Origin: an uncultured Collinsella sp. | GTDB taxonomy: Bacteria; Actinomycetota; Coriobacteriia; Coriobacteriales; Coriobacteriaceae | Length of the DNA stretch: 64,000 nt | NCBI GenBank assembly: GCA_900545745.1 | Contig: URAD01000001.1 | Span: 12,611 to 76,610 of the forward strand | Direction: 5' to 3' | Shown here: positions 1 through 64,000 of the stretch, one piece after another | How positions within the stretch are numbered: the first letter of the stretch is position 1 | How the letters are laid out: each line of letters opens with the position of its first letter | Notes under the pieces: model-generated | Seen by the model: only the letters and a program-made list of their open reading frames with translations | Told to the model about the DNA's origin: nothing | Databases searched by the model: none | Translations under genes and position numbers: made by a program

Positions 1-454
1 CCTGGGCGTAGTCCTCGTCCATGGTAAAGCGCTCGTTGTCGAAGTCGACGGAGCAGCCCATGCGCTTAATCTGCTCGACAATAATGCCGCCGTACTCGTG
101 GGTCCAATCCCAGCAGGCGTCAACAAACTTGTCGCGACCAATCTCCAGGCGGCTGATGCCCTCGCTCTTGAGCTTCTTGTCGACCTTGGTCTGTGTGGCG
201 ATACCGGCGTGATCGGTGCCCAGCACCCAGCGCGTGGACTTGCCGCGCATGCGGGCCATACGGATGATGGCATCCTGGATGGAGTCGTCGGTGGCATGGC
301 CCATGTGGAGCTTGCCGGTCACGTTGGGAGGCGGAATGGTGACGGTGCAGTCGCCCACGCCCTCACGGCGCTTATAGTAGCCGCCGTCGAGCCACTTCTG
401 CAGGATCGCCGGCTCGTTGGTCGACGGATCGTAGTTCTTGGGCATTTCTTCCAT
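1..454 (-). CDS. valS: valyl-tRNA synthetase, N-terminal fragment (runs off the window edge)
   Basis: Reverse-strand translation from the ATG at 454 reads MEEMPKNYDPSTNEPAILQKW...PPPNVTGKLHMGHA. This is the class I aaRS HIGH motif and a ValS-type N-terminus. The ORF track omits it because it is partial. Confidence 0.85.
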   Translation of the reverse strand, partial: MEEMPKNYDPSTNEPAILQKWLDGGYYKRREGVGDCTVTIPPPNVTGKLHMGHATDDSIQDAIIRMARMRGKSTRWVLGTDHAGIATQTKVDKKLKSEGISRLEIGRDKFVDACWDWTHEYGGIIVEQIKRMGCSVDFDNERFTMDEDYAQ

Positions 455-474
455 ATATCTCTCCCTTGCCCACC

Positions 475-590
475 GGGGAGGAATGTAGGCCCGATTTTCG
501 CTCGGTCAAGTCCTGGGCTCGCTCGAAGACCACATTAAGTGGTCTTCGGCTCGTGCGGAATCTACGAAAATCGGGCCTACATTCCTCCCC
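475..590 (-). promoter_or_regulatory. 5' leader of valS with a perfect 26-bp inverted repeat (ggggaggaatgtaggcccgattttcg / cgaaaatcgggcctacattcctcccc) enclosing a smaller nested hairpin
   Basis: Seen directly in sequence. The stem lies immediately upstream of the valS RBS and start. No T-box consensus (AGGGUGGNACCGCG) was found. Confidence 0.4.
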
Positions 591-869
591 TTAGGTATCG
601 ATTACTTCAGTCTGAATTGACTTCGCTGAGGCTTAAACAAAATCACAGAATAGCACAGTACGGTAGCTGCCAACATTTCCGCTTGGCAGGCTCGACAGAA
701 AGCGCGTGCCAAGGCCGGATGACGCACGCCGACCCCTCCGCAAAAGGTTCGTGTTTCACGTAACCAGAAACGGAAAAGAGGCCTCAATACGGCAGGCACG
801 AACCCTCAACATATCTGAGAGCTCGGCGAGGCATTCAATTAGACCTAGATAAAAGCTGCTACAATACTT

Positions 870-883
870 GTATACGCGTATAC
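870..883. promoter_or_regulatory. perfect 14-bp palindrome gtatacgcgtatac just upstream of the antitoxin gene; candidate toxin-antitoxin autoregulatory operator
   Basis: Seen directly in sequence, about 50 bp upstream of the 933 start. Confidence 0.35.
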
Positions 884-932
884 TAAATACGCGTTGCGGC
901 AATCAGGCAACCAAGGTGGATGGGAGGCATCA

Positions 933-1229
933 ATGGCAACTGCAATCGTGTCGGGCCGTGTCGACGAGGTGGTAAAAGAGCGTGCAGGCGCCTATATAAA
1001 GGCGGCAGGCCTCACCGTGGGCGACGTCATTAACATCGTGTGGACCAACATCGCGAATACGGGCAGCACCCCTACGATAGAGAACGCAGGCGCCGAAGAG
1101 CCTATCGACCCCTTTGAGCGCTTCATGGCATTCCGGGAAACATTTAATTCCGCACCCATCGACGAACGCTATACATCAATGACAGACGAGGAAATCCTCA
1201 TGGAGCATCTGGTGGAAAAATATGGCTGA
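933..1229 (+). CDS. RelB/DinJ-family type II antitoxin
   Basis: MATAIVSGRVDEVVKERAGAYIKAAGLTVGDVINIVW is an RHH/DinJ-like N-terminus. A GGGAGG RBS sits upstream of the ATG at 933. The gene overlaps the downstream PIN gene by 8 nt. Confidence 0.55.
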   Translation: MATAIVSGRVDEVVKERAGAYIKAAGLTVGDVINIVWTNIANTGSTPTIENAGAEEPIDPFERFMAFRETFNSAPIDERYTSMTDEEILMEHLVEKYG

Positions 1230-1707
1230 GCGTAACACCTATCACAACCTGCGTGACTACAACAGCAGGCGAGTATTTTTCGATACCAATGCCCTGCTAG
1301 ATGCCGTCGATGAGCGGCGGCCTGGCAGTGAAGCAGCATGCAAGGCGCTTCAATACTGCAATGGCGGGGGCGACATGGGGCTCGTCGCACCCATGTCCCT
1401 CAAGGACGTCTACTACATCTTAGGCAAGCAGCGTGGCGAGGCGTTAGCGCGAGATGCGATCAATTACCTCATGGGCCTTCTCATCGTCGCGCCTTTTGGA
1501 GCAGCCGACTGCATGAAATCCATCAAGTCAGACGAACCCGACTTTGAAGATGGCCTCATTCGCGCCTGTGCCGAGCTCAACGAGGCGACCTTCATTCTCA
1601 CGCGCGATAAAAACGCATTCCGCCACAGCACCGTACGTTCGCTCACCTGCGAGGAATACACTGAACTCATCGCAGGTGAACTGCCCCCGACGCCATCTTG
1701 GACCTAA
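1222..1707 (+). CDS. PIN-domain toxin (VapC-like)
   Basis: RVFFDTNALLDAV plus downstream acidic positions (DFEDGLIRACAELNEATFILTRDKNAF) match the PIN fold. Its start overlaps the antitoxin stop. Confidence 0.6.
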   Translation: MAERNTYHNLRDYNSRRVFFDTNALLDAVDERRPGSEAACKALQYCNGGGDMGLVAPMSLKDVYYILGKQRGEALARDAINYLMGLLIVAPFGAADCMKSIKSDEPDFEDGLIRACAELNEATFILTRDKNAFRHSTVRSLTCEEYTELIAGELPPTPSWT

Positions 1708-1767
1708 CGCGGTCCACGTGCTTGCCAAGGCGATCCGCATACCGATCTCCACACGCAAAGTCTTGCG

Positions 1768-4974
<3,207 letters not shown>

Positions 4975-5089
4975 GAGTCTTCCCTTTCGTCTCTAACTCT
5001 GGAACCGGGGCACAGCCCCGGGATATACCTTGTGCACGCCATATGCGCGGGGCCGTCTACCGCGACGGCCCCGCGCGCCGCCGACCGGG

Positions 5090-7066
5090 CTACAGTCGAC
5101 GTGCGATGGCGTAACCCTCCTCCACCGCCGCCGCGATCTTGCGCGTCTGGCGGCAATCGCCAATCTCGTAGACCTCTCGCACCAGCGGGCGGAGGTCCTC
5201 CGCAAGCGTCGAAATGGCGCGGTATCCCACGGCAAGCACGACGTAGTCGCAGGCGATATGCTCGTGCGCGCCCTTGTACTCGACCTCGATGCCATTCTCC
5301 GCGATACCCGTGAGACGCGTGGAAGTGTGCACCCGGGCACCCGTCTCGGCCAGCGTGCGCAGCTGGGCGTGGCGCGTCACGTAGCTCGCATCCACCAGCA
5401 CGTCCGGCTGCATCTCAACGAGGTGCACCGTGCAGCCGGCATCCGCGAGCACGCTCGCGGTCTCGGCGCCCACCAGACCGCCGCCGATGATGGCGACCGT
5501 GCCGGACACCTCAAAGGCACCAGAGAGCACGTCGTCCGCCACCACGGCGTGCCCGGCGGCAAGCGCCTCCGCCACACCGGGAACACGGGGGATGATCGGC
5601 GCGGCGCCCGTTGCTACGATCACCACATCGGGATCGAGCGCGCTCACGGTCGCGACCGTAGCCTCCTCGCCCGCGCGCACCGTCACCTCCGACGCCGCGA
5701 GCTCGCCGCGCAGGTAGTCTTGGTAGGCAAGGTACTGACGCTTGTAGCTCGGCGCGGCAACAATCCCCAGCTTGCCACCCACCTGCTGCTCGCGCTCGAT
5801 GAGCGTGACCTCGTGGCCGCGCTCTGCAGCCGTCAACGCCGCCATGACTCCGCCCGGGCCGCCGCCCGCCACCACCACACGTTTGGAGCGCACCGCGCGC
5901 GTGACCTCGCCCTCGTATTCGTGGCCAAACACCGGATTGATAGCGCACTTCGTCTGCTTGCCAAGCCAGAGCGCGTGCAGGCAGTAGTTGCAGCGCAGGC
6001 ACTGACGCGGCATCTCGCCGTGAAGCCAGCGCTCCACCAGATCGGGATTCGCGATCCACATGCGTCCGAGGCTAAAGAAGTCGGCCTCCCCCGCCTCGAG
6101 CATACGCTGCATCTCGGCCGGATCGTCCAGGCGGTTCTCAAAGATGCAGGGCTGCTGCACGCCGGCCTTAAAGCGCGCGAAGTTCTCACGGTAGGGTGTG
6201 TTGTCGTGGTACGCGGAGGGGACGATGCTCTCCTGGTCGTAGTAGTTGCCGATACGCAGCTGGTAGGCGTCCACCAGGCCCTCGTCCTCCAACAGGCGGC
6301 AGACGGCGATCTGCTCGTCCACCGTGATACCGGGGCAGGGCGAAACGCCCTCGGGCAGCAGGTCGTCCATGTTCACGCCAAGGATGACAGGAAAGTTCTC
6401 ACCGCAGGCAGCACGAACAGCGCGAAGCGTCTCCTGCAGAAAGCGCGCGCGGTTCTCCAGGCTGCCGCCGTACTCGTCCGTACGCTGGTTCCACGCCGAC
6501 GAGAGGAATTGGTTGATGAGGTAGCCGCCCTGCCCCATAACGAGGACGGCGTCGAAGCCCGCCGTCTTGAGGCGCGCCGCCGCCTGTGCGAACGTCTCGA
6601 TCATGTGCTGGATCTCGGACCTCTTCATCGCACGCGCCCGGATGCGCGGGTCGTACTGGGTCTCGCAGGCGGACGGCGCGAGCGGCTCGACACCCGACAC
6701 CGGCGTGTCCACGTAGCGGCCCGACCCCATGGTGAGCTCGCAGGCGATCTTGGCTCCCCATACGTGCACCATGTCCGCCGCCTCGGCAAAGTCTTTAATG
6801 CGCTCGTCGCGGTCGAACGTCAGGAACTGCATATCGTGCGGATAGGGCATGATCTCGAGTTCCGCCTGGGTAGCGCAGGTGATGATGAGTCCGCAGCCGC
6901 CCTTGGCGCGCTCCTCGAAGACACGGCTGTGCCGGTGCGTCAGCGTGGAGTCCTCGGCATCGCCCGAGAAGAACTTGAAGTCCATCGGTGCCATGCAGAT
7001 GCGGTTTTTGAGCCGCATCGCTCCGATGCTCGCCGGTTTGAGCAGATCTCCGTAGGTGTTCCACAT
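5090..7066 (-). CDS. NADH:flavin oxidoreductase (Old Yellow Enzyme TIM-barrel) fused to an FAD/NAD(P)-binding domain (2,4-dienoyl-CoA reductase / BaiCD/BaiH-like enoate reductase family)
   Basis: The OYE N-terminus reads MWNTYGDLLKPASIGAMRLKNRICMAPM. The C-terminus has a Rossmann motif VVVAGGGPGGVMAALTAAERGHEVTLIE. Start is placed at 7066 with a GGGGGGAG RBS; the 725-aa track ORF includes an upstream non-coding extension. Confidence 0.8.
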   Translation of the reverse strand: MWNTYGDLLKPASIGAMRLKNRICMAPMDFKFFSGDAEDSTLTHRHSRVFEERAKGGCGLIITCATQAELEIMPYPHDMQFLTFDRDERIKDFAEAADMVHVWGAKIACELTMGSGRYVDTPVSGVEPLAPSACETQYDPRIRARAMKRSEIQHMIETFAQAAARLKTAGFDAVLVMGQGGYLINQFLSSAWNQRTDEYGGSLENRARFLQETLRAVRAACGENFPVILGVNMDDLLPEGVSPCPGITVDEQIAVCRLLEDEGLVDAYQLRIGNYYDQESIVPSAYHDNTPYRENFARFKAGVQQPCIFENRLDDPAEMQRMLEAGEADFFSLGRMWIANPDLVERWLHGEMPRQCLRCNYCLHALWLGKQTKCAINPVFGHEYEGEVTRAVRSKRVVVAGGGPGGVMAALTAAERGHEVTLIEREQQVGGKLGIVAAPSYKRQYLAYQDYLRGELAASEVTVRAGEEATVATVSALDPDVVIVATGAAPIIPRVPGVAEALAAGHAVVADDVLSGAFEVSGTVAIIGGGLVGAETASVLADAGCTVHLVEMQPDVLVDASYVTRHAQLRTLAETGARVHTSTRLTGIAENGIEVEYKGAHEHIACDYVVLAVGYRAISTLAEDLRPLVREVYEIGDCRQTRKIAAAVEEGYAIARRL

Positions 7067-7259
7067 GGTCGGTACTCCCCCCTCGCGCACCCGGTTCTGG
7101 GCGCATCGTTGCCGTTGCTGGCATCTTCGCGTATACGGGGCAGCGGGTTCTGTCGCCTGTGCTACACAAGGGGAGAAAAATCGCAGCGATTTGGCCTCAA
7201 AGCGGCAAAAAGCCACAGGGGCAGATAGAATGTACAGAAGCAACCCGAGAGGATCCACT

Positions 7260-7925
7260 ATGCTCACACCGAGCTATCTCTACCGCAACGACTTCTCGCG
7301 CTTTCGTGAGCTGCTCCTCGCCTACCCGCACGACATGCGCGCGTTTGGAGCCGGCGAACTGCTGTGGCGGCCGGGTGAGTACATCGAGCGCACGTACTTC
7401 ATCGAGCACGGCATCGTGAAGACCGCGTTTGTGAACGAGGACGGCAGCGAGAAGACCATCCACTTCCACGGCGCGGGCTATATCTTTCCCGGCTGCCACG
7501 AGACAAACTTCACCATCGAGCTCTCGCTCGTGTCGTCGGCGCTCACGCCTGTCTCGGCCATCGAATTCCCCATCGACGTGATGCAGCAAGCGCTTCGCGA
7601 GCACACCGACCTCGCCCTCGCCATGCTCGAGAGCTACGCGCGCTACATCAACCTGCTACTATTCGAGAGCGCACACCAGGGGCACTACGAGGCGCTCATC
7701 AAACTCTCGAACCTCATCTACCTACTCGCGCACGACAACGGCGACGCCGGCCGCGTGGACCTCTCGCAGGAGGAGCTTGCCGAGATCCTGGGGATGAACC
7801 GCGTGAGCGTGGCGAGGCTTTTGCGCCAGCTGCGCGACGAGGGCGCCATCGCCTCGCGCCGCGGCGGGCTGACGGTTACAGACGAGGCCGCGTTGCTGCG
7901 ACACTGCACATCCGAGGTGCTATAG
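7260..7925 (+). CDS. Crp/Fnr-family transcriptional regulator
   Basis: A cNMP-binding-like domain is followed by a C-terminal HTH (LSQEELAEILGMNRVSVARLLRQLRDEG). It is divergent from the flavin reductase. Start chosen at MLTPSYL with a GAGAGGA RBS. Confidence 0.75.
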   Translation: MLTPSYLYRNDFSRFRELLLAYPHDMRAFGAGELLWRPGEYIERTYFIEHGIVKTAFVNEDGSEKTIHFHGAGYIFPGCHETNFTIELSLVSSALTPVSAIEFPIDVMQQALREHTDLALAMLESYARYINLLLFESAHQGHYEALIKLSNLIYLLAHDNGDAGRVDLSQEELAEILGMNRVSVARLLRQLRDEGAIASRRGGLTVTDEAALLRHCTSEVL

Positions 7926-8095
7926 GCTCGGCCGCAGACGTGTTTTTTCACTTATATCCCAAAAATTGGCCCGCGAGTTCAGATTTGCGCAATCACATCA
8001 CCCCGACTCGCCTTTAATGCAGGGCGCGTCAACAAATACCCAGATACGATTGGACAGCAGGCCTCAAATCCACTCCCAAACGGCAAATTTATGCG

Positions 8096-8131
8096 TAAAA
8101 AAGCCGGGCCCGCTCGTCGCGGACCCGGCTT
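8096..8131 (-). terminator. rho-independent terminator after clpX: hairpin gccgggcccgc..gcgggtccggc followed by a U-run on the minus strand
   Basis: The GC-rich hairpin at 8103-8129 and the adjacent aaaaaa (T-run on minus) are seen directly in sequence. Confidence 0.5.
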
Positions 8132-8156
8132 AAAACCCAAATTGTACGTAGTGCCC

Positions 8157-9569
8157 TTAAGCTACCGGCACGCGGTGCGGCTGCTCCTCGCCCTTTACGG
8201 AGGCTTCGGTCACGATGACCTTGGCTACGCCTTCCTCGCTGGGGAGGTCGAACATCGTCTGCTGCAGCACGTCCTCGCAGATGGCGCGCAGGCCGCGGGC
8301 GCCGGTCTTGCGGGCGAGCGCCATGCGGGCGATCTCGTGCAACGCCGCGTCCTCAAACTCAAGCTCAACGTCCTCGAGCTGGAACATCTTGCGGTACTGA
8401 CGCACCACGGCGTTCTTGGGCTCGGTCAGGATCGACACCAGGTCGTCCTCGTCGAGCGCCTGCGTCTGGGTGACGACGGGCGTACGACCCACAAACTCGG
8501 GAATCATGCCAAAGGCGTTGAGGTCCTGCGGGAGCACCTGGCGCAGCAGGTCGTTCTCGTCGACCGAGGTGGGGCCGGCGATCTCGGAGTTAAAGCCCAC
8601 ACCCTTGTTGCCCACGCGATCGGCGATGATCTTGTCCAGACCCACAAAGGCACCGCCGCAGATAAACAGGATGTTGGTCGTATCGATCTGCAGCAGCTCC
8701 TGCTGGGGATGCTTGCGGCCGCCGGTGGGCGGAACGCTTGCCACCGTGCCCTCAAGAATCTTAAGCAGCGCCTGCTGAACGCCCTCGCCCGAAACGTCGC
8801 GGGTAATAGAAAGGTTCTCGGCCTTGCGGGCGATCTTATCAATCTCGTCCACGTAGATAATGCCAACCTGCGCGCGCTCAATATCGCCATCGGCAGCGTT
8901 GATGAGCTTGAGCAGGATGTTCTCAACATCCTCGCCCACGTAACCGGCCTCGGTGAGTGCGGTGGCATCGGCGATGGCAAACGGCACCTCGAGGATGCGC
9001 GCGAGCGTCTGGGCCAACAGGGTCTTGCCGGTACCAGTGGGACCGAGCAGCAAGATGTTGGACTTGGCGAGCTCCACCTCGTCCATATCGTTGTCGAACT
9101 GCGAGCCCATGCCGCCGTCAAAAGCGGACACCGCAGCGCCGCCCTCGATCACGCGGCGATAGTGGTTGTACACGGCAACCGACATGGCGCGCTTGGCGTC
9201 CTCCTGGCCCATGACATAGGCCGAAAGCTCGTCATAGATCTCATGCGGCGTCGGCACGTGCGTAATGACCTGACGGGCGTCGTCCTCCAGCTCAAAACCC
9301 TCGGCCTCAGGATCTACAGCAGGCTGACCGGCAGCCTGCCCGTGGTCGTTGAGGAAGCCCGGCAGCTTGCCGTTGCGAGCGGCATCCATAAAGTCCGAAG
9401 CCAGCGACTCCTCAAGGATCTCGGAGCAGGCGGCGACGCACTCGTCACAGATAAAGATGTTGGTCGGGCCCTTTACGAGGCGACGAACCTGCCCCTGCTC
9501 TTTTCCGCAAAAGGAGCAGCGGATGGGGTTGCCGTTCTCGTCAAAGTTGTCCTGCATGTTTCCTGCCAT
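8157..9569 (-). CDS. clpX: ATP-dependent Clp protease ATP-binding subunit ClpX
   Basis: N-terminal zinc-binding CSFCGK...CDEC motif. AAA+ Walker A motif [11 protein letters not shown]. Confidence 0.95.
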
Positions 9570-9570
9570 C

Positions 9571-10221
9571 CTAGGCGTCCTTCGCGGCGAGATCGCGCGA
9601 GGTGACGATACGGTCGATCAGACCGTAGTCGAGGGCCTCGGAAGCGGTCAGGTAGTTGTCGCGCTCGGTATCGGCCTGGACCTTCTCGATGGGCTGGCCC
9701 GAGGCGTCGGACAGGATCTGGTTGAGCTCGCGACGGGTCTTCTTGATCTCCTCGGCAACGATCTCAATCTCGGTCTGCTGACCCTGGGCACCGCCGCTGG
9801 GCTGGTGAATCATGACCTTGGAGTGCGGCAGGCAGAAGCGCTTGCCCTTGGCGCCGGCCGAAAGCAGCACGGCGGCCATAGACGCGGCCATACCGACGCA
9901 AATGGTCGAGACCTGCGGCTTGATGAAGTTCATGGTGTCCAGAATCGCCAGGCCGGAGTAGACCTCGCCACCGGGCGAATTGATGTAGAGCGAGATATCC
10001 TTCTCGGCATCCTGGCTCTCAAGATGCAGCAGCTGGGCAACGACCAGGTTGGCGCTGACGGAGTTGATCTCCTCGCCCAAGAAAATGATGCGGTCGTTGA
10101 GCAGGCGCGAATAGATATCGTAGCTGCGCTCGCCGCGCGGCGTCTGCTCGATAACGTATGGCACGAGGGCGGAATCGAACTTGGCGATCATACGCATCTC
10201 CATTTCTCTCTTGCGGACCAA
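9571..10221 (-). CDS. clpP: ATP-dependent Clp protease proteolytic subunit ClpP
   Basis: [19 protein letters not shown]...YINSPGG...MIHQP reads as a ClpP core. The true start is probably an internal Met (MIAKFD). Confidence 0.9.
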
Positions 10222-10354
10222 ATTGGTTCTAGATAAACGTACGGTGCCCGCATGCTATGCATTGGCTGGCACCGTACGAAGCTACCGGATAACCGGTGTA
10301 TAACTTTACCCCATCACGGGCGCACGCATGCGCTCGCGGGCAAGGTGGCGAGAA

Positions 10355-11668
10355 TTACTCGGCGTCCTTGGCGGTCTCGTCGACCTCGGTCACCTTGGCG
10401 TTCTCGACCAGGTGGTCGACGGCCTTGGAGCGACGGATGGACTCGCGGACGGCAGGCATACGGCCATCGGCGATGAACTCGGCCTTGGAAGCCTCGACGT
10501 CCTTGACGCCAGCCTTCTCGAACTCGGCGTTGATGTCGTCCTCGGTGACCTCGATCTTGAGCTCACGGGCGAGGGCGTCGAGAGCCAGGGACTCACGGGC
10601 AACGTCGTTGGCCTGCTTGTGCAGGTCGCCGATGAACTGCTCCATGGTCAGGCCGGAAGCGGGCAGCCAGGTGTCCAGGGTCATGCCGCGGGCGGCGAGG
10701 TTGGACAGGAAGTTCTGGCCAAGCTCCTCAAAGACGGACTGCTCGTAGTCGGCGTCCATCTCGTCGAGTTGCAGGCGCTCGGCGAGAGCGGAGACGCAAC
10801 GGTTCTCCTTCTCGGCCGGGAGGCGGGAAGCCTTGTCCTGCTCGATCTCAATCTTGATGGCGTCGCGCATAGCGTCGATGCTGTCGAAGCCAAAGTCGGA
10901 CTTGACGAGCTCGTCGGTGAGCTCGGGGGTGTTGCGGACCTTGATGCCCTTGACGGTGACCTCGACGGTGTGGGTCTCGGCCTCCTCGCCCTCCTCGACC
11001 TCGTCGGTCCAGGTGACGGTCTTGACGTCGTCAACGTTAGCGCCGATCAGGGCCTCGTTGAACTCCTTGGGGTTGCTGTCGCTACCGGCGATGAGCATGC
11101 GGCCCTCGGCGGCAAAGTTGTCGGCGTTCTCGACGGCCTTGAGGTCGACGGTGACGTAGTCCTCGGCCTCGACGGCGCGACCCTCGACGTCCTCGAAGGT
11201 GGCGCGGTAGTTGAGGAGCATCTCGACCTGGTTGTTGATCTCGGACTCGGTGACCTCCGCGGGAGGCATCTCGATCTCGACGGCGTCGAAGGAGGAGAGC
11301 TCGGCAGCAGGACGCAGGGAGAACTCGACGGTGTAGGTGTAGTCCTCGTGATCCTTGGCGAGGTCGAGCTCCTTGTAGTCACCGTTCTTGGTGGGGACGA
11401 TGTCCAGCTCGTTGAGGACGGCGGGCTCGTTGGCGGCGATCAGGTCGTTGGTGGCCTGAGCGAGGGTAGCCTCGGCGCCAAGTGCGGAGTCGATGACCGG
11501 ACGGGGAGCCTTGCCGGCGCGGAAGCCCGGGAAGCGGTACTTCTTGGCGGTGTCCTTGTAGGCCTTCTTGATCGCGGCGTCGACGTCGGCGGCCGGGATG
11601 GTGACCGTAGCGGTGAGCTTGGCGTCCTTGACGTCAGAAGCGGTGATGTTCAACACGTTCCTCCTCAT
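10355..11668 (-). CDS. tig: trigger factor
   Basis: MRRNVLNITASDVKDAKLTATVTIPAADVDAAIKKAYKDTAKKYRFPGFRAGKAPRPV matches the trigger-factor N-terminal domain. It follows the clpX-clpP-tig order. Confidence 0.9.
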   Translation of the reverse strand: MRRNVLNITASDVKDAKLTATVTIPAADVDAAIKKAYKDTAKKYRFPGFRAGKAPRPVIDSALGAEATLAQATNDLIAANEPAVLNELDIVPTKNGDYKELDLAKDHEDYTYTVEFSLRPAAELSSFDAVEIEMPPAEVTESEINNQVEMLLNYRATFEDVEGRAVEAEDYVTVDLKAVENADNFAAEGRMLIAGSDSNPKEFNEALIGANVDDVKTVTWTDEVEEGEEAETHTVEVTVKGIKVRNTPELTDELVKSDFGFDSIDAMRDAIKIEIEQDKASRLPAEKENRCVSALAERLQLDEMDADYEQSVFEELGQNFLSNLAARGMTLDTWLPASGLTMEQFIGDLHKQANDVARESLALDALARELKIEVTEDDINAEFEKAGVKDVEASKAEFIADGRMPAVRESIRRSKAVDHLVENAKVTEVDETAKDAE

Positions 11669-11744
11669 ACTGCCCAGCTTATCTGAGGTGCTGGTACCTT
11701 TATGCAACAAAGTGTCGCGACGGCGTGAGCCGACGCAGGTGCGA

Positions 11745-11828
11745 TGGTGCGGGCGAAAGGACTCGAACCTTCACGGGAATCCCACCAGAACCTAAATCTG
11801 GCGCGTCTACCAATTCCGCCACGCCCGC
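11745..11828 (-). tRNA. tRNA-Leu (anticodon TAG), long variable arm
   Basis: The reverse complement reads GCGGGCGTGGCGGAATTGGTAGACGCGCCAGATTTAGGTTCTGG...GGTTCGAGTCCTTTCGCCCGCACCA. The anticodon loop is tTTAGgt. Confidence 0.85.
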
Positions 11829-11945
11829 ATGAGCGCACAGACTAGGAATGATAGCAGATACGAACGACAAGCGCACGCACACCTTTTACAGGCTCACGAC
11901 CTCACCACGAGAGCAAGCCAATAGAGCACGCCACCCCATCTCATA

Positions 11946-12012
11946 AGTTGCGGTGGAATAGGGACTGTTTGGGGCTCCAGTCCTCCAAAACAGTCCCTAT
12001 TCCACCGCAACT
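11946..12012. repeat. palindromic intergenic repeat element, copy 1 (AGTTGCGGTG-arm ... arm-CACCGCAACT)
   Basis: agttgcggtggaatagggactgttt ... aaacagtccctattccaccgcaact. The arms are ~25 bp and perfectly complementary. Confidence 0.8.
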
Positions 12013-12050
12013 TCGGTAGGACTCGGCAGCCTGGCGATGCTGGCCATGCG

Positions 12051-12235
12051 CCGGAAAGCGTGTCCCGGTTTGGGGCCTCGGAATGGGATGCAATTTCCGC
12101 TATAGCCATCAACCGGAAACTGCAACCCGTTTTGAGCCCCTATTCCGGGATGCACTTTCCGCCAAGGCCCTCAAACGGAAACTGCAGCCCACAATTCAGT
12201 TGAAAAGTGGGCTGCAGTTTCCCCGGGCTAGGCAA
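12051..12235. repeat. array of three degenerate ~60-bp tandem units, each forming a hairpin (ggaaactgca ... tgca(a/c)tttcc); the last is a perfect 14-bp stem
   Basis: Seen directly in sequence between the xdh-like operon 3' end and the copy-1 palindrome (ccggaaactgcaaccc...gggatgcactttccg; acggaaactgcagccc...gggctgcagtttcc). Confidence 0.6.
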
Positions 12236-12259
12236 TGAGCGGGTACAGCGCCTCCTCGC

Positions 12260-15091
12260 CTACTCCCCCAGCAGGGCCTTCTCGGGCGTGATCGGCAGTG
12301 AGCGAACCTGATGGCCGGTGGCGTGCGCCACGGCCGAGGCAACGGCAGCGAGCGGCGTGTTGATGACGACCTCGCCGATCGACTTGGCGCCAAACGGGCC
12401 CGTCGGCTCGTAGCTCGGCTCAAAGGCCACGCGGATGCTACCGATATCCAGTCGCGTGGGCAGCTTGTAGCTCATAAAGTTGCCGGTGCGCAGGCGGCCG
12501 CGGTCGTCGTGCTCGACAATCTCGTAGAGCGCGTGACCGATACCCTGGGCAATGCCGCCCTCGGCCTGGACGCGCGCGAGCGCCTCGTTGATCACGGTGC
12601 CGCAGTCAACGGCAGCGGCGTAATCCACCACGGTCACCTTGCCGGTGGCCTTGTCAACCTCGACCTCGGCAATGCCGGCCATAAACGGCGGAGGCGAAAC
12701 GGGCAGGCAGGCAGAGGCATGCGAGGTCAGCGCGTCGCCGCCCGCGATGTTCTTGACGCACAGGTTGGCAAAGTCGCGCAGCGTGAGGTAGCGGTTCTGC
12801 TCGCGCGCGGCACGCTCGTCGGACAGGCGCACATACTGACCATCAAAGACCACATCGGCGGCGTCCACGTCCCACATCTGGGCGGCCTTGGCGCAGATCT
12901 TCTCGCGCAGCTCGGTCGCGGCGTTCTTTGCTGCCAAGCCCGTCACGTACGTGCCCGAACTCGCGTACGAGCCGGCGTCGAACGGCGACACGTCGGTGTC
13001 CACGCCGTGCACCACAATGAGCGAGCTTTCAACGCCCAGCTCCTCGGCGGCAATCTGCGCCAGAATCGTGTCGACGCCCATGCCGTTATCGGTGGCGCCG
13101 GTACCGATGGTAATGAAGCCGTCCTCTTCCAGGCGCATATCGATGCCGGCGATGTCCACGTTAGAGATGCCCGAGCCCTGCATGGTGAGCGCGCAGCCAA
13201 GGGCACGCACGCGGTCGCCCAGGTCGACGGCTAGCGGCTTGTCGCGCCAGCCGATCATGTCCATCGCGCGCAGCAGGCAGCGGTCGAGTGCGCAGGCGTT
13301 GAGCTTCTCGTTGTAGTACTGCGGCATGATCTCGCCCTCGCGCACGATGTTCTTAAGGCGCAGGTCGGCGGGGTCCATGTGCAGCATGTCGGCGAGCTCG
13401 TTGACGGCGCTCTCCACGGCAAACTGACCCTGGGTGGCACCGTAGCCGCGATACGCGCCGCCGCGGTTGGTGTTGGTGTAGACGGCGTCCCAGCTAAAGC
13501 GGCTCGCCTTCACATGGTTGTAGATGGGCAGGCTCTTATGGCCCGAAAGGCCGATTGTCGTGGTAGCGTGCTCGCCGTACGCGCCGGCGTTAGACAGCGT
13601 GTGCAGATCGATGGCCGTGATGGTGCCGTCGTTCATGGCGCCCAGCTTGACGGTCATCTGCATCTGGTGGCGCGAGTTGCCCGCGGTGATGGTCTCCTCA
13701 CGGGTGTAGCAGCAGTAACTCGGACGGCCGGTCTGCTGGGTGACGAACGCCACGAAGATCTCGCAGCAGCCCGTCTGCTTGGAGCCAAAGCCGCCACCGA
13801 TGCGCGGCTTAATGACCTGCACCTGCGACTGCGGAATATCGAGCGACTGCGCGACCATGCGGCGCACGTGGAAGGGCACCTGCGTAGAGGTGGTCACCGA
13901 AATGCGCCCAAACGCGTCGGTCGTCGCGAAGGCTCGGAAGGTCTCCATGGGCGCGGTCTGCGTGGCCTGGCTGGTGTAGGTGCGGGTGAAGACGATGTCG
14001 CTCTGGGCAAAGGCCTCGTCCAAGTCGCCAAAGTCGCTCGTGCCGCTGCATACCAAGTTGCGCGGGACGTCGCCGCCCTGCGGAAACATAAAGGTCACGT
14101 CGCCCTCGGGGTGGACCACGATGTCGTTATCGAGTGCCTGGGTAAAGTCGAGCAGCGGCTCGAGCACCTCGTAGTCGACCTTGATGAGCTTGAGCGCCTT
14201 GTCGGCGGCCTCCTCGGTCTCGGCGGCGACGATCGCCACCTCCTCGTTTTGGTAGCGCACGAGGTTCTCGAGGATCAGGCGGTCGTAGGGACTCGGCTGC
14301 GGATAGCTCTGGCCGGCAATGGTAAAGCGGCGCTTGGGAACGTCCTCGTATGTGTAGACGCCCACGACGCCGGGTACCTTCAGTGCGCGCGACGTATCGA
14401 TGGAACGGATCTTGGCGCGGGCATAGGGGCTGCGCTTGAGCTTGACGATCAGGGCGCCGGCGGGCACCAGGTCGCCCGTGTAGACGGGACGCCCCTCGAG
14501 CAGGGCCTTCGAGTCCTTCTTGGGCTGCTTATGAGTGATCTGCTTATAGGAGACGCCGTCAGAACTGGTGTCGTTGACCGGCAGCTCGGGCATCTCAAAG
14601 CCCACCTGCACGCCGGACTCGTTGAGGAAGCGCACGATGGCGCGCAGCTGGCTCTCGTAGCCGCTGCAACGGCAGAGGTTGCCGGCGAGCTGGCGCGAGA
14701 GCTCCTCGCGCGTGGCGACGAGGCTCGGGTCCTCCTTGGCGGCGCGGGCAAGCGCCAGCACGTTCATGATGAGGCCGGGAGCGCAAAAACCGCACTGCTC
14801 GGCGCCTTCGGCAGCCATTGCGCGGGTCAGCGCCTCAGACTCGGCCTTGAGACCCTCGAGTGTGGTGATGGTATGGCCCTCAACACGGGCGGCGGGAACC
14901 GAGCAGCTCAGCACCGGGTCGCCGTCGAGCCACACCGTGCACAGACCGCAGTTGGTGGTCTCACAGGCACAGCGTACCGACGCGCAGCCCTGCTCGCGCA
15001 GCAGCGCAAAGAGCATGGTGTCGGGGGCAATCTGAACCTTGACCTTACGGCCGTTGAGCGTAAAGGAAAGATCGATGAGTTTGGCAGCCAT
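12260..15091 (-). CDS. xanthine dehydrogenase-family molybdoenzyme, fused [2Fe-2S] + molybdopterin-binding subunit (XdhD/Mop-like)
   Basis: N-terminal 2Fe-2S ferredoxin domain (CGLCTVWLDG, CRCSGY), then aldehyde oxidase/xanthine dehydrogenase a/b hammerhead and Moco-binding domains. 943 aa. Its start overlaps the FAD-subunit stop (TAATG). Confidence 0.85.
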   Translation of the reverse strand: MAAKLIDLSFTLNGRKVKVQIAPDTMLFALLREQGCASVRCACETTNCGLCTVWLDGDPVLSCSVPAARVEGHTITTLEGLKAESEALTRAMAAEGAEQCGFCAPGLIMNVLALARAAKEDPSLVATREELSRQLAGNLCRCSGYESQLRAIVRFLNESGVQVGFEMPELPVNDTSSDGVSYKQITHKQPKKDSKALLEGRPVYTGDLVPAGALIVKLKRSPYARAKIRSIDTSRALKVPGVVGVYTYEDVPKRRFTIAGQSYPQPSPYDRLILENLVRYQNEEVAIVAAETEEAADKALKLIKVDYEVLEPLLDFTQALDNDIVVHPEGDVTFMFPQGGDVPRNLVCSGTSDFGDLDEAFAQSDIVFTRTYTSQATQTAPMETFRAFATTDAFGRISVTTSTQVPFHVRRMVAQSLDIPQSQVQVIKPRIGGGFGSKQTGCCEIFVAFVTQQTGRPSYCCYTREETITAGNSRHQMQMTVKLGAMNDGTITAIDLHTLSNAGAYGEHATTTIGLSGHKSLPIYNHVKASRFSWDAVYTNTNRGGAYRGYGATQGQFAVESAVNELADMLHMDPADLRLKNIVREGEIMPQYYNEKLNACALDRCLLRAMDMIGWRDKPLAVDLGDRVRALGCALTMQGSGISNVDIAGIDMRLEEDGFITIGTGATDNGMGVDTILAQIAAEELGVESSLIVVHGVDTDVSPFDAGSYASSGTYVTGLAAKNAATELREKICAKAAQMWDVDAADVVFDGQYVRLSDERAAREQNRYLTLRDFANLCVKNIAGGDALTSHASACLPVSPPPFMAGIAEVEVDKATGKVTVVDYAAAVDCGTVINEALARVQAEGGIAQGIGHALYEIVEHDDRGRLRTGNFMSYKLPTRLDIGSIRVAFEPSYEPTGPFGAKSIGEVVINTPLAAVASAVAHATGHQVRSLPITPEKALLGE

Positions 15092-16005
15092 TAGCGCACC
15101 TCGCTAGAATCGACGCCGGGCACGCGGCGGCAGGAATACTCATCCGTGGCGAACTTAGGGATCTGCACGGTCTCGAGCTCGCGGGCAAGCGCGGCAGAAA
15201 GCTCGATGCCGGCGGCGCGGCGCACGGCCTGAATCGCCAACGGTGCCGAGATGCGGCGGCGGTAGTCAGCCGAGCCCCACAGGTTGGTGCCATAGCTCAG
15301 TGCGCGTACGGACGCGGCCAGGGCGCGAAGCTCGTCCTCGGAAGGCCGCTCGTTCACCAGGCCACACGACTCGCCCTGCAGCAAGGTCGCGCGCAGCGGG
15401 CGGGCGCCCACGGTGACATGCCAGCTGTTGTCCCACCAGGCGGCGGTGACGTTCAGCGAGGGGAAGTCCGTCGCGGCCTTGCGCACGGCCTCGTAGCTCG
15501 CACGGTAATCGTGCTTGACGACTACGACGTGCTCAATCACGTCACGCACGTAGCCCATGTCCACGAACTCCGCGAGCGGCACGCGGCCGGCGCCCGTCAG
15601 CTCAACATACGAATCGAGCGCCAAAAAGGCCGAGAGCACGTCCGAAAAACCAAAGCGGCCGTAGATGCTGCCGCCCACCGTGGCGGTATTGCGCAGCTGC
15701 ACGCCCACGATGTCGTGGATGGCGAACTCAAAGACATTGTTGACAAGCGCGTTGAGCCCGGCATGACGCTCGAGCTGGCGCAGGGTGCACATGGCACCGA
15801 TGCGAAACTCGGTCTCGGTCTCCTCGATCTGATCGAGTCCGCAGGCCGAAAGGTCAATCGCCGTCGCCACGCGACGCGAACCCAGGCGCATCCAGATGCC
15901 GCCGCCCACAATCTTGTTGTTGCGGTTCTTCTGCAAGAGCTCATAGGCTTCGGCCGCGTTTCCAACACGGACGTAGGTACCGAACTTGAGCACGTTCTCC
16001 CCCAT
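15091..16005 (-). CDS. xanthine dehydrogenase-family FAD-binding subunit (CoxM/XdhB/YgfM-like)
   Basis: FAD-binding PCMH-type domain (KFGTYVRVGNAAEAYELL...KIVGGG). It sits immediately upstream of, and is translationally coupled to, the Fe-S/Moco subunit. Confidence 0.8.
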   Translation of the reverse strand: MGENVLKFGTYVRVGNAAEAYELLQKNRNNKIVGGGIWMRLGSRRVATAIDLSACGLDQIEETETEFRIGAMCTLRQLERHAGLNALVNNVFEFAIHDIVGVQLRNTATVGGSIYGRFGFSDVLSAFLALDSYVELTGAGRVPLAEFVDMGYVRDVIEHVVVVKHDYRASYEAVRKAATDFPSLNVTAAWWDNSWHVTVGARPLRATLLQGESCGLVNERPSEDELRALAASVRALSYGTNLWGSADYRRRISAPLAIQAVRRAAGIELSAALARELETVQIPKFATDEYSCRRVPGVDSSEVR

Positions 16006-16088
16006 CTCTTCACTTGTCCAGTACTTTTAAGTGTACCAAACGAGGAGCCGCACACCGTTTTAGGACAAAATCCACCCACCCATCCATA

Positions 16089-16156
16089 ACTTGCGGTGAT
16101 ATACGGACTGATTAGCCGTTCTGGGACGCTAAACAGTCCGTATATCACCGCAAGTT
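16089..16156. repeat. palindromic intergenic repeat element, copy 2
   Basis: acttgcggtgatatacggactgatt ... aaacagtccgtatatcaccgcaagtt. The arm substitutions are mirrored in the partner arm. Confidence 0.75.
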
Positions 16157-16235
16157 ATGAGGAGTCCTCCGGGATAGAAAAGGCTCCCAGCCGGAATGGC
16201 TGGGAGCCTCATCACATGCTATGTCGAGCGAAGAT

Positions 16236-17591
16236 TTAGCAGACGCCCTGGGCGAGCATGGCGTCGGCGACCTTCAGGAAGCCGGCGATGTTGGCGCCCA
16301 TGACGAAATTGCCCTCCTGGCCATACTCCTTGGCGGTGTCGTCCACGTTGTGGAACATGCCGCGCATGAGCTGCTCGAGCTTGCCGTCGACCTCCTCGAA
16401 GGTCCAGGACAGGTGCTCGGCATTCTGGCTCATCTCCAGGCCGGATACGAGTACGCCGCCGGCGTTGGCAGCCTTGCCGGGCATAAAGGCGACGCCGTTC
16501 TCCTGGAAGTAGGTCGTGGCCTCGATGGTCGTAGGCATGTTCGCGCCCTCGCCGACCACCGTGCAGCCGTTGGCGACGAGCGCCTGGGCGTCCTCGAGCA
16601 GCAGCGTGTTCTCGCGAGCGCAGGGCAGCGCGATGTCGCAGGGAAGCTGCCACACGCCGCGGCCGTCGCCCTCGTGCCACACGGCGCTGGGCCTCTCGTC
16701 AACGTACATAGCGAGCGTAACGCCCTTGTCGTGGCCAGAGCGCTTCTTGTTGTAGATGAGCTCGAGCACGGTGTAGTCGATGCCGTCGGGATCCTCGACC
16801 CAGCCGTGGGTATCGGAGCAGGCGAGCACCTTGCCGCCGAGCTGAGTGACCTTCTGGACCGCGTAGATAGCGACGTTGCCGGAGCCGTGAACGACGACGT
16901 TCTTGCCCTCGAAGGAGTCGCCGCGGCTCTTGAGGTACTCGTCCACAAAGTAGGCCAGACCGTAACCGGTGGCCTCGGTACGGGCGAGCGAGCCGCCAAA
17001 GGAGAGGCCCTTGCCGGTGAGGACGCCGGTCCACTCGTTGGTCAGGCGCTTGTACTGACCGAACAGGTAGGCAACCTCGCGGCCGCCAACGCCCAGGTCG
17101 CCGGCGGGAACGTCGGTGTTGGGACCGATGTGGCGATAGAGCTCGGTCATGAAGGACTGGCAGAAGTGCATGATCTCGTTGTTGGACTTGCCCTTGGGGT
17201 CAAAGTCGGAGCCGCCCTTGCCGCCGCCCATGGGAAGGGTGGTCAGGCTGTTCTTGAGAATCTGCTCCAGACCCAGGAACTTGAGCATGCCCAGGGTGAC
17301 CGTCGGGTTAAAGCGCAGGCCGCCCTTGTAAGGTCCAATGGCAGAGTTGAACTCGACGCGGTAGCCGCGATTGACCTGGACCTTGCCCTGGTCGTCGACC
17401 CAGGGGACACGGAACATGACGATGCGCTCGGGCTCGACGAGGCGCTCAAGCAGGGCGGCCTCCTCGTACTCGGGATGGGCGTCGAGCGCCGGCTGGATGG
17501 TGCCGAGGATCTCGGTCGCGGCCTGGATGAACTCAGGCTGCTCGGGATAGCGGGCCTTGAGCTCGTCGAGAACTTTCTGCGTGTAGCTCAT
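16236..17591 (-). CDS. gdhA: NADP-specific glutamate dehydrogenase
   Basis: Strong GdhA signature (GGGKGGSDFDPKGKS, GVLTGKG). Start at MSYTQKVLDEL with a GGAGGAAG RBS. Confidence 0.9.
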   Translation of the reverse strand: MSYTQKVLDELKARYPEQPEFIQAATEILGTIQPALDAHPEYEEAALLERLVEPERIVMFRVPWVDDQGKVQVNRGYRVEFNSAIGPYKGGLRFNPTVTLGMLKFLGLEQILKNSLTTLPMGGGKGGSDFDPKGKSNNEIMHFCQSFMTELYRHIGPNTDVPAGDLGVGGREVAYLFGQYKRLTNEWTGVLTGKGLSFGGSLARTEATGYGLAYFVDEYLKSRGDSFEGKNVVVHGSGNVAIYAVQKVTQLGGKVLACSDTHGWVEDPDGIDYTVLELIYNKKRSGHDKGVTLAMYVDERPSAVWHEGDGRGVWQLPCDIALPCARENTLLLEDAQALVANGCTVVGEGANMPTTIEATTYFQENGVAFMPGKAANAGGVLVSGLEMSQNAEHLSWTFEEVDGKLEQLMRGMFHNVDDTAKEYGQEGNFVMGANIAGFLKVADAMLAQGVC

Positions 17592-17848
17592 GCTTCCTCC
17601 AATTGATGGAAAAGAAAAGTGTCGTTCGAGGCGCCCCATGCGCCGCGAGCTTTATCGAGTATGGATAATATCGCACTGTTGCAGCAAAGTTTCGCATAAG
17701 CCGACGAGCGGATGTTTCGTTTTGATTACGATGCAGGTAGAAGCGTTTTTGAGTGCCTGACGTGCAAAACCCGTGTTTCAAACCTGTTTCGTCCACGTGT
17801 TCCAAACCACCACATTGGGGACAGGCACCTTTGTGGTGGTGTTGGTGG

Positions 17849-18244
17849 TTAGAGGACGAGCTGGTGGTAGTCGGCGGGGGTTACGCGGCCCTCGGTGGCG
17901 GCGCGGAAGGCGGCGAGGGCATCGCCCGAGAACGGCATGGCCCAGCACAGTCCGCAGCCGGCGGTGATGGAGCCGGGCAGCGGCATGATGCGCCCAGGAA
18001 CACCGGCGGCAAGGCACAGCTGTTCGCATTCCATCACATCGAAGGTGCTGTCGAACGACACGATGATTTTGCGTTCATGGTCGAGAGCATCACCGGACGG
18101 GCCTTCGCGGTGTGCATCGCGATACGCCGCGGCGGCCGCTTCCTCTTCCGCAGTATGTCCACAGCCATCGCAACCGCAGGTACAGGGTTCGGACCCGTCG
18201 CAAGTGCAAGGTTCTCCCGTGTCGGGACAAATATCGTGAGACAT
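17849..18244 (-). CDS. DUF3343-like (putative Se/S carrier) protein with a Cys-rich N-terminal extension
   Basis: The C-terminal ~75 aa (KIIVSFDSTFDVMECEQLCLAAGVPGRIMPLPGSITAGCGLCW) matches the DUF3343 pattern. The N-terminus CPDTGEPCTCDGSEPCTCGCDGCGH is a metal-binding-like Cys cluster. Confidence 0.5.
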   Translation of the reverse strand: MSHDICPDTGEPCTCDGSEPCTCGCDGCGHTAEEEAAAAAYRDAHREGPSGDALDHERKIIVSFDSTFDVMECEQLCLAAGVPGRIMPLPGSITAGCGLCWAMPFSGDALAAFRAATEGRVTPADYHQLVL

Positions 18245-18259
18245 GGCAACTCCAATCGT

Positions 18260-18892
18260 CTAGGCGAGTAACTCGGCCGCCGCAAACTCCTCGGGCGTAT
18301 TGACGTTCTCGAAGCAGAGCGTCGAGCCGGCGGCCTTAACGATCTGCGACTCATCCATATAACCAGCCTGAACGCGATTGATCAGGCAGCGAATGCGCTG
18401 GCGGTCGCAGGCGAGCAGCTCTTGGGCAACCGGCGCACACGCGTCACGGCGCCAGACGGCGCAAAGCGGCTCAATCCCCCGCTCCTCGCGCGGCACGCAC
18501 GCGTCGAGCGCCTCGACCTCAACACGATCCGCAAGAGCGCCGATGAGTTCCGGCGAGACAAACGGCATATCGCAGGCAACGATCGCCACGAGAGGCAGCC
18601 GAGCCGCAGCCAACGAGCTCGCGATGCCGCGCATGGCGCCCGCCGGCCCTTCAAGGTCCGCCACCACACGCGGCACCAGGCCGCCAAACGCGCGCTCTTC
18701 AAGGTGGGCAAGCTCGCAGGGGCGCGACGTCGTGACGACCAGTTCGCCGGCAACTGGCGCCAGCCGACCCAGCACGCGCTCGATGAGCGGCTCGCCGCAA
18801 AACGCCATGCGCGCCTTATCGCAGCCCATACGCGAGGACAACCCGCCCGCTTGAACGACGCAAGAAAGATCGGCCCGTCTTACGGTAGTCAT
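18260..18892 (-). CDS. MobA-like nucleotidyltransferase (molybdenum cofactor guanylyl/cytidylyltransferase MobA/MocA family)
   Basis: LSCVVQAGGLSSRMG.DKA...GEPLIERVL is a MobA-like NTP-transferase motif. Start at MTTVRR (18892). The 5'-extended track ORF (to 19126) reads as Arg/Cys-rich non-coding translation. Confidence 0.65.
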   Translation of the reverse strand: MTTVRRADLSCVVQAGGLSSRMGCDKARMAFCGEPLIERVLGRLAPVAGELVVTTSRPCELAHLEERAFGGLVPRVVADLEGPAGAMRGIASSLAAARLPLVAIVACDMPFVSPELIGALADRVEVEALDACVPREERGIEPLCAVWRRDACAPVAQELLACDRQRIRCLINRVQAGYMDESQIVKAAGSTLCFENVNTPEEFAAAELLA

Positions 18893-19047
18893 ACGGCAAA
18901 CCACCCCCATCGGCATGCTAAAAACCCGGTGCACGAGGCCATGCGCCATCGCCGAAAAAGAAGGCGACACGACAACCCCGCGCCAAAACAAAACAGCGCC
19001 TTTGCGGCACGCAGCAAGACCGCGAGCACAAAAGCGCTGGTAGCGTA

Positions 19048-19144
19048 TGGCGGGAACGTATGTGAATCGAACACATCCAAGACGTTTTGCACGCCTCGCA
19101 ACGGTTTTGAGGACCGCGGAGCCCACCGGAGCCCATCCGTTCCC
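19048..19144 (-). tRNA. selC: tRNA-Sec (selC), anticodon UCA
   Basis: The reverse complement is GGGAACGGATGGGCTCCGGTGGGCTCCGCGGTCCTCAAAACCGTTGCGAGGCGTGCAAAACGTCTTGGATGTGTTCGATTCACATACGTTCCCGCCA (97 nt). It has a long acceptor stem, CTCCGGTG D-arm, UCA anticodon and long variable arm, and is collinear with my recollection of E. coli selC. Confidence 0.8.
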
Positions 19145-19201
19145 AAGTGCGCCGGTATTTTACCAAACCGAAACGGCTCCATCCCAAAAAGACGAGCAAG
19201 A

Positions 19202-19267
19202 AGTTGCGGTGGAATAGTTCCTGTTTTTGCTGCCAAAGCCCCCAACTAGGAACTATTTCACCGCAAC
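19202..19267. repeat. palindromic intergenic repeat element, copy 3
   Basis: agttgcggtggaatagttcctgttt ... actaggaactatttcaccgcaac. The arm variants (gttcc/ggaac) are compensatory. Confidence 0.75.
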
Positions 19268-19293
19268 AGAGGAGACGGGGGCAGGTGACCGGC

Positions 19294-21261
19294 CTAGCGC
19301 AGGGAGCGCAGGCCGCCGGCATCCTTGTCAAGGACTGTGAAGCGTACGGCATCTAGATGCTCAAGGATGCTGATGGCGCGCTTGCGCGACACGCCCAGGG
19401 ACTCGCGTAGCACACTCGTGGTGGCAGCGCCGCCGGCGTCGGTGATGGCAGCAGCGACAAGCTCGCGCGCATGGGCCTCGGCGGTAGCGGACAGGGCAAC
19501 GTCACGTTCGACCTTCACGATGGAACGGTTGAGCGAAAGCTCGCGCAGCGCACGCGTCATGGTGTCGCGATCGAGCTGGAGTTGCTCGCCCACCTCGGGC
19601 AACGTCGGCGCATCGAGGCCGGCTTCGTCCAGCAAGGCAACGATGCGTTCGCTGGCCTCGCGCACCACGCGTGCCGCCGCGGCGGCCGAATGCGGATCGA
19701 ACACCTCGGCGCCCTCGGAGGCGCACACGCCGCGAGAGCAGCCCTCGGAAATCAGGGCTGCGGCAACTGTATCGTCAGCGGTAGGCCAAGCAGCATGGGC
19801 GACGGCGCCGGGCGTAAAGCCCGTCTCCTTGGGGGCAGCCGCGTGCATGGCAGACAGGGTCGCCGCCAGGGCATCCATCGCAGCGTCAAGCACCACGGCG
19901 TCCGCCAAGAGGTCCGTTTCACCCGCGGCAAGTTTGCGAACGGAGCCCTGCGTCACCAACCCGCGCAGCGCGGCATCGACCTGGCCGACACCAAGATCCA
20001 AAGCCTCGGCAACATCAATCACCGTAACCGGCAGCGCCTGCAGCGCAAGCCAAGCGCCCACACCGCCCGCGATATCGCCGGACTCGAGCGCCACATACAG
20101 CGCACGCTCCCCCGCCGAAAGCTCGCGCGAGCGACGGCAGCGCGAAAGCAGCACGCGCCCGCCGCCGATGAGCATGACCGGCGAATAGGACAGCACCACG
20201 GCATGGTCGCCGGCACGCAGCGGCAGCGGTTCCTCCAAGCGCACCTGCACGGTACGGGTCTCGCCCACCGCCATGGGGGCCTCGCCCTCCATGAACATGA
20301 TGCGGCCGACGACCTCGGCCGTACCGGCCATCACGTGCACGCGCGCACCCGACTCGAGCACACGCGGCTTGGCTCCCTCGCGACCCAAAAACGTAAACGC
20401 CATCATAAAGCGCAGCGTCTGGCCAAAGTGACCCTCCACGCCGAGCATCTCACCGCGATCGAGCGCAGCGACGCCATCGCCCACCAGGTTGAGCGCCACG
20501 CGCTGACCGGGCAGCGCCCGCTGCGTGTCGCCATGCACTTGGATCCCGCGTACGCGGCAGGCCGTGCGCGACGGCAGCGCGACGAGCTCATCGCCCACCG
20601 CAACCGGCGCATCGTGCAGCGTTCCCGTCACGACGGTGCCGGCGCCCTTGATCGTAAAGCAGCGGTCAATCGGCAAGCGCGGCGCGGCATCGGTGCGCTC
20701 GGCACGGTCGCGGCAGGTATCCCAGCAGGCATCCACGCACTCATCGAGCGCTGCCAGCAGCGCATCAATCCCCTCGCCCGTCTTAGACGACACAGGCACG
20801 ATCGGCGCGCCCGCAAACACGGTACCCGACAAAAAGTCGTCGACATCGAGCTCGGCAAGCTCGGTCATCTCGGCATCAGCCAAATCGCACATCGTCAGCG
20901 CGACCACCATATGCGTAACGCCCAGCAGTTCCAGCACATGCACGTGCTCGCGGGTCTGCGGCATCACGCCCTCGACGGCAGAGACCACCAACACGGCAAC
21001 ATCAATGCCCGTGGCACCCTGCACCATGGCGCGCAGGTAATGGGCATGCCCGGGCACGTCGACCAGGCCAACGATCTTGCCGCTCGGCAGCGCCAGCTCG
21101 CCAAAGCCCAGCTCCACGGTCATACCGCGACGGCGCTCAACCTCCAGACGGTCGGGATTCTTGCCGGTCAGCGCCTCGATCAGTGCGGACTTACCGTGGT
21201 CGACGTGGCCCGCCGTGCCAACGATAACGGGACACTCCACCAACGCCTGAACCTCACTCAT
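19294..21261 (-). CDS. selB: selenocysteine-specific translation elongation factor SelB
   Basis: N-terminal GTPase (GTAGHVDHGKS, DVPGH) and a long winged-helix C-terminus. It overlaps selA by 4 nt. Confidence 0.9.
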   Translation of the reverse strand: MSEVQALVECPVIVGTAGHVDHGKSALIEALTGKNPDRLEVERRRGMTVELGFGELALPSGKIVGLVDVPGHAHYLRAMVQGATGIDVAVLVVSAVEGVMPQTREHVHVLELLGVTHMVVALTMCDLADAEMTELAELDVDDFLSGTVFAGAPIVPVSSKTGEGIDALLAALDECVDACWDTCRDRAERTDAAPRLPIDRCFTIKGAGTVVTGTLHDAPVAVGDELVALPSRTACRVRGIQVHGDTQRALPGQRVALNLVGDGVAALDRGEMLGVEGHFGQTLRFMMAFTFLGREGAKPRVLESGARVHVMAGTAEVVGRIMFMEGEAPMAVGETRTVQVRLEEPLPLRAGDHAVVLSYSPVMLIGGGRVLLSRCRRSRELSAGERALYVALESGDIAGGVGAWLALQALPVTVIDVAEALDLGVGQVDAALRGLVTQGSVRKLAAGETDLLADAVVLDAAMDALAATLSAMHAAAPKETGFTPGAVAHAAWPTADDTVAAALISEGCSRGVCASEGAEVFDPHSAAAAARVVREASERIVALLDEAGLDAPTLPEVGEQLQLDRDTMTRALRELSLNRSIVKVERDVALSATAEAHARELVAAAITDAGGAATTSVLRESLGVSRKRAISILEHLDAVRFTVLDKDAGGLRSLR

Positions 21262-22715
21262 CGAGCAATCGCCTTCTTAACGCACGCGACGAGCGTCGTT
21301 GCCGCCGTCTCGATATCGCGGTCACCCACGAGCGTGCGCACGTCAAACAAAATGCGATCGTGCGAGGTTCGTGTGACGACCGGCGTGTCGAAGTCCTGGA
21401 CAAGCGAGCGCTTAAGCGCGTCGACCGTCAGGCGCTCGTCAACAAGGCGCACGGCAACGCACATCGTGGGTAGCTCCATGGTAGGCAGCGAACCGCCACC
21501 GGGTGTCGAGGACTCCTCGACAATCTCCAACTCAACGGCGCACGGGCAACCGGCCTTATCGAGCCCGGCGACCATACAATCGCGCAGCTTACGGGCACGA
21601 CGCTCCAGATGAGCCTGCGGAAGCGTGAGCATGCTGAGCACCGGCACCTCGCGATGGGCAACATCGGCACCGTCCATGTAGATGCGAAGCGTGGCCTCAA
21701 GCGCCGTGAGCGCCAACTTGCCCGGACGCAGAGCACGCATAAGCGGATGCGACCCGCAGGCCTGGACCAGATCGCGACGACCCATGATAATGCCCGCCTG
21801 TGCGGCACCGAGCAGCTTATCGCCCGAACACGACACGATATCAAGCCCCGCCGCGACCGAGGTCGGCGTGGTCTCCTCGCCGCCGCGAACCAGGATATCG
21901 TCGGGCAGCAGCGCGCCAGACCCCTGGTCCTCGTAGAACAGCAGACCATGCTTGTGGGCCAGGGCGGCAAGCTCCCGAGAGCTCACTTCCTCGTGAAAAC
22001 CCTCGATGCGATAGTTGGAAGGATGGACCTTGAGGATCATGGCCGTTTCGGGCGTGATGGCGCGCTCGTAGTCGCTCAAATGCGTGCGGTTGGTGGCCCC
22101 GACCTCAACGAGCTTGGCACCCGAGGCCTCCATAACATCGGGGATACGGAAGCTGCCGCCGATCTCGACAAGCTCGCCGCGGCTGACGATAACCTCCTTG
22201 CCCGCAGCGTGAGTCGCCAGTACCAGCAGCACCGCGGCGGCATTGTTGTTGACCACGAGCGCGTCCTCGGCACCGGTGAGAGAGCGAATCAGCTGGGCAG
22301 CGTGCTCCTTGCGCGACCCACGCGAGCAGGTGTCCACGCTGTACTCGAGCGTGCTGTACCCGCGCGCGACCTCGGCCACGGCCTTGGCGGCCGACTCCGC
22401 GAGCGGGGCGCGACCCAAGTTGGTATGGATGACCACGCCCGTAGCGTTGACGGCGGGACGCAGGCTCGGCAGCGCGGAGCGGTGAGCACGCCACTCGATG
22501 GCCGAAGCCAGGTCGCGCTTAGAGCGCGGGGCGGCACCGGCGCGAATGGCGGCGCGCTCCTCGTCGAGCTCGGCCGTGACGGCGGCATGCACCACCGCGT
22601 CGCAGGTCTCCCCCGCCGCCTTCACCACCGGCCACTCGGCAAGCAGCTCGTTGACGGAAGGAATAGCGCGCAGGCGGGCGCGTACCTCATCAGACATGTT
22701 CTGGCTATCGCTCAT
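21258..22715 (-). CDS. selA: L-seryl-tRNA(Sec) selenium transferase SelA
   Basis: PLP-lysine region SGDKLLGAAQAGIIMGRRDLV. 485 aa. Sits upstream of selB. Confidence 0.9.
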   Translation of the reverse strand: MSDSQNMSDEVRARLRAIPSVNELLAEWPVVKAAGETCDAVVHAAVTAELDEERAAIRAGAAPRSKRDLASAIEWRAHRSALPSLRPAVNATGVVIHTNLGRAPLAESAAKAVAEVARGYSTLEYSVDTCSRGSRKEHAAQLIRSLTGAEDALVVNNNAAAVLLVLATHAAGKEVIVSRGELVEIGGSFRIPDVMEASGAKLVEVGATNRTHLSDYERAITPETAMILKVHPSNYRIEGFHEEVSSRELAALAHKHGLLFYEDQGSGALLPDDILVRGGEETTPTSVAAGLDIVSCSGDKLLGAAQAGIIMGRRDLVQACGSHPLMRALRPGKLALTALEATLRIYMDGADVAHREVPVLSMLTLPQAHLERRARKLRDCMVAGLDKAGCPCAVELEIVEESSTPGGGSLPTMELPTMCVAVRLVDERLTVDALKRSLVQDFDTPVVTRTSHDRILFDVRTLVGDRDIETAATTLVACVKKAIAR

Positions 22716-22767
22716 GTGCAGCCTTTCAAAAGAAACGTGGATCAGTCGAATACATCAGCTGAGTCAA

Positions 22768-24885
22768 TTACTCGTCATTATCCTCGCGCGCGACAATCTT
22801 TTCCACGCGAACGGCGTTTTCCTGGGTGAGCGCGGCGCCCGTCAACGGGTCCCAGCGCAGCGGCGTGTGGTCGAGCGGGCCAACGCCCAAGGCCTGCCGG
22901 CCACCAACCTCAGCACCGAATGCGCGTCCGCCGGGAGCGGCCGAGGTGAAGATGCACGCCGGATGCAGATAGGGCGTCGTCTCCACGCGCACGCGGTCGC
23001 GGCCCATGTCGCTCACAAGCTCGACGATCTCCCCGTCGGCGATGCCCATGCGCGCAGCAGCATCGGCATTCATCTGCACGGCATCCAGGTCCGATCCAGC
23101 CTCGGCGGCACCCTGGGCCGCAAGCCTGCGCGAGGTGTGCGACTCAAAGGGACGGTTACCGCTAATGAGGCGAAACATCCCCGGGCCAGGCTCCACCATG
23201 GGAGCGATCCAGTTGGGTACACGACCCATGCCGGCTCGTTCCCATACGTCGCTTGCCAGCGCAATCTTGCCGCCGGCAAGCGGAATCACCGGCTCACCCG
23301 TGCGCGTCGGCAGCGTTATGCCCGTATCGGCCCAGCCGCACTCCATGAGCTCGTCCAGATTGATCCCAAAAGGCGCCACCTGGGCAGCCGCCAGATCGTC
23401 AGACGTAAACTGGAAGTACTCGCCCACGCCACACGCCTGCGCCAGACCGGCAAAAATCTCCCGACCGGGACGTGTGTCGTCATGCTGCACAGGCAGCACG
23501 GCGTTGCGGTAGAACACGCGCGAATCGTTGGCGCCCACGACCATTCCCACGCCGCGGTCGGCCTCCAGATACGTCACGTCGGGCAGCACGAAGTCGGAAG
23601 CGCGCGCCGTCTCGGACCAGCGAATATCAATCGTCACGAGCAAGTCGAGCTGCTGCAAGATGCCCAACCAAGCCTGCGCATTGCCATAGCCCGCACCGGG
23701 GTTACTGGCATAGACGATGAGCCCACGCAAATCGCCGGCAAGAATCGACTGGCCGATGGTCGTGCACAGACCGCGCTCGGGGTCGACGAGCGGATAACGT
23801 TCGGACCCCAACTTGGGCTCACGTGGCATCGACGGCGTCGCGAAACGCGCAGGGTCCAAATCGCCCAACGCAAGCGGTGTGGGCGGGTTGAGGGCACCGC
23901 CCGCATGTCCGATGCAGCCCAGCAGCACATCGACCAAACAGATAGCGCGCGCGGTCTGGGTGCTATTGGCATACGCGATGCCGATGCCACCATGAAAGCC
24001 TGCATCCACCACAGCGGCAGGCGCGGCGGCAGCTAGCTCGCGCGCCGTGGCGACAATCTCTGCGGCCGGCACGTCGCACATCGACTCGGCCCACTCGGGC
24101 GTCCAAGCACTGGCCGCCTGCGCCAGCTCGTCAAACCCCGTGGTATAGCGGGCAACAAACTCGTGATCGTACAGGTCCTCGGCAATCAACACGTGGACAA
24201 TACCCAACAGCAGCGCCAAGTCGCAGCCCGGGCGCACGCGGAGCCAGCGATCGGCAATAGCGGCCGAACCGCTGCGCCGGGGGTCGACCACGATAATCTT
24301 AGCCCCACGTCGACGGGCATCGTTGAGCGCATCAACGGCCCCCATCGTCGACGAATCGACAATGGAACGCCCCAAATACATGATGCAATCGGTATGCGCC
24401 AGGTCGGAGGCGGGACTATAGCCCAAGCTATGCTCCCAACCGGTGAGACGGCTTACCTCGCAGGCACCATCGGCGCCGTACACGTTGGGCGAACCCAGCG
24501 CGTGCATAAGACGATAGGCCCAGTAGCGGTCGAACGAGGGCACGCCGAGTGTCATGCCCAGCGCACGAGGCCCGCACTCGTCAACAATCCCCAAAAGACG
24601 CTCGGCAATCTGAGCAAACGCCTCGTCCCAGGTAATCGCATCGAACCCCGAGCCATCAGCTCGTCGGCGCATGGGGTGCAAAATCCGGTCGCGCTCGTCA
24701 AACGGCATTGCCAGGCGATGCCGTCCGCGGGCGCACAGGGCACGCGCCGCGCACGGATGCCCCGGCACCGGCAACTCGGCCACCACGCGACCGTCCTCAA
24801 CGCGTGCCGCAAAGGCGCAATCGGCATAACATCCCCCGCATGTGGTCACCACGGCGCGACCGTCACGCTTCACAGCAGATGCCAT
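22768..24885 (-). CDS. molybdopterin (bis-MGD) oxidoreductase, Fdh/Nap-like, Cys-type, no Tat signal
   Basis: N-terminal C-x2-C-x3-C Fe-S motif (TCGGCYADC), MopB-family domains and a candidate Mo-ligand Cys (GADGACEVS). No in-frame TGA. Start at MASAVKRDG (24885). Confidence 0.7.
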   Translation of the reverse strand: MASAVKRDGRAVVTTCGGCYADCAFAARVEDGRVVAELPVPGHPCAARALCARGRHRLAMPFDERDRILHPMRRRADGSGFDAITWDEAFAQIAERLLGIVDECGPRALGMTLGVPSFDRYWAYRLMHALGSPNVYGADGACEVSRLTGWEHSLGYSPASDLAHTDCIMYLGRSIVDSSTMGAVDALNDARRRGAKIIVVDPRRSGSAAIADRWLRVRPGCDLALLLGIVHVLIAEDLYDHEFVARYTTGFDELAQAASAWTPEWAESMCDVPAAEIVATARELAAAAPAAVVDAGFHGGIGIAYANSTQTARAICLVDVLLGCIGHAGGALNPPTPLALGDLDPARFATPSMPREPKLGSERYPLVDPERGLCTTIGQSILAGDLRGLIVYASNPGAGYGNAQAWLGILQQLDLLVTIDIRWSETARASDFVLPDVTYLEADRGVGMVVGANDSRVFYRNAVLPVQHDDTRPGREIFAGLAQACGVGEYFQFTSDDLAAAQVAPFGINLDELMECGWADTGITLPTRTGEPVIPLAGGKIALASDVWERAGMGRVPNWIAPMVEPGPGMFRLISGNRPFESHTSRRLAAQGAAEAGSDLDAVQMNADAAARMGIADGEIVELVSDMGRDRVRVETTPYLHPACIFTSAAPGGRAFGAEVGGRQALGVGPLDHTPLRWDPLTGAALTQENAVRVEKIVAREDNDE

Positions 24886-25007
24886 CTCGATTACCCCTTT
24901 CATCAGCCAAACACAACAGACCAAAAGCCCGGCAACGAGCCCCAGACCCAAAAAGCCTCCCGCACGGCAACGCCCCGCGGGAGGCCCAACGTCAAACAGA
25001 CGGTACT

Positions 25008-25847
25008 TTACGCCTCGGACTTCTTGGCGTAGATAAACCAGTAGCCGAGCGCGATCAGAACAGCACCGCCCACAATGTTGCCCAGCGTGGCGGCGGACAG
25101 ATTAAACGCAATACCCGCGACGTTGAGCGAATCGGCCCCGGCAACCTTGGCACCATAGCCGCATGCATGCATCACGGCACCCATGGGCAAAAAGTACATG
25201 TTGGCAACGCAGTGCTCAAAACCGCAGGCCACAAAGGCGGCGATGGGCAGCAAAATGCCCACAACCTTATCGACCACGGTCTTGCCCGCAGTACCGATCC
25301 ACACGGCCAGGCACACAAAGATGTTGCACAGGATGCCGCGGAAGAAGATCGTCACCCAGTCGATCGTCACCTTGCCGGCGGCGACGCTCACCATGGAATT
25401 GGCGACCGCCTCGCCGTTGAGCTTGTAAATGCCGGCCATGTACACCAAAAAGACGATGAACAGAGCACCGACAAAGTTACCGACCCATACGACGACCCAA
25501 GCCTTGAGCATCTGGACCAGGGTGATCTTTTTGCTCTTGAGCGCGCAGACCATAAGTGAGTTGCCGGTGAACAACTCGGCGCCACACACCAGTACCAGCA
25601 CCAGGCCCAGGCAAAAGCACAGGCCGCCCACGACGCGCTGGGCGCCCCAGCCCAGCGTGCTATCGCTCAAAAACACGGTAAAGAACAGACCGCCGAAGGC
25701 GATAAACGCGCCGGCGAACATTGCCAACAGAAAGGCCTTTGCGACCGGCAGTTTGGCCTTGGTCACGCCGGCGGCCTCGGTCTTGGCCTCGATCGCGGCG
25801 GGCGTCAGGCAATCGGGAGCGGGATATTCTGCCTTGGAATCTGCCAT
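25008..25847 (-). CDS. focA: formate/nitrite transporter family channel (FocA-like)
   Basis: FNT family: LAMFAGAFIAFGGLFF plus multiple TM segments. It lies between the FHL operon and the bis-MGD enzyme. Confidence 0.75.
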   Translation of the reverse strand: MADSKAEYPAPDCLTPAAIEAKTEAAGVTKAKLPVAKAFLLAMFAGAFIAFGGLFFTVFLSDSTLGWGAQRVVGGLCFCLGLVLVLVCGAELFTGNSLMVCALKSKKITLVQMLKAWVVVWVGNFVGALFIVFLVYMAGIYKLNGEAVANSMVSVAAGKVTIDWVTIFFRGILCNIFVCLAVWIGTAGKTVVDKVVGILLPIAAFVACGFEHCVANMYFLPMGAVMHACGYGAKVAGADSLNVAGIAFNLSAATLGNIVGGAVLIALGYWFIYAKKSEA

Positions 25848-25886
25848 GTCAATCACTTCTTTCCTAATCAGCAGGGGCAAGCGCTG

Positions 25887-26390
25887 TTACAGCTCCTGCC
25901 CCAAGCGGACAAAGCGGGAAAAGTCGTTGGCGGCCACGGCGTCGTACACGGCGTCGACGGCCTCAAAGACCTCCGGGGACATAGGGTTGTAAAACTCCGT
26001 ATCGCCCGGCTGAATCCCTATGAAGACGATATCTTCGCACGATTGCTCGATTTCCTCGATCAGAATCGACAAAGGGAGCGAATGCGTGGTGAACATCGAC
26101 TTGCGGGCCACATCGCGCTTATCGAGCAGGCGGATAGACCCAACGGGCAGCGCCATGTCGGCGGCATCGACCAAAACCAAACGCGGCGGACGCTCGCGCT
26201 TGACCTCGATGATGTCGTCCTCGGGCGTTTGCCCGCCGTCGATGGTGTACCAACCGGCGATGGGCGCGTCCTCCATCTTTTTGGAGAGCACGGGGCCGGC
26301 GGCATCGTCGGCACGCAGCACGCTTCCCGCCGTGAGCACAATGCCCGCAAAGGGAGCACCGTACACGCGGCCATCCACAACGCGACCCAT
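25887..26390 (-). CDS. hycI: hydrogenase maturation endopeptidase (HycI/HyaD family)
   Basis: GIVLTAGSVLRADDAAGPVL...LVLVDAADM matches the HycI-type protease pattern. It is the last gene of the FHL operon. Confidence 0.7.
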   Translation of the reverse strand: MGRVVDGRVYGAPFAGIVLTAGSVLRADDAAGPVLSKKMEDAPIAGWYTIDGGQTPEDDIIEVKRERPPRLVLVDAADMALPVGSIRLLDKRDVARKSMFTTHSLPLSILIEEIEQSCEDIVFIGIQPGDTEFYNPMSPEVFEAVDAVYDAVAANDFSRFVRLGQEL

Positions 26391-26971
26391 TACTGCAACC
26401 TTCCCGTCAGATACACGCCCGACACATCGCGCACGCGCTCAACCAGATTGCGGAACTTCATCAGAAACGCGACCTGCTGGGCATGCAGGCCAAAGTCGTC
26501 GTCGAACACCGAGATGCCGGCCTTGGCAGAACCGCGAAAACCGCGCTCGTCGAGCAGTGCATCGCAGGCCTCGAGCAGCGACGGCACCGCCGCCTTGTCG
26601 AGCTGGCACTCGCCAAAGGAGCGGATGGCCTCGAACTTGGTCTTGGCCTCCCCCTCCGGCAGCGCGTCGACGAGCGAATAGAAGACATCCACCGGCACCG
26701 ACAGGCGCGGCTCAAAGCAGTCGAGCACGCCGGTGTGGTGGCCCACGGCGAGCGTGTAGTACAGCACGTCGCAGGCCTCCTGGGGAACGTCTTCCTCGGT
26801 CTCCACAAACTTGCGCGTGAGCTCATAGAAGACCACCTGGTCGGGCGCATGGCCCAGGCAGGGGTCGGCGACGCCCTCGGCGGCCTCGTCGCTTGCGCGC
26901 AAGGCATCGCCAAAGGAGCCGCCGAGCATGCCGGGACCCGCAAAGTAACCAGAGCGGTCCGTGAGTTCCAT
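26390..26971 (-). CDS. hycH: formate hydrogenlyase maturation protein HycH/HyfJ
   Basis: VVFYELTRKFVETEEDVPQEACDVLYYTLAVGHHTGVLDCFE is collinear with E. coli HycH (VVFSQLSRKFIDE...VVYYSLAIGHHLGVIDCLE). Confidence 0.7.
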   Translation of the reverse strand: MELTDRSGYFAGPGMLGGSFGDALRASDEAAEGVADPCLGHAPDQVVFYELTRKFVETEEDVPQEACDVLYYTLAVGHHTGVLDCFEPRLSVPVDVFYSLVDALPEGEAKTKFEAIRSFGECQLDKAAVPSLLEACDALLDERGFRGSAKAGISVFDDDFGLHAQQVAFLMKFRNLVERVRDVSGVYLTGRLQ

Positions 26972-27754
26972 CTAGCGACCTCCGGCCAGCACCAGATCCT
27001 GCAGCGCCGAGTAGACCTCAACGCGGCGCGGATCTTCCTGCTTGTCGATGAGCAGCGCCATGGCACCGCGGATATCGCCCTTGGGTGCACCCTCGAGCGT
27101 ATCCATAAACTCATTGGCCAAATCGCGGCCATAACGGTAGCCGCTCATGGCGCGAGCCTCGCGCTCGATGGCAACGCGCAGCTTGTACGGCACGCCGGGG
27201 TGCAGGATATCGGCCTGCTCGCCGGCGGCCTCCACCGTGGTCTCGGCATGGAGCTTTTGGTCCAGCAGACCGAGCGCCATGGCAAAGCCGTAGATGGTCT
27301 GCGCGGGGCTGGGCGGGCAGCCGGGGATGTAGACATCGACCGGCAGAATCTTGTCCGTGCCGCCCCAGACGCAGTAGTTGTCGTAGAAGATGCCGCCGGT
27401 GCAGCCGCACGCGCCATAGGACACCACGATCTTGGGATCGGGTGCAGCCTCAAAGGCGCGCAGGGCCGGCATGCGCATGGCACGCGTCACGGCGCCGGTG
27501 TACAGCAGCACATCGGCGTGACGGGGCGAGGGCACGACCTTGATGCCAAAGCGCTCGACGTCGAAGACGGGCGTGATGGAACCGAAGATCTCGATCTCGC
27601 AGCCGTTGCAGCCACCGCAGTCAACACGGTAGACGTACACCGAGCGCTTGATCTTCTTAAGAAGGGTCGCCTTGGCCTTCTCGATGCTCTCGTCGAGCTC
27701 GATCTTGGTCGGGCGGTACTGGAGCCGCTCGGGCAAAAGCGTGGGTTCGGCCAT
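26972..27754 (-). CDS. hycG: [NiFe] hydrogenase small subunit, NuoB-like (HycG/HyfI)
   Basis: [12 protein letters not shown]...[10 protein letters not shown]...PGCPP are the NuoB-type 4Fe-4S ligands. Confidence 0.9.
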
Positions 27755-27756
27755 GG

Positions 27757-28473
27757 TTACTCCTCCTTCGTTTCAAAATCCATGATGATGCCCTCGACCG
27801 GCGCCGGGCCGGCGGGAATCTCGGGCGCATCGGGGTTGAGCTCGCGGTCGATATACTCCGGGTTCACGCCGTGGCCGCCCAGATACTCCATGCCGGGGCC
27901 CTGGGGCTCGCCGGACGCAAGCGTCTCGTTGGCAGCCATGCCGTGCGCGTTACCGGTCTTTACGGCCGAGGCGGCGCGCAGGGCGTCGAGCTCGCGCTTG
28001 CACTCCTGACACATACCGACGGTACGGGCGGCCTGCTCGGCCTCCATTCCGCCGGTCTTTTGCAGCAGGCGCTTGGCGTAGTCGATCTCCTTGTGCGGGG
28101 CAAACGGCTTGCCGCAACGCGAGCAGTGCTCGAGCGTGTAGACGCTCTTGCTGGTGAGGTCGTCCTTGCTCATGACGGCCAGCTCAAACTCCTCGGTGAG
28201 CTTGATGGCCTCCATGGGGCAGGCTTCCTCGCAACGGCCGCAAAAGATGCAGCGGCCGTAGTCGATCGACCAGGTGATGGTGTCGGCCGCAAGGTCGGTG
28301 TCCATGCGAATGGCATCGGCCGGGCACGCCACGCCGCAGGCACCGCAGGCGATACAGAGCTCGGCGTTGTGCTCGGGCTTGCCGCGCATGTCCTTGTTGG
28401 TGGGGAACGGCGCAAACGGGTACTTGACCGTCGCGTCGCCGGCCTTGGCGTTAACCTTCCAAAGCTTCAGCAT
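27757..28473 (-). CDS. hycF: formate hydrogenlyase 4Fe-4S subunit, NuoI-like (HycF/HyfH) with C-terminal extension
   Basis: [12 protein letters not shown] and [12 protein letters not shown]. Collinear with E. coli HycF. The start at 28473 overlaps the hycE stop. Confidence 0.85.
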
Positions 28474-28474
28474 A

Positions 28475-30247
28475 TTAGAGCGCCTCCTCATCGAGCGGAG
28501 CGGCCATGGTGCCCTCGCCCGCAAGCGGCGACTTGTCGCGCCAGACGTTCTCGAACTGCTCCTTGTCGAGCACGTGGTCGCGCTTGGCGGCGACATCGGT
28601 CACCGTCACGCGGTCGGTGCAGGAGTAGCACGGGTCGAGCGAGCCGACGATCAGCGCCGCGTCGCCCACGGTGTTGCCGCGGAACATGTAGCGCAGGACC
28701 GGCCAGTTGCTGTACGTGGCGGCCTTGGCGCGCCAGCGGTAGCACTTCTGGTTGTTGCCGAGCATGGCCCAGTGCACGTCCTCGCCGCGCGGCGCCTCGG
28801 TGGCGCCGATAGCGTACTTGTGCGGGGTGTACTCCCAATCCGTGGTGAGGATGGGGCCCGACGGGCAGTTCTCGAGCATGGTCTCGATCATGTCGATCGA
28901 ATCGTAGACCTCCTGGATGCGAACGGCGGTACGGCCGAAGGCATCGCAGGTGTCGGCCGTAGCGGCATGCATCTTTTGGACGTCCGGATCGGCGTAGCCG
29001 TCGAAGGGGTGGTCAAAGCGCACGTCGCGGGCATAGCCCGAGCCACGCATGAGCGGGCCGACCGGCGAGAAGTCGCGTGCGATCTTGCGGTCCAGAATGC
29101 CGATACCGCTCGTACGCTCAATGAAGTTGGGCGTGGAGAGCAAGACGTCGACGAGCTCCTGAACCTCGGAGCGCAGCTGGTGGATGGTCGTGAGCGTGGA
29201 GAGCTTCTGCTCGGCCAAAATGTCGCGACGCACGCCGCCGATCACGTTAAGGCCGTAGGTCTTGCGGTGACCGGAGAGCTTCTCGGCCAGGTCCATGGAC
29301 TTCTCGCGGACGCGGAAGAACTGTTGGAAGCCGGAGTCGAAGCCCGTGTAGTGCGACGCCAGGCCAATGTTGAGCAGATGCGAGTGCAGGCGCTCGACCT
29401 CGAGCATGATAGCGCGGATGTACTGGGCGCGCGGCGGGACATGAATGCCCTGGGCGCGCTCGACGGCCTCGGCGTAGGCCACCGAGTGGGCGCAGCCGCA
29501 GATGCCGCAGATGCGGTCGGCGAGGAACGTCACGGCGTCATAGTTCAGGCGCGTCTCGGCGACCTTCTCCATGCCGCGGTGCACGTAGAACAGACGGTAA
29601 TCGGCGTCGACGATCGTCTCGCCCTCGACGAACAGGCGGAAGTGGCCGGGCTCGTCGGAGGTGATGTGCAGCGGTCCCATGGGGACGAGCGTCGTCTCCT
29701 TGCCCTTGGTATCGGCCAAGAACTCGTAGTTTTCCATGTCGCTCGCGGGAGCGGGACGGAAGCGGTAGTCCATGGAGTCCTTGCGCAGCGGATACAGGCC
29801 GCTGGGCCAATCGTCGGGCAGCACCAGGCGGCGACGATCGGGCAGGCCCTCGGGAATCAGGCCGAACATGTCGCGCAGCTCGCGCTCGCCCCACACGCAG
29901 GCGGGGACGAACGGCGTCACGGACGGGAACGTCATCTTGGCGGGATCGACCTCGGTGCGCACGGTCACCCAGCCGGGGTCCTCCCCCTCCATGGAGATGA
30001 CGTAGTACACGGCGTAGCGACCGCACAGACTGCGCTCGTCGTTGCCGATAATCACGGGAATCCAGCCGTAGCGCTCGTAATACAGGTAATGGACGGCCTC
30101 GGGCAGCTTGTCCTGCTTGACGGTAATCGTCAGCTGGTCCTCGCACTGCCACTCGACCTTCTCGATGCAGCCCGGAACGGCGCGGCGCAGGGCCTCGACA
30201 TGGCTCTCGCAGCGACGGGCATACACCTTGTTCTCAGTTTCAATCAT
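28475..30247 (-). CDS. hycE: [NiFe] hydrogenase large subunit, group 4 (HycE/HyfG; NuoC-NuoD fusion)
   Basis: N-terminal RICGICG... and C-terminal DPCYSCTDR Ni-Fe ligand motifs. A C-terminal tail follows for HycI processing. Confidence 0.9.
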   Translation of the reverse strand: MIETENKVYARRCESHVEALRRAVPGCIEKVEWQCEDQLTITVKQDKLPEAVHYLYYERYGWIPVIIGNDERSLCGRYAVYYVISMEGEDPGWVTVRTEVDPAKMTFPSVTPFVPACVWGERELRDMFGLIPEGLPDRRRLVLPDDWPSGLYPLRKDSMDYRFRPAPASDMENYEFLADTKGKETTLVPMGPLHITSDEPGHFRLFVEGETIVDADYRLFYVHRGMEKVAETRLNYDAVTFLADRICGICGCAHSVAYAEAVERAQGIHVPPRAQYIRAIMLEVERLHSHLLNIGLASHYTGFDSGFQQFFRVREKSMDLAEKLSGHRKTYGLNVIGGVRRDILAEQKLSTLTTIHQLRSEVQELVDVLLSTPNFIERTSGIGILDRKIARDFSPVGPLMRGSGYARDVRFDHPFDGYADPDVQKMHAATADTCDAFGRTAVRIQEVYDSIDMIETMLENCPSGPILTTDWEYTPHKYAIGATEAPRGEDVHWAMLGNNQKCYRWRAKAATYSNWPVLRYMFRGNTVGDAALIVGSLDPCYSCTDRVTVTDVAAKRDHVLDKEQFENVWRDKSPLAGEGTMAAPLDEEAL

Positions 30248-30250
30248 TCG

Positions 30251-31810
30251 TTACTCCACCTCGCTCTGAGCGGTCTCGGTACCGAACACAGCGCGGTACA
30301 TCGGCGTCGCGTGAAGTTCCTCGGTGCTCTGCTCGAGCACGATGCCGGTCGCGGTCTCCACACCGTGCACGAGGGGCAGCGGGGTGGCGATGCCAAACCA
30401 CAAGATCATGACAGCCAGGATGATTTCGGGGATAAGCATGAGCACCGGGGCCTCATGCTTATCCATGCCCTGGGGCGCATGGCCGAATACCGACTTGAGT
30501 GCGATGCGGGTGAGCGCGGAGATGGCCACGGTAAGACCGAGGGCAACCACGACGACCAACCACATGGGACCGGCGGTAACACCGGCGACAAAGGTCAGGA
30601 ACTCGGAGATAAACATGCCAAAGGGCGGGAAGGCACCAAGACCGAGCAGCGCCAGGACGGCGAGCGCGGCGGTTGCGGGGGCAACCTCGACGACGCCCTG
30701 GATCTTGGCCAGGCTACGCGTGCCAAAGGCGTGCTGGATGTTGCCGGACACGCAGAAGGCAAGCGTCTTGGTAAAGCCGTGGAACACGCAGTGCAGCAGG
30801 GCCGCGGCGATACCCAGCGGGCCACCGATACCCAGGCACAGGGCGATAACGCCCACGTTCTCCACAGACGAGTACGCAAAGCGGCGCTTGAGGTCGTCCT
30901 GGCGAAACATCGAAAGTGCCGCCACCAAAATGGACAGCGTGCCGACGATCAGCAGCAAAAGTTGCGGATACTCGGCGCCCACGGCCTGGATGGTAAAGCC
31001 GTAGAAGCGCATGATCACAAGCATGGCGCACTTAAGCAGCACGCCCGAGAGCAGGGCCGAGACAGGGCTCGGGGCCTGGGAGTGGGCATCGGGCAGCCAA
31101 GTGTGCATGGGGAACAGGCCGGCCTTGGTGCCAAAGCCGATCACGACAAACGCAAAGGCGAGGCGCATGAGCGTCGGGTCGAACTGGTCGGCATACGGCA
31201 GCACGCACGACAGGAATGCGGCCTCGTGGGCGTTGGGAATCACGTCGGCGGCGTTGGCGTAGATCAGCAGCGTGCCGAACAGGCCGAAGGCCACGCCGGC
31301 GGTGCAGACCATCGCATACTTCCAAGAAGCCTCGAGGGCCGTCTTGTTCTTGTAGATACCCACGAGGAACACGGTGGAAAGCGTGGTTGCCTCCACGGCG
31401 GCCCACGTGAGGATCATGTTGTTGGACAGGCACGCGAGCAGCATGGTGAACACAAAAAGGCTAAACAGCGCAAAATACTGCTTGGCGCGCTCGGCGGGCA
31501 TGGAGCCCTCCTCGATATCGGCCTTTACATAGGGCAGCGAGAACAGCCCCGTAAGAAAACCGATAAAGCCGATGAGCAGCACAAAGATGGCGCCCAGCGA
31601 ATCGAGGTGGAACCACAGGCCAAGAGCGCTCGCGGTTTCGCCGCTCGTAAGGACGTCACCGGCCGTCATAATCGACAGCACCAGTACGGCTGCGACGGAG
31701 ACCAGGTTGAGACCGGCAAATACGTTATAGGACGTATTCTTGGGCAAAAACGCCATGACCAGCGAGAACACCAAAGGAGTCGCGAGCAGGGCGAGAATCA
31801 ACGTTTCCAT
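30251..31810 (-). CDS. hyfF: hydrogenase-4 membrane subunit F (NuoN/M-like antiporter module)
   Basis: 519-aa polytopic NuoN-like protein. Position and size match E. coli HyfF (526 aa). Confidence 0.8.
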   Translation of the reverse strand: METLILALLATPLVFSLVMAFLPKNTSYNVFAGLNLVSVAAVLVLSIMTAGDVLTSGETASALGLWFHLDSLGAIFVLLIGFIGFLTGLFSLPYVKADIEEGSMPAERAKQYFALFSLFVFTMLLACLSNNMILTWAAVEATTLSTVFLVGIYKNKTALEASWKYAMVCTAGVAFGLFGTLLIYANAADVIPNAHEAAFLSCVLPYADQFDPTLMRLAFAFVVIGFGTKAGLFPMHTWLPDAHSQAPSPVSALLSGVLLKCAMLVIMRFYGFTIQAVGAEYPQLLLLIVGTLSILVAALSMFRQDDLKRRFAYSSVENVGVIALCLGIGGPLGIAAALLHCVFHGFTKTLAFCVSGNIQHAFGTRSLAKIQGVVEVAPATAALAVLALLGLGAFPPFGMFISEFLTFVAGVTAGPMWLVVVVALGLTVAISALTRIALKSVFGHAPQGMDKHEAPVLMLIPEIILAVMILWFGIATPLPLVHGVETATGIVLEQSTEELHATPMYRAVFGTETAQSEVE

Positions 31811-31813
31811 GGA

Positions 31814-32467
31814 CTACCCCCTCAGCTCGGACAGGTCGCGCGCATCGAGCGAGTGGGAGTCGTCCCAAATGCGACGCACGACGATGGACATGATGATGAC
31901 GGCAAAGATGGCGTCGGTGGCGATACCGATCTCGATGATCTCGGGAGCGGTGGGGGCCAAAAGCGCGAGCGTCACATGGCTGCCGTTTTCCATAAGGCAG
32001 TATCCAAAGATCTGCTTCATGATGTTGCGCTGCGAGATGATGCAGGTGAGGCCCACAAAGAAGTGAGCGAAGCTAATAGCGAGCGCAGGCGTTGCGACCT
32101 CGGCCGTGGGCAGGCTGATCTGCGTCACGACGGCAAAGCAGATCGCGACCTCCACGGCGATGATGCAAATGGCCCACGCGGGCTTAAGGCCGGCCTTGAG
32201 CGATGCGTCGCTCGGCTCACCCATCTTCTTGTATGCGCGGTTGAGGATGTAAGGGACCAGGACGACCTTGGTGATAAAGGCAGATCCGGCCCACATAAGC
32301 AGCTCCTGCGCACCGGTAGTGGCACCGAGCGTGGCGAGCAGTCCCACGAGCACCAGCGACTGCACTGCATACCAGCTGATGGCATGCTTGATGTTCTTGG
32401 AGACGACCACCATGGTGGACGTGACGATCAGAAGGCCGCCAAGGATGTTGACGATCGAATAACCCAT
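31814..32467 (-). CDS. hyfE: hydrogenase-4 membrane subunit E
   Basis: 217-aa polytopic protein. Position and size match HyfE (216 aa). Confidence 0.75.
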   Translation of the reverse strand: MGYSIVNILGGLLIVTSTMVVVSKNIKHAISWYAVQSLVLVGLLATLGATTGAQELLMWAGSAFITKVVLVPYILNRAYKKMGEPSDASLKAGLKPAWAICIIAVEVAICFAVVTQISLPTAEVATPALAISFAHFFVGLTCIISQRNIMKQIFGYCLMENGSHVTLALLAPTAPEIIEIGIATDAIFAVIIMSIVVRRIWDDSHSLDARDLSELRG

Positions 32468-32480
32468 GTCGTTCTACCTC

Positions 32481-33938
32481 CTAACCGATCCAGCTGGCCG
32501 AAAGCGGGCCGCTGACGATAACCATGATGATGAGCACGATGAACACGAATGCCATCGCGCGGGGAAGCGGGGCTCCCGCAGCGACCTCGTCGCTCGGCTC
32601 GCCGGGCAGGCAATAGCCCATCCACTTGAGGAACCAGGCGAAGGTGGCGACGGTCTCGGCGACCATAATGCACACGAGAACCAGGATCGCAACGTTGCCG
32701 GCACCCACAGAAAAGCCGCCGGCGATGATCTGGAACTTCGAGAAGAACGTGTTCATGGGCGGCACGCCGGCAATGGCGAGCGCCGCGACACCAAAGCCCA
32801 CGCCCGAGATCGGGTACTTCTTTACGATGCCGCGAAGCTTGGGCAGCATACGCGTGCCGAGGGTAAAGGAGAACGAACCGGCGATCAGGAAGAACAGCGT
32901 CTTGGCGAAGGCGTGGTTAAAGATGTGGCACACGGCGCCATCAAAGGCCAGCTGGCTGCCAAAGACCGAAAGACCCAGACCAAAGAACACATAGGAGAGC
33001 TGGGCGATCGTGGAGAAGGCCAGCAGGCGCTTCATGTCCTTTTGCGGCAGGTACATAAGGAAACCAAAGAGCATGGTGACCATGGCGTCGATAATGGCGA
33101 CCCAGCCCACGATCTCGGGAATCTCGCCGGCAGAGACGAGTGCACGCGCGAACACGCACACGCCGACCTTGACCATCGAGGCGCCATGCAGGTAGGCCGA
33201 AACAGGCGTCGGCGCCTCCATGGCCGAAGGCAGCCACATGTACATGGGAACCTGTGCGGACTTGGCCCAGGCCGCAAACAGCACGAGTAAAAGGACGATA
33301 GCCTTGAGCTTGGCGTCGAGGCCGGCAATCGCGGTAATGGCGAAGGTGCCGGTGTGGGCAAACACGATGGCGGCGCCCAGATACAGGCCAAGCGCACCGA
33401 TATGCGTAATGATCAGGGCCTTCATGCCGGCCTTTTTGGCCGTAGGCGACATGTAGTAGCTAATGAGGCCCCAAGAGCAAGCACCCGTGATCTCAAAGAA
33501 CACAAGCTGGCCCAAAAGGGTCGAGCTGTACACGAGGCCGGCCATGGCGCCGATGAAGGTCGCGAGGTACGCGTAGAAGCGACGACGCGGTGCATCGGGA
33601 TGCTCACGGTTATTCTCGCTCATATAGGGGATCGAATAGATCACGACAAGCAGGCCGATACCCACAAAGGCGGGCGCGAGCAGCGTGCTCATGCGATCGA
33701 AGGTGAATCCCATGACGAGGGTCCGCCCAAACGAGATCAGGGGGACCTGCGTGTCGGGCATGCCGGCGCCAGCGAAATTCGCGGCGAGGGCGATGGTGCA
33801 GACCGTCGAGACGGCGGCACCCAAAACGCTGAACCACTTGGCGTACGGACGGGGGAACAGGGCGACAAGCACCGAGGCCACCATCGGGGCCGCGATAGCG
33901 ACCAAGCCGAGAAGGGACAGACTGACTGCAAATGACAT
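32481..33938 (-). CDS. hyfD: hydrogenase-4 membrane subunit D (NuoL/M-like)
   Basis: 485 aa. Position and size match HyfD (479 aa). Confidence 0.8.
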   Translation of the reverse strand: MSFAVSLSLLGLVAIAAPMVASVLVALFPRPYAKWFSVLGAAVSTVCTIALAANFAGAGMPDTQVPLISFGRTLVMGFTFDRMSTLLAPAFVGIGLLVVIYSIPYMSENNREHPDAPRRRFYAYLATFIGAMAGLVYSSTLLGQLVFFEITGACSWGLISYYMSPTAKKAGMKALIITHIGALGLYLGAAIVFAHTGTFAITAIAGLDAKLKAIVLLLVLFAAWAKSAQVPMYMWLPSAMEAPTPVSAYLHGASMVKVGVCVFARALVSAGEIPEIVGWVAIIDAMVTMLFGFLMYLPQKDMKRLLAFSTIAQLSYVFFGLGLSVFGSQLAFDGAVCHIFNHAFAKTLFFLIAGSFSFTLGTRMLPKLRGIVKKYPISGVGFGVAALAIAGVPPMNTFFSKFQIIAGGFSVGAGNVAILVLVCIMVAETVATFAWFLKWMGYCLPGEPSDEVAAGAPLPRAMAFVFIVLIIMVIVSGPLSASWIG

Positions 33939-33953
33939 TGTTTCTCCCTTCTC

Positions 33954-34880
33954 CTACACGCCAACGACCACGAAAACAAACGCCAGAACGGCGATGCCCA
34001 CAACGGCCCAAGTCTGATTGCCAAGCACCTTAAAACGCGAGCGCGAGCAGGAGTTCTCGATTACGCCGCACACGACAAAGTCGATCAGGCACTTCACCAG
34101 GAAGATAACCGCGCCCAAAACGGCGGCGGCACCCACGGTCGCGGGCTCACCCCAGGGGACAAAGATCGCGCAGAACCAAGCAACGACCAGGACCTGCTTC
34201 ATGGACATGGCGAGCTTGGCCATGGCAAGCGACGGGCCGGAAAGCTCGGCGAGCGGACCTTCCTGAAGCTCCTGCTCGGCCTCGGCCTGATCAAACGGCA
34301 GTTTGCCGAGTTCCATGTAGCAGGCAATCGCAAAGGTGATGCCGGCGAGGATCACGGCGACCGGCGCGTCGATGGCGCCCGTCATGATGTGCTGACCCAT
34401 GGTGGCGATGTCGGTGGAGCCGCAAACCAGGGCAGCGGCAAACAGCGCCAGCAGCATAGACGGCTCGATGAGCACGCTCATGAGCAGCTCGCGGACGCCG
34501 CCGATACCGGCGTAGGCGTTGGACGAATCCACACCGCAGAGGGCGAAGAAGAAGCGGGCGAGCGCCAGGCTGTACATGATGGTGATGGCGTCACCAAAGA
34601 CCGGGATGGGGCTTTGTGCCGTAAAGAGCGGCAGACCCATCGCGAGCATAAAGGCAACGGCGAAGAACAGCGGCGGCATAATGCGCAGCGCAAAGCTCGC
34701 GTCCTCGCTCTGGGACTCGGGGCGCGCAAAGAGCTTGGCCAGGTCGCGGTAGTCCTGCATGATGCTGGGGCCGCGACGGTTGTGCATCTTGGCGCGGATC
34801 ACGCGACCGAGACCGGAGAAGAACGGCGCGACGGCCATAACGACCACGCCCTGCAGAACGGCAAGTACGATGTTGTTCAT
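33954..34880 (-). CDS. hycD: formate hydrogenlyase membrane subunit, NuoH-like (HycD/HyfC)
   Basis: 308-aa NuoH-like protein (GLGRVIRAKMHNRRGP...). Confidence 0.85.
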   Translation of the reverse strand: MNNIVLAVLQGVVVMAVAPFFSGLGRVIRAKMHNRRGPSIMQDYRDLAKLFARPESQSEDASFALRIMPPLFFAVAFMLAMGLPLFTAQSPIPVFGDAITIMYSLALARFFFALCGVDSSNAYAGIGGVRELLMSVLIEPSMLLALFAAALVCGSTDIATMGQHIMTGAIDAPVAVILAGITFAIACYMELGKLPFDQAEAEQELQEGPLAELSGPSLAMAKLAMSMKQVLVVAWFCAIFVPWGEPATVGAAAVLGAVIFLVKCLIDFVVCGVIENSCSRSRFKVLGNQTWAVVGIAVLAFVFVVVGV

Positions 34881-34892
34881 GCTCTCCCCTCC

Positions 34893-36911
34893 TTAACCCA
34901 TTTGCACGGCGAGCACGAGGAACACCACGAGTGCCGCGACGATGTAGCAGATATAGATGCTGTAGTTGCCGCCCTCGAGCTTAGTCGCGAGGTCGGCGAG
35001 CTTCTCGACACCCTTATGCGAGGCATCGACGAGAACCTTGTCGGGTACGGGCTCCACAGCCTCGGCCACACCGGTGAGCTTCTGGAAGAAGTGCGCGATG
35101 GACCAGCAGACGGCCGTGCAGCGGTCGCGCAGCGTGTAGAGCGGCTGCATAAACCAGGACACCTCGGAAGCAAAGGTCGTGGCCACGACGGGCATATGCT
35201 CGTTGGGAGCATAGCCGCACGCCCACGGCTGGGACTTCTGCACCTTGCCGACGGTCTTGAGCTTGCGATAACCGCAGGCAAGGCCGACGAGCACCACGAG
35301 CGCAATGGCGATCGCGGGCGTGGAGGTGGCAGCGCCGGAGTACTGGTTCATGAGCTCCATGCCCTCGGCGGCAAACACGCCACCGTACGGATGCAGCACG
35401 GACGCGGCGACATCGACCAGCACGGGCGCGATCACGGGAGCGCCAATGCCCAGCACGACGCAGATGGCCGCGAGCAGGCCCTGCGCAAACACCATGGGAG
35501 CGGGAACCTCCTTGGCATTGGCCGCGGCCTCGGAGCGGGGCGCGGAGGCAAAGGAGACGCCATAGGCCTTGACGAAGCACGTGACAGCCAGCGCGCCGGT
35601 AATGGCAAGCGCGACGGCAGCGAACACGGCCACGATCATGACGGCCTTGTCGCCCTGCATGGCGGCGTTAAACAGCGACTGGTAGGTAAACCACTCGGAC
35701 ACAAAGCCGTTGAAGGGCGGGATGGCCGAGATGGCAAGCGCGCCAACGAGGAAGCAGATGGCCGTTGCCGGCATACGACGGAACAGGCCGCCCATCTTCT
35801 CCATATTGCGCGTACCCGTGGAGTACAGCAGTGCACCGGCGCCCAAGAACAGCTCGCCCTTAAACATCGCGTGGTTAAACGTGTGGTAGAGGGCGGCCAT
35901 CAGAGCCAGGACGGCGATGCCGACCGAGTTGAGCGCCATAGCGGCCATGGAGGCGCCGACGCCGAGCAGAATGATGCCGATGTTCTCGACGGAGTGATAG
36001 GCCAGCAGGCGCTTGATGTCATGCTCCTGCAGGGCGAAGGCCACGCCGAGGACCGACGAGATCGCACCGAAGACCATGACCATAAGGCCCCACCAGACCT
36101 GAACGCCCGAGGCGGAGAGCAGGTCGAGGCCCACCTTGAGGATGCCGAAGATACCGATCTTGATCATGCCGCCGGACATGAGGGCCGACACGTTGGACGG
36201 CGCCTCGGGATGCGCCTTGGGCAGCCAGCCGTGCAGCGGGATGATACCGGCCTTGGCGCCAAAGCCAAAGAAGGCGAGCACGAAGCACACGGATGCGACC
36301 GCGGGGCTAAACTGCGTGGCGCGGAAATCCGCAAAGGCAAACGAGCCGCCGGCGAAGTTGGTCATGGTGAGGAAGCTCGCCATGATGAGCACGAAGCCCA
36401 CGTGCGCGATCACAAAGTAGAGCCAACCGCCATGGATGGAGTTCTCGTTCTCCTCGATCACGACCAGGAAGTACGAGGTCAGCGACATGAGCTCAAAGGC
36501 GACCAGGAACCAAAACACGTTGTCGGCGGTGATGACGAGCATCATGGACGCCACGAAGGTGTTAAAGAAGAAGCCGGCGCGGCCCTTTTTGCCCGGGTAC
36601 TCATCAAAGTAGTTGAGGCCGTAGATCGAACCGGCAAACGCAAGCACCGAGATGAGCGCCACGAACAGGCCGGACAGCTGATTGAGCAGCAGCTGGAAAT
36701 GGGCAAACGGGAAGAACACGATGGTGTCGACCGACGTGACATCGCCCAGCACGGCCTGGATACCGGCCACAAACGAAAGCACCGCGGCGACGGCGCCGAT
36801 AAGGCAGCCGGCGGTCTTGGCGGCGTTATCGGCCTTGATCAGCAGAACCGAGGCGAGCGCACCGATGCACGAGACGGCAAGCGATGCGATAAACAGCGTC
36901 ATGCTATCCAT
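34893..36911 (-). CDS. hyfB: hydrogenase-4 membrane subunit B (NuoL-like)
   Basis: 672 aa, the same length as E. coli HyfB. Polytopic NuoL-like. Confidence 0.85.
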   Translation of the reverse strand: MDSMTLFIASLAVSCIGALASVLLIKADNAAKTAGCLIGAVAAVLSFVAGIQAVLGDVTSVDTIVFFPFAHFQLLLNQLSGLFVALISVLAFAGSIYGLNYFDEYPGKKGRAGFFFNTFVASMMLVITADNVFWFLVAFELMSLTSYFLVVIEENENSIHGGWLYFVIAHVGFVLIMASFLTMTNFAGGSFAFADFRATQFSPAVASVCFVLAFFGFGAKAGIIPLHGWLPKAHPEAPSNVSALMSGGMIKIGIFGILKVGLDLLSASGVQVWWGLMVMVFGAISSVLGVAFALQEHDIKRLLAYHSVENIGIILLGVGASMAAMALNSVGIAVLALMAALYHTFNHAMFKGELFLGAGALLYSTGTRNMEKMGGLFRRMPATAICFLVGALAISAIPPFNGFVSEWFTYQSLFNAAMQGDKAVMIVAVFAAVALAITGALAVTCFVKAYGVSFASAPRSEAAANAKEVPAPMVFAQGLLAAICVVLGIGAPVIAPVLVDVAASVLHPYGGVFAAEGMELMNQYSGAATSTPAIAIALVVLVGLACGYRKLKTVGKVQKSQPWACGYAPNEHMPVVATTFASEVSWFMQPLYTLRDRCTAVCWSIAHFFQKLTGVAEAVEPVPDKVLVDASHKGVEKLADLATKLEGGNYSIYICYIVAALVVFLVLAVQMG

Positions 36912-37521
36912 TGTTTACGCTCCCTTCTGCTTTCTCGGACAGGCCCTGGGCCACAGCGGTAACGTCGACGACCGGACCGTTTTCGATCGAGCGCAGGCGC
37001 TTGGCCTCGTCGAGCTCGCGATCGGCCGCGCCACCCATGACGGTCAGCGCCTTGGTGGGGCACGCCGCCACACAATGCGGGCCGTCCGGATCGAAGGCGC
37101 ACAGGTCGCACTTGACAGCGCAGGTGTACTGACCAGGAGCCCACGTAAGCAGGCTGCTCAGGGACTTAGGATACGAAGGCGTCGGGTCGCACATGCCTGC
37201 GACACCGGCGATAGACGTGCCATCGGGATGGATGGCTCCGAAGGGGCACGCGATGGCGCACAGCCTGCACCCGATGCACTCCTGCTCCTTGACGTGGATG
37301 CGATCGCCATCGTGCTCGATGGCATTCACCGGGCAAACCTCGGCGCAGGGGGCACCCTCGCAATGGTGGCAGGCAAGGGCGGCCGAAATACCGCCGGTCT
37401 TCACGAGCGCCAGGCGCGGCGTATCCTGAAGACCCTGCATCCGGTGGGCGTCGGCACAGGCGGACTGACATGTTCCGCAGCCGATGCACCTCTCCGGGTT
37501 GATGTCGATGAAGCGGTTCAT
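36904..37521 (-). CDS. hyfA: formate hydrogenlyase 4Fe-4S ferredoxin subunit (HycB/HyfA)
   Basis: Four CxxCxxCxxxCP clusters (CIGCGTCQSAC, CEGAPCAEVCP, CIGCRLCAIACP, CDLC...CVAACP). Confidence 0.85.
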   Translation of the reverse strand: MNRFIDINPERCIGCGTCQSACADAHRMQGLQDTPRLALVKTGGISAALACHHCEGAPCAEVCPVNAIEHDGDRIHVKEQECIGCRLCAIACPFGAIHPDGTSIAGVAGMCDPTPSYPKSLSSLLTWAPGQYTCAVKCDLCAFDPDGPHCVAACPTKALTVMGGAADRELDEAKRLRSIENGPVVDVTAVAQGLSEKAEGSVNNG

Positions 37522-37599
37522 CCCCACTTCCTTTCAAAATAACGGGCCGGACTCCCGAACGTACGGGACGCCCGGCCCAAAAAGCCAACGAGAACGGGA

Positions 37600-39873
37600 C
37601 TACACGATTTGGTTCACGTGCGTCTCGTCGTCGAACTTGGCGGCACCGGGCTCAACGTCCTGGGGAGCGGCGGCGTCCACCAGAGCCTGCTTGAGCTCGG
37701 TGTACTGACGCTCGACCTCGCCCTCGGCCCAGACCTGGTCGGCAATGGCGTCGACCTGGCAGGCGGAAAACTTGTCCTCGGGCGTGTGCGAGACCGGGTC
37801 GACCTTGTGCATGGTCAGCTCGTTGCACTTGCCGATCCACCACTGGTAGGTCATATAGACCGTGCCCTTGTTGATGCGGTCGCTCACGTCGGCGCGGCTG
37901 TATACCTGGCCGCGGCGGCTGTGAATCGAGACGATGTCGCCGTTCTTGATGCCGCGCGCCTGGGCGTCCGCGGGATTCATGCGAACAAAGCCGGGCTCGT
38001 CGGCGAGCAGCGCCAGCGTCTTGCAGTTGCCGGTCATCGAGCGGCAGCTGTAGTGGCCGACCTCGCGGACGGTGCACAGGATGAGCGGGTACTCATCGTC
38101 GGGAAGCTCGGAGGGCGCCTCCCAGTCGTGCGCCATCAGGTTGGCGCGGCCGTCCTTGGTGGTGAACTTGCCACCAGCGAACATGTCGGGCGTACCGTGG
38201 TCGTTCACATCGGTGCTCTTGACCGGCCACTGGGCGTAACCGCCCTCGGGAGCCATCTTCTCGTAGGTCGCGCCCACAAAGTTGGGGCACAGGCTAATGC
38301 ACTCGTTCCAGATCTGCTCGGTGTTGTCGTAGTGCATGGGGTAACCCATGCGCGTGGACAGGTCCGCGAAGATCTCCCAGTCGTGGCGGCACTCGCCCTT
38401 GGGCGGAACAGCCGCGTCAAAGTGCTGGAAGCTACGGTCGGATGCAGTAAAGACACCCTCGTGCTCGCCCCAAGAGGTGGCAGGCAGGATGACGTCGGCG
38501 AGCATGGTCGTCTGCGTCATAAAGATGTCCTGGCAAATGAACAGGTCCAGCTCGGAGAGCGTCTTGCGCATACCGGCCGAATCGGGCTCGGTCTGCACCG
38601 GGTCCTCGCCGTAGTTGTAGAAGCAGTGCACCTTGCCCTCGTCGACCAGGTGGCCCAGGTCGGTGAGCTTGTAGCCCTCCTCGAGCGGGAGCTTTTCCTC
38701 GGGCACGCCCCAAGCCTTGGCAAACTTGGCACGCACTGCCGGGTCGGTGACCTTCTGGTAGCCAGGGTACAGGTTGGGCAGCATGCCCATATCGCAGGAG
38801 CCCTGGACGTTGTTCTGACCGCGCACGGGCGCGAGGCCGGAATTGGGTTTGCCGATCTGGCCGGCAACGCAGGCGATGGAGGCGATGGTGTGCACCGTCT
38901 TCAGGTTCTGCTTCTGCTGGCATACGCCCATACCCCAGCCAATGATGGCAGAGGGCTTCGCCGTGGCGTACATCTCGGCAGCTTGGTGGATCAACGCGGG
39001 CTCGACACCCGTGATGTCCTGTACGGATTCGGGAGTGTAGTTTTTGATGGTCTCCCACCATTCGTCAAAGCCGTTCGTGTGCTCGGCGACGAATTCCTTG
39101 TCGTAGAGGCCATCGTTGACCAAGCAGTTGGCAAAGGCGTTGAGGAACGCAACGTTGCAACCGTTCTTGATCGGAAGGTAGAGATCGGCGATACGCGCGG
39201 TTTCGATATGGCGCGGGTCGGCGACGATGATCTTGCAACCCTTTTCTTTGGCTCGCACGATACGCCTTGCGACGATGGGGTGCGAATCGGCAGGGTTATA
39301 GCCGAAGAGGAAAATGCAGCCCGCATCCTCCATACCGGGGATGGAGCATGACATGCAACCTGAACCAACCGTGTCCATCAGACCGAGGACAGTAGGGCCG
39401 TGTCAAGTACGGGCGCAGTTGTCCACGCTGTGGGTGCCGATGCACGCACGCGTAAACTTCTGCATGACGTAGTTCGCCTCATTGCCGCCGCCTCGCGAAG
39501 AGCCGGTGGTCATGACAGCGTTAGGACCATATTCGTCAATTATGGCCTGCATCTTAGATGCGGTGAAATCCAGTGCCTCGTCCCAGCTTACGCGCTCAAG
39601 ATCCGCGCCCTTAGTGCGGCGGATCATCGGGTGCAGCACGCGAGGAGTCAAGATCTTGGTGTCGTTGATGAAGTCGTAGCCGCTCATGCCCTTAAGGCAC
39701 AGCTCGCTCTGGTTGGTGATGCCGTTGAGCGGTTCGGTACCCACGACCTGGCCGTTTTGGACCAAGAGGTTAAACTGGCAACCGGCGCCGCAATACGGGC
39801 AGATCACTTTATGCTTCTCCATGACACCCTCCTTCCTTTTTCTGCTACCGAATACTCGGTACTTATTTGACAA
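37600..39873 (-). CDS. fdhF: formate dehydrogenase H, selenocysteine-containing; in-frame TGA (Sec) at 39403-39405
   Basis: Two track ORFs (39403..39873 and 37600..39378) are collinear with E. coli FdhF across the stop: ...DNCART-[TGA]-HGPTVLGL... versus E. coli ...CCARV-U-HGPSVAGL.... The sequence right after the TGA (CACGGCCC ... GGUCUG) resembles my recollection of the E. coli fdhF bacterial SECIS. selA, selB, selC and selD are present in this window. Confidence 0.85.
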
Positions 39874-39896
39874 TCATTGGGCCTGTCGCCCGACGC

Positions 39897-40415
39897 TTAC
39901 GCCTCGTTTTCGATGGTGGCGCGGGCACGCTCGGCAGTCAGTTCTGCCAGACGCTCCTCGTCTACCAGGGTGAGGCCCTTGGTCGGGCACGCCTCGGCAC
40001 ACGCCGGACCGCCGGGACGGTCCACGCACAGGTCGCACTTGAGCACGAAGCTCTTAGTCTGCGAACCCACGCGAACGTCACCCATCAAGACGGGGACTTG
40101 CGTGGTCGCCACGCTCACGGCGCCAAAGGGGCATGCCATGACGCAGCTCTTGCAACCGATGCAGTTGTCTTCGTTGACGCCGATGCGATGGTTCTTTGGA
40201 TCAAAGAACAAGGCGCCCGTGGGGCAGGCCTTGGCGCACGGAGCGTCCTCGCAGTGGTGACATGCCACCGGTGCGGAAATCTCGTACGTACGCGTCACAC
40301 GCAGGCGCGGCGCGGCGATGTTGCCGGGAATATCGTGCGCCTCGATGCACGCCGCCATACAGGTTTGGCACCCAATGCAACGTGAGGAATCGGCTACGAC
40401 TCGTTTATTGCCCAT
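39897..40415 (-). CDS. hydN: 4Fe-4S ferredoxin-type electron-transfer protein (HydN/HycB-like) leading the FHL operon
   Basis: CIGCQTCMAAC, CHHCEDAPCAKACP, CIGCKSCVMACP, CDLC...CAEACP. Start at MGNKRVV with a GGAGGGAG RBS. Confidence 0.75.
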   Translation of the reverse strand: MGNKRVVADSSRCIGCQTCMAACIEAHDIPGNIAAPRLRVTRTYEISAPVACHHCEDAPCAKACPTGALFFDPKNHRIGVNEDNCIGCKSCVMACPFGAVSVATTQVPVLMGDVRVGSQTKSFVLKCDLCVDRPGGPACAEACPTKGLTLVDEERLAELTAERARATIENEA

Positions 40416-40593
40416 GTTGTTCACTCCCTCCTGAATCCCATGCCGGAGAGACCCTGTCGACGTTGCCCCGGACCGCCCGTGGTCCGGCATCGGCGTATCG
40501 AGTGCATGCGGCGAAACAGGCACTTCGATAGAATTCCTCCAACGATATACAGGTAAAATATACGCAGTTGCAGGTGGCAAACTTGAGCATACG

Positions 40594-40619
40594 CCCTGCA
40601 ATACGGGTGTATTGCAGGG
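40594..40619. promoter_or_regulatory. 10-bp perfect inverted repeat ccctgcaata-N6-tattgcaggg in an AT-rich region upstream of the hydN-fdhF-hyf operon
   Basis: Seen directly in sequence, about 180 bp upstream of the hydN start, in the only AT-rich stretch of this region. Confidence 0.3.
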
Positions 40620-40777
40620 GTTTTGGCAGGTTGGAATTATTCTCTAGAAGCTATAAAGGTGAGTGTATTACATGCGTACATCCAAGGGAGATTTCACGCT
40701 CGTTTATAAAGGATGTAATACGTTTGATATATATTTCGCGCTCATTTACTTGAGTGCAATAAAGCAGTGGTTATAAG

Positions 40778-40797
40778 ATTGGCTATTATTAGCCAAT
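40778..40797. promoter_or_regulatory. palindrome attggcta-ttat-tagccaat upstream of the second toxin-antitoxin operon; candidate antitoxin operator
   Basis: 8-bp perfect arms, about 45 bp upstream of the 40844 start. Confidence 0.35.
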
Positions 40798-40843
40798 GTT
40801 GTAATTGACCATTCATGTTGCACGCTCATTAAGGGGGCCAGTG

Positions 40844-41167
40844 ATGTCATCGACGCAAAAACGAGCCATCCTGCAGGTGCGCATTCGCGAAGAGGACAAA
40901 CAGCATGCCGAGCGCCTCTACGACGCCATGGGCACATCGCTCGCCGAGGCTGTCCGTCTATTTGTCGTGCAAAGCATTTTGATGCGCAAGCTTCCCTTTC
41001 AGCCGGTCGCCGTGCGCTCAAAGGACGGCACCGCCGCCTATGGATCGCTCAAAGCATATGGGGACCCCAATCGCCGCTCCGAGGAGCGCAATGCCTGGAT
41101 TGAATACCTAGCCACAGAAAGCGATGAGTCGGTTTTGGGTCCCGAGGAAGTAGATATCCATGAGTAG
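40844..41167 (+). CDS. RelB/DinJ-family type II antitoxin (second copy)
   Basis: MSSTQKRAILQVRIREEDKQHAERLYDAMGTSLAEAVRLFVVQSILMRKLPFQP matches the DinJ RHH pattern. AAGGGGG RBS. It overlaps the downstream gene. Confidence 0.6.
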   Translation: MSSTQKRAILQVRIREEDKQHAERLYDAMGTSLAEAVRLFVVQSILMRKLPFQPVAVRSKDGTAAYGSLKAYGDPNRRSEERNAWIEYLATESDESVLGPEEVDIHE

Positions 41168-41636
41168 CACCATCATCGACGAGACCGTCATCCTGCGCTA
41201 CCTGCTTAACGACGACGAGGTCCTGTCACCGCGCGCCGCCAAGGTCATCGCCACGCGCACCGCTCGCGTCTACCCCGAGATCATCACACGCGTCGCCGTT
41301 ACGCTGCGCGACGTCTACAAGGTCCCGCGCGTGGAGATTGCGACGGCCATGACCAAGCTGCTCGATGACGTCATGGTCGACGAGCCCACCGTTATCGCCC
41401 TTGCCATCAAACTCTTTGGCAAGACTCATATGGACTTTACCGACTGCCTCCTCGCAGCCCGAACCGCCATCTATAACGACGACGTCGTGAGCTTTGGCAA
41501 GCCCATCATCCAAGGCATGATCGACTACCGCCGCCAGCGCCAAACCGCCGCCGACGCCCGCGACCGCGCCGCCGAAGCCCGCAGCCGAAGCACCGACTCC
41601 ACCATCGACAAGCTCCGTCACCGCCCCCGCAGCTAA
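41160..41636 (+). CDS. PIN-like toxin partner (degenerate PIN; DTN replaced by DET)
   Basis: IIDETVILRYLLNDD ... MDFTDCLLAARTAIYNDDVVSF. Same size and architecture as the 1222..1707 PIN protein, with translational coupling to the antitoxin. Confidence 0.45.
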   Translation: MSSTIIDETVILRYLLNDDEVLSPRAAKVIATRTARVYPEIITRVAVTLRDVYKVPRVEIATAMTKLLDDVMVDEPTVIALAIKLFGKTHMDFTDCLLAARTAIYNDDVVSFGKPIIQGMIDYRRQRQTAADARDRAAEARSRSTDSTIDKLRHRPRS

Positions 41637-41651
41637 CCCCATCCCCTCCTA

Positions 41652-41718
41652 AGTTGCGGTGAAATACGGACTGTTTTTGCTGGTCAAACCGCAAAACAGT
41701 CCGTATTTCACCGCAACT
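41652..41718. repeat. palindromic intergenic repeat element, copy 4
   Basis: agttgcggtgaaatacggactgttt ... aaacagtccgtatttcaccgcaactt. Confidence 0.8.
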
Positions 41719-41746
41719 TATTGAAGGTTGACCGCGAACGATTTCG

Positions 41747-42769
41747 CTATCGGGAGTCGACGTAGGGTTTTGTTGTCGGAATGCCGTAGCCGCGCATCAT
41801 GGCACCGAACGATTCCACGTCGTAGGTGTCCGAGAGTTTGAAATGAATGACATTGTGGCCCATGGCGCGAAGGTTCGCGTCGCGCATGAGGGCCGCTCGA
41901 TACGTTTTTGCCGCCGCCCGCTCTGGATCATTTTGAGCCTCGTCTTCAAACTTGCCTAGCCCATGCAGCTCTGCCAGCGTCCATGAGCCGTCTGGCATCT
42001 GCCAGCCATAATCTGCTAGATAATAGCCAGCGTTTCCCGGTCGCGTTATCTCAACTTGAAGCTCGGGCGCGGCAACCCCAGCGAGAATCATCGCTGCTCT
42101 CGCCTCAGACTCGCCGCCATTGTCTGACCTGCCGTCCATATACTCAAAAACGTCAAAAGCACGCGCGATGCCATGCAACCCTCGGCAATTTGCCTGCGCG
42201 TATGCTCGCAGTTCTTCGCGTTCGACATCGTACTCACGGGCCAAGCCATCGACATAGCCCAGCGCATAGCGAAAGGCGCTCGTTCGAGCGATATCAACAA
42301 CCGTTCGACACGGATCCGTCAGTGTAAACAGACCTAGCCGCCACACTTCGCCCGCCCGCCAGCGCTTGTATTCAACGAACTCATACGTATCACGCCTTGT
42401 AGACCGTGGCAGCAGTACTTGCACTTTATCCAGAAGCGTATACGCCGAGCCGATGCCGTAGAGCAGCGCTGCCGTCGATCCGCAAAACACAGCATCCGGT
42501 TCAACGACCGCAATAGCGGATGCCAGCTGAAAGATGCGATCTTCAACCCCAAGATTATTCCAATAGACCGGATCCGCATACACATGGTTGTAAAGACGAA
42601 GCATGAGCTCTTCCTGCATAAGCTCGCGCGCACGGCGTTCATCCCAAGGATCAATTGTTATAAGCAGCTGTCCATCTTGATGAATTCCAACGGCCGAGAA
42701 TAGCATTCTTGCATATGACTGCGGAAAATGTTTGCCTTTATCGAGCATGGCCAACCCCATAACCATCAC
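41747..42769 (-). CDS. DUF559 (Vsr/PD-(D/E)xK-like endonuclease-fold) domain protein, hypothetical
   Basis: The C-terminal region GESEARAAMILAGVAAPELQVEITRPGNAGYYLADYGW matches my recollection of the DUF559 motif. The gene is visibly lower in GC than its flanks and is bracketed by repeat copies 4 and 5. Confidence 0.5.
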   Translation of the reverse strand: MMVMGLAMLDKGKHFPQSYARMLFSAVGIHQDGQLLITIDPWDERRARELMQEELMLRLYNHVYADPVYWNNLGVEDRIFQLASAIAVVEPDAVFCGSTAALLYGIGSAYTLLDKVQVLLPRSTRRDTYEFVEYKRWRAGEVWRLGLFTLTDPCRTVVDIARTSAFRYALGYVDGLAREYDVEREELRAYAQANCRGLHGIARAFDVFEYMDGRSDNGGESEARAAMILAGVAAPELQVEITRPGNAGYYLADYGWQMPDGSWTLAELHGLGKFEDEAQNDPERAAAKTYRAALMRDANLRAMGHNVIHFKLSDTYDVESFGAMMRGYGIPTTKPYVDSR

Positions 42770-42923
42770 GGCGGAGAGAATACCATTACGCTATCGCATG
42801 CCTCCGTCCGCAGGCCTTGCCAAAAGCTGACCAAAAACTTGACGCCGCAGGTCAGAGCTTCAAAAAATAATTCCACTCTCGGTAGACGGTCGCTACGACC
42901 CTCCCAACGGCATCAAAATCCAA

Positions 42924-43000
42924 CCTTACAAATAGTTGCGGTGAAATACGGACTACATGGGCCATAAAAGCCGAAAAACAGTCCGTATTTCACCGCAACT
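42924..43000. repeat. palindromic intergenic repeat element, copy 5
   Basis: agttgcggtgaaatacggact ... cagtccgtatttcaccgcaact. The arms are identical to copy 4. Confidence 0.8.
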
Positions 43001-43082
43001 TAGGAGGGGATGTGGGGTCCCCGGCATGTATATGAAAACGGCTCTGGCACCAAAAGGAGCCAAAGCCGTTAAAGATATCCTA

Positions 43083-43156
43083 TGGAGCGGGCGACGGGAA
43101 TCGAACCCGCGTCATCAGCTTGGAAGGCTGGGGTTCTACCATTGAACTACGCCCGC
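43083..43156 (-). tRNA. tRNA-Gly (anticodon TCC)
   Basis: The reverse complement reads GCGGGCGTAGTTCAATGGTAGAACCCCAGCCTTCCAAGCTGATGACGCGGGTTCGATTCCCGTCGCCCGCTCCA. The anticodon loop is cTTCCaa. Confidence 0.8.
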
Positions 43157-43162
43157 AAGATA

Positions 43163-43239
43163 TGGTCGGGACGACAGGATTTGAACCTGCGACATCCTGC
43201 TCCCAAAGCAGGCGCGCTACCAAACTGCGCCACGTCCCG
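43163..43239 (-). tRNA. tRNA-Pro (anticodon TGG)
   Basis: The reverse complement reads CGGGACGTGGCGCAGTTTGGTAGCGCGCCTGCTTTGGGAGCAGGATGTCGCAGGTTCAAATCCTGTCGTCCCGACCA. Confidence 0.85.
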
Positions 43240-43330
43240 AAGGTGTTGAGCAGCTAAGGTCTAAACCTTGCGTGTCCCAAAGCGAAGGAAATTATAGGGG
43301 AGACTCCCCGCCTGTGCAAGCGCAGAAACC

Positions 43331-44689
43331 CTAGCTCCTCGAATGTGCGACAAACTTGCTGTGGAGCAGACCGATCACAAACGCCACCACGGCAACCGGC
43401 GCCCACGCGGCACCGATGTCTGCCAGGGGTAGCGCATCAAACGGCAGCCACGCGCCCGCAAAGAACGCATCGCGGACCGAGGTGATCACGCTCTGCACGG
43501 CAACCACGCCGCCGACCCAGACCCACACCTGCGGATGAGCGTCGCAAAAGCCGTGTACCAAACCCATGAGGACCAGCACGATGGCGACGGGATACAAGGC
43601 GTTGAGCATGGGCACCGAGAACATGAGGATCACGTCGAGGCCCACGTTGGAGAGCACGCACGAAAACGCTGCGAACACAAAGGCGAGAATCGCAAAGGGA
43701 CGGCGCATGGCCTCCTCGGAGGCCTCCGCTCCCCCTTTAACCACATACGTTTCGCAGAAGTAACGCGCGCAGCAGCTGATGAGGCCGATGCACACGTTCA
43801 TGCAGGCGAGGAAGAAGATGGCGAAGACCACGACCGTGCCGGCAAGCCCAAAGTGCATGGAGGCCGAGCGGGCGAGAATGGCGGCGCCGTTGGTGGCGTC
43901 GGACATCACGGTGCCGAGCTGCATACCGGCAAGGGCCAAGCCGCAATAGATGATGGCCATGAGCACGCCGGCGATCACACCGGAACGCGAAATCTCGAAG
44001 GCCACGCGTTTGTCATCGGTAACACCCAACTCGTGGATGGTCTCGGCGATGATGATGCCGAAGGCGAGCGACGCAAGCAGGTCCATGGTCTGGTAGCCGG
44101 TCAAGAAGCCTTGAACCGCAGCGCCGGCATCATAGGGAGCTTGCGGGGCAGCAGCCGGTCCCAGCGGCGAGATCACGGCAGCACCCACGACCAGCACGAT
44201 GAGCGCGATGAGCGCGGGGCCCGTAATGCGACCGAGTACGCGTGTGATGACCCCCGGGCACAGCGTAAGCACAAACGCGACGACAAAGAAGCCGACGGCA
44301 AACACCAGGCGAGCCGTGCCGAGCGAGACGCCCTCGGGCAGCAGCGGCACTAGCATCTCGAACGCCGTAGAGCTTGTGCGCGGAATGGCCAGGCACGGAC
44401 CGATGGCCAGGTAGACCGCCGCAACGAAGAATTCACCAAACTTAGGATGCACGCGCCCGGCCAGCTCGCGGGCCGTGCCGGCGAGCGCGACGGCGATAAA
44501 TCCCATGACGGGCAGACCGATGGCGGCAATCAGAAAGCCGAGCATGGCGACCGGCGTGGCAGAACCTGCCTGGAGCGCCAGCAGCGGCGGAATAATGAGG
44601 TTGCCGGCGCCGAAGAGCATCGAGAACAGGGCGATGCCAACGGTAACGACATGATCGGAGCGTAGACCACGCGGGGCGGATGAGGCCAT
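43331..44689 (-). CDS. brnQ: branched-chain amino acid transport system II carrier (LIVCS family)
   Basis: MLFGAGNLIIPPLLALQAG N-terminal signature and 12 TM helices. Start at MASSAPRG (44689). Confidence 0.85.
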   Translation of the reverse strand: MASSAPRGLRSDHVVTVGIALFSMLFGAGNLIIPPLLALQAGSATPVAMLGFLIAAIGLPVMGFIAVALAGTARELAGRVHPKFGEFFVAAVYLAIGPCLAIPRTSSTAFEMLVPLLPEGVSLGTARLVFAVGFFVVAFVLTLCPGVITRVLGRITGPALIALIVLVVGAAVISPLGPAAAPQAPYDAGAAVQGFLTGYQTMDLLASLAFGIIIAETIHELGVTDDKRVAFEISRSGVIAGVLMAIIYCGLALAGMQLGTVMSDATNGAAILARSASMHFGLAGTVVVFAIFFLACMNVCIGLISCCARYFCETYVVKGGAEASEEAMRRPFAILAFVFAAFSCVLSNVGLDVILMFSVPMLNALYPVAIVLVLMGLVHGFCDAHPQVWVWVGGVVAVQSVITSVRDAFFAGAWLPFDALPLADIGAAWAPVAVVAFVIGLLHSKFVAHSRS

Positions 44690-44766
44690 ATGCACACCTT
44701 TCGGGTCGAAACAAAAACGGGACGGGCAAAAACACCCGTCCCGCAAGTATAAACGGTCTAGCAGCT

Positions 44767-45906
44767 TTAGCAGGCTAAATCGCATAGAGCATCGATAGCC
44801 GTGTCAACTTCTTCGGTAGTGTTGAAATACCCAAACGAGAAGCGAACGATACCCTGGCGCTCGGTCCCCAGCGCGCGGTGCATGAGCGGAGCGCAATGGG
44901 CGCCGGGGCGCGTCGCAATCCCCCACCCTTGCATGAGCGCGTCCGAGATCTCGGCAGAGTCGATATCGCCCACGTTGAGCGACGCAATCGCAGAGCGCAT
45001 CGGCTGGTCAAAGGCACCATAGAGCTTAATCCCCGGAATCTCGCGCACGCCGGCGAGGAAACGCTCGGCAAGCGCGCGCTCACGCGCCGCAATCGCCTCG
45101 GCCCCACCCTGGGCCTCGATAAAGTCGAGACCGGCAGAAAGGCCCGCGATGCCGTGACCGTTGAGCGTGCCCGCCTCAAGGCGCGTGGGCCACTCAAGCG
45201 GCTGCAGCGCATCGAAGCTGTGCACGCCCGTGCCGCCCATGGCCCAGGGCGCCACGTCGACACCCTCCGCCACGGCCAGACCGCCGGTGCCCTGCGGGCC
45301 CATCAATCCCTTGTGGCCGGTAAAGCACACGACGTCGAGCCCCATGGCCTGCATGTCGATCTTCGCCGTACCGGCAGACTGGGAGGCGTCGACGATCACC
45401 AGCGCACCGGCAGCATGAGCCATGGCCGCCACGCGCGCAATGTCGACCGCGTTGCCGGTCACATTGGAGGCGTGCGTCACCACCACAGCACGCGTGCCCA
45501 GCGTGACCAACCGCTCGAGCTCGTCGTAGTCGAGCACGCCGCTCGCATCGCAGCCCGCATGCTCAACGGTCACACCCTGCTCTGCCGCAAGGCGGTTAAG
45601 CGGACGCAGCACGGAGTTGTGCTCGAGCACCGTTGTGACCACACGGTCGCCGGGGCGCACCACGCCGTTTATGGCAGTGTTGAGCGCCGCCGTGGAGTTG
45701 GGCGTAAAGCACACATGGTCCGCCCTCGGGCAACCCAAAAGGCGCGCGAGCTTGGCACGGCAAACGTGAATCGTACGAGCGGCATCGAGGGCACCCGACG
45801 TGGCGCCGCGCCCGGCATTGCCGAGCGAGCACATCGCCTGCGTCACGGCATCGATGACCGTCTGCGGCTTGTGCATGGTCGTCGCCGCGTTATCCAGATA
45901 GATCAT
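44767..45906 (-). CDS. class V aminotransferase-fold cysteine desulfurase / selenocysteine lyase-like enzyme
   Basis: YLDNAATT ... PLP-lysine motif (FTGHKGLMGPQGTGGL). It is adjacent to DUF3343, yedF and selD. Confidence 0.8.
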   Translation of the reverse strand: MIYLDNAATTMHKPQTVIDAVTQAMCSLGNAGRGATSGALDAARTIHVCRAKLARLLGCPRADHVCFTPNSTAALNTAINGVVRPGDRVVTTVLEHNSVLRPLNRLAAEQGVTVEHAGCDASGVLDYDELERLVTLGTRAVVVTHASNVTGNAVDIARVAAMAHAAGALVIVDASQSAGTAKIDMQAMGLDVVCFTGHKGLMGPQGTGGLAVAEGVDVAPWAMGGTGVHSFDALQPLEWPTRLEAGTLNGHGIAGLSAGLDFIEAQGGAEAIAARERALAERFLAGVREIPGIKLYGAFDQPMRSAIASLNVGDIDSAEISDALMQGWGIATRPGAHCAPLMHRALGTERQGIVRFSFGYFNTTEEVDTAIDALCDLAC

Positions 45907-46154
45907 CGCACGACCTCCCACATATCAATCACGGTATAGCCCTCGGTGGGAACACCCGCCTCGGCGAGTTCGCCGCGCAGCAGTTCCTCATCGGCAGGCA
46001 ACGCCTTCCACGCCAGACCGCAGCCGGCAGCGACCTCCCCGGGCACGGGAATCGTTCGCCCGGGAAGGCCGCGCTCAATGCACAGGGACTCGCAGCCCAT
46101 GGCGGCCGCCGTGGTGGGAAACGTGATGACAAGCGCCGGGCGCTTCTCCCTCAT
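45903..46154 (-). CDS. DUF3343 (putative Se/S carrier protein-like)
   Basis: MREKRPALVITFPTTAAAMGCESLCIERGLPGRTIPVPGEVAAGCGLAW. Its stop overlaps the start of the downstream desulfurase. Confidence 0.6.
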   Translation of the reverse strand: MREKRPALVITFPTTAAAMGCESLCIERGLPGRTIPVPGEVAAGCGLAWKALPADEELLRGELAEAGVPTEGYTVIDMWEVVR

Positions 46155-46173
46155 GGCAACTCCAACCAATACG

Positions 46174-46800
46174 CTACGGGCGCACGACGCGCACGGCCTG
46201 CTCCATCTTCTCCACAATCACGTACATATTCGTGACCTCGCCCACCGCGAGCTGGTCCTTAATGCCATAGTGATCGAGGCAGGTACCGCAGGTGAGAATC
46301 TCGACACCCTGCTCGGCCAGACCCTTCAGGTCGTCGAGCACCGGCGAGCCCTCGACGGTGAGCTTGGCGCCGCCGTTGTAGAACAGCATGGTCGCGGGCA
46401 GCTCCTCCTGCTGCGTCACGGCAAAGATAAACGCCTTCATGAGCTTGTGGCCCAGCTCGTCGTCGCCACGGCCCATGCAGTCGGTGTAGACGGAAATGAC
46501 GAGCTTGCCCTTGCCGGCGCTGGCATCACAGAAGGCAGCGCCATCCTGCTCGGGATCGGCCACGGCAACGGCGCCAGAGGTCGCCACGGTCACGTGCCAC
46601 TCGGCGTCAGAAACCTTCTCGACCGAGGCCGTGCAGCCTTTCTCCTGCGCCATCTTGGAAATGTTCTTGACGGCGGTCTCATTATCGACCGAGGTCACGA
46701 CGGCGCCCTCGCCATCGAGCTGCTTCAGGGCTTTGAGCGTCTTGACGACGGGCAGCGGGCAGGCATCGCCCATGGCATTGACTTCAATTTTGGTAGACAT
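46174..46800 (-). CDS. yedF: selenium metabolism protein YedF (TusA-like N-domain + DsrE-like C-domain)
   Basis: MGDACPLPVVKTLKALKQL is a TusA CPxP motif. The C-terminal half is DsrE/DsrF-like. About 200 aa. Confidence 0.7.
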   Translation of the reverse strand: MSTKIEVNAMGDACPLPVVKTLKALKQLDGEGAVVTSVDNETAVKNISKMAQEKGCTASVEKVSDAEWHVTVATSGAVAVADPEQDGAAFCDASAGKGKLVISVYTDCMGRGDDELGHKLMKAFIFAVTQQEELPATMLFYNGGAKLTVEGSPVLDDLKGLAEQGVEILTCGTCLDHYGIKDQLAVGEVTNMYVIVEKMEQAVRVVRP

Positions 46801-46860
46801 AGCTTTTCCTTTCGAAAGAACCGTTCTAGAGAACGGTAAACAGTTACATAAACGTGCGGG

Positions 46861-47910
46861 CTAGCGAACAACGTGGACGGCAGGACCGCCTGGCACCGAC
46901 TCGCACACGCGACCGACGACGGCGGCAATACGTCCTTCGGCATGCAGACGGCGCGCAAGCTCATCCACATCGGCAGCAGGTGCCGCGATAAGCAGGCCAC
47001 CAGACGTCTGCGGGTCGTACAGCGCGTCGAGCATGCCCGGCTCAAGGTCCTCGTCGGCCGTCACGCGCGGGCCAAAGAAGTCCTGGTTGCGGTAGGAGCC
47101 CGCGGGGATAATGCCCAAACGCGCCATGTCGAGCACCTGGTCAAAGAGCGGCACCGCCCCCGACGCAAGCTCAATCTGCACGCCCGAGCCCTCGGCCATC
47201 TCGCACGCATGCCCGATCAGGCCAAAGCCCGTGATGTCGGTGCAGCCGTGAAGCTCAAGTCCCTCGGCCAGACGAATCGGAGCCTCGTTGAGGGTGCGCA
47301 TCGAGTCAAACATGGCTGCGGCCTCGTCCTGCTCGATGAGCTCGCCCTTAATGGCCGTGGTGATGATGCCCGAGCCAACCGCCTTGGTCAGCAGTAACGC
47401 ATCGCCCACGCGCGCGCCGCTGTTGGCGAGCATGCGGTCGAGCGCGACAAACCCGCTCACGGACAGGCCGTACTTGGGCTCGTCGTCGTTGATGGTGTGA
47501 CCGCCCGCGATGGAGCAACCCGCCTCGACGCACTTGTCGGCGCCGCCCGCCAGAATCTGACCGGCAACCTCAACGCCCAGACAGCTCGGGATGCACAGCA
47601 AGTTCATGGCATGGCTCGGCCGCCCGCCCATGGCGTAGATGTCCGACAGCGAGTTTGCCGCGGCGATCTGGCCAAACAAAAACGGGTCGTCGACCATCGG
47701 TGGGAAGAAGTCGATGGACTGCACGAGACCCAAGTTATCGCCAACGCGAAAGACGCTCGCATCGTCGGAGGTATCGAACCCCACGAGCAAGTTGTCGTTA
47801 TGCACATTGGGTAAATCGCCCAGGACCTGGGCGAGGGCTCCAGGAGCCAACTTAGCGGCTCAACCGCTCGCGGCCGTCATAGACGTGAGCCTCATGGTGT
47901 CCTTAGCCAT
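46861..47910 (-). CDS. selD: selenide, water dikinase SelD, selenocysteine-containing; in-frame TGA at 47860-47862 (codon 17)
   Basis: The track ORF (46861..47850) lacks the catalytic N-terminus. Reading upstream through the TGA gives MAKDTMRLTSMTAASG-U-AAKLAPGALAQVL..., with a GGAAGGGAGG RBS before the ATG at 47910. The Sec is at the same position as the Cys/Sec in known SelD proteins. Confidence 0.85.
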
Positions 47911-49121
47911 ACGAACCTCCCTTCCAACAAATCAACGACTTTAAGTATACGCGCCAGGCACGCTTCCCAAGAGACCGCCGACGGCTCGAACGTCGAAGGC
48001 GGAGCCGCAAGCGCCTGCGCGATAGCATCTGCCAGTGCGCGCTCAAACAACGGAAGGTCGGCCGCCACGGGCGTGTCGACATCCGTCATACGCGGCGACG
48101 CCACCCACGTCACGGGAGCACCGGGAAGCATCGCCTCCATCCAGGGACGAACGCCGGGCAAATCAGTCGCCACAACTTTGCAGCCGCACGCGAGGGCCTC
48201 AATCGTCACGAGCGGCAGACCCTCGTAAAACGAAGGCAGCACAAAAACGTCGGAACTGCGGTAGGCACGCACGAGCTCATCGCTATCCAGGCGCCCCGCC
48301 AGCGTCACCGGCGCATCCGAGGCCGCGGTCAAGCGCTCGATACGCGCGTACTCGGCATCGTCCCCGCGGCCGCCCACAAGTACCAAGCCAGATGGGCGGA
48401 CGCCATCGTCAATCGGCAATGACACGGCTCGAACCAGCGACTCGACGCCCTTTTTAAAGCAAATCTTGCCCACGTACACAAGCGATCCCGGCTGCCTCGC
48501 CACGCTTGCGTCGCGACAGAAGACGCGATGGTCGTAGCCCGTCCCAATCACGTGGATGCGATCGGTATCGACGCCGCACACCAGGCTAATCTGCTCAGCC
48601 TGCTCAGCATGGAGCGCAAAGACGGCATCGAGCCGACGAACCGCACTTACGATGCGATCGCGCTCGAGCGCATGCGAACGCAGCTGGCGCAGGTCGGTCG
48701 AATGGCACACTGCAACAACTGGCACGCCCCGGACACACTCGCGCGCCAATGCGGTCACCAGATACAGGTGATGGCAGAGCACCAGATCGGGCCGAAACTC
48801 AGCCACCGCCCGATCGATTGCAGCAGCAAATGCCCGCTCAAATGCCTTGAGCATCGAAGGCGTCAGATCACGATAGCGTGTAGAGGGATAGGGCATGACA
48901 TCGGACATACCGCAGATGGGAAACGGCAGCTCGGGCGACTCGAACGGTACGGCAAACACGGCAGCACGTCGGTCCAGCTCGCCTTGGGTATCACCCGGAG
49001 CCGCGCCGCAAAGCACGGCGGCGCGATGCCCCGTCTCGATCTGTTCGCGCACGAGCGCGGCAAGGTAGGTGCCGCTGCCGGTGCTATCTGGTTTTTGTGC
49101 CGAGATATTGAGGATGCGCAT
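47892..49121 (-). CDS. glycosyltransferase family 4 (GT-B fold)
   Basis: The C-terminal EGLPLVTIEALACGCKVVATD motif (E-x7-E) is typical of GT4. Start at MRILNISAQ (49121). Its 3' end overlaps the selD start region. Confidence 0.7.
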   Translation of the reverse strand: MRILNISAQKPDSTGSGTYLAALVREQIETGHRAAVLCGAAPGDTQGELDRRAAVFAVPFESPELPFPICGMSDVMPYPSTRYRDLTPSMLKAFERAFAAAIDRAVAEFRPDLVLCHHLYLVTALARECVRGVPVVAVCHSTDLRQLRSHALERDRIVSAVRRLDAVFALHAEQAEQISLVCGVDTDRIHVIGTGYDHRVFCRDASVARQPGSLVYVGKICFKKGVESLVRAVSLPIDDGVRPSGLVLVGGRGDDAEYARIERLTAASDAPVTLAGRLDSDELVRAYRSSDVFVLPSFYEGLPLVTIEALACGCKVVATDLPGVRPWMEAMLPGAPVTWVASPRMTDVDTPVAADLPLFERALADAIAQALAAPPSTFEPSAVSWEACLARILKVVDLLEGRFVWLRTP

Positions 49122-49135
49122 GTCGCGGTACACCC

Positions 49136-49900
49136 CTAGGCCAAGGCGGCGGCGCGAATCGCCGCGCCGATGGCGCCGGCAAAGCGGGCCGTGGGCGAGG
49201 TGGTCACCGGAGACCCCAGCAGCGCGCCCAACCGTTCCACAACGTAAGCGTTCTCGCACAAGCCGCCGGTCAGGTAGTACGGAGCACCCGCTGCCTGCGA
49301 GGCCATAGTCGCCACGCGCGATACGACGCTCTCGATCACGCCACGCGCGATGTTCTCGCGCGGCTCGCCGCGGCCGATGAGGCTAATGACTTCACTTTCG
49401 GCAAAGACCGTGCACATGCTGCTGATCTTGGTGGGCTCGCCGGAGCGAGCCAACTCTGCCATCTGCTGCTGAGAAATGCCCAAGCGGTCGGCCATGATCT
49501 CCAGAAAGCGTCCCGTACCGGCAGCGCACTTGTCGTTCATGGCGAACTTGGCCACGCGCCCGCCTTTGAGCTGGATGACCTTGGTGTCCTGGCCGCCCAC
49601 GTCAATCACCGTGCCGTGGTCGCCAAAAAGCGCTACGGCACCGGCGCCGTGGCAGGTGATCTCAGTCACGACCTTGTGCGCAAAGGGCACGGCAACGCGG
49701 CCGTAGCCGGTCGCGATAACGCGCACATCGTCGGCTGCCACGTCGTAGCCGGACGCAGCAAGCTCGCCGCGCAGGCGCTCGGCCGCATCGACCGAGGAGA
49801 ACCCGGTTGGCTGCACACACGTCCACGCCACCGAACCCTCCCCGTCGACCACAGCAGCCTTAGCCGCCGTAGACCCGATATCGATCCCGATCCCTATCAT
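49136..49900 (-). CDS. acyl-CoA dehydratase activase (BadF/BadG/BcrA/BcrD/HgdC ATPase family)
   Basis: MIGIGIDIGSTAAKAAVV..., an ASKHA fold with Cys residues for a bridging [4Fe-4S] cluster. 254 aa. Confidence 0.8.
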   Translation of the reverse strand: MIGIGIDIGSTAAKAAVVDGEGSVAWTCVQPTGFSSVDAAERLRGELAASGYDVAADDVRVIATGYGRVAVPFAHKVVTEITCHGAGAVALFGDHGTVIDVGGQDTKVIQLKGGRVAKFAMNDKCAAGTGRFLEIMADRLGISQQQMAELARSGEPTKISSMCTVFAESEVISLIGRGEPRENIARGVIESVVSRVATMASQAAGAPYYLTGGLCENAYVVERLGALLGSPVTTSPTARFAGAIGAAIRAAALA

Positions 49901-49924
49901 GGCTCTCTTCCAATCTAAACATCA

Positions 49925-50052
49925 AAGGTAGCGGCGCGTTCAGGCGCCTTAGCTCTAGGTTTCTCAGGTGCCGGAGATTGCCCCGAAAGAGGAGCGCAGC
50001 GTACTTTGGGTACGCAAGCGACAGTTTGAGGGGCAAGATCCGGTGCCTGAGG
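49925..50052 (-). ncRNA. conserved structured intercistronic RNA element A (long imperfect hairpin plus a small GC hairpin) between the dehydratase-B-like gene and the activase
   Basis: The minus-strand RNA CCUCAGGCACCGGAUCUUGCCCC...GGGGCAAUCUCCGGCACCUGAG encloses a conserved apical region. It is a paralog of element B, with compensatory changes. Confidence 0.5.
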
Positions 50053-50055
50053 AAG

Positions 50056-51219
50056 CTAGAGGGTTTCGATGAAGGCGGCGATGCGCGTCTCGATCTGGCC
50101 CATGTCACCGTTGCTGTAGTCGGTCTCGATCTTCATATACGGAATACCCGCACCCTCGACGGCCTCCTGCATGCGCGCGCTCTCAACGTTGAAGGTGTGG
50201 CAGGCCTGTAGCACGCTCTCTACCACGCCATCGACATGGTACTTCTCGCACATGGCCAGCGTGTTCTCCATGCGGCCGTCGTTAGGCGTCATGACCGAGC
50301 AGTTGATATCCAGGTAGCGGTCGGCGATGGCGCGCAGAATGTCGGGCGCGTCCGGGTCGATCATCATAGCCGCCGTGCGCTCACCCGAGCAGTCGTCCAT
50401 GCACACGACCACGCCGCCGTTGGACTCGATGGTGCGGCCGATCTTGTTAATCACACCGCCCACCGGGCAACCGGTGATCAGAATGCGCTTGGCGTCCGCC
50501 GCAACCGGGCGCTCGCCCGCGTCGTAGGCCTCGCGCAGCTTGGCGACCTTTTGCTCCAGCTGCTGCGTATAGGCCTCGATATCAAAGCTGAACGTACCGG
50601 CAAACATAGTGCTCATCAGGTCGACGCCGCTCATGGCCGCCGGCTGGTTGGCCTGCAGCGCAAACATCTTGAGCTGAGCCGCACGCAAGCGGTTGCGACG
50701 ACGGACGGCAGCACGCAGGTCATCGTCGGTAATCGTGATGCCGTAGAAGCCCTCGAGCTCCTCCTTGAGCAGGCGGCACTCCTCGTACCAGCCTTCACGC
50801 TCGTAGGCGCGATCGCGACCCTGCGGAAGATGCAGAATGTGCGTGCGCTTGAGCTCGTTGAGTAGCTCGTACATCTTCTTCTTGCCGTCGCAGGTGGTCT
50901 CGCCGATGATCATGTCGCTAAAGTACGTAAACGGGCACTTTTGCGAATAGGCAAAACCATACGTAGACTTGATGAGCGGGCACAGGTTTGCCGGCAGCAC
51001 CTTCTCGGCCTCGGGAATCACCTCGTCGGACGTGCCGCACAGCGCCACGCTCGCAGCCCCCGCGGCATCGATAATCTCGAGCGGCGTGTAGCTGCACAGA
51101 AAACCGACCAGGCGATTACCCGCCTGCTTATAATCCTTGACGCGAATAAACGCCGCCTTGCGTTGCTCGTTGAACTCCTCAAACGTGGACGGCAACGGCT
51201 GCTCAATATTTTCCGACAT
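50056..51219 (-). CDS. 2-hydroxyacyl-CoA dehydratase family protein (HgdB/BcrB-like; possible double-cubane-cluster protein)
   Basis: Conserved Cys-containing regions ([25 protein letters not shown]). Start at MSENIEQ with an AAGGAG RBS. It is a paralog of the upstream gene (~50% identity at the C-terminus). Confidence 0.7.
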
Positions 51220-51249
51220 ATAACTCCTTAACAAACCTTTTAACCAACC

Positions 51250-51352
51250 AAGGAAACGGCTTTCCCAGGTGCCCGAGGTTGCCGTGAAAGATGAGCGCCG
51301 CATACTTTGGTAGCAAGCGATGGTTTGAACGGCAAGATCGGGTGCCTGGGGA
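51250..51352 (-). ncRNA. conserved structured intercistronic RNA element B (paralog of element A) between the two dehydratase-like genes
   Basis: The minus-strand RNA CCCCAGGCACCCGAUCUUGCCG...CGGCAACCUCGGGCACCUGGG has base pairs that covary relative to element A (CUCAGG/CCUGAG to CCCAGG/CCUGGG; CCGGA/UCCGG to CCCGA/UCGGG). The ~45-nt apical region is about 85% identical. Confidence 0.5.
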
Positions 51353-51372
51353 AGCCGCTGGACCGGATAGCC

Positions 51373-52656
51373 CTAAATGGTTTCCAAGAAAGCCTCAATC
51401 CTGGTTTGCAGTTGGCCTGCATCCTCGCCGGCGTAGTCGGTCGTGATGTGCATAAACGGAATGCCGGCCTCCTCGGCGGCCTCCCCCACGGCAAACGACT
51501 CCATCTCGTAGAGCGTGCAGAACTGCAGGGCCACGTCGACGATACCGTCGGCATGCAGGTCCTTGGTCATCTGGACAATGTCCTTCATACGCTGGTCGTT
51601 GGGCGTAAAGACGGCACAGTTGATCTTAAAGTAGCGCTCCGCGATGGCGTCGAGCATCTCGTCGACCGTCTCGCCGGACTCGTCGACCAGGTCCTTGTAG
51701 TAGCGCGAGCCCGTGCAGGACTCCTCGCCCACCACGACGCCACCGGCCTTCTCGATCAGGTTGAACAGCTTCCAGTTGGGCACGGCCATGGGCGTACCGG
51801 TGTACAGGATGCGCTTGGTCCCCTTGGGCGCCACGCCCTCGCCAGCCTCGACACGCTGCTCGCACTCAGCCGCCATATCGTTGATGGCTCCGGTCAGACG
51901 CGGCGTGTCGTCCATAAAGGCGGCTTGAACGGTCAGCAGGCTGTCGAGACCGCTGATGGGCGCCGGGTCGGCAGCGCGCGTGGCAGCGAGGCGCTGCAGG
52001 GCACGGCGCTTCTCATTGACGGCGTGGATGGCGGCCTTCAGACGCTCAGGCGTAATCTTGACGCCGCACTCGTCCTCGATCTTGGCGGCGAGCTTCTTGA
52101 CCTCGGCCTTCCAGGTCACGAGCGTCGACTCGTCGTGTACGTTGGGAATATCCATGACGTACATGTTCTTTTGCGTGGCAAAAAACTCATAAGCCTTCTT
52201 CTTGCCATCGCAGGTGTTCTCGCCCACCACCAGGTCACTCGACTCAATGTAGGGGCAGACCTCGCCCAGCTTAAAGCCGACAAAGCTCTTGATAAGCGGG
52301 CAGGTATTGCGCGGCAGGTGCTCCTCGACCTTATCGGTTGCCCAATCGGCACCCGAGCACAGACCCACAGGGATACCGTCGCAGGCGAGCACAATTTCCT
52401 CGGGCACGTAGACGCAGAACGAACCGACGATCTTGGTGGCCTCGCTGGCCTCCTTCTTGTCGAGCATCTCCTTAATACGGCCGCTGTGGATGTTGGTGGC
52501 CACAAAGTCCAGGTAGGACGTGGCCTTGGGGCGATTGTTCTGCGTCAGGAACATATCGCCGTACATCTGGCCCACGGCGCCCAGCAGCATGTCGTGGTCG
52601 GCAAGATTCATGCCGAGGCTCTCCCACATCGGATGAAAATCGAATTCTTCAGCCAT
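51373..52656 (-). CDS. 2-hydroxyacyl-CoA dehydratase family protein (HgdA/BcrC-like)
   Basis: 427 aa. Conserved Cys motifs (GSFCVYVP, GENTCDGKKK, YTGTPMA, EESCTGSRYY). Confidence 0.7.
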   Translation of the reverse strand: MAEEFDFHPMWESLGMNLADHDMLLGAVGQMYGDMFLTQNNRPKATSYLDFVATNIHSGRIKEMLDKKEASEATKIVGSFCVYVPEEIVLACDGIPVGLCSGADWATDKVEEHLPRNTCPLIKSFVGFKLGEVCPYIESSDLVVGENTCDGKKKAYEFFATQKNMYVMDIPNVHDESTLVTWKAEVKKLAAKIEDECGVKITPERLKAAIHAVNEKRRALQRLAATRAADPAPISGLDSLLTVQAAFMDDTPRLTGAINDMAAECEQRVEAGEGVAPKGTKRILYTGTPMAVPNWKLFNLIEKAGGVVVGEESCTGSRYYKDLVDESGETVDEMLDAIAERYFKINCAVFTPNDQRMKDIVQMTKDLHADGIVDVALQFCTLYEMESFAVGEAAEEAGIPFMHITTDYAGEDAGQLQTRIEAFLETI

Positions 52657-53039
52657 GACGGTTCCCCTCTCGAACCAAAAATGAATAGCTACGGTATTGC
52701 TGCACGGTGGGTGGCGAAAACCCAGCCGCGCCTAAACCCGGAATTTTGGGGAACCTGCTTTGCGGTCGATTATTTAGTTGTGCGTCGTCTCTCCCGGAGC
52801 CGTGAACATACCCGCTCATATGCGACTCCGAGCCATATACAGGGCGCGCGCGGCAACGCGGCGAATGTATGTCGTCTGCGGCATGTGCGCACCCTCCTTT
52901 ACAAGTTGAGGTCAACTATATCAACGGTCATCGACTATGCGAACACCGTTGACATTCGTACGACAGAGGTACCCGTTGCCTTTTAATAATTTATTATCTT
53001 GCTTGATAATTAATCACCATTCTACATTCGGCGAACGGT

Positions 53040-53085
53040 AGGGAACGAAACGGCGGGCTGCCGAGAATCCTCGACAGCCCGCCCT
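53040..53085 (-). terminator. GC-rich hairpin (ggcgggctg...cagcccgcc) downstream of modC
   Basis: Seen directly in sequence, followed by a U/C-rich tract on the minus strand. Confidence 0.4.
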
Positions 53086-53090
53086 CTGCC

Positions 53091-54161
53091 CTACCGACAA
53101 ACCAGATGAATCCTGCTGGCATCAAAATGCATGCGCAGCGTCTCGCCTGCTTGTGGCAGCTCGTCGACAGGCATGCCCACTTTATTGACCTTCCACTGCA
53201 GACGCGTGGGCGCATCGGCACGCGGCACGTCCAATAGCACCAAGCGCTCAAAGCGCGAATCACTCACACGGGCCACGTGCAAGTCATAGCTGTTGCGGCC
53301 CCGCTCAGCGCGATTGTCAACATGGAAGTAGCTTGCGCGAATGCCCAGGTACGCCACATTATCGGGAACCTCGCGACCCACGTTAAAGGTCATACCCCAG
53401 TCGAGGGCCTCAACTTCTTCGTCACCGATCTTACGCGCCCGGCTTGTGTTCTTGCAGCCCGTCAGGCGCAGTGCCGCCAGCGTCTGCGGACGGCGGACCA
53501 CGTCCTCGACGGAGCCGATCTCCTCAACATGCCCGTCGTGCATCACGCAGATGCGCCCGCACAGGCGGCACGCTTCGTCGATGTCGTGGCTCACGTAGAG
53601 CACGGTGCGGTTGCATACATCGAACAGGTCGAGCATGTTCTGTTCGAGGGCGCTCTTAAGATAGGAATCGAGTGCGCTCATGGGCTCGTCGAACATAAAG
53701 ATGCCCGGATGCGCCGCCACCATGCGCGCGAGCGCCACACGTTGCTGCTGACCGCCCGAGAGGCGCGCGGGATAGCGGTCGGCAAAATCGGCCAGACCGA
53801 AAATGCTCAAATAGCACTCGGCGAGCTTTTTGCGCGCGGCGGCGTCGCCCGCATCCTTTACGCCGGCGCACACGTTATCGGCCACCGTCATGTTAGGAAA
53901 CAGCTGATAGTTTTGGAACAGCAGGGCGCATTTTCGCTCCTGGGGCGACAGGTTGATGCCCGCCGCCGAGTCAAAAAAGGTCACGCCGTTGACGACAATC
54001 TTGCCCTCGTCGGGCGTCTCCACGCCGGCAATGCAGCGCAGTGTACAGCTCTTGCCGCAGCCTGAGGCACCGAGCAGCGCCACGCGCTCCTCACCGGCCT
54101 CAAGTTGCATGTCGAGCACAAACCCGGGATAACGTTTTTTAATATCCAAAACGAGCGACAT
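53091..54161 (-). CDS. modC: molybdate ABC transporter ATP-binding protein with C-terminal TOBE domain
   Basis: Walker A GASGCGKS, LSGGQQQRVALAR, and a C-terminal Mo-binding TOBE-like extension. It sits downstream of modB. Confidence 0.85.
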   Translation of the reverse strand: MSLVLDIKKRYPGFVLDMQLEAGEERVALLGASGCGKSCTLRCIAGVETPDEGKIVVNGVTFFDSAAGINLSPQERKCALLFQNYQLFPNMTVADNVCAGVKDAGDAAARKKLAECYLSIFGLADFADRYPARLSGGQQQRVALARMVAAHPGIFMFDEPMSALDSYLKSALEQNMLDLFDVCNRTVLYVSHDIDEACRLCGRICVMHDGHVEEIGSVEDVVRRPQTLAALRLTGCKNTSRARKIGDEEVEALDWGMTFNVGREVPDNVAYLGIRASYFHVDNRAERGRNSYDLHVARVSDSRFERLVLLDVPRADAPTRLQWKVNKVGMPVDELPQAGETLRMHFDASRIHLVCR

Positions 54162-54164
54162 AGC

Positions 54165-55607
54165 TTATCGACCTCCCTGCAAAGCGGCATCATCGCGCAT
54201 GAGCTCGGCCAGCGCCTCGCGATCGATACGCAGCGCATCGCCGCCGACTGGGTCGAGCGAATCGGTCTGGCCGCCCAGCTGCTTGACCTGCTTGCGCTCC
54301 GCACGGGAAAGACCCCGCTCGCGATACTTTTGCGAATGAGCGGTGTACATGTTGATGAACAGGATGACTAGGAAACTAAACGCGATCACGACGACGACCC
54401 AAAAGAGGGCCACCGACGTGTTGCCGCCCATCCACTCAAAGTAGATGGCGATGGGGATGGTCTGCGTAATGCCGGCGTAGTTGCCCGCAAAGAACAGGGT
54501 GCAGCCAAACTCGCCCATGGCACGCGCGAAGGCGAGCACCGTGCCGGCGGCGATGGAGGGCCAGCCGAGCGGCATCATAAGCTTGGTGAAGATGCGACGC
54601 TCGGACCAGCCCAGCGTGCGCGCCGCATCGAGCATCTGCGTGTCGAGGCTCTCGAAGGCTCCGAGCGCCGTACGGTAGACCAGGGGAAACGACACCACGA
54701 CGGCCGAAATGACCGCCGCGGGCCAGGTAAAGACGATCGAGACGCCGTGCGCGATGAGCCACTGGCCCACCCCGGTCGAGCGGCCAAACAGCATGAGGAG
54801 CAGAAAGCCGCAGACCGTGGGCGGCAGCACCATAGGGATGGTAAAGACCGAGTCGAGCAGACCCTTGATGCGACTCGAGGTACCCATAGTCTTCCACGCG
54901 GCGAGCAGGCCCAGCGCAAAGGAGATCAACAGGGCAAGGCCGCTCGTTTTTATGGACACCCAAAACGGTCGATAGTCGATGTCGCCTAAAAAGGAGGCCA
55001 GTGAGGTCAAGGGCCCCTGCTCATTCCGCAACACGACAGACGATGCTTCTACCATTTGAGCGCTATCAAGCCAACGCGCGCCGCCCTTGGCATCACCCGA
55101 GGCTGATGCAATCACCACATAGCGGTCCCCATCCGCACCGCGCTCGTCAAAGCCATAGGTATACCCACCGGCATCAAACGTTGTTTCCGCCGTGACATAC
55201 CAAGGAAGATCCACGTCCCCTAACTGCGCACCCCCCATGCAGTTTGCGCTGTCGAGCTTACAGACGAGGGCCTTGAGACCCGATACGCACTCGTTGTCCT
55301 GCGGATCCAATCCATACTTCTCGACCGCCTTGGGCGATATCCACACCACAACGCGATCGGCAGCAGGCGCCACTACAAGGTCCACGTCCTCGTCAACGGG
55401 AAACCGGTAGCCTTCAGGCTGGCCCTCCATGGTACGGGCGGTCCCCTTGGCCAACCGCTCAAAACCCTCGATCCCATAGGAAAGCCCATGAGCGGTCGCA
55501 GCAACCTGGGCTCCATCCTCAGCGTCTCCAGCAAACGCAAATCCCGGCACCCAGCAAAGCGTGAAGGTTAAAGCACAGGCGACAAGGATGCGGAATCTAT
55601 TAAGCAC
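54165..55607 (-). CDS. modB: molybdate ABC transporter permease ModB fused to an N-terminal secreted ~230-aa domain of unknown function
   Basis: The C-terminal half is a typical ModB (EAA-loop region LDAARTLGWSERRIFTKLMMP). The N-terminus has a signal peptide (MLNRFRILVACALTFTLCWVPGFAFA) from a GTG start with a GGAG RBS, then an extracytoplasmic domain. Confidence 0.7.
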   Translation of the reverse strand: MLNRFRILVACALTFTLCWVPGFAFAGDAEDGAQVAATAHGLSYGIEGFERLAKGTARTMEGQPEGYRFPVDEDVDLVVAPAADRVVVWISPKAVEKYGLDPQDNECVSGLKALVCKLDSANCMGGAQLGDVDLPWYVTAETTFDAGGYTYGFDERGADGDRYVVIASASGDAKGGARWLDSAQMVEASSVVLRNEQGPLTSLASFLGDIDYRPFWVSIKTSGLALLISFALGLLAAWKTMGTSSRIKGLLDSVFTIPMVLPPTVCGFLLLMLFGRSTGVGQWLIAHGVSIVFTWPAAVISAVVVSFPLVYRTALGAFESLDTQMLDAARTLGWSERRIFTKLMMPLGWPSIAAGTVLAFARAMGEFGCTLFFAGNYAGITQTIPIAIYFEWMGGNTSVALFWVVVVIAFSFLVILFINMYTAHSQKYRERGLSRAERKQVKQLGGQTDSLDPVGGDALRIDREALAELMRDDAALQGGR

Positions 55608-55675
55608 GAAAAGCTCCAAGCGAATACGAGGACGGAGTGAAACACAAAACGATGGAATTATCGCGCCAAGCCGCA

Positions 55676-56548
55676 CTACGCGGAAAGCTCAAAGCCGTAC
55701 TTAGCCCAAATCTTCTGAGCCTTCTTGTTGGACAGGCAAAAGTCGATGAACGCCTTGGCTTCGTCGGCATGCTCGGAGCTCTCGGCAACGGCACCCGGGT
55801 ACACGATGGGCTTGTGCGAATCCTCGGGGCACACGAAGGCCTCCTCGATGCCGTCGTAGCGGAAGATATCGGAGCTGTAGACAAAACCGGCTACGCAGTC
55901 GCCCGTAGAGACGTAAGACGCAGCGGTGCCGACCTTATCGGCCAGGGCCACCTTGTCGGCGAGTTCGGGCGCATACTCGCCGTCGTCACCCTCGGTGCCG
56001 GTGTAGAGGCCCACGGAGGCCAGGGCCTGGTTGGCGTACTTGCCGGCAGGAACGGTCTTGGCGTCGCCAATGGCGATCTTGCCGTCCAGATTCGCGACGT
56101 CGGCGATGGCCTCGACCTTGGTGTCGGAGCCCTCGGCGCGAATGATCACGAGGTCGTTGACGAACATGTCCTCACGCGTATCGGCGTCGACGAGTTCGGC
56201 GGTCTCAGCGTCATCCATGGTGCCCTTGGAAGCGGTGATAAGCACGTCGACGGCGGCACCGGCACGCATCTGCTCAACGAGGTCGCCGGAGGCCTTAAAC
56301 TGCGTGTCGGCAAAGGTGGTGCCGGTCTGGTCGGTGTAGAGCTCCTGGACCTCGGGCAAAGCCTTCTCGAGCGAGTTGGCGGCAAAGACCTGCAGCTCGA
56401 CAGCTTTCTTAGAAGACGCCTCAGCAGAACCGGCATCGAATCCGGCCGGCTCAGACGTCTTGCTACCCGAGCAGCCGGCAAGACCAAGGCTGGTAGCGGC
56501 GACAGCAGAAAGCGAGACGAATCCGCAGCGAGAAACCATATCGAACAT
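55676..56548 (-). CDS. modA: molybdate ABC transporter substrate-binding lipoprotein
   Basis: Lipobox SLGLAGCSG. Periplasmic-binding-protein fold. First gene of modABC. Confidence 0.85.
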   Translation of the reverse strand: MFDMVSRCGFVSLSAVAATSLGLAGCSGSKTSEPAGFDAGSAEASSKKAVELQVFAANSLEKALPEVQELYTDQTGTTFADTQFKASGDLVEQMRAGAAVDVLITASKGTMDDAETAELVDADTREDMFVNDLVIIRAEGSDTKVEAIADVANLDGKIAIGDAKTVPAGKYANQALASVGLYTGTEGDDGEYAPELADKVALADKVGTAASYVSTGDCVAGFVYSSDIFRYDGIEEAFVCPEDSHKPIVYPGAVAESSEHADEAKAFIDFCLSNKKAQKIWAKYGFELSA

Positions 56549-56592
56549 ATTCAACCCTTTCGGACCTTGTGCCCGGGTACCCCACCGCGGGC

Positions 56593-56614
56593 TATAATCT
56601 GCAATCAGATTATA
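56593..56614. promoter_or_regulatory. palindrome tataatctg-caat-cagattata in the modA leader; candidate ModE-type operator (and -10-like TATAAT)
   Basis: 9-bp perfect arms, about 45 bp upstream of the modA start, inside the 200-nt mogA-modA intergenic region. Confidence 0.35.
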
Positions 56615-56751
56615 CTTTTGCGCGAATAATGATAGTGAGAAATTATTCTCGTCAGAGAATATAGTTTTGAGTTAGCGTGCACCTCGGCGTCGCTTCGGTG
56701 GAAAACAAAAGCGGAGCAGCCGTTCAGGTCGCCCCGCCGCAGGTAAACCGC

Positions 56752-57231
56752 TTAGTTGGTATGTCCGCCGCCCGCTGTCATCTGAGCCGCATGCTCCAGC
56801 TGGTCCGCTATGGCCTCCCAGCTTTCGCGGGCGGCCTTTGTAGAACCGGGAAAGTTCACGACAAGTGTATGACCTCGTTGCATGCAAATAGCGCGCGAGA
56901 GCATGGCGCGGCGCGTCTTGGTCATCGAGTACGCACGGATTGCCTCTGCAATACCCGGCACATCGCGGTCGCAGACGGCACGCGTCGCCTCGGGCGTCAC
57001 ATCGCGCATCGAAAGCCCCGTGCCGCCGCAGGTGAGCACGACATTGGCGTGACACTCATCGGCGGCTTCCACAATGGCATCACCAATCTCGCTGACGTCG
57101 TCGCGCACGACCACATGCGAGGCGACCGTCCAGCCCTGCGCCCCGATAAGTTCCTCGAGTGCGGCTCCAGCCTCGTCCTGAGCAAGATCGCGCGTGTCCG
57201 AACACGTCACGATCGATATCTTCAACTCCAT
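56752..57231 (-). CDS. mogA: molybdenum cofactor biosynthesis protein MogA/MoaB family
   Basis: ISIVTCSDTRDLAQDEAG...VVLTCGGTG...D.TPEAT. Start at MELKISIV with an AGGAGGAAG RBS. Confidence 0.75.
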   Translation of the reverse strand: MELKISIVTCSDTRDLAQDEAGAALEELIGAQGWTVASHVVVRDDVSEIGDAIVEAADECHANVVLTCGGTGLSMRDVTPEATRAVCDRDVPGIAEAIRAYSMTKTRRAMLSRAICMQRGHTLVVNFPGSTKAARESWEAIADQLEHAAQMTAGGGHTN

Positions 57232-57241
57232 AGTCTTCCTC

Positions 57242-58504
57242 CTACAACACCGTTCCCTCGGGCAGGTCGACGCGAACAACGTCCACGACATCTCCCGCCG
57301 CAAACTCGCACGGTCCTTCGTCAATACGCAGTAGGCAGTTGGCCCGCTGCATCGTGCCGAGCAGCGCCGAATTCTGCGTCTTGGCCTCGGTCACCAACAG
57401 CTCACCGGTCTCGGGGTCGCGCAAAACCGCGGCGCGATCGAAGAAGCGGCGATGCTGTCGCTTTTTCACGCTGTGCGTGAGCGTCGCCTGCTGCACGGGA
57501 CGCTCACCCTCGGCAAAGCCGCGCATCTTGCGAATCGCCGGACGGGCGAGCATCTCAAAGCCCACATACGCCGCGGCCGGATTGCCTGAAAGCCCCAGGT
57601 AGGGCTTGCCCCCGAGCAAGCCAAACGTGATGGCCTTGCCCGGACGCATCGAGATGCGATCGAACAGCACCTCGCCCTCACGCCGGACGAGCGCCGTCAC
57701 GTAGTCGTAATCGCCCGCCGAGGCGCCACCGCTCGTAATGACAAAATCACACTCCTGCACGGCGCGATGCACCAGCTCGGCAATCGCCTGCTCATCGTCG
57801 GGCGCAATGCCGTAAAACACGGGCTCGGCTCCCGCATCGAGCGCCTCGGCCATCAACGCCGAGGAGTTGGAATCACGAATCTGCCCACGCGCCGGCACGT
57901 TACTCGGTGCGACCAGCTCCGTGCCCAGCGAGATGATGCCCACACGCGGGGCGGCGTGCACCTTCACGCGAGCGTATCCGGCGCTTGCCAGCAGACCCGC
58001 GCCCGCCGGAGCCACGACCTCGCCGGCGTGCATCACAACATCGCCAGCATGGGCCTCCTCGGCGGCAGAGCGAACGTTCTCCCCTACCTTGGTAGGCGCC
58101 GAGAAACGAACGTGCGAGCCCTCGTTGCCGTCGCCATCGAGCACGTCGACGATCTCGTATTTCACTACGGCGTCGGCACCTTCGGGCGCCGGCGCACCTG
58201 TCATGATGCGGACCGTCTCGCCCACTCCGATTGTGCCCTCAAACACATGGCCCGCGGCCTCATGTCCGATAACATCGAGCGTCACCGGTGCCTCGCCAGA
58301 TGCCTGCGCCAAGTCCGCCGAGCGCACGGCATATCCGTCCATAGCGCTGTTGGCAAACGGCGAGATGTCGATATCGGCCACCGCGTCCTCGGCCAAGGGA
58401 AGACCGGCGGCCTGCCACACGGGAATCTCGACGAGATCGGTCGGAGCAACGTGCGACAGGACAATCGACTGCGCGTCCTCCAGCGGAATGAGTCTCTCTG
58501 CCAT
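57242..58504 (-). CDS. moeA: molybdopterin molybdenumtransferase MoeA
   Basis: PFANSAMDGYAV, GAPAPEGADAVV, ITSGGASAGDYDY. Start at MAERLIPLE (58504) with an AAGAGGTG RBS. Confidence 0.85.
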   Translation of the reverse strand: MAERLIPLEDAQSIVLSHVAPTDLVEIPVWQAAGLPLAEDAVADIDISPFANSAMDGYAVRSADLAQASGEAPVTLDVIGHEAAGHVFEGTIGVGETVRIMTGAPAPEGADAVVKYEIVDVLDGDGNEGSHVRFSAPTKVGENVRSAAEEAHAGDVVMHAGEVVAPAGAGLLASAGYARVKVHAAPRVGIISLGTELVAPSNVPARGQIRDSNSSALMAEALDAGAEPVFYGIAPDDEQAIAELVHRAVQECDFVITSGGASAGDYDYVTALVRREGEVLFDRISMRPGKAITFGLLGGKPYLGLSGNPAAAYVGFEMLARPAIRKMRGFAEGERPVQQATLTHSVKKRQHRRFFDRAAVLRDPETGELLVTEAKTQNSALLGTMQRANCLLRIDEGPCEFAAGDVVDVVRVDLPEGTVL

Positions 58505-58714
58505 ATGCACCTCTTAATGCCACGGCGCACAACAGGGGCGCCGATTCTTTATGCTTATCTCAGTATAATCCCCCGCCGCACTACCGCGACTTGGCCTGTA
58601 CCCGCAAATACACCTGTCGGTTGCAGGCCGCGAAACAGAATGGAAACCAACCCACCGGCTCGTCGCGTTTACCGCGTTTTATAATGCTTGCGTTGCAACC
58701 TAAAAGAGGAACGT

Positions 58715-60136
58715 ATGGCTCATAACGACAAACCCGAAAGCGCAAACGAAGCGCAGGATCATTCCCAGCCGCTCGACGAAGGCGGTTTTTTCTCCCTGAA
58801 CGACGTCATCACGGCAGGCAGGCATCAGCTCACCCGCTCTGAGCATCTCTTGGCTGCCGACACGCGCCGCAACGCCCGCAACCTACTCGCGAGCACCAAG
58901 TTGCTCGCACTCGTCGTCATCGTCTCGCTCGCCATGGGCGTTGCCGCTTGGGCGTTTTTGGCCTCGCTGAATATCGCGACCGACTATCGCGAGCACCATG
59001 CGTGGGTCTACGCCTTGCTTCCCGTTGTGGGCATGGCCACCGCATGGGTCTACAAGAACCACGGTCTCGCCGCAAAGCGTGGCAACAACCTGGTCATCGA
59101 CTCCGCTCTGGGCACACGCCTCATCCATATGCGCATGGCCGTCCTCACGTTTGTGTGCTCCACGCTCACGCACCTAACGGGCGGATCGGCCGGTCGCGAG
59201 GGGGCCGCGGTGCAGATTGGCGGCACCATCGCCAGCAACATCTCGAGCCTCGCCCACCTCAAAAAGCATGACCACCACGACCTCATGCTCGCCGGCATCT
59301 CGTCGGCCTTTGGTGCCGTATTCGGTTCGCCCCTTGCCGGAGCTTTCTTTGGCATGGAGATGTGCTTTATCGGCAAGATTGACTACACCGCGGGCATTTA
59401 CTGCCTGGTCGCCTCGTTTACCGGCTACTTTACATCAATCGCCCTGGGTACCGAGTACGAAGCGAATGTCATCGCCAGCGTTCCCGCCATGACGCCCAAA
59501 ACGGTCGTCATCGTTGTTATCAACGCCATCATCTTCGGTCTGACGGCACGCCTCTTTGCGTGGTCGGTTCGAACCGTCAAGAGCCTGTACGGTCGCTTTA
59601 TCACCAATTACCTCGTTCGCGCACTTATAGGAGCACTCGTGGTTTTGGCCGCGTATGCCCTCCTCGACGCCTGGGACTACGCCGGCCTTTCCACATGGCT
59701 TTCCGGCGCCGGATTTGCCGGCAACACCACCCTGGCGGACGCAGCCATCAAGTTGGTCGTCACAGCGCTTACCCTGGGCGCGGGCTTCCAAGGCGGCGAG
59801 GTCACGCCCCTGTTTGGCATCGGCGCGGCACTCGGTGGCTGGATCGGTTGCCTTACCGGGCTCGACCCCAGTTTTCTGGCGGCTCTCGGCATGCTCGGCG
59901 TGTTCTGCGCCGGCCTCAACGTGCCCATCACCACCTGCATGATGGCCATCGACCTGTTCCACGGCACGGCCGCCGGGTTCTTTGTCATCGTGGCCTTTAT
60001 CAGCTACCTAACCGGCGGACACCGCGGCGTGTACCCCGCCCAGCGCATCATCTCGCCCAAGCGCCGTTCGCTTATTGTGGATGAGGGCGGTACGGTAGCG
60101 GATGCTATCGAGCGCCACAACGACCTGATAGAGTAG
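58715..60136 (+). CDS. CLC-family channel/antiporter with non-canonical selectivity-filter motifs (GNNLV, GREGA, GEVTP); CLC-F (fluoride/proton antiporter)-like
   Basis: GNNLV in place of GSGIP, GREGAAVQIG, and GEVTP in place of GxFxP. Polytopic, 473 aa from MAHNDK. Confidence 0.7.
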   Translation: MAHNDKPESANEAQDHSQPLDEGGFFSLNDVITAGRHQLTRSEHLLAADTRRNARNLLASTKLLALVVIVSLAMGVAAWAFLASLNIATDYREHHAWVYALLPVVGMATAWVYKNHGLAAKRGNNLVIDSALGTRLIHMRMAVLTFVCSTLTHLTGGSAGREGAAVQIGGTIASNISSLAHLKKHDHHDLMLAGISSAFGAVFGSPLAGAFFGMEMCFIGKIDYTAGIYCLVASFTGYFTSIALGTEYEANVIASVPAMTPKTVVIVVINAIIFGLTARLFAWSVRTVKSLYGRFITNYLVRALIGALVVLAAYALLDAWDYAGLSTWLSGAGFAGNTTLADAAIKLVVTALTLGAGFQGGEVTPLFGIGAALGGWIGCLTGLDPSFLAALGMLGVFCAGLNVPITTCMMAIDLFHGTAAGFFVIVAFISYLTGGHRGVYPAQRIISPKRRSLIVDEGGTVADAIERHNDLIE

Positions 60137-60222
60137 ATGTAATAATCGCCGTGCAGCCACAATCGGGGTCAATTCGACCTGAGCGCGACCGCACTGTCAT
60201 GTCACACGCCGGGAGTCGCCCC

Positions 60223-61185
60223 ATGCACGCAACTGATTTTGGCCGCACGCTCATTATCGCCAACCCAGCCGCCCAGTCGGGTGCGGCGCGCGAAGTTGCC
60301 GAGCGCCTGCAACGCTTTTTGGACATGACCGCACGCGCATCCCATTTTGACCTGGTGCTGACCGAGCGCATGGGACACGCCAAGGAGCTGGCCGCACAGG
60401 CTCAGGGCTATCGCACCGTTATCGCCCTTGGCGGCGACGGCGTGATTCACGAGGTCGTCAACGGACTTATGACGCAAGAGCAGGACGCCCGCCCCGCTCT
60501 TGCCATCCTACCTGTGGGCTCCGGCAACGATTTTGCCCAGACGCTCGACATCGACGATTTCTCCGGCAAGGATTTTGGCGCGCTGCTCACCTGCGAGCTG
60601 CAGCGTCAGGACGTCGGGCGCATTCGCTCATGGAACCCCGCAAACGGTAGCGGCAAGGCTTCCGTTGAGTACTACGACCAGACGCTTTCGATCGGCATCG
60701 ATGCCGCCATCGGCCTTGGCACCACCGAACTGCGAAAAAAGACCGGCTTGACGGGCGCTCCGCTCTACACCCTCTCGGGACTTGAGCAGTTTGGCCTGCG
60801 CTATCGCAACTACCCCATGACAGCCAGCTTTGATCGCGCGCCCGCCGAGCGCGTGAGGGCGATCATCATGGCGATTCAGCTGGGTCCTACCTATGGCTCG
60901 GGCTATCGCATCTGTCCCGACGCCGACCCCTGTGACGGTATATTCGACGTCTGCTACGCCTGCGGCCCCGTTCCGCGCGCGGTCGCGCTTCCCATGTTCC
61001 TTTCGGCCAAAGATGGCCACCATACCAAGTTGCCGCCGGTTCGCATGCGCCGCTGCCGCCATGCCGAGCTTACCTTTGAGGAGCCCGACTACCCCATCCA
61101 GGCCGACGGCGAGCCCGTTGTCGCCTCACGCATCGAGGTCGACATCCTCGCCGGCGCCCTCGAGGTCTGGCACCCCACCCGCTAA
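60223..61185 (+). CDS. diacylglycerol kinase catalytic domain lipid kinase (YegS/DagK family)
   Basis: LIIANPAAQSG ... ALGGDGVIHEVVNGL ... VGSGNDFA. Confidence 0.75.
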   Translation: MHATDFGRTLIIANPAAQSGAAREVAERLQRFLDMTARASHFDLVLTERMGHAKELAAQAQGYRTVIALGGDGVIHEVVNGLMTQEQDARPALAILPVGSGNDFAQTLDIDDFSGKDFGALLTCELQRQDVGRIRSWNPANGSGKASVEYYDQTLSIGIDAAIGLGTTELRKKTGLTGAPLYTLSGLEQFGLRYRNYPMTASFDRAPAERVRAIIMAIQLGPTYGSGYRICPDADPCDGIFDVCYACGPVPRAVALPMFLSAKDGHHTKLPPVRMRRCRHAELTFEEPDYPIQADGEPVVASRIEVDILAGALEVWHPTR

Positions 61186-61194
61186 CCCCACCTA

Positions 61195-61261
61195 AGTTGC
61201 GGTGAAATAGGGACTGTTTATGCAGCAAAAGCCGCAAAACAGTCCCTATTTCACCGCAACT
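61195..61261. repeat. palindromic intergenic repeat element, copy 6
   Basis: agttgcggtgaaatagggactgttt ... aaacagtccctatttcaccgcaactt, between convergent gene ends. Confidence 0.8.
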
Positions 61262-61271
61262 TATGAGGAGG

Positions 61272-61652
61272 CTATTCGTCGCTGCCCGGTTTGCGACGGT
61301 TGGCCTTTTTAATGGCGTTGAAGTGCTTGTCATTAAGCCTGCGCTGGCGTGAGCGCTGAGGCACCTTGGTCTTTACGCGTCGGCGCGGTGGACGCCCGCG
61401 ACGCTCAAGCTCAGCGCGCAGCTTACGCAGGCAGCTGCTACGGTTTTGGAACTGACTGCGGCTCTCGCGCGCTGTCACGGTAATCCCCGAAGGGATATGT
61501 TTCATGCGTACCGCCGAGTCCGTCGTGTTCACGCCCTGTCCGCCCGGACCCGTCGCGCGAAATACCTGCACCTCGCAATCGCGCGCCAAATCCTCGACCG
61601 ACATCTCGGCATAGCGCGCATACTCGCGCCATCCCATCTTGTTCTCATCCAT
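61272..61652 (-). CDS. arfB: GGQ-motif peptidyl-tRNA hydrolase domain protein (ArfB/YaeJ-like ribosome rescue factor)
   Basis: [20 protein letters not shown], then a basic C-terminal tail ([26 protein letters not shown]). Confidence 0.6.
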
Positions 61653-61736
61653 ATCAACACCTCCCCTCATACAAAAAAATGTGACAAAGGGAAAGCCCCT
61701 TTGTCACATCGCATACCAATCGCTTATGTCGCGCGC

Positions 61737-62315
61737 TTAGGCGAAGGTGATCTCGCCGGTCTCACAGTCCATATCGGCGATACGGGCCAGGCTCTCGACG
61801 CGGAAGCCACGCTCGCGGAGCTTATCGCCACCGCCCTGGAAGCCCTTCTCCACCGCAATGCCAATACCGGACACCTCGGCACCCGCAGCCTCGCAGATCT
61901 TGATAAGACCCTCGAGCGCGCAGCCGTTGGCCAAAAAGTCGTCGATGATCAGGACCTTGTCGCCCTCGGACAGGAAGCGCTTGCCGACGATGACCGGGTA
62001 CTCCTTCTGCTTGGTAAAGGAGTAGATGGTCGTGGCATACTGCTCGCCGTCAAGGTTGATGGACTGGGCCTTCTTGGCAAAAACCACCGGCACGCCGCCA
62101 AAATGCTGGGCTGCAATGCAAGCCATGCCAATGCCCGAAGCCTCGATCGTCAGGATCTTGTTGATCTCGACGCCCTCGAACAGACGGGCCCATTCGGCGC
62201 CCATGTGGTCGAACAGCTCAACGTCGCACTGGTGGTTGAGGAAAGCATCAACCTTAAGGACGTTACCGGCCTTTACGATGCCGTCATGGCGAATACGATC
62301 CTCAAGCTCCTGCAT
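61737..62315 (-). CDS. xpt: xanthine phosphoribosyltransferase
   Basis: 192 aa. [13 protein letters not shown] is a PRPP-binding motif. The N-terminus is Xpt-like ([14 protein letters not shown]). Confidence 0.85.
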
Positions 62316-62472
62316 GGCGCAACCCCTTCTCGCGGCAACGATACCGCGCGATTAATAAACGTTGTTCGATAGTCTACCACGGACCGACCCCCGCCCGCCC
62401 CACAAGCCCCATCGCACCACAAACCAGTCTTTTTGGGACGGCGCGAATCGTGGCAGACAGCCTCCCAACGCG

Positions 62473-63777
62473 CTAATGGCGGGCGCGCGTCCTCACCAAA
62501 CGTACCAATGTGAGCGCAAAGCCCACGGTAGCAACGGCCATCAACACGTAGAATACCAAACGGAAGCCAAAGAGGAACACGTCCGGACGACCCGCCACAT
62601 AGCTCGTGACCGTCTTGCCCATCGCCGCGCTCGTCTGTCCATACAGGATGCGCGACGCCGCATTAATACCCAGCGCTATGCCCGCATAGCGCGCCAAGCT
62701 GCTCAAGCTGCCCGCAAAGCCAAGCGCCTCACGCGGAGCCGAACCCATATACAGCGAATTATTGGGACTCTGGAAGATCGACGTGCCGCACGACATAAAC
62801 GCGACGCAGCACACAATCATCAAGATGGAAGAGTGCTCGTCAAGCGTGCTCACCGCAAAGAGACCGCACACGTACACGCCCAGGCCAACGGCCGTGGGCG
62901 CTTCACAACCAACACGGTCGGACACCGAGCCCGAAAGCGGGCCCACAAAGGCATTCACGACCGGCATCGCCAAAAACAACAGGCCGGAGATATCGGAGCT
63001 AAAGCCGTGGGCGTCCTGAAAATAGAACGGCAGGATAAACTCGGAGGCACCGATACCCACGAACACGATAAGCATGCAAGCCAGGTTAATCGTGAAAGCC
63101 GAGCTCGCAAAGCAGCGACGCGCCGCCTCTGTCAACGGCATAGGGCGTTCGCCAGCCTCCGGCTTGACATGCGGCAGCGTGTAGAGTCCCACGATAAACG
63201 AGATGACGCCAATGGGAAGGTTGATGAGGAAGATGCTCTCCCAGGGAAAGCTCGCCACCAGCACGCCGCCGAGCACGGGGCCGCACATCATGCCAAGAGC
63301 CACAAAGGTCGCCAGAATGCCCATGGCACGACCGCGCTCACGCGCCGGAAACGACTCGGTGATGATGCCCATATTGTTGGCCATCGCGGCGGCACAGCCA
63401 ATGCCCTGCACGAAACGCGCCAAGATAAGCACCTCGAGCGAAGCCGAAAGCCCGCAAAGCAACGAGCCACCCGTAAAGACGATCACACCAAGCTGGAACA
63501 CATTCACCTTGCCGCGCACATCGCCCAAGCGGCCAAACGGCAGCATGGCGACACACGTCGCGAGCAGATACATCGAGCTCACGAGCTGAATGCGGTCGAG
63601 ACCCACCCCCAGCTCCTTTTGCATCACTGGGAGCGCCACCGTCACGATGCTCGCATCCAGACACGCCATAAAGGTCATGACGAGCACGGTGAACAGAATC
63701 GCCCATTTATTCTTACCGTGGGTGTCGCCCTCCAGGGCAATGTGTTCGCGGCGCAGCTGCTCGGCAGTTTTCTCCAT
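62473..63777 (-). CDS. MFS transporter (DHA2-like drug:H+ antiporter family)
   Basis: 14-TM MFS with GRLGDVRGKV-type motifs. Start at MEKTAEQL with an AAAGGA RBS. Confidence 0.8.
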   Translation of the reverse strand: MEKTAEQLRREHIALEGDTHGKNKWAILFTVLVMTFMACLDASIVTVALPVMQKELGVGLDRIQLVSSMYLLATCVAMLPFGRLGDVRGKVNVFQLGVIVFTGGSLLCGLSASLEVLILARFVQGIGCAAAMANNMGIITESFPARERGRAMGILATFVALGMMCGPVLGGVLVASFPWESIFLINLPIGVISFIVGLYTLPHVKPEAGERPMPLTEAARRCFASSAFTINLACMLIVFVGIGASEFILPFYFQDAHGFSSDISGLLFLAMPVVNAFVGPLSGSVSDRVGCEAPTAVGLGVYVCGLFAVSTLDEHSSILMIVCCVAFMSCGTSIFQSPNNSLYMGSAPREALGFAGSLSSLARYAGIALGINAASRILYGQTSAAMGKTVTSYVAGRPDVFLFGFRLVFYVLMAVATVGFALTLVRLVRTRARH

Positions 63778-63918
63778 GTATATCCTTTCTATCGTGCAAC
63801 GCAAAAACGGGACCCCAATCGCCTACAAACGGTCACGATCGGGGTCCCGCCTACGGAATCGGAACTATGAGGACGTCGTCAGCCGAAAAGCCGTCCCACG
63901 CCTCGCACGCACGCTAGC

Positions 63919-64000
63919 CTAGCACTGCTCGAGCGCCTGCTCAAGGTCGGCAATCAGATCGGCCGTGTCCTCGAGGCCGCACGACAGGCGCACCATGTCG
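63919..64000 (-). CDS. C-terminal fragment of a PLP-dependent Cys/Met-metabolism enzyme (cystathionine gamma-synthase / O-acetylhomoserine sulfhydrylase family)
   Basis: The reverse-strand tail reads ...DMVRLSCGLEDTADLIADLEQALEQC*. RLSVGLED is a characteristic motif. The gene runs off the window. Confidence 0.4.
   Translation of the reverse strand, partial: DMVRLSCGLEDTADLIADLEQALEQC

Follow-up and report, generated by a model that had tools for sequence, protein, structure and literature searches.

The 64-kb window, that is, the whole stretch of 64,000 nucleotides under analysis, belongs to the Collinsella aerofaciens group and contains six copies of a palindrome of exactly 67 bp (6/6). A family HMM search of the window returned these six and no others, in agreement with the number claimed in an earlier note on this DNA, and the gapped pattern of the arms gave 4 matches against 0.00 expected from 100 shuffles. 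Copies are numbered here from left to right, without assigning a strand, and the loci used for comparison in other genomes carry L numbers.

Copy 1 (11946-12012; subfamily A, inner arm GGGAC/GTCCC) lies downstream of a xanthine-dehydrogenase-type gene (12260-15091, minus strand) and 118 nt upstream of a tRNA-Leu gene (minus), and has orthologues in L085 and L107. Copy 2 (16089-16155; subfamily C, CGGAC/GTCCG) is found between the 3' end of gdh (16236, minus) and the 5' end of a FAD-subunit gene (16005), past the hairpin-plus-T-tract terminator of gdh itself; L085 has this copy and L107 does not, at 95% flank identity. Copy 3 (19202-19268; subfamily B, GTTCC/GGAAC) follows the selB stop (19294, minus) by 26 nt and precedes tRNA-Sec (minus) by 58 nt, and its orthologue in L001 has a diverged centre and unchanged length. 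Copy 4 (41652-41718; subfamily C), with a perfect 28-bp stem, separates a PIN-like ORF (end 41636, plus) from a convergent 340-aa ORF (end 41747, minus); in L004, L011 and L015, a subfamily-B allele whose centre is unrelated occupies the orthologous site. Copy 5 (42934-43000; subfamily C), which had previously been placed at 42924 through a typing error, lies upstream of the 340-aa ORF and downstream of a tRNA-Pro/tRNA-Gly pair (minus), past the hairpin-plus-T-tract of the pair. Copies 4 and 5 bracket the segment 41719-42933, in which the 340-aa ORF (41747-42769, minus) is the only one and has no Pfam or NCBIfam match. Copy 6 (61195-61261; subfamily A) fills the 86-nt gap between a diacylglycerol-kinase-like gene (stop 61185, plus) and a convergent RF-1-domain gene (stop 61272, minus), for which an exact-protein contig look-up gave no match.

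All six copies are thus intergenic and just 3' of a gene or tRNA, and two of the six (copies 4 and 6) are in a convergent-gene setting, which bears out the positions described earlier. The reported absence of a U-tract was confirmed as well, with no T-run after any of the six. The exact termini AGTTGCGGTG...CACCGCAACT are present in copies 1, 4, 5 and 6. Copy 2 ends in ACTTGCGGTG...CACCGCAAGT, a symmetric change (ACTTGC...GCAAGT) accompanied by another symmetric variant, T-A at pair 11-55, and the right end of copy 3 reads ...CACCGCAACA. The arms of copies 1-3 are 29, 32 and 20 nt long (97%, 97% and 95% complementary) and those of copies 4-6 are 28, 21 and 32 nt long (100%, 100% and 94%), with spacers of 11-25 nt between them. 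When the copies were folded as single-stranded DNA, ΔG lay between -23 and -34 kcal/mol and the z-scores between -9.5 and -14.

Distribution and anatomy of the family

Collinsella is among the most abundant and most finely split human gut genera, and its assemblies are notoriously fragmented. Scanning a genome collection gave at least 120 loci, and 116 of the 120 among the matches listed belong to Collinsella, Coriobacteriaceae or gut bins, so that the comparison with other genomes proposed in the earlier note came out in favor of lineage specificity. The same 120 loci, again among the matches listed, hold 146 copies at 74 distinct genomic sites. One contig labelled "Treponemataceae" shares 93% identity with a contig of Collinsella, and a match in Rhodanobacter was rejected as due to chance. 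Carriage by phages was rejected too: only 2 family members were found in 2.9 million viral contigs, both in host-like regions; the other 17 matches in the viral collection were chance matches of other lengths. The family appears to be confined to Collinsella, and the repeat is a ready-made sequence marker for the genus.

The element had been described as not belonging to any named family, and this holds. Rfam was searched both with the gathering threshold and with E ≤ 10, and only tRNAs reached the threshold. No family, Collinsella-1 and the REP-like RNAs included, matched the elements at that level; their sub-threshold matches were meaningless ones to unrelated miRNA hairpin models (e.g., 39.6 bits where the gathering score is 104). 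In the literature searched, neither the sequence in a relevant context nor a Collinsella repeat family was found. The 67-bp palindrome family is previously undescribed, its general kind (REP/MITE-like) being already known.

The core has the layout AGTTGCGGTG-RAATA-[GGGAC / CGGAC / GTTCC]-TG followed by its mirror image, with a degenerate centre of about 23 nt in the middle. Among the matches listed, the terminal A and T are 65 nt apart in 134 of 141 cores, and GTTGC-N55-GCAAC occurs 129 times compared with 0-9 for any other spacing. Shorter or longer family variants were consequently rejected, only the N55 (N54) spacing being enriched. A weakly conserved outer extension, CCCCTCATAA / TTATGAGGGG, enlarges the palindrome to about 87 bp. 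The flank profile, together with 72 site flanks, reads A|GTTGC...GCAAC|T, then weak ATA/TAT and a C-run/G-run. Three arm subfamilies are distinguished by the inner arm (A, GGGAC; B, GTTCC; C, CGGAC), and they pair as BB 40, AA 33, CA 14, CC 7 and AC 6 among the matches listed.

After leaving out 4 sites called inside a gene, 59 sites could be classified, of which 29 (49%) are convergent compared with 19% of background intergenic regions, and 3 are divergent compared with 15% of background (all among the matches listed). The distance from the stop codon to the core peaks at 10-20 nt (31/97), and no gene ends inside an element, in both cases among the matches listed. A tRNA association, hinted at by 3 of the 6 window copies, was rejected, with 5 of 74 sites near a tRNA among the matches listed.

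Origin of the matching arms

The differences between arms had been interpreted as compensatory and as pointing to selection on the hairpin itself rather than plain duplication. The quoted differences are indeed present, but the covarying block amounts to one inherited subfamily split, and the other polymorphic arm positions are independent between arms. The block, GGGAC/GTCCC versus GTTCC/GGAAC, comprises pairs 16-50, 17-49 and 18-48, which switch jointly and define two inherited subfamilies at many sites. Derivation of subfamily B from subfamily A by flipping the inner 5-mer was considered and judged compatible with chance.

Five tests (covariation, R/Y independence, orthologues, wobble and chimeras) spoke against the interpretation as selection on the hairpin. 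In the covariation check that had been proposed for the aligned copies, using 94 distinct arm sets, cell-counting measures exceeded all shuffles; the measures that count pairs did not, the pair-counting measure being 10 against 9.8 in shuffles (310 of 500 shuffles as high) and the pair-type measure 21 against 23.4. At the R/Y polymorphisms 10-56 and 21-45, the two arms are statistically independent (observed AT 49, GT 28, AC 23 and GC 15; expected 48, 29, 24 and 14), and 20-44% of copies are mismatched at these positions. Among orthologues sharing an allele lineage, the change was one-sided in 30 arm pair-columns and two-sided in 1. No wobble preference was found on the transcribed strand, G.U (31) not being commoner than A.C (35), and the sense and antisense folds are equally stable. 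Finally, the centre folds better than its own shuffles, but the native centre folds no better than chimeras with a half-centre taken from an unrelated site, indicating that centre pairing reflects a family-wide composition pattern and not element-specific compensation.

The likeness of the stems among copies is thus the result of copying from one another and not of ongoing compensatory evolution. Copies are alike because they descend from few master sequences, corresponding to the three arm subfamilies, and not because the stem is repaired at each site. The compensatory signal vanishes after control for subfamily descent, orthologues, strand and between-site chimeras. The case is a caution for RNA-motif discovery, since a hairpin family that looks perfectly covarying can lack any independent compensatory signal.

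These data bear directly on whether the element is a structured RNA, either a bidirectional terminator or a 3'-UTR stabilizer, with the hairpin under selection and the DNA repeat character secondary. Its location 10-20 nt after stop codons, the enrichment in convergent gaps and the very high stability of the hairpins agree with such a role, and so does the fact that copies 4 and 6 are the only hairpin between their two genes. The low arm diversity relative to the centre (see below) is expected if stem mutations are harmful, and the consensus flanks ATAA/TTAT make a weak A-tract/U-tract pair. Intrinsic bidirectional terminators are similar in being stable G+C-containing hairpins right after stops, often common to convergent genes. 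They differ in that the element has no T-run, carries the same 25-bp arm sequence at every site, where ordinary terminators share structure only, and in some cases (copies 2 and 5) lies past a canonical terminator. The consensus after the stem is TTATGAGG, and a terminator consensus scan flagged no copy, although it also missed the hairpins before copies 2 and 5 that were read from the sequence. With no Rfam family, unlinked and often mismatched arm polymorphisms, one-sided changes in situ, pair-count covariation at the level of shuffles and centre pairing that is not element-specific, the family shows neither independent compensation nor the strand-specific wobble preference generally expected of an RNA under selection, and this explanation is unlikely.

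Arm conservation and rearrangement at the elements

At a fixed site the arms evolve slowly. In 32 collinear metagenome contigs covering the copy-6 site, nucleotide diversity (π) in the arms was 0.011-0.013, compared with 0.084 for the centre and 0.127 for the coding sequence alongside; the arms are thus less diverse than either by a factor of about 7-10. Similarly, 52 orthologous pairs among the matches listed showed a divergence of 0.026-0.037 in the arms compared with 0.06-0.085 in the flanks. Such slow arm evolution is unexpected for purely selfish DNA and calls either for constraint at the level of the host, on structure or protein binding, or for gene conversion between copies.

Most sites are retained between genomes with about 10% divergence, and none of the 62 gut-metagenome contigs sampled lacked an element at the copy-6 site; therefore, current mobility, if any, is low. 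Three pairs of filled and empty alleles were found (window copy 2 versus L107, L118 versus L099, and L045 versus L053). In all three, 10-25 nt around the junction differ between the alleles and the junctions are ragged and diverged, so that none of them shows a clean insertion event. A collapsed GTTGC-GCAAC mini-palindrome was considered as a target or excision footprint and rejected: one occurs near L045/L053, and short spacings were not above controls.

Synteny breakpoints are strongly associated with the elements, 28% of them falling within 30 nt of one compared with 2.4% expected, a 12-fold excess among the matches listed. Many genes are followed by this genus-wide repeat, which coincides with roughly one in four local synteny breaks among the matches listed; the elements thereby offer a testable handle on gain, loss and inversion of accessory genes in Collinsella and may help explain where its assemblies break. 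The element stands at the edge of non-homologous flanks in L090, L074/L076, L081/L112, L117, L152 and L185. The single-element alleles of L035 and L048 are each chimeric between the two L045 elements, the crossover lying right of the centre in L035 and left of it in L048, and the single- versus double-element pattern is repeated in L116 versus L098 and in L014/L040 versus L062. In L095, L062 and L098, inserted accessory genes are bracketed by direct duplications of about 88-90 bp, which comprise the core and some 20 nt from one flank. L004 and L015 carry the segment between copies 4 and 5 in the opposite orientation within the same outer flanks, which places the breakpoints inside copies 4 and 5; its identity to 41719-42933 is 75-77% compared with 88-96% for the flanks.

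The centre itself is also exchanged. Among the matches listed, 29 of 123 flank-oriented orthologous pairs have centres that are unrelated in both orientations. At the copy-6 site, the centre is inverted in 9 of 62 contigs, with 2 differences as reverse complement compared with 16 in the forward orientation, and a foreign right flank was found in 2 of 62. Centre inversion as a general cause of allele replacement was rejected, with 0 clean flips in 123 pairs among the matches listed; copy 6 marks the one site with a documented flip, which may have been a single event. Replaced alleles retained only marginal similarity, in runs of 5-8 nt where the background median is 5.

Such exchanges could suggest that the palindromes are substrates of a putative hairpin- or cruciform-specific recombination system of Collinsella, which would insert, excise and flip accessory or defense genes at the elements and flip the centre as well. 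Hundreds of docking sites at gene 3' ends would then allow integron-like gene shuffling without an integron platform, and the bracketing duplications of 88-90 bp would arise because the cuts fall on either side of the extruded palindrome. The alternation of single-element and element-gene-element alleles, seen at four loci, fits this proposal, as do the inverted cassette between copies 4 and 5, the duplications and the non-homologous borders. The genes predicted within such brackets (a HipA-like toxin, an AAA ATPase, a primase-helicase-like protein of 1022 aa, zinc-ribbon proteins and the 340-aa ORF) would be typical accessory or defense functions, and the fixed 67-bp length and discrete arm classes are compatible with recognition by a protein. 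The differing crossover points of L035 and L048, on the other hand, are better explained by short-homology recombination or slippage than by a fixed cleavage site. Deletion between two pre-existing repeats gives the same single- and double-element pattern, and L053 retains the gene without the second element.

Integron attC sites, including the homogeneous repeats of sedentary chromosomal integrons, offer a comparison. Like them, the element is an imperfect palindrome, close to them in size, in which the outer inverted repeats are conserved and the centre varies; it too flanks single accessory genes and occurs in single-site and site-gene-site alleles. It differs in lacking the RYYYAAC...GTTRRRY core sites, reading GTTGCGG...CCGCAAC on both strands with the GTT/AAC order reversed, and in having no strand-defining extrahelical bases, no strand asymmetry and no array, the copies standing alone or in pairs (most of them solitary) among housekeeping genes and the crossover position being variable.

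By ORF clustering and Pfam scans, no recurrent family that could be a mobilizing enzyme was found among the best 25 families listed from 218 neighbor-gene clusters (8-kb blocks), and these 25 included no recurrent recombinase and no integrase family. Likewise, no RAYT gene adjoining the elements was seen at the 74 sites (best 25 families listed, 8-kb blocks). The 340-aa gene between copies 4 and 5 was considered as a REPtron-like cognate enzyme and rejected, since it has no match in the domain databases and the genes bracketed elsewhere are all different. Taken together, a dedicated recombination system at these sites is unlikely. If a dedicated enzyme did act here, Actinomycetota would have a new recombination or transposition activity directed at palindromes.

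Relation to known palindromic repeats

The most probable explanation is a family of Collinsella-specific dispersed non-coding palindromic DNA repeats of the REP/BIME, REPIN or Correia/MITE-like kind, which are also strong hotspots of rearrangement, including gain or loss of a gene between two copies. The REP/MITE-like element had been one of the candidate roles in the earlier note and is the one favored by a repeated palindrome family at gene 3' ends. As defined for REP sequences, the family is a short palindrome with many extragenic copies in one lineage. With the REP/BIME and REPIN-RAYT elements of Enterobacteria and Pseudomonas it shares the genus- or species-specific distribution, the location after genes and between convergent genes, the discrete sequence classes per genome, the vertical persistence at orthologous sites, the role as a rearrangement hotspot and the landing of insertion sequences in the loop. 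However, the Collinsella core is one long palindrome of 67 bp with 25-bp arms, whereas REP is an imperfect palindrome of 20-40 nt or a doublet of it, and the flank profile with 72 site flanks shows no GT[AG]G at the foot of the hairpin. In contrast to REPIN, the 25-nt arm has no internal palindrome and the whole element forms one hairpin.

The terminal inverted repeats of MITEs are also present, in the form of arms of 20-32 nt that are 94-100% complementary. Correia elements (CREE/NEMIS) of Neisseria and other MITEs are likewise non-coding, end in inverted repeats of about 25 bp and number tens to hundreds of copies near genes; they too form a hairpin when transcribed, are linked to genome plasticity and have no autonomous partner known in the host. 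The Collinsella element differs in its length (67 bp compared with about 100-155 bp), in its degenerate rather than conserved interior and in the ragged junctions of its empty sites. The earlier note had allowed for the terminal inverted repeat of an annotated IS or MITE with target-site duplications, but no such duplication was found: among the matches listed, TA was present on both sides at 9 of 72 sites and no direct repeat of at least 3 nt was seen. A TA duplication of the IS630/Correia style was rejected on the same count (9/72).

As dispersed repeats, the elements would have spread by a copy-and-paste mechanism, presumably driven in trans by an enzyme encoded elsewhere. This enzyme would recognize the arm sequence, which would account for the invariant length and the discrete arm classes, and copies may persist after genes because insertion there is harmless. 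Once in place, such a long inverted repeat, which can adopt a hairpin or cruciform, would favor template switching as well as short-homology recombination, whether between copies or inside one copy. The element may double as a 3' hairpin. Copies 4 and 6, the sole structure between their convergent genes, probably also provide a predicted two-way 3'-end hairpin, which would block read-through or exonucleases.

It is very improbable that the elements are host binding sites on double-stranded DNA of the BIME/REP type (for gyrase, IHF or another nucleoid protein), located where convergent transcription accumulates supercoiling, because nothing points to a particular binding protein, half-sites of 25 bp are very long for such a role, and both arms belong to the same subfamily (mainly BB and AA, with very few A/B hybrids), which half-site binding does not require and which points to descent. 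Two independent half-sites conserved in sequence, with R/Y variants assorting independently between arms, a fixed spacing, the convergent-gene enrichment, the low arm diversity at a fixed site and the absence of an RNA-strand signal would suit that role, but the presence/absence and allele replacement between close relatives imply that individual sites are dispensable.

Insertions in the centre of the element have a parallel in REP, IS1397 and ISKpn1 being a precedent for insertion sequences that target REP elements. About 1 Mb of Collinsella DNA yielded no autonomous IS with the terminal repeats of the element, and a 29-aa N-terminus derived from the IS-like insertion had no Pfam match. A look-alike IS end in L021 was rejected, as it abuts an ordinary TetR-family gene, and a match of the IS-like sequence in the viral collection, at a non-element site, stops at the contig edge. 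For insertion sequences that target REP, PMC8040213 cites Tobes & Pareja (2006). In Collinsella, the IS-like sequence was found in the element centre at two sites, including 3 of 62 contigs at the copy-6 site. The inserted sequence starts with GGGGGTGCGGACAGAAAGTTGGACC; the single IS-like end recovered, GGGGGTGCGGACAG..., does not contain the arm sequence and is found at a non-element site too.

The 67-bp element and its copies

The pattern AGTTGCGGTG-N35-60-CACCGCAACT matched the window at four positions (11946, 41652, 42934 and 61195), always with a length of 67 bp, against 0.00 matches expected from 100 shuffles. With one mismatch permitted in the 10-mer, two further copies were gained, 16089-16155, which ends in ACTTGCGGTG...CACCGCAAGT, and 19202-19268, with CAACA as its right end. 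A family profile HMM returned the same six copies and none besides. The inverted-repeat finder gave arms (the complementary outer parts of the element) of 20-32 nt with 94-100% complementarity and 11-25 nt between them, and folding as single-stranded DNA yielded -23 to -34 kcal/mol (z-scores between -9.5 and -14). The six palindromes proposed in the earlier note are thus confirmed by pattern search, HMM, inverted-repeat finder and folding, the start of copy 5 being 42934 and the previous 42924 a typing error.

The earlier note had placed the copies mostly at gene 3' ends or between convergent genes; according to Pfam and tRNA calls, all six lie directly 3' of a gene. Copy 1 (11946) separates a minus-strand tRNA-Leu from the 3' end of a xanthine-dehydrogenase-type gene (12260, minus strand), copy 2 (16089) lies between the glutamate dehydrogenase 3' end (16236, minus strand) and the following operon, and copy 3 (19202) after selB and before tRNA-Sec, with the selB stop 26 nt away on one side and the tRNA 58 nt away on the other. 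Copy 4 (41652) separates convergent genes (41636, plus strand; 41747, minus strand), copy 5 (42934) follows minus-strand tRNA-Pro/tRNA-Gly, and copy 6 (61195) occupies the 86-nt gap between a diacylglycerol-kinase-like gene and a convergent RF-1-domain gene. Read from the sequence, gdh and tRNA-Gly already have a conventional hairpin plus T-run, with copies 2 and 5 beyond these; a scan with a simple terminator consensus flagged neither those hairpins nor the elements. In all copies, all three frames are closed by stop codons in each arm, and by symmetry on both strands (e.g., window 11943-11965: TAA in the flank, TGA in GGTGAAA, TAG in ATAGGG); despite this, none of 97 gene ends falls inside an element.

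Three of the copies stand at gene boundaries of a selenium-related neighbourhood (12260-21261) encoding SelB, tRNA-Sec, a Se/S-carrier-like protein, a MobA-like nucleotidyltransferase, and both a molybdoenzyme of the xanthine-dehydrogenase type and its FAD subunit. Two more hairpins, based on GGAAACTGCAGCCCAC (12115-12222), separate copy 1 from the 3' end of the molybdoenzyme gene and are conserved at the orthologous locus only (L085 and L107; L numbers denote loci or contigs compared with the window). Two RelB-antitoxin plus PIN-like toxin modules are present (894-1707 and 40805-41636), the second ending 16 nt before copy 4.

Scanning 185,579 species-representative genomes with GTTGCGGTG-N40-55-CACCGCAAC gave at least 120 loci, and 116 of the 120 listed are labelled Collinsella, Coriobacteriaceae or unnamed gut bins. 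A 'Treponemataceae' contig among the listed loci is 93% identical to a Collinsella contig, and a Rhodanobacter match of the wrong length was rejected as a chance match. The window itself is 88-96% identical to contigs of the Collinsella aerofaciens group. Only two family members were found in 2.9 million viral contigs.

Across some 0.96 Mb of Collinsella DNA the HMM detected 146 copies, which represent 74 distinct genomic sites. Core length (67 bp) is equal in 134 of 141 cores, and GTTGC-N55-GCAAC occurs 129 times against 0-9 occurrences for any other spacing. Outside the core, a weaker mirror consensus (CCCCTCATAA on the left, TTATGAGGGG on the right, 50-65% per position) extends the palindrome to about 87 bp. 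By the inner arm, copies with GTTCC/GGAAC on both sides (subfamily BB, 40) and with GGGAC/GTCCC on both sides (AA, 33) were counted. Rfam holds no family for the element and the literature search returned no mention of it; as far as could be checked, the family is undescribed.

With each orthologous group represented once, the neighbouring genes are convergent at 29 sites, co-directional at 27 and divergent at 3, and the 4 sites called inside a gene are probably gene-calling errors. Background intergenic regions of at least 60 nt are 19% convergent, 66% co-directional and 15% divergent. The core most often begins 10-20 nt after a stop codon (31 of 97 gene ends). A tRNA is close to only 5 of 74 sites, so the tRNA proximity seen in the window is not a family trait.

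Arm pairing and arm constraint

The matching arm differences between copies, from which compensatory substitution and selection on the hairpin had been proposed, are really present. Six tests taken together did not bear out continuing selection on pairing, the differences being inherited subfamily differences. Column statistics over 115 distinct cores showed that pairs 16-50, 17-49 and 18-48 switch jointly, GC/GC/AT versus TA/TA/CG, as one block that defines two subfamilies. Pair 10-56 (AT 49, GT 28, AC 23, GC 15) matches exactly the independence expectation, pairs 21-45 and 19-47 likewise behave as independence predicts, and pair 15-51 has a mild CG excess only. For 94 distinct arm sets, the covariation score and the doubly changed cells, which are not robust to relatedness, exceed all 500 shuffles. 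The two relatedness-robust measures do not: pairs changed on both sides were 10 versus 9.8 in shuffles (310 of 500 as high), and further pair types 21 versus 23.4. Among orthologous copies of the same allele lineage, arm pair-columns had 30 one-sided changes and 1 two-sided change.

An RNA element under structural selection would explain part of the data, such as the stable fold, and failed in at least one test. In 52 alleles between co-directional genes, no strand preference for G.U pairs was observed (sense 31, antisense 35), and the sense fold was the more stable one in 23 cases and the less stable one in 27. Relative to their own shuffles, the central 23 nt fold more stably (-3.8 kcal/mol, p = 2e-19). 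Native centres gave -45.1 kcal/mol and chimeras with the second half from an unrelated site -44.7 kcal/mol, the native being better in 49.5%, indicating that pairing in the centre is a family-wide pattern (TTTT-GSSS...SSSC-AAAA) and not site-specific compensation. Compensatory evolution of the stem is therefore not supported.

Arm sequence is nevertheless constrained. With the upstream gene end as a probe, 62 human-gut metagenome contigs covering the copy-6 site were collected, and diversity was calculated for the 32 contigs with collinear flanks and window-like centre orientation. Nucleotide diversity was 0.011-0.013 in the arms, 0.084 in both the centre and the 9-nt spacer, and 0.127 over the final 120 nt of coding sequence. 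In each arm the outer 10 nt are fixed by the selection filter; the inner 12 nt, free of it, have 2 segregating sites. In 52 orthologous genome pairs, arm divergence was 0.026-0.037 and flank divergence 0.06-0.085. Arms thus evolve several-fold slower than their surroundings, for which selection against stem-breaking mutations, recognition of the arm sequence, and homogenisation through other copies are possible causes.

Mobility and rearrangements at the elements

Three presence/absence polymorphisms with flanks 90-96% identical were found (copy 2 vs L107, L118 vs L099, L045 vs L053). Since 10-25 nt around all three junctions differ between alleles, they show no clean insertion, and the target-site duplications raised in the earlier note were not found. 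ORF clustering and Pfam scans of 218 neighbour clusters revealed no recurring protein family beside the elements; the 25 top Pfam families listed have ordinary metabolic and housekeeping functions, and the genes bracketed by element pairs are all different. A mobilising enzyme, if any, would be encoded away from the elements.

Alignment ends are enriched at the elements, with 28% of 330 internal between-locus ends within 30 nt of one versus 2.4% expected. L045 has the order element-gene-element, and in L035 and L048 its outer flanks are joined by a single element, each time a chimera of both L045 elements. The crossover lies to the right of the centre in L035 and to its left in L048, and L053 has retained the gene but not the second element. 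The same single-versus-double pattern is seen around a HipA-like gene (L116 vs L098) and a 3.5-kb insert (L014/L040 vs L062). The copies bracketing accessory genes in L095 (4716-4820 and 5904-6005) and L062 (3127-3220 and 6690-6790) are direct duplications, near-identical over about 88-90 bp, which comprise the core and some 20 nt from one flank; L098 (1255-1354 and 2782-2884) has such a duplication as well, on the other side. Possible origins are staggered cuts around the palindrome, copy-and-paste at the locus, or excision followed by re-integration.

Inversions were also observed. In L004 and L015 the segment between copies 4 and 5, which carries a single 340-aa ORF, stands in reverse orientation between the same outer flanks. 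At the copy-6 site the centre is inverted against identical flanks in 9 of 62 contigs, with 2 differences as reverse complement versus 16 forward; these contigs have a common flank haplotype and so may derive from a single event. Two other contigs (L152, L185) have a foreign right flank joined through the element to the same upstream gene end, that of L152 being the flank of the L098/L116 site, which indicates recombination between elements at distant loci. In 29 of 123 flank-oriented orthologous pairs the two centres are unrelated whichever way round they are compared, and in many of these the arm subfamily differs as well.

An IS-like sequence interrupts the centre in three contigs of the copy-6 site and, at a different site, in L063. 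It begins GGGGGTGCGGACAGAAAGTTGGACC, followed by a small hairpin, then GGAGG and an ORF starting MYSREKVELFLLATEDGMGPTAAAKFAG (L197:1-140, minus strand; L158:11968-12022; L170:1-55; L063:1-134; L202:1-116). It occurs once at a non-element site, and every occurrence is at a contig or locus end.

Nature of the element

The best-supported reading is a REP/MITE-type palindromic repeat at the level of DNA, specific to the lineage and working like REP/BIME/REPIN and Correia-type elements. In this account, copies derive from few masters, are held at fixed length and arm sequence, and are tolerated directly after genes, where they would perhaps be useful as two-way 3' hairpins with terminator or stabiliser activity; their spread would have been by copy-and-paste through a trans-acting enzyme. 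As long inverted repeats in many copies they are recombinogenic, the hairpin or cruciform presumably taking part in the rearrangements. The data directly show the family itself, its distribution and position, the lack of a compensatory signal, the constraint on the arms and the association with rearrangement, whereas copy-and-paste, the part of the hairpin or cruciform, and a terminator or stabiliser role are inferred.

Integron-like recombination sites would explain part of the data, including the exchanges at elements, and failed in at least one test: unlike attC, the element has no R''/R' motifs and no array, and no integrase appears among the listed neighbours. Nucleoid-protein or gyrase sites likewise account for part of the data and failed at least once. 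Compared with REP, the element lacks GTAG, and no RAYT was seen beside any of the 74 sites; compared with MITEs, it lacks target-site duplications, and no matching IS was seen in about 1 Mb of Collinsella DNA; compared with terminators, it lacks a U-tract. Since defining features of each named family failed, it was placed among dispersed intergenic palindromic repeats outside every named family. It is ordinary in kind, the details of interest being the strict length, breakpoint enrichment, bracketing duplications and flipped centre.

Other repeats were noted nearby. A second repeat, GGCAGCTAAAAAAGCCCCGTCCC, is palindromic in L023 (7174-7259), where its arms measure about 24 bp. It occurs also at L007:7409, L032:201, L033:333, L043:4241, L058:302, L103:2457 and 4227, and L117:1913, and at several unrelated sites its distance from the 67-bp element is 15-60 nt. 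In L023, about 338 bp of hairpin-rich DNA missing from the window separate the element from tRNA-Sec. A segment of about 7.5 kb (659-8171), missing in two close relatives (L032, L058), is inserted beside clpX/clpP/trigger factor and encodes a RelB/PIN pair, a GH1 beta-glucosidase, a PTS EIIBC, an old-yellow-enzyme-type oxidoreductase and a Crp-family regulator; the 67-bp element is not at its bounds. Just to its left, a perfect inverted repeat (475-590; 26-bp arms, GGGGAGGAATGTAGGCCCGATTTTCG; 64-nt spacer) is confined to this locus and its orthologous position in L032.

Follow-up and report, generated by a model that had tools for sequence, protein, structure and literature searches.

A 64-kb stretch of Collinsella DNA (hereafter the window) carries genes for a two-subunit molybdenum hydroxylase, a MobA/MocA-like nucleotidyltransferase and a Cys-rich DUF3343 protein next to sel genes, and thereby raises the question of whether these elements constitute a single selenium-dependent molybdenum hydroxylase module, as proposed in an initial annotation. 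The proposal is favoured by the shared orientation of all these genes within 7 kb, and every gene that it named is present at the coordinates given and backed by homology, beyond ORF length. Our analysis indicates that the region is probably where two independent units meet in a genome of the C. aerofaciens type, the ClpP protein encoded in the window being an exact C. aerofaciens protein, and that the proposed module consists of neighbouring genes that do not form a single system.

The first unit (Unit A; 12260-16005, on the reverse strand, like all features described here) is a self-contained operon encoding an ordinary yet uncharacterised member of the xanthine-dehydrogenase family. A FAD-binding subunit of 304 aa (15091-16005; FAD_binding_5, PF00941, 81 bits) is followed by a fused 2Fe-2S/Moco large subunit of 943 aa (12260-15091), in which an N-terminal domain with two [2Fe-2S] clusters precedes an a/b-hammerhead and two Moco-binding domains (Pfam Fer2/Fer2_2, Ald_Xan_dh_C, MoCoBD_1 and MoCoBD_2). 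These domains confirm the XdhD/YgfM-like architecture originally assigned to the pair. The large subunit possesses the [2Fe-2S] ligands (Cys 43/48/51/63 and 100/103/140/142), the Moco-site motifs GGGFGSKQ (432-439) and YRGYG (547-551), and a catalytic glutamate, Glu907, within GAKSIGE. The two genes meet in a TAATG junction, where the TAA of the FAD gene shares one base with the ATG of the large-subunit gene, in agreement with the translational coupling that had been noted. Upstream lies an intergenic region of 230 nt (16006-16235) that presumably contains the operon's own promoter; a promoter scan of this region yielded nothing above chance, and an Rfam search at gathering cut-offs returned only tRNAs and no riboswitch, purine riboswitches included. 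The overlapping stop and start codons and the upstream gap argue for an independent operon, as do the isolated occurrence of the pair in Atopobiaceae and its absence from two related loci (L011 and L013) that keep the sel genes.

Beyond this gap stands a housekeeping gene, gdhA (16236-17591), encoding a 451-aa NADP-specific glutamate dehydrogenase (NF006929, 714 bits for a cut-off of 536), which the title of the initial annotation left out. The gene separates Unit A from the DUF3343/mobA pair, with intergenic stretches of 230 and 257 nt on its two sides, and is kept at the same place in all Collinsella loci examined, whether the enzyme is present or absent. An intervening gene flanked by gaps that each exceed 200 nt speaks against a single module.

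The second unit (Unit B, from about 17849 upward) is a selenocysteine and formate-hydrogenlyase system. Its nucleotidyltransferase gene (18260-18892; NTP_transf_3 domain), for which gene callers place the start at 18829 to yield a product of 189 aa, had been expected to be of the MocA type. Comparison of MobA and MocA models overturns this expectation, with 128 bits for NF011056 (MobA/MobB) and 101 for TIGR02665 (MobA) versus 35 for TIGR03310 (MocA), and identifies the gene as mobA, encoding a molybdenum cofactor guanylyltransferase; for the genuine MocA homologues of Collinsella relatives, MocA is the top match (95-109 bits). The Cys-rich DUF3343/Se_S_carrier gene (17849-18244; 131 aa) begins 15 nt past the mobA stop. 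Upstream are the tRNA-Sec gene selC (19048-19144; anticodon TCA; ARAGORN, and Rfam RF01852 with 64.6 bits), selB (19294-21261; TIGR00475, 279 bits, cut-off 242) and selA (21258-22715; TIGR00474, 520 bits, cut-off 268). Homology assigns the genes that follow to a PhsA-like bis-MGD enzyme (22768-24951), focA (25008-25886) and hycI/hycH with the formate-hydrogenlyase hydrogenase subunits (25887-37533); the same stretch (22768-39873) contains fdhF, where an in-frame TGA (39402-39404) encodes the Sec of the motif VDNCARTUHGPTV; the fdhF product is likewise a bis-MGD enzyme. A selenium supply cluster (44767-47910) comprises an sclA-like cysteine/selenocysteine lyase gene (44767-45921), a second, short DUF3343 gene (about 45903-46154), a long-form yedF (46174-46800) and selD, which starts with an ATG at 47910 and has an in-frame TGA (Sec) at 47860-47862. 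The window also holds modABC and moeA; these two, the Sec-encoding fdhF and selD, yedF, sclA and the second DUF3343 gene were likewise missing from the title of the initial annotation.

Unit B thus has clients of its own, given the TGA-Sec fdhF, the bis-MGD FdhF and PhsA-like proteins and the MobA-type nucleotidyltransferase. The sel genes had been read as a sign of a labile-selenium hydroxylase, a reading that lacks support on two counts: the Sec-encoding fdhF, 15 kb upstream, is the evident client of selA, selB and tRNA-Sec, and these three are dispensable for a labile selenium cofactor (Haft & Self 2008). The presence of selD, yedF and sclA in the window, and the proposal that DUF3343 is a Se/S chaperone (Lin et al. 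2015, PMC5322559), lend the single-module reading some appeal. Against it stand the MobA type of the nucleotidyltransferase and the gene neighbourhoods of relatives. L011 and L013 lack xdh genes and still keep the arrangement selAB-tRNASec-mobA-DUF3343(Cys-rich)-selD, with mobA after selB and tRNA-Sec and the Cys-rich DUF3343 gene adjoining mobA and selD, and Atopobiaceae have the enzyme without any of these genes. We therefore regard one selenium-dependent module spanning all of these genes as very unlikely, and favour two independent units on either side of gdhA.

If Unit A stands alone, the nature of its enzyme must be sought in the protein family and its genomic context. Family calls were made with NCBIfam models and their own cut-offs, and the enzyme misses all equivalog cut-offs. 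The best match of the large subunit is XdhA_XDHase (606 bits, cut-off 780), and the FAD subunit matches the YgfM, XdhB and glyceraldehyde-dehydrogenase beta models weakly (44-60 bits, all far under their cut-offs). Among E. coli paralogues, XdhD is the nearest, both in a neighbour-joining tree and in identity (35% over 973 aa; 38.6% in the Moco domain, versus 35.0% for XdhA), and the two systems share a gene order with the FAD subunit first and the fused [2Fe-2S]-Moco subunit second, the GGGFG.KQ motif and the GAKSI.E context of the catalytic glutamate; alignments with relatives show this glutamate, GGGFG.KQ and RGYG to be kept. The enzyme nevertheless differs from E. coli XdhD-YgfM in lacking the ILGAIGE606GKA loop of XdhD, in having an arginine (RGYG) where XdhD has a glutamine, in scores far below the XdhD (TIGR03313, 532 bits, cut-off 1102) and YgfM (TIGR03312, 47 bits, cut-off 241.5) cut-offs, and in its distance from ygfK and ssnA, neither of which was found near Unit A. 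The likeness to XdhD/YgfM put forward at the outset consequently stands for layout and nearest paralogue, and does not extend to family membership, to the Glu606 loop or to the fusion, which is labile. We place the enzyme in an uncharacterised subfamily that lies on the XdhD side of the xanthine-dehydrogenase family.

Other characterised systems resemble it in part. The XdhABC models (NF043082-84, PRK09970) are the top NCBIfam matches (606 and 572 bits for the Moco domain, 114-119 for the FeS domain), and XdhABC enzymes of gut bacteria and E. coli, among them the SelD-dependent C. sporogenes xanthine dehydrogenase, share the FAD/FeS/Moco layout and the absence of the XdhD loop. All scores are nonetheless under cut-off (Moco 606 versus 780, FAD 44-47 versus 287-310, FeS 114 versus 217), and the E. 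coli gene order is Moco-FAD-FeS. The XdhAC type (TIGR03311; C. sporogenes DOPDH, EF2570) is also a fused FeS-Moco polypeptide of the xanthine-dehydrogenase family and is found in organisms of the same kind, where it adjoins yqeBC, but it has no FAD subunit, carries a glutamate in GGGFGGKE where Unit A has a glutamine, and is distant in sequence (27% Moco-domain identity; 376 bits, cut-off 830). In a PDB sequence search the closest solved structures were 4-hydroxybenzoyl-CoA reductase (4-HBCR; Thauera HcrABC, 1RM6; 315 bits over residues 189-938), with the same three-component layout, and D. gigas aldehyde oxidoreductase (288 bits). The match to TIGR03194 is well below cut-off (468 versus 995), and no aromatic-CoA genes lie near Unit A. 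HcrB typically bears an extra [4Fe-4S] insertion, which the FAD subunit of Unit A lacks, its four cysteines being scattered and forming no cluster.

These structural matches, together with the failure to reach any xanthine-dehydrogenase equivalog cut-off, could indicate a hydroxylase that works without selenium, at an ordinary sulfido-Mo site, and on a compound other than a purine (for example an aromatic N-heterocycle, an aldehyde or an aryl-CoA); its nearness to selenium genes would then be coincidental. Olsenella uli DSM 7084, a strain reported as negative for SelD, YqeB and YqeC and as no consumer of uric acid, has an intact orthologue with 58-60% identity, and at 27 Atopobiaceae loci the FAD/large-subunit pair lies alone amid unrelated genes, with no purine or selenium neighbours. 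The missing 4-HBCR-type insertion weighs against this alternative, as does the context of closer orthologues. In sister Collinsella lineages, represented by C. ihumii (L008) and two further loci (L053 and L083), unfused FAD-FeS-Moco orthologues occupy the same gdhA-tig slot just downstream, at 3-6 kb, of yqeB, yqeC, mocA, xdhC-like and uric-acid-pathway genes. The order in L083 is ygeX-ygeY-ygeW-yqeA-mocA-hyuA-yqeC-yqeB-xdhC-ldhD-gdhA-FAD-FeS-Moco-tig. Here NCBIfam cut-offs are exceeded by the uricolytic genes, carbamate kinase and YqeC, and the MocA-like and XdhC-like proteins are best matches under cut-off. The order in L053 is yqeC-yqeB(348 bits)-xdhC...gdhA-FAD-FeS-Moco. Bacilli homologues (42-46% identical), the next outgroup with informative context, are likewise embedded in uricolytic mocA-...-hyuA-ssnA clusters. 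A selenium-independent, non-purine enzyme is hence conceivable, if on balance unlikely. The co-localisation in L053, L083 and L008 could itself be a by-product of a shared gdhA neighbourhood, since the selenium island lies upstream of gdhA regardless of enzyme presence (L011). Because same-locus orthologues are unfused, the FeS-Moco fusion is recent and evolutionarily labile, and independent of that in XdhD.

The window itself holds no yqeB, yqeC, mocA, xdhC, purine permease or uricolytic gene that we could find, and tblastn with E. coli YqeB, YqeC and MocA gave no match in its 64 kb at E<0.01, as initially noted for yqeB/yqeC. C. aerofaciens is, however, scored YqeB+/YqeC+/SelD+ (PMC5029168 Table S1), so that the label of candidate selenium-dependent, purine-type enzyme survives the refutation test that the initial annotation set for it, and the species degrades uric acid (10.1101/2022.07.24.501321; 10.1101/2025.04.24.650524). 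For Unit A, dependence on selenium and action on a purine are plausible: orthologues beside yqeB/yqeC favour them, while the O. uli orthologue detracts from them, as do apparent C. aerofaciens contigs in which a canonical TIGR03311 selenium-dependent xanthine dehydrogenase (1128 bits) adjoins the yqeBC/uricolytic cluster, meaning that YqeBC already has a client.

A narrower version of the purine assignment would make the enzyme a Collinsella FAD-dependent urate reductase/2,8-dioxopurine dehydrogenase, functionally equivalent to E. coli XdhD-YgfM, which reduces urate with NADH (10.1101/2025.05.19.654654). The shared subunit architecture, the position of XdhD as nearest E. coli paralogue and the fact that the L083 orthologue is the sole xanthine-dehydrogenase-family enzyme seen by the uricolytic genes agree with this assignment, which we nonetheless consider improbable: the Glu606 loop, linked to isoxanthine formation by the authors of the E. 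coli XdhD study, is absent, while Bacilli homologues in uricolytic clusters retain it; likely C. aerofaciens contigs place the XdhAC-type enzyme (C. sporogenes DOPDH family) by the uricolytic genes; and neither ygfK nor ssnA is nearby.

Returning to two independent units, the gene content, the domain architecture, the conserved catalytic motifs, the synteny and the MobA type are observed directly; we infer the substrate class, electron partner and selenium dependence of the Unit A enzyme along the following lines. The FAD subunit would exchange electrons with a pyridine nucleotide or a comparable carrier, and electrons would pass between FAD, the two [2Fe-2S] clusters and a Mo-pterin site bearing the conserved catalytic glutamate, allowing hydroxylation of an N-heterocycle or, in reverse, its dehydroxylation. 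The most likely substrate would be a purine, of the xanthine/hypoxanthine type rather than urate. The large subunit probably arose from a three-gene FAD-FeS-Moco operon through fusion of its last two genes. In this species, which uses selenium, maturation of the enzyme may depend on YqeB/YqeC, MocA and an XdhC-like chaperone, all encoded at other places in the genome. Unit B would provide Sec insertion and the bis-MGD cofactor to formate dehydrogenase H, part of the formate hydrogenlyase encoded next to it, and presumably does not serve Unit A.

The Cys-rich DUF3343 paralogue of Unit B departs from its family in one respect. Like the PF11823 proteins clustered with YedF and a Sec lyase (PMC5322559), it matches the domain over its C-terminal 70 residues (51.8 bits, residues 60-123) and has the conserved AGCG cysteine. 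Its type differs in carrying an N-terminal Cys/Asp/Gly-rich extension of 55-120 residues, missing from typical 80-100-aa proteins and from the short copy in the window, and without a match in a Pfam search. The extension had been described correctly: it contains seven cysteines at positions 6-28, and its consensus, CPDTGExCTCDGxEPCTCGxCxCGH, is kept down to 52-58% identity; in relatives the gene is placed between sclA and selD or directly after selD.

The window is rich in GC (~62-65%), with genes densely packed on its minus strand; its ClpP exactly matches a protein that bears the name Collinsella aerofaciens and occurs on at least 1000 contigs, and its gene order is found again on human-gut contigs. 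Domain, NCBIfam and tRNA searches located every gene and tRNA that the initial annotation had grouped into a candidate selenium-dependent molybdenum hydroxylase module, under a title that left gdhA unmentioned. This gene, which encodes an NADP-glutamate dehydrogenase scoring above its equivalog cut-off (16236-17591, minus strand), sits between the hydroxylase genes and the pair formed by mobA and a Cys-rich DUF3343 gene, with flanking gaps of 230 and 257 nt. The region is made up of two units with gdhA between them, and the hydroxylase genes (12260-16005) constitute an autonomous operon. A promoter and terminator scan of positions 11600-19400 yielded counts at or below shuffle expectation, its sole noteworthy product being two terminator-like hairpins between the tRNA-Sec gene and mobA, and an Rfam search of the whole window returned four tRNAs and nothing else, with no purine, Moco or other riboswitch 5′ of the hydroxylase operon.

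The hydroxylase consists of a FAD subunit of 304 aa (15091-16005, minus strand; FAD_binding_5) and a large subunit of 943 aa (12260-15091, minus strand), the TAA stop codon of the first gene overlapping the ATG of the second in a TAATG junction. In the large subunit, a 2Fe-2S domain at the N terminus precedes a hammerhead and two Moco-binding domains, and the Pfam domains of this subunit (Ald_Xan_dh_C, MoCoBD_1, MoCoBD_2 and Fer2_2) identify it as a catalytic subunit of the xanthine dehydrogenase/aldehyde oxidase Moco family, with the catalytic Glu907 (GAKSIGE), RGYG and GGGFG.KQ all kept. The enzyme missed every NCBIfam equivalog cut-off, scoring 606 bits for XdhA_XDHase (cut-off 780), 572 for the E. 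coli XdhA model (916), 532 for XdhD TIGR03313 (1102; 1101.9), 468 for 4-HBCR alpha (995) and 376 for Se_dep_XDH TIGR03311 (830). The XdhABC models (NF043082/83/84) were likewise all missed (606 vs 780, 44 vs 310 and 114 vs 217), and the FAD subunit yielded weak matches (44-60 bits) to YgfM, XdhB and the glyceraldehyde-DH beta subunit, with 47 bits for YgfM TIGR03312 against a cut-off of 241.5. Among solved structures, the best matches were 4-HBCR (315 bits) and the D. gigas aldehyde oxidoreductase (288), with classical xanthine dehydrogenases lower. A 4-HBCR-type function, raised by the best PDB match, was set aside as the leading idea: the FAD subunit is devoid of the extra Fe-S insertion, and there are no aromatic-CoA genes nearby.

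Comparison with E. coli reference proteins drawn from the ygf/yqe region places the enzyme closest to XdhD, to which the large subunit is 35% identical over its full length (973 aa aligned) and 38.6% identical in the Moco domain, where identity is 35.0% to E. coli XdhA and 26.8% to XdhAC of the TIGR03311 type. A neighbour-joining tree resolves as (XdhD,(Bacilli homologues,(clostridial homologue,(Atopobiaceae,(window,(unfused Collinsella forms)))))), with XdhA outside. As in XdhD/YgfM, the FAD gene comes first and is separate from the fused FeS-Moco subunit; in contrast, neither the window protein nor any of the Coriobacteriia orthologues has the Glu606 active-site loop that XdhD and the Bacilli homologues keep. 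In XdhD, the proposed role of this loop is to position urate so that isoxanthine is formed (10.1101/2025.05.19.654654). The window enzyme also differs from TIGR03311-type XdhAC in having a FAD subunit, whereas XdhAC has none. The position equivalent to bovine Glu802, mapped through the GGGFGGKE motif, was dropped as a substrate marker, since the Gln found there is common to E. coli XdhA, XdhD and the whole window clade and the position is thus not discriminating. The operon encodes a FAD/[2Fe-2S]2/Moco hydroxylase of an uncharacterised, XdhD-related subfamily: a new and abundant member of a well-known family, with an architecture that is already known. The large subunit falls within a 90%-identity cluster of ~50,000 metagenomic sequences, a count to be taken with care because the cluster, represented by P0001, also mixes in 304-aa FAD subunits in what appears to be a clustering or gene-calling artefact (read-through calls). 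The same apparent artefact is seen in the SelA cluster, with 705-aa beside 485-aa forms.

The distribution of the enzyme among relatives is consistent with its autonomy. At 27 Atopobiaceae loci (57-62% identity), the FAD and fused FeS-Moco genes form an isolated pair, with no selenium, Moco-maturation or purine genes within 10 kb; one of these loci, labelled Olsenella uli DSM 7084, has both genes intact. C. ihumii holds the orthologue in the identical slot, from gdhA to tRNA-Leu/tig, as three genes in the order FAD-FeS-Moco, and the order upstream of gdhA is focA-yedF-sclA-DUF3343-selD, with selAB and mobA missing there. Two other loci with unfused orthologues, L053 and L083, bring the enzyme near selenium-cofactor genes. 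L053 reads yqeC(-), yqeB (TIGR03309, 348 bits; cut-off 220), an XdhC-family maturation factor, three more genes and gdhA-FAD-FeS-Moco-tig. L083, whose Moco subunit is 63% identical to that of the window, reads ygeX-ygeY-ygeW-carbamate kinase-mocA-hyuA-yqeC(-)-yqeB-xdhC-like-ldhD-like-gdhA-FAD-FeS-Moco-tig, with uricolytic genes, carbamate kinase and YqeC above their cut-offs and the best matches of the MocA-like (95 bits vs 186) and XdhC-like (227 vs 350) proteins below them. In both, the hydroxylase lies 3-6 kb from yqeB/yqeC/mocA/xdhC, with gdhA between; none of these four genes is found beside the hydroxylase in the window or at the 27 Atopobiaceae loci. Unfused homologues at 42-46% identity are present in Bacilli and Erysipelotrichaceae MAGs, in mocA-FAD-FeS-Moco-hyuA-ssnA clusters with yqeA and ygeX nearby. 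Taken over these five sets of loci, the enzyme behaves as an autonomous operon, and the FeS-Moco fusion is a labile feature rather than a family marker; the linkers of the fused forms are too variable to tell one from two fusion events in Collinsella and Atopobiaceae. In several Collinsella lineages the enzyme borders a selenium-cofactor/uricolysis island, an adjacency that is suggestive but not conclusive because at locus L011, which lacks the enzyme, the island is still found upstream of gdhA.

On the other side of gdhA, the nucleotidyltransferase encoded at 18260-18892 (minus strand; NTP_transf_3) had been thought more likely to be a MocA-type cytidylyltransferase serving the hydroxylase. 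Profile comparison points the other way: MobA models provide the best matches (128 and 101 bits, the latter for TIGR02665 and under its cut-off of 151.85), against 35 bits for MocA TIGR03310 (cut-off 186), and E. coli MocA used as a tblastn query had no match anywhere in the 64-kb window. The MocA-type genes located beside yqeC/yqeB in Collinsella relatives, by comparison, do have MocA as their best match (95-109 bits). In the window, selB and tRNA-Sec precede the 18260-18892 gene, which has fdhF and a PhsA-like gene nearby; this position is kept at L011 and L013, two relatives' loci. The gene product is best read as MobA-type, and would be a guanylyltransferase of the kind that FdhF and the PhsA-like protein need as bis-MGD enzymes, not a cytidylyltransferase serving the XDH-type enzyme.

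The tRNA-Sec gene (19048-19144, minus strand) is followed by selB and selA, and upstream of selA lie, in order, the PhsA-like bis-MGD enzyme, focA, hycI and hycH, a complete formate-hydrogenlyase hydrogenase module and fdhF (37600-39873, minus strand). A plain ORF finder splits fdhF into two ORFs at an in-frame TGA (39402-39404, VDNCARTUHGPTV), a position that corresponds to Sec140 of E. coli FdhH. Among the enzyme genes of the formate hydrogenlyase operon fdhF comes first, and a gene for a HycB/YgfS-like 4Fe-4S ferredoxin (~39906-40400) lies just upstream of it. Beyond fdhF come selD, a long-form yedF, a short DUF3343 gene, a SclA-type lyase, modABC and moeA. The selD product (46861-47910, minus strand; TIGR00476, 346 bits, cut-off 125) is likewise a selenoprotein, MAKDTMRLTSMTAASG-U-AAKLAPG: its gene has a TGA in frame at 47860-47862 (TAASGUAAK), after which the plain ORF begins, and the presence of fdhF and selD agrees with the two selenoproteins listed for C. 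aerofaciens (PMC5029168 Table S2). Since a selenocysteine-encoding fdhF (and selD) lies in the same window, selA, selB and tRNA-Sec have an obvious client. The proximity of selA/selB/selC had been read as a sign of a labile-selenium module; the labile selenium cofactor requires SelD, YqeB and YqeC, not selA, selB or tRNA-Sec (Haft & Self, PMC2276186; Liu et al. 2025, 10.1101/2025.04.24.650524), and the proximity is fully explained by the selenocysteine formate dehydrogenase, so that for annotation it provides no evidence of the labile-selenium trait. The second unit, from ~17849 upward, is a selenocysteine/bis-MGD/formate-hydrogenlyase system that includes a transferase of MobA type and a DUF3343 paralogue linked to selenium.

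Two further features on this side of gdhA deserve mention. The PhsA/polysulfide-reductase-like bis-MGD protein (22768-24951, minus strand), between focA and selA and kept there at L001, L011 and L013, shows no obvious twin-arginine signal in its first residues and has no adjoining genes for 4Fe-4S or membrane partner subunits. Adjoining selD, at 49136-52731 (minus strand), is a gene for an activase of the acyl-CoA-dehydratase type, together with a pair of genes for double-cubane-cluster anaerobic reductases (NF040772, 490-495 bits); a STRING table for Slackia shows this association too, with CoA-substrate-specific activase/2-hydroxyglutaryl-CoA dehydratase-like genes beside selD, yedF and DUF3343 (PMC5322559).

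The least expected feature of the region is the Cys-rich extension on one of its DUF3343 paralogues. This protein of 131 aa (17849-18244, minus strand) matches PF11823 in its C-terminal half (51.8 bits, gathering threshold 25), contains seven Cys at positions 6-28 and has an invariant Cys97 in AGCG. Its N-terminal motif, (I)CPDTGExCTCDGxEPCTCGxCxCGHTxEE, is kept in relatives down to 52-58% identity and is longer in some, and the extension is therefore genuine coding sequence under selection. A Pfam scan of the extension alone at E<=10 returned no family, and a PDB sequence search with the whole protein returned nothing meaningful. The xdh genes are missing from both L011, which reads selA-selB-tRNASec-mobA-yedF-sclA-DUF3343(Cys-rich)-selD-gdhA-tRNALeu-tig, and L013, which reads selAB-tRNASec-mobA-selD-DUF3343(Cys-rich), and DUF3343 has been associated with YedF and Sec lyase (PMC5322559). 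This context, which we consider decisive, ties the Cys-rich paralogue to selenium supply and not to the hydroxylase. Its length varies from 131 to 194 aa (17849-18244 in the window, 10001-10585 at L011 and 10001-10417 at L013), and in the L011 copy the extension has grown to a metallothionein-like stretch, GCCGGDSCTCDDGCEGECGDNCGDGCSCGHHGH. A second DUF3343 protein (~45903-46154, minus strand; 83 aa; PF11823, 67.9 bits) is without the Cys-rich extension, and because its gene sits between yedF and the SclA-like lyase, the two paralogues occupy two selenium contexts.

Collinsella aerofaciens is among the commonest human gut Actinobacteria, and anaerobic uric acid degradation is now tied to host urate balance and gout. 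The species degrades uric acid anaerobically (10.1101/2022.07.24.501321; 10.1101/2025.04.24.650524). In published work on the pathway, a DOPDH and an XDH that both depend on selenium have been defined for clostridia, but not for Actinobacteria. As the initial annotation had noted, yqeB (TIGR03309) and yqeC (TIGR03172) are not found within the 64-kb window, where E. coli YqeB and YqeC also had no tblastn match. Published tables do place both genes in the species, C. aerofaciens ATCC 25986 being scored SelD+, SelA+, SelB+, YbbB-, YqeB+ and YqeC+ (PMC5029168 Table S1), and the window enzyme does not cluster with aldehyde oxidoreductases, which leaves the selenium proposal standing even as three of its four supporting arguments (the MocA-like gene, DUF3343 adjacency and sel adjacency) fall. 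According to Liu et al. 2025 (10.1101/2025.04.24.650524), every strain that carries the uricolytic cluster, C. aerofaciens included, also has YqeBC and SelD, and the carbamate kinase of C. aerofaciens is encoded elsewhere on the chromosome.

A metagenome scan with YgeW of L083 as query revealed a dominant human-gut cluster type of 60-62% GC without carbamate kinase, in the order ygeX-ygeY-ygeW-mocA-hyuA-yqeC(-)-yqeB-xdhC-xanthine permease. From their GC content, abundance and missing carbamate kinase, these contigs probably belong to the species of the window. On one of them (L087), a fused FeS-Moco protein encoded 4 kb upstream scores 1128 bits for TIGR03311 (cut-off 830), and in C. sporogenes both this XdhAC/DOPDH family and, by mutant phenotype, a FAD-containing XDH are SelD-dependent (Liu et al. 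2025, 10.1101/2025.04.24.650524). Should the contig assignment hold, the TIGR03311 enzyme would already provide YqeBC with a canonical client, and the window enzyme would be a second enzyme of the XDH family, with a role analogous to that of the FAD-containing XDH of C. sporogenes. Of the YqeB clusters, P0379 (2059 members) is the most abundant, and it shows xdhC-yqeC-yqeB among housekeeping genes at 62-64% GC.

The orthologue in O. uli DSM 7084, a strain scored SelD-, YqeB- and YqeC- (PMC5029168 Table S1), speaks against selenium being a requirement for the subfamily; the strain is also listed as showing no uric acid consumption (Liu et al. 2022 Table S1, 10.1101/2022.07.24.501321). On balance, we consider the chances that the substrate is a purine to be about even, and we judge it possible, with somewhat less confidence, that in this selenium-using species YqeBC, encoded elsewhere, supplies the Mo centre with selenium. 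If this widespread enzyme were the purine hydroxylase of Collinsella, it could account for the missing purine-hydroxylase step of gut Actinobacteria, and the few enzymes with a labile selenium cofactor would gain a new lineage; if selenium-independent, it would simply join the many uncharacterised members of a large family. The fullest reading is a third, uncharacterised selenium-dependent purine hydroxylase lineage in gut Actinobacteria, distinct from XdhAC/DOPDH and XdhABC and feeding hypoxanthine/xanthine into the 2,8-dioxopurine pathway of C. aerofaciens, together with the Cys-rich DUF3343 as a metallothionein-like selenium/metal buffer-relay supplying the selenocysteine/FDH-H machinery; we regard this combination as rather unlikely.

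Uricolytic clusters of rumen Bacilli/Erysipelotrichaceae (L055, L057, L062, L066, L069 and L073, ~15500-19040) contain a second XDH-family pair, comprising a FeS subunit and a Moco subunit that is ~25% identical to that of the window and has the canonical GGAFGGKE, so that these clusters encode two different Mo hydroxylases. In two high-GC Collinsella relatives (L085, 12483-16700; L084, 299-10154), selD-yedF-DUF3343-sclA lies within or abuts mocA-yqeC-yqeB-xdhC and the uricolytic genes, the selenium-supply and selenium-cofactor genes forming one island without selAB.

Follow-up and report, generated by a model that had tools for sequence, protein, structure and literature searches.

Computational identification of a selC (tRNA-Sec) gene directly downstream of selA-selB in a Collinsella genome

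The window analysed here, a stretch of 64,000 nucleotides, comes from a Collinsella genome of the aerofaciens group and carries genes for the insertion of selenocysteine (Sec). The genes and signals considered below, numbered from the first letter of the window, are the following.

18260..18949, minus strand: mobA-like molybdenum cofactor guanylyltransferase gene (Pfam NTP_transf_3, E = 5.8e-29)
18986..19010, minus strand: terminator-like hairpin GTGCCGCAAAGGCGC followed by TGTTTTGTTT, from a terminator scan, 38 nt past the 3' end of the tRNA
19048..19144, minus strand: selC, tRNA-Sec, 97 nt, anticodon UCA, G73, CCA encoded
19157..19165, minus strand: extended -10-like promoter motif TGGTAAAAT, whose end lies 12 nt before the 5' end of the mature tRNA
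19193..19271, no strand assigned: copy 3 of a family of 79-nt palindromic repeats, in the gap that separates the selB stop codon from selC
19294..21261, minus strand: selB, selenocysteine-specific elongation factor, 655 aa (TIGR00475, 279.5 bits, cut-off 242)
21258..22715, minus strand: selA, L-seryl-tRNA(Sec) selenium transferase, 485 aa (TIGR00474, 520 bits, cut-off 268)
37600..39822, minus strand: fdhF-like formate dehydrogenase H gene, in-frame TGA at 39403-39405 (codon 140)
46861..47910, minus strand: selD, selenophosphate synthetase, in-frame TGA at 47860-47862 (codon 17, motif SG-U-AAK)

The original prediction, made from the letters of the window, had placed a tRNA-Sec on the minus strand at 19048-19144, and both ARAGORN and Rfam bear it out. 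The tRNA-finder check proposed with it returned a tRNA-SeC call with anticodon tca at exactly 19048-19144 (-), and Rfam family RF01852 (tRNA-Sec) matches 19052-19144 (-) over positions 1-91 of the 91-position model with 64.6 bits (E = 7e-11), above the gathering score of 47 bits. The gene had been called unannotated, which is true of a track limited to open reading frames, but any standard tRNA finder reports it. The minimum free energy fold of the single sequence is the bacterial tRNA-Sec cloverleaf (-38.6 kcal/mol), with the predicted UCA anticodon, long acceptor stem and long variable arm all present. The acceptor stem has eight positions and the T stem 5 bp, giving a 13-position helix in the bacterial 8+5 arrangement, while the D arm consists of a 6-bp stem and a 4-nt loop (GGGCUC/CGGU/GGGCUC). 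The anticodon stem of 5 bp closes a 7-nt loop, CCUCAAA, with UCA at gene positions 35-37, the variable arm forms an 8-bp stem, and the 3' end carries G73 followed by the encoded CCA.

Comparison with relatives supports the same fold. In an alignment of 10 sequences, 96.5% of the cells fall into pairs of the cloverleaf, a value reached in none of 500 shuffles and compared with 40-52% in slid controls, and both sides have changed in 21 of the 32 tRNA pairs; the long acceptor stem thus not only folds but also covaries. The D helix is fully paired (100%) among the aligned relatives, with changes on both sides in five of its six pairs. The 9/4 register of the archaeal/eukaryotic type, drawn in the Rfam consensus line, could be dismissed, since covariation from A-U to G-C is seen at the first T-stem pair and A9 is unable to pair with C85 in the Coriobacteriaceae sequence L034.

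The E. coli selC used for comparison is a 100% identity match annotated as tRNA-Sec in 5425 of 5426 genomes. The Collinsella gene resembles it in the UCA anticodon, the eight-position acceptor with 5-bp T stem, the long variable arm, G73 and CCA, as well as in the 6-bp D stem with loop CGGU and the D-arm string CTCCGGTG, which the original prediction had correctly given as common to both. Unlike E. coli selC, which has C-G as its eighth acceptor pair, it has G·A, which is not Watson-Crick, and its anticodon loop reads CCUCAAA, placing a C at position 33, as opposed to CUUCAAA in E. coli. Position 33 is a near-universal U, that of the anticodon U-turn. Taken alone, C33 and the G·A pair could hint at a decaying gene.

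The neighboring genes lie where they had been placed, with selC directly downstream of selA-selB and between selB and the MobA/MocA-like gene. Both SelA and SelB pass their NCBIfam equivalog cut-offs, SelA with an additional Pfam match at E = 7.5e-133 and SelB with the domains GTP_EFTU, Beta-barrel_SelB and SelB-wing_3, a composition that includes the C-terminal winged-helix SECIS-binding domain. selA and selB overlap by 4 nt at the selA stop and form a translationally coupled pair. On the downstream side, the mobA-like product scores 99.9 bits against TIGR02665 (MobA), below the cut-off of 151.85, and only 33.7 bits as MocA. The start of its gene is uncertain, with in-frame ATG codons at 18949, 18916 or 18910. 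An apparent overlap of the tRNA with a 288-aa open reading frame at 18260-19126 was discarded, as the domain begins at about residue 84 and in-frame ATGs are found at 18949 and below; with its real start there, the mobA-like gene stays clear of the tRNA. Wherever the flank of a Collinsella locus extends as far as selC (30 loci), selC comes after selB, and this adjacent and co-oriented position, kept throughout these loci, is a predicted selABC operon arrangement.

The nucleotides between selB and selC are less uniform. The repeat said to separate the two genes was indeed located there, at 19193-19271, and belongs to a palindromic family (D1) of six copies of 79 nt in the window, whose arms TTGCGGTGRWATA start 50 nt apart and give 12 arm matches against 0 expected. 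Copy 3 is carried by an insertion of ~110 nt that follows the selB stop codon and precedes the selC promoter motif, with a filled site of 139-152 nt and an empty site of 39 nt across Collinsella species. The repeat is, on this comparison, a secondary insertion, found only in some Collinsella species; it sits upstream of the promoter motif and leaves both motif and tRNA untouched. Copy 3 folds into a hairpin of ~22 bp (z = -3.2), and a role as intrinsic terminator of selAB could be imagined for so strong a hairpin, but the T-run begins ~17 nt past the stem and the terminator scan called no terminator at copy 3.

Probably selC also has transcription signals of its own, namely a predicted extended -10 upstream and a hairpin with T-run downstream. 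The string TTTGGTAAAATA is invariant in 30 of 30 Collinsella loci regardless of the upstream insertion, with the motif TGnTAAAAT, and in a relative from the Bacillota (L079) the equivalent place is taken by TTGCAA-17-TATAAT. A two-hexamer scan found no canonical -35/-10 promoter for selC and no -35 element, and such a promoter was dropped in favor of the extended -10 motif, the only one conserved. We infer that TGGTAAAAT would be the promoter of selC itself, an assignment that rests on one conserved 9-mer. Downstream, every Collinsella locus has a terminator-like hairpin: GTGCCGCAAAGGCGC is conserved in loci of the aerofaciens clade, and a different hairpin, CCACCACAAAGG...TTTGTGGTGG, occupies the equivalent position in L021, L024 and L025. 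The separate promoter-like motif suggests that selC can also be transcribed independently of selA-selB.

Further along the window, the two in-frame TGA codons that had been read as Sec align as expected of such codons. That of the fdhF-like gene aligns with X140, the Sec of E. coli FDH-H (1aa6, E = 1.4e-141), and that of selD with Cys17 of E. coli SelD 3u0o (E = 1.2e-66) and, in addition, the SGCAAK motif of Aquifex SelD 2yye. A SECIS-like hairpin (~39400-39366) follows the fdhF-like TGA and has the apical loop GGUCU, which presumably places G23/U24 as in the E. coli fdhF SECIS; the best SECIS-like hairpin of selD, its loop ~36 nt from the UGA, is less clear. A scan of all frames found no third credible in-frame TGA or selenoprotein gene in the window. 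At the gene level the Sec-decoding trait is complete, with selA, selB, selC, selD and at least one selenoprotein gene with UGA and SECIS, and the full insertion toolkit that had been proposed is in place: selA, selB and selC are adjacent and selD, with its TGA aligned to Cys17, lies in the same window. With these four genes confirmed, the TGAs at 47860-47862 and 39403-39405 are therefore read as selenocysteine.

How the parts would work together can be proposed from what is known of the E. coli pathway. SerRS would charge tRNA-Sec with serine, recognizing the long variable arm and G73, SelA would convert the serine to selenocysteine with selenophosphate supplied by SelD, and SelB would bring the tRNA to UGA codons trailed by a SECIS hairpin. 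The target codons in the window would be codon 140 of the fdhF-type formate dehydrogenase and codon 17 of selD, and the formate dehydrogenase would feed a Hyf-type formate hydrogenlyase.

We are close to certain, from comparative sequence evidence, that 19048-19144 (-) is the functional selC of this Collinsella genome. It is very unlikely that the gene is decaying or non-functional, with C33 and the mismatch at the base of the acceptor impairing UGA decoding. Such a reading could draw on the distribution of U33, which is present in E. coli, in the deeper-branching Collinsella L021 and L024, in L034 and in the Bacillota L048 and L079, and which is conserved in 100% of 553 eukaryotic tRNA-Sec (PMC5330540). 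C33 is derived within Collinsella, and L021 and L024 also keep a canonical G-C eighth pair. Against decay, however, stands the lack of any difference between the selC sequences of 25 species representatives of Collinsella and those of 52 metagenome contigs, although the SelB proteins differ by 6-11%. This identity shows strong purifying selection on selC. Moreover, selA, selB and selD are intact, as are the two genes with in-frame TGAs, and 7 of the 10 aligned sequences have a non-standard eighth acceptor pair; it is non-Watson-Crick in L034, L048 and L079 as well. Nor is C33 unique to Collinsella, an idea ruled out by a metagenome scan: tRNA-Sec genes with C33 beside intact selA and selB turned up in no fewer than half a dozen unrelated lineages, among them soil bacteria of high GC content and gut bacteria of low GC content; because the scan selected for C33, it yields no C33 frequency. 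Look-alikes of tRNA-Sec are known from bacteria (allo-tRNA, selC*), and the non-canonical C33 and G·A pair do depart from the textbook form, but it is barely conceivable that this gene is one of them, charged with Cys or keeping Ser and suppressing UGA without inserting Sec, given that it has the UCA anticodon, G73, a long variable arm, a D arm of 6 bp and 4 nt and a 13-position acceptor and T helix, that within the Rfam clan the tRNA-Sec model outscores the one for tRNAs in general, and that it is the sole tRNA-Sec-type gene found in the window, directly after selA-selB.

As a functional selC, the gene can be set beside known arrangements. E. coli selC is separate from selAB, whereas here it begins 149 nt past the selB stop. 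Eubacterium acidaminophilum carries a selDABC cluster. As in selABC and selDABC clusters, selC is found immediately beside selA-selB and on the same strand, but unlike in selDABC clusters selD lies outside, at a distance of ~25 kb, where its neighbors are genes for a TusA/DsrE fusion and a class-V aminotransferase, and unlike in either type a mobile palindromic repeat separates selB from selC. Operons of the selABC type are a described arrangement (Santesmasses et al., 2017, PMC5330540). For C. aerofaciens, Table 4 of the 2007 survey lists two selenoproteins (Zhang & Gladyshev, PMC1976440), a count equal to the two TGAs of the window. A published table places selD beside a SirA-like gene and ~31.7 kb from the gene for an aldehyde oxidoreductase Mo subunit (PMC1976440, PMC2432076), and the layout of the window, with selD at 46861 and an XDH-family gene ending at 15091, agrees with that listing. 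The portions of PMC1976440 and PMC2432076 (Zhang et al., 2008) available to us do not describe the peculiarities of the tRNA sequence or the repeat insertion. For a Collinsella gut bacterium with two selenoproteins already on record, the selC call is a correct but unremarkable one; selABC clusters, like the C. aerofaciens Sec trait, were in the literature before.

The importance of the finding is mainly one of annotation and our knowledge of selenocysteine insertion is unchanged. Both selD and the fdhF-like gene should be annotated at full length, with their TGAs treated neither as stops nor as frameshifts. Specialist interest is limited to the recurrent C33 and to the palindromic insertion, present or absent upstream of the selC promoter. 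A literature search on C33/U33, incomplete in its coverage, yielded no description of bacterial C33 tRNA-Sec variants, and their novelty is unproven. One tentative and rather doubtful explanation is that SelB-dependent UGA decoding may tolerate or even exploit C33, unlike decoding by ordinary elongator tRNAs, or that this base undergoes C-to-U editing. If true, C33 would mark an overlooked structural class of bacterial tRNA-Sec.

The original prediction had placed a selenocysteine (Sec) tRNA gene, selC, at 19048-19144 on the minus strand, between selB and a MobA-like gene, and both the gene and its setting are borne out. Of the four tRNA genes that ARAGORN calls in the window, one is a tRNA-SeC with anticodon tca at exactly these coordinates. 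An independent match to RF01852 (tRNA-Sec, Rfam) covers 19052-19144 (minus strand) over the full length of the model; it scores 64.6 bits (E = 7e-11; gathering score 47) and beats the clan's general tRNA model. SelA and SelB pass their family cut-offs, and the locus comprises:

18260-19126, minus strand: ORF containing the MobA-like nucleotidyltransferase gene, downstream of the tRNA
19048-19144, minus strand: selC, tRNA-SeC
19294-21261, minus strand: selB (TIGR00475, 279.5 bits, cut-off 242)
21258-22715, minus strand: selA (TIGR00474, 520 bits, cut-off 268)
22768-24951: PhsA/Fdh-like molybdopterin oxidoreductase gene, upstream of selA
25008-25886: formate/nitrite transporter gene, upstream of selA

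SelB carries GTP_EFTU, SelB beta-barrel and SelB winged-helix domains, and its gene overlaps selA by 4 nt. The MobA-like ORF as drawn runs into selC; since its domain begins at about residue 84 and in-frame ATGs follow at 18949, 18916 and 18910, this overlap is not real.

Read along the minus strand, selC is GGGAACGG AU GGGCUC CGGU GGGCUC C GCGGU CCUCAAA ACCGU U … AUGUG UUCGAUU CACAU ACGUUCCC G CCA. From this alone RNAfold recovers a tRNA-Sec cloverleaf at -38.6 kcal/mol, with an acceptor stem of 7 bp plus an unpaired G·A at the eighth position, a D arm of 6-bp stem and 4-nt loop, a 5-bp anticodon stem, an 8-bp variable arm and a 5-bp T stem. The D arm (CTCCGGTG) is that of E. coli selC, as predicted; the sequence used for this comparison matches the E. 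coli gene at 100% identity, and 5425 of 5426 complete E. coli genomes carry that gene under the annotation tRNA-Sec. The fold is backed by an alignment of nine distinct tRNA-Sec sequences and E. coli, in which 96.5% of cells are paired in the 8+5 cloverleaf and 21 of 32 pairs are changed on both sides; none of 500 shuffles matched these pairing and covariation values, and slid controls were 40-52% paired. The 9/4 register drawn by the Rfam consensus line is ruled out because the first T-stem pair covaries from A-U to G-C.

Loci of relatives were retrieved through SelB from one-genome-per-species contigs. SelB is 89-94% identical to that of many Collinsella species, and by this sequence comparison the window comes from the Collinsella aerofaciens group. 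ARAGORN calls tRNA-SeC directly 3' of selB in all 30 Collinsella loci with long enough flanks; within 4 kb of selB it is absent in most other phyla retrieved. A tRNA identical to that of the window occurs in 25 species representatives and in at least 52 metagenome contigs. One further metagenome contig (L140, 2252-2347, minus strand) has the Collinsella tRNA-Sec minus one variable-arm base, at 96 nt, and this deletion reflects an assembly error or else a rare variant.

Two elements flank the tRNA:

19165-19157, minus strand: extended -10-like motif TGGTAAAAT, ending 12 nt before the mature tRNA 5' end
19010-18986, minus strand: GC hairpin and T-run after the tRNA, terminator-like

The sequence TTTGGTAAAATA, which contains TGGTAAAAT, is invariant upstream of selC in 30/30 Collinsella loci, whatever lies further upstream, and no recognisable -35 was found there. 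Actinobacterial promoters often rely on an extended -10 alone, and the motif fits this pattern; in a Bacillota relative (L079) the corresponding place holds a textbook TTGCAA-17-TATAAT. The 3' hairpin is kept within the clade; in deeper Collinsella branches another hairpin takes its place. We infer from these elements that selC probably has its own promoter and terminator, and co-transcription with selAB is possible.

The intergenic space between selB and selC holds the third of six copies of a 79-nt palindromic repeat, as predicted:

11937-12015: copy 1
16080-16158: copy 2
19193-19271: copy 3, between selB and selC
41643-41721: copy 4
42925-43003: copy 5
61186-61264: copy 6

All six are intergenic and three adjoin tRNA genes (Leu, Sec, Gly/Pro). 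The arm TTGCGGTGRWATA has 12 matches in the window vs 0 expected; paired arms start 50 nt apart, and outer arms extend the palindrome to about 110 nt. The repeat hairpin is of about 22 bp (z = -3.2 on folding), and the repeat has no Rfam match at the gathering threshold. Copy 3 belongs to an insertion of about 110 nt that lies between the selB stop and the selC promoter motif and leaves both tRNA and motif undisturbed. The empty site is seen in 15 Collinsella loci, with a selB-selC gap of 39 nt, and the gap in repeat-carrying loci is usually 139-152 nt; a second site, some 3 kb off, is polymorphic too, and at both sites some Collinsella species have the repeat and others lack it. The repeat thus behaves like a REP/MITE-type mobile palindrome. 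Different inserts occupy the same selB-selC site in other Collinsella species (L006:5966-6138; L014 and L023:5966-6422; L038:5966-6223), including an unrelated palindrome, GGGACGGGGATTAAAAAATCATT…AATGATTTTTTAATCCCCGTCCC, in L006, and inserts of 258-457 nt made up of the repeat plus additional sequence. The site resembles a hot spot for hairpin elements.

Two positions of the tRNA itself are unusual:

19110-19116, minus strand: anticodon loop CCUCAAA, with C at position 33 (C33) rather than the near-universal U
19137 and 19059, minus strand: eighth (innermost) acceptor pair, G·A

U33 is found in E. coli, two deeper-branching Collinsella (L021, L024), a Coriobacteriaceae relative (L034) and two Bacillota (L048, L079), which makes C33 a derived state within Collinsella. 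When metagenome contigs were scanned by pattern for tRNA-Sec of the C33 type (loci L081-L200), at least 120 matches came up; being selected for C33, they give no frequency relative to U33. ARAGORN confirmed tRNA-SeC in 116 of the 120 matches listed, among which are at least 49 distinct sequences, from at least half a dozen unrelated lineages (high-GC soil, low-GC gut contigs and several others). On these occurrences, C33 is a recurrent natural variant of tRNA-Sec. We found no description of a bacterial C33 tRNA-Sec in the literature searched; among 553 eukaryotic tRNA-Sec, U33 is 100% conserved (PMC5330540). One metagenome contig (L137) carries C33 and U33 copies, at 2873-2971 (plus strand) and 3227-3325 (minus strand), convergent and about 250 nt apart. 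The high-GC soil lineage (GC 0.67-0.76; L081, L103, L109, L144, L155, L156, L164, L167, L173, L175, L181, L183, L187) has its genes in the order selC-selA-selB, which puts the tRNA upstream of selA, and every pair in the acceptor stem of its 95-nt C33 tRNA-Sec is Watson-Crick (GGAGGCG…CGCCUCC). Of the 10 aligned sequences, 7 have a non-standard eighth acceptor pair; L021 and L024 have G-C here and E. coli has C-G, L034 has G·G, and L048 and L079 have G·A. In the tRNA-Sec of E. coli this region carries the antideterminants against EF-Tu, and a pair that is not Watson-Crick is therefore not alarming here.

The predicted Sec toolkit, with two in-frame TGA codons read as Sec, also holds:

37600-39822, minus strand: fdhF-type formate dehydrogenase gene, TGA at codon 140 (…NCART-TGA-HGPTV…)
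46861-47910, minus strand: selD, TGA at codon 17 (…AASG-TGA-AAKL…)

The fdhF-type TGA lies opposite the Sec residue of E. coli FDH-H (1aa6, E = 1.4e-141), and that of selD opposite Cys17 of E. coli SelD (3u0o, E = 1.2e-66) and the SGCAAK motif of the Aquifex enzyme. A six-frame scan of the window found no other credible in-frame TGA. The hairpin 3' of the fdhF-type TGA has the apical loop GGUCU, with G and U at 23 and 24 from the U of UGA, an arrangement presumably shared with the fdhF SECIS of E. coli; for selD the hairpin is less distinct. By analogy with the E. coli system, the tRNA would be charged by SerRS, converted by SelA with selenophosphate from SelD, and delivered by SelB to UGA codons marked by SECIS. 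Next after the fdhF-type gene come one for a 4Fe-4S ferredoxin and a set for a Hyf-type hydrogenase (28475-37533), the latter encoding three antiporter-like membrane subunits, NuoH-like and NuoK-like subunits and a fused 30 kDa/49 kDa/NiFe large subunit; 28475-39822 (minus strand) is a Hyf-type (hydrogenase-4-like) formate hydrogenlyase cluster. The stretch 44767-47910 (minus strand) holds selD and, following it, a TusA/DsrE fusion gene and a gene for a class-V aminotransferase (NifS/CsdA-like); about 32 kb from selD lies an XDH-family gene in which 2Fe-2S and molybdenum-hydroxylase parts are fused, together with a gene for an FAD subunit (12260-16005, minus strand).

That selC might be a Sec-like tRNA with another identity, or a decaying gene, is in both cases contradicted by its perfect conservation, the intact partner genes, the kept TGAs and the presence of all tRNA-Sec identity features. 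Overall, selC here is already known biology, the original observation and its interpretation both being correct. Operons of the selABC type have been described (PMC5330540), and two selenoproteins are listed for C. aerofaciens in Table 4 of PMC1976440. Table 1 of Zhang et al. (2008; PMC2432076) lists for this species selD, a SirA-like gene next to it and, about 31.7 kb off, an aldehyde-oxidoreductase gene, under a proposed third selenium-utilisation trait; the tabulated spacing matches that in the window, where the SirA-like gene corresponds to the TusA/DsrE fusion gene. The confirmed selC helps to annotate the two genes that contain a TGA.

Follow-up and report, generated by a model that had tools for sequence, protein, structure and literature searches.

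The 64-kb stretch of Collinsella (aerofaciens-like) DNA analysed here (the window) carries 14 co-directional genes on the minus strand, in the order hydN-fdhF-hyfABCDEFGHI-hycH-hycI-focA; the earlier note had counted 13. Within this cluster, fdhF is a single gene (39822..37600, -) whose read-through translation gives 740 aa including a predicted Sec140. Two ORFs in the same frame (39403..39873 and 37600..39378, -) are its halves, split at the in-frame TGA at 39405..39403. The start is the ATG at 39822, preceded by the RBS GGAAGGAGGG, and not the TTG at 39873, so that the TGA is codon 140 of the 740-aa protein. The first gene, hydN (39897..40415, -), has the RBS AGGAGGGA before its ATG at 40415 and encodes a HydN-like 4Fe-4S ferredoxin of 172 aa (NCBIfam HydN, 1.2e-39; AegA N-terminal domain, 9.6e-44), which is probably the small subunit or an electron carrier for FdhF. 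Antisense ORFs, such as 19471..21612 (+) and 28274..32515 (+), were discarded as shadow ORFs by GC3 selection.

The remaining genes, all on the minus strand, begin with hyfA (36904..37521), for a 205-aa 4Fe-4S subunit matching the NCBIfam HydN/AegA-type ferredoxins, with an identifiable start and RBS. Four of the membrane subunits were classified by NCBIfam: hyfB (36911..34893) as hydrogenase 4 subunit B (684.8 bits, cut-off 667), hyfD (33938..32481) as subunit D (625.8 bits, cut-off 430), hyfE (32467..31814) as membrane subunit E (274.4 bits, cut-off 136), and hyfF (31810..30251) as subunit F, with 604.6 bits falling just under the cut-off of 610. The fifth, hyfC (34880..33954), belongs to the NuoH family (Pfam NADHdh). 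In the product of hyfG (30247..28475; E. coli HycE 7z0s_E, E 1e-243), a NuoC-like domain is fused to the [NiFe] large subunit, which has a C-terminal extension as well as the motifs RICGICG and DPCYSCTDR. Then follow hyfH (28473..27757; FHL iron-sulfur subunit, 227 bits, cut-off 204), the small subunit gene hyfI (27754..26972; NuoB family), hycH/hyfJ (26971..26390; NCBIfam and Pfam HycH), the endopeptidase gene hycI (26390..25887; TIGR00142, 128.9 bits, cut-off 119.1) and the formate channel gene focA (25847..25008; FocA/FNT family, 3.3e-70). The neighbours of fdhF had been named earlier as hydN-like, ten hyf-like genes, hycI and focA, and the NCBIfam and Pfam matches agree with this, except that the gene counted as the tenth "hyf" is homologous to HycH/HyfJ. 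The presence of HyfD, HyfE and HyfF as additional membrane subunits besides the HycC/D-like HyfB and HyfC, and the HycE/HyfG-type large subunit with its [NiFe] cysteine motifs, C-terminal extension and HycI protease, support a predicted operon of the Hyf type (FHL-2; Hyd-4, group 4a [NiFe] hydrogenase). This is the assignment already made in the earlier note, and HyfB, HyfD and HyfE exceed the equivalog cut-offs for it.

By homology with E. coli FHL-1, E. coli hyf and Pectobacterium FHL-2, FdhF would oxidise formate to CO2 and the complex would rest on a membrane arm of five subunits (HyfBCDEF) resembling complex I. HyfG would be matured by HycI and HycH, and FocA would carry formate across the membrane. 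On the same grounds we infer that the Collinsella proteins assemble into such a complex and produce H2.

The genes from hyfA to hycI overlap or are separated by no more than 15 nt, while gaps of 39 nt and 78 nt are found between hycI and focA and between fdhF and hyfA, respectively. Past focA there is a strong intrinsic terminator (24950..24986, -), formed by the hairpin GGCCUCCCGC...GCGGGAGGC followed by UUUUU; the 71 nt after the focA stop (25015..24945) fold with -37 kcal/mol (z -3.94), and none of 200 shuffles was as stable. Such an element very probably marks the end of the FHL operon. A second GC-rich hairpin, followed by GUUAUUUUG, lies in the gap that separates fdhF from hyfA (37535..37579, -). 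The 87-nt stretch around it (37605..37519) folds with -39.4 kcal/mol (z -3.92; 0/200 shuffles as stable), the hairpin is kept in more than 120 Collinsella sequences, with a C that perfects the stem in most of them, and unrelated hairpins occur at the equivalent place in the lineages L082, L084 and L086. It looks like a terminator; it might also terminate only in part, or stabilise the mRNA. With this conserved hairpin, a single transcript is uncertain: from the "one transcription unit" proposed earlier, the co-directional cluster of 14 genes stands, while the single unit is less secure. The hairpin may give hydN-fdhF a higher or a separate message level, to judge from sequence features.

Alternatively, hydN-fdhF might be a transcription unit of its own, ending at the 37579..37535 hairpin, with an FdhF that may serve acceptors besides Hyd-4. 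The pair would then resemble the separate fdhF-hydN operon of Pectobacterium (PMC13645896) and would not sit "inside" the hyf operon. The strength, conservation and U-rich tail of the hairpin, together with the analogous hairpins of the three lineages above, favour this arrangement. However, the gap is merely 78 nt and no promoter-like site was found in it, the gene order is conserved, and fdhF and hyfA overlap or are only 10 nt apart in L088 and L089, so co-transcription is likely the ancestral state. We consider a separate hydN-fdhF unit possible, albeit somewhat unlikely.

Regarding the enzyme itself, a phmmer search of the PDB aligned the read-through protein end-to-end with FDH-H (1aa6_A, E 1.4e-279, residues 2-718 on 2-713), an alignment that the earlier note had proposed as a check, and the chain X (Sec140) of 1aa6_A falls on the fdhF TGA. 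HGP directly follows the Sec140 position, within the sequence CART-U-HGPTVLGLMDTVGSGCMSCSIPGMEDAGCIFLFGYNPADSHPIVAR that spans the UGA codon; the comparison of CART-U-HGPTV with E. coli CARV-U-HGPSV made previously is correct. His141, Arg333 (in PVRGQNNVQG) and, at the N-terminus, the cluster motif CxxCxxxC...C have all been retained. The homology, computed directly, therefore covers the full length with the molybdopterin and 4Fe-4S domains, and includes a TGA at the Sec140 position followed by the His141 and Arg333 of the active site. We conclude that the fdhF product is a cytoplasmic, molybdopterin-containing FDH-H type formate dehydrogenase, with a predicted selenocysteine at active-site residue 140 (UGA at 39403..39405, -), and assign to this explanation as a whole a probability of about 0.93. 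That fdhF is a selenoprotein gene split by ORF calling, as first proposed from the reading frames, is borne out by this collinearity and by the position of the TGA.

The genes required for selenocysteine decoding, whose presence was likewise computed directly, all lie in the window: selA (22715..21258, -; SelA TIGR00474, 520 bits), selB (21261..19294, -; SelB TIGR00475, 279.5 bits, cut-off 242), with a Pfam SelB-wing_3 domain at residues 611-645, selC (19144..19048, -), a tRNA-Sec with anticodon UCA (ARAGORN; Rfam RF01852, 64.6 bits), and the selenophosphate synthetase gene selD (46861..47910, -; SelD TIGR00476, 339.9 bits). After selD come yedF (46800..46174, -) and an sclA-like gene (45921..44767, -), both recognised by profile matches. 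The selenocysteine machinery, the FHL genes and those for molybdate uptake and molybdenum cofactor share a stretch of about 40 kb. The selD ORF begins at position 16 of the TIGR00476 profile, and the frame upstream of it reads MAKDTMRLTSMTAASG-TGA-AAKLAPGAL and has an RBS, with the TGA (47862..47860) as codon 17, at the Cys17 position. Judging by this reading frame, SelD is itself a predicted selenoprotein. The window itself encodes the tRNA (selC), SelA for its conversion, SelD for the selenium donor, and SelB.

A SECIS element was located right after the fdhF UGA (39361..39405, -), from its E. coli fdhF register and fold, covariation and depleted variation. The nucleotides following the TGA are UGACACGGCCCUACUGUCCUCGGUCUG in the window and UGACACGGCCCAUCGGUUGCAGGUCUG in E. 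coli K-12, in the same register, so the likeness to the E. coli fdhF SECIS pointed out earlier is real on direct comparison. Numbering from the U of UGA, nt 6-10 pair with 36-40 in a lower stem and nt 16-21 with 27-33 in an upper stem (39390..39373) where U29 is bulged, and the apical loop GGUCU corresponds to nt 22-26 (39384..39380). This loop is invariant in 11/11 sequences, including the conserved apical-loop G expected of a SECIS (G23 with U24, as numbered in E. coli). The glycine codon of the loop never departs from GGU, against a window where GGC makes up 63% of the glycine codons. A stem of 6/6 pairs surrounds GGUCU at the same position, 3' of the UGA and within the coding sequence, in 9 of the 11 lineages, and it is built from five different stem sequences, which implies compensatory base-pair changes. 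In this fixed-position test one bulge was allowed and chosen per sequence; controls followed the same rule, and only 0.2-1% of the other positions per gene performed as well.

Other approaches to the hairpin gave weaker signals. No Rfam SECIS model matched it at the gathering score: SECIS_3 (gathering score 63) gave 18.9 bits and SECIS_2 (gathering score 70) gave 16.5 bits, in each case over the full length with UGA on UGA. Since SECIS_2 has a consensus almost identical to the SECIS of E. coli fdhF, these sub-threshold scores mean non-membership of those models, not of the SECIS class. The fold energy was no better than that of shuffles (z 0.06 to 0.23), a test without power on such short coding hairpins, since the E. 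coli fdhF SECIS itself reaches only z -0.67. In an ungapped alignment of the 11 SECIS regions, RNAalifold found only a trivial structure and no common fold, owing to the bulge position, which shifts the register between lineages. The covariation computed directly on the stem nevertheless supports the hairpin as a SECIS-type element, varying across lineages as expected for bacterial SECIS. From the parts found, we infer that SelB·GTP with Sec-tRNA(Sec) binds the hairpin, which starts 13 nt after the UGA, and would deliver selenocysteine at UGA 140 in place of termination.

TGA is the stop codon of 2/46 genes in the window and of 0/57 genes in four related loci. Of the two in the window, one is followed by an immediate second stop and the other overlaps the ATG of the next gene.

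Such counts suggest an unusual handling of UGA, and the fdhF codon could accordingly be read as Cys or Trp owing to weak termination, rather than by SelB-dependent insertion of Sec. This is very improbable, given a full and apparently intact selA-selB-selC-selD set, a SelD with its own UGA at the Cys17 position, a SECIS hairpin that covaries, and a loop codon that remains GGU against the codon bias.

The TGA could also be a nonsense mutation making fdhF a pseudogene, or a sequencing error, as the split made by ORF callers and the unexceptional fold energy after the TGA might suggest. Nevertheless, the same TGA at codon 140 is kept in 80/80 Collinsella loci, from independent assemblies, and an in-frame TGA was read at the DNA level at the same split in nine more distant relatives (L082 and L084-L091). 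A scan of genome contigs with FdhF had returned close Collinsella relatives only, so the diverse lineages were obtained through a search for homologous proteins and then the contigs encoding them; L083 was left out of the SECIS analysis because its assembly is frameshifted. The N-terminal fragment has 58-82% identity in the relatives sharing the split, and nearly all of its best 120 database homologues have 139-141 aa, which points to a split by gene callers at this one codon. Among the 80 Collinsella fdhF genes, 271 of the 297 variable sites are third codon positions, which shows purifying selection; it acts on both halves, with no relaxed constraint seen downstream of the TGA, and the 48 nt after the TGA contain 1 variable site against a mean of 6.4. 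With the TGA exactly on Sec140 and the sel machinery present, a pseudogene or an error is extremely improbable. The signs of a pseudogene named in the earlier note, a downstream ORF with its own RBS and no hairpin, are contradicted by an ATG at 39378 lacking a Shine-Dalgarno sequence and by the hairpin found. Equally improbable is the production of two polypeptides, a 139-aa Fe-S fragment plus a 592-aa protein from the ATG at 39378, which lies 24 nt past the TGA. This ATG has no such sequence, a protein divided there would lose the catalytic Sec-His pair and have its Mo-binding domain cut, and the E. coli-type fdhF with the same "split" is known as a single selenoprotein (PMC7384014, citing Zinoni 1987).

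Apart from the reading of the UGA as selenocysteine, we investigated the region upstream of hydN. It is AT-rich, as described before, with a GC content of 0.375-0.46 over about 40500..40900 compared to 0.62 in the window. A perfect palindrome, CCCTGCAATAC-N4-GTATTGCAGGG, is located at 40594..40619; a conserved promoter-like block (40676..40627) lies directly upstream of it, with a transcription start predicted near 40628. The inverted repeat reported earlier at this place is real, although its arms, 100% complementary around a 4-nt loop, have 11 bp and not 10. As RNA it would fold with -20.1 kcal/mol (z -5.2), while 125 unique Collinsella sequences show almost no change in the arms, none of it compensatory, and a variable loop. 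The palindrome belongs to a cluster of TGYAATAC sites, of which 4 of the 5 in the window fall in 40597..40721, with sites at 40665 and 40714 besides the palindrome, and the cluster adjoins a divergent RelB/PIN-like gene pair (RelB-like protein at 40844..41167) that is syntenic with the FHL operon in at least 3 lineages. A TGYAAT-N8-ATTRCA palindrome is found once in the equivalent intergenic region of L084. A metagenome scan with the alignment of the PIN-like protein returned close Collinsella relatives only. The palindrome is more likely to be a DNA operator than a leader element.

The hydN 5' leader (40416..40535, -) is structured in part, with hairpins at 40527..40499 and 40487..40468 identified by covariation: in 70 distinct Collinsella sequences 99.7% of the cells are paired, compared to 17-47% in slid controls, five pairs are changed on both sides, and the covariation score was reached by 0/500 shuffles. 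Neither the leader nor the inverted repeat had a match in Rfam. A covariance model built from the Collinsella leader gave no hits ahead of the FHL operon in other genera, so the structure cannot be extended beyond Collinsella. Direct repeats of AATGAGCGCGAAATAT (three copies) are poorly conserved among Collinsella, and a simple sigma-70 consensus scan of 39800..41300 found nothing. An FhlA/HyfR activator is typical of enterobacterial FHL and is not defining for the enzyme. The ORFs scanned over the 64 kb include no FhlA/HyfR-like sigma-54 activator, in line with the earlier remark that none was visible; a homologue could be encoded elsewhere in the genome. As far as the sequence indicates, the operon may be regulated without FhlA/HyfR.

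For annotation, the two fdhF ORFs should be merged into one selenoprotein gene, and selD (47910..46861) needs the same correction. Only the near absence of UGA stops and the FhlA-independent control region could change current understanding. It is conceivable that UGA has almost been withdrawn as a stop in Collinsella and related Coriobacteriia, or that FHL-2 is under an undescribed non-sigma-54 control; we regard these readings as rather unlikely. In the first case UGA would be all but reserved for selenocysteine, and RF2 would hardly compete for it; in the second, the control could involve the Collinsella-specific structured leader or the TGYAATAC palindrome shared with the RelB/PIN-like pair. 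Nothing relevant to low TGA stop use or to a loss of RF2 in Coriobacteriia came out of a literature search. At the level of the organism, a common human gut actinobacterium appears, from its genes, to carry a complete Se- and Mo-dependent formate-to-H2 machine. This agrees with the published distribution of gut FHL, restricted to Enterobacteriaceae, Pasteurellaceae and Coriobacteriaceae, where FHL-carrying isolates made H2 in stationary phase, from a panel that included a C. aerofaciens isolate (PMC12578642).

In C. aerofaciens, two selenoproteins have been counted, names not given (PMC1976440, Table 4; PMC2432076, Table 1), a count equal to the two of the window, FdhF and SelD. The same sources list selD with a SirA-like neighbour, and a gene for a Mo-hydroxylase lying some 32 kb away, a spacing that is also that of the window (selD 46861.., xdhA-like ..15091), while their passages on C. 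aerofaciens selenium genomics do not describe the operon and the SECIS.

Compared to E. coli FdhF (FDH-H; PDB 1AA6/1FDO, and 7Z0T within FHL-1), the Collinsella protein is collinear over 712 residues, with Sec140-His141, Arg333 and the 4Fe-4S cysteines in common, and has a C-terminus about 25 aa longer. The SECIS of E. coli fdhF likewise has UGA followed by CACGGCCC, a lower stem at nt 6-10/36-40 and GGUC at nt 22-25, whereas its upper stem sequence is entirely unlike, its loop has 4 nt instead of the 5 (GGUCU) of Collinsella, and its bulge is on the 5' side (U17) and not on the 3' side (U29). E. coli fdhF is a solitary gene, remote from hyc and hyf, that depends on FhlA/sigma-54, while that of Collinsella is in the hyf cluster. 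The ten hyf genes are the same in set, order and sizes in E. coli hyf (hyfABCDEFGHIJR-focB) and in the FHL-2 of Trabulsiella guamensis (10.1101/563510), both with a formate channel gene after them, as in Collinsella. However, fdhF is encoded elsewhere in these two species, and E. coli hyf has a sigma-54 activator, while the Collinsella cluster includes hycI and lacks hyfR. A further comparison is offered by Pectobacterium atrosepticum, whose FHL-2 is also of the Hyd-4 type with the HyfB-F arm and has fdhF and hydN adjoining hyf, as hyfABCDEFGHIJK-hyfR with a divergent fdhF-hydN operon, HydN being shown to be a functional small subunit (PMC7384014, PMC13645896). There, HyfR is present, unlike in the Collinsella window, and FdhF has Cys140 in an organism without Sec machinery, in contrast to the UGA at 140 and the sel genes of Collinsella, where hydN-fdhF precedes hyfA on the same strand. 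With this published precedent, and with hydN-fdhF-hyfA-hyfB... or a close variant in seven other sampled lineages, the architecture had been overstated when called notable. The locus is an ordinary Sec-containing fdhF in an FHL operon, of a kind already known, and leaves the current understanding of these systems unchanged.

The first mechanical list of long ORFs contained many antisense shadows, and selecting ORFs on their third-position GC yielded a coherent gene map, nearly all on the minus strand. The window has a GC content of 62%. The minus-strand ORFs 39403..39873 and 37600..39378 lie in one frame, separated by a single TGA (39405..39403), and the earlier note had read them as one selenoprotein gene, fdhF, split by the ORF track. 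We place the true start at ATG 39822, with GGAAGGAGGG ahead of it, so that the gene runs from 39822 to 37600 (minus strand) and encodes 740 residues, with the TGA as codon 140. With a placeholder for this codon, FdhF aligns with residues 2-718 of E. coli formate dehydrogenase H (1aa6_A; E 1.4e-279), and Sec140, an unknown residue in the crystal sequence, falls exactly on the TGA. Also conserved are His141, the N-terminal cluster cysteines and the PVRGQNNVQG segment, which bears Arg333. A downstream ORF with its own start and RBS, together with the lack of a SECIS-like hairpin, would suggest a pseudogene, but ATG 39378 is not preceded by a Shine-Dalgarno sequence and a SECIS-type hairpin is present.

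The read-through FdhF, searched against one genome per species, retrieved 80 loci, the majority labelled Collinsella, several C. aerofaciens and a few with other labels, all with 97.9-98.6% DNA identity to the window in fdhF. The TGA is kept in 80 of these 80 Collinsella loci, and third codon positions account for 271 of the 297 variable sites, on both sides of it. With the 139-residue N-terminal fragment as query, nearly all of the best 120 database homologues measure 139-141 residues, which indicates that gene callers very widely cut the FdhF family at the same codon.

The resemblance of the nucleotides after the TGA to the E. coli fdhF SECIS, previously proposed, was confirmed on the E. coli K-12 sequence itself. 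With the U of UGA as nt 1, window and E. coli alike start UGACACGGCCC, form pairs between nt 6-10 and nt 36-40 and have GGUC in the same register, at nt 22-25. The upper stem of the window differs from that of E. coli in having a loop of 5 nt and a bulge on the 3' side. The comparison was extended to ten related loci found through the N-terminal fragment (L082-L091), of which L083 was dropped as frameshifted. GGUCU occupies nt 22-26 in 11 of 11 sequences, the glycine codon of the loop being invariably GGU, though GGC accounts for 63% of window glycine codons. With no more than one bulged base permitted, nt 16-21 form six of six pairs with nt 27-33 in 9 of the 11 sequences, through five distinct stems (GUCCUC/GAGGAC, GUCAUC/GAUGAC, GUCGUC/GA(U/C)GAC, GUCUCC/GGAGAC and GUGGCC/GGCCGC); as a control, the same rule holds at only 0.2-1% of all other positions in each gene. 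Within Collinsella, the 48 nt past the TGA contain 1 variable site, where 6.4 is the mean. Fold energy by itself was uninformative for the window and E. coli alike, RNAalifold failed on the ungapped alignment because the stem register is shifted in E. coli and L089, and Rfam SECIS_3 and SECIS_2 gave full-length alignments, UGA on UGA, with scores far under the gathering thresholds. From the aligned sequences we conclude that UGA 140 is followed by a predicted fdhF-type SECIS. Both the observation and the interpretation in the earlier note are correct.

The machinery for selenocysteine insertion is encoded nearby: selA (22715..21258, minus strand), selB (21261..19294, minus strand), with the C-terminal SelB winged-helix domain, and tRNA-Sec (19144..19048, anticodon UCA). 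An uncharacterised cytoplasmic molybdopterin oxidoreductase (22768..24885, minus strand; best match PhsA, 296 bits, sub-threshold), in which no Tat signal is visible, is encoded between the focA terminator and selA. A hairpin-free gap of 50 nt separates its gene from selA downstream, and the gene may thus share a transcript with selA-selB-selC.

The selD gene (47910..46861, minus strand) is followed by yedF and then by an SclA-like cysteine desulfurase/selenocysteine lyase gene. The ORF as called begins at profile position 16, and upstream of it we found ATG 47910, an RBS and an in-frame TGA (47862..47860) as codon 17, giving the reading MAKDTMRLTSMTAASG-UGA-AAKLAPGAL. Its motif ...ASG-U-AAK presumably corresponds to Cys17 and Lys20 of E. 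coli SelD. On this upstream reading, SelD too is a predicted selenoprotein that the ORF track had split, the second in the window. FdhF and SelD match in number the two selenoproteins counted for C. aerofaciens in Table 4 of PMC1976440. PMC2432076 puts selD, its SirA-like neighbour and a gene for a Mo-hydroxylase on one contig of this species, with a selD to Mo-hydroxylase spacing of about 31.8 kb, equal to that in the window. The XdhA-like Mo-hydroxylase locus is listed there under a proposed third selenium-utilisation trait. The surroundings are rich in molybdenum-related genes (12260..16005, 18260..18892 and 53091..58510, all on the minus strand), comprising the XdhA-like Mo-hydroxylase, which has an Fe-S domain fused to it, and an FAD subunit, together with mobA, modABC, moaB and moeA. 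At 49136..52656 (minus strand) lie two double-cubane-cluster anaerobic reductase genes, paralogues of each other (495 and 490 bits), accompanied by an acyl-CoA dehydratase-type activase gene.

Stop codons in the 46 window genes are TAG (24), TAA (20) and TGA (2), and of the three stop trinucleotides TGA is the most frequent across the window. Such rarity of TGA stops is unexpected for a genome of 62% GC. Of these two TGA stops, one has a further stop codon right behind it and the second overlaps the ATG of selB. TGA ends none of the 57 genes in L082, L084, L087 and L089 together, and 24 of the 51 in L086, L088, L090 and L091. Rare TGA stops could mean little RF2 competition at UGA; our search found no literature on scarce use of this stop or on RF2 loss in Coriobacteriia.

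NCBIfam, Pfam and PDB searches identified the genes of the formate hydrogenlyase operon, all on the minus strand: hydN (40415..39897), fdhF, hyfA (37521..36904), hyfB (36911..34893), hyfC (34880..33954), hyfD (33938..32481), hyfE (32467..31814), hyfF (31810..30251), hyfG (30247..28475), hyfH (28473..27757), hyfI (27754..26972), hycH/hyfJ (26971..26390), hycI (26390..25887) and focA (25847..25008). HyfB, HyfD and HyfE score above their equivalog cut-offs, so the enzyme is of the Hyf type (FHL-2), as had been proposed, with 14 genes rather than 13. HyfG matches E. coli HycE (E 1e-243) and has both [NiFe] cysteine motifs and the C-terminal extension.

All these genes may form one transcription unit. 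From hyfA through hycI the gaps are at most 15 nt or the genes overlap, hycI and focA are 39 nt apart, and a strong intrinsic terminator (24986..24950) lies past focA. Against a single transcript, the 78-nt fdhF-hyfA gap holds a GC-rich terminator-like hairpin (37535..37579, minus strand), then GUUAUUUUG; the 87-nt intergenic stretch with it folds at -39.4 kcal/mol (z -3.9), and the hairpin is kept in more than 120 Collinsella sequences. L082, L084 and L086 have unrelated, non-homologous hairpins at the equivalent position, and in L088 and L089 fdhF and hyfA abut. Partial termination or message stabilisation past fdhF is plausible, and the hairpin could set the level of the hydN-fdhF message apart from that of hyf.

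As the earlier note stated, no FhlA/HyfR-like protein was found within the window. The region upstream of hydN (40500..40900) is AT-rich and contains the inverted repeat 40594..40619, which is real, a perfect palindrome with a 4-nt loop, although its arms are of 11 bp and not 10. The half-site TGYAATAC occurs 5 times in the 64 kb (expectation 1.3), 4 of them within 40597..40721 as two inverted pairs, one being the palindrome and the other flanking a conserved promoter-like block (40676..40627). Across 125 unique Collinsella sequences the loop varies, the arms are near-invariant and their rare changes are uncompensated, so a putative protein-binding site fits better than an RNA helix. Two plus-strand genes diverge from hydN. 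The first (40844..41167) is RelB-like, of the ribbon-helix-helix type, scoring 25.7 bits against Pfam RelB, and the second (41160..41636) encodes 158 aa with PIN-like motifs; together they may constitute a toxin-antitoxin pair or act as a local regulator. Homologues of both occupy the equivalent divergent position in L084 (34% and 48% identity), and in L083 a homologue of the PIN-like part does. Since the only other TGYAAT-N8-ATTRCA palindrome is in the equivalent intergenic region of L084, the palindrome may be a putative operator of this pair, possibly common to the FHL promoter.

The hydN 5' leader (40535..40416, minus strand) forms two hairpins, 99.7% paired in 70 distinct Collinsella sequences. 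Five pairs changed on both sides, with compensatory changes such as GC/AU at column pair 52-67, AU/GC at 54-65 and UA/CG at 14-33, and 0 of 500 shuffles match the observed score, the covariation reflecting few independent events among closely related sequences. The leader had no match in Rfam, and its covariance model none outside Collinsella. Only this FhlA-independent control region and the stop-codon bias merit further attention as leads; fdhF, the mechanism by which it is recoded and the enzyme system are textbook matter, previously recorded for the Collinsella species group.

The earlier note overrated the architecture in calling it notable. The order hydN-fdhF(split)-hyfA-hyfB-hyfC... 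is found in L082, L083, L086, L088 and L089, and also in L087, where the hyfA-like ferredoxin gene was not called; L084 has fdhF-hydN-hyfA..., and its N-terminal fragment is indexed in 994 collection blocks. Directly upstream of the FHL locus in L088 we observed a pyrrolysine-like cluster (3562..7536; PylS-like tRNA synthetase, radical SAM, ATP-grasp and PylD), and that organism may use both Sec and Pyl. According to a survey of gut hydrogenases, formate hydrogenlyases occur only in Enterobacteriaceae, Pasteurellaceae and Coriobacteriaceae; C. aerofaciens was among its isolates, and its formate hydrogenlyase carriers produced H2 in stationary phase (PMC12578642). E. coli and Trabulsiella have fdhF located elsewhere (10.1101/563510). 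Pectobacterium atrosepticum has fdhF-hydN adjoining hyfA-K-hyfR in divergent orientation, with Cys140 in FdhF and HydN as a functional small subunit (PMC7384014, PMC13645896), whereas the window genes are co-directional. Judging from these loci and published systems, the window shows a common variant that had been sampled before, with co-directional genes, a Sec-containing FdhF and no HyfR.
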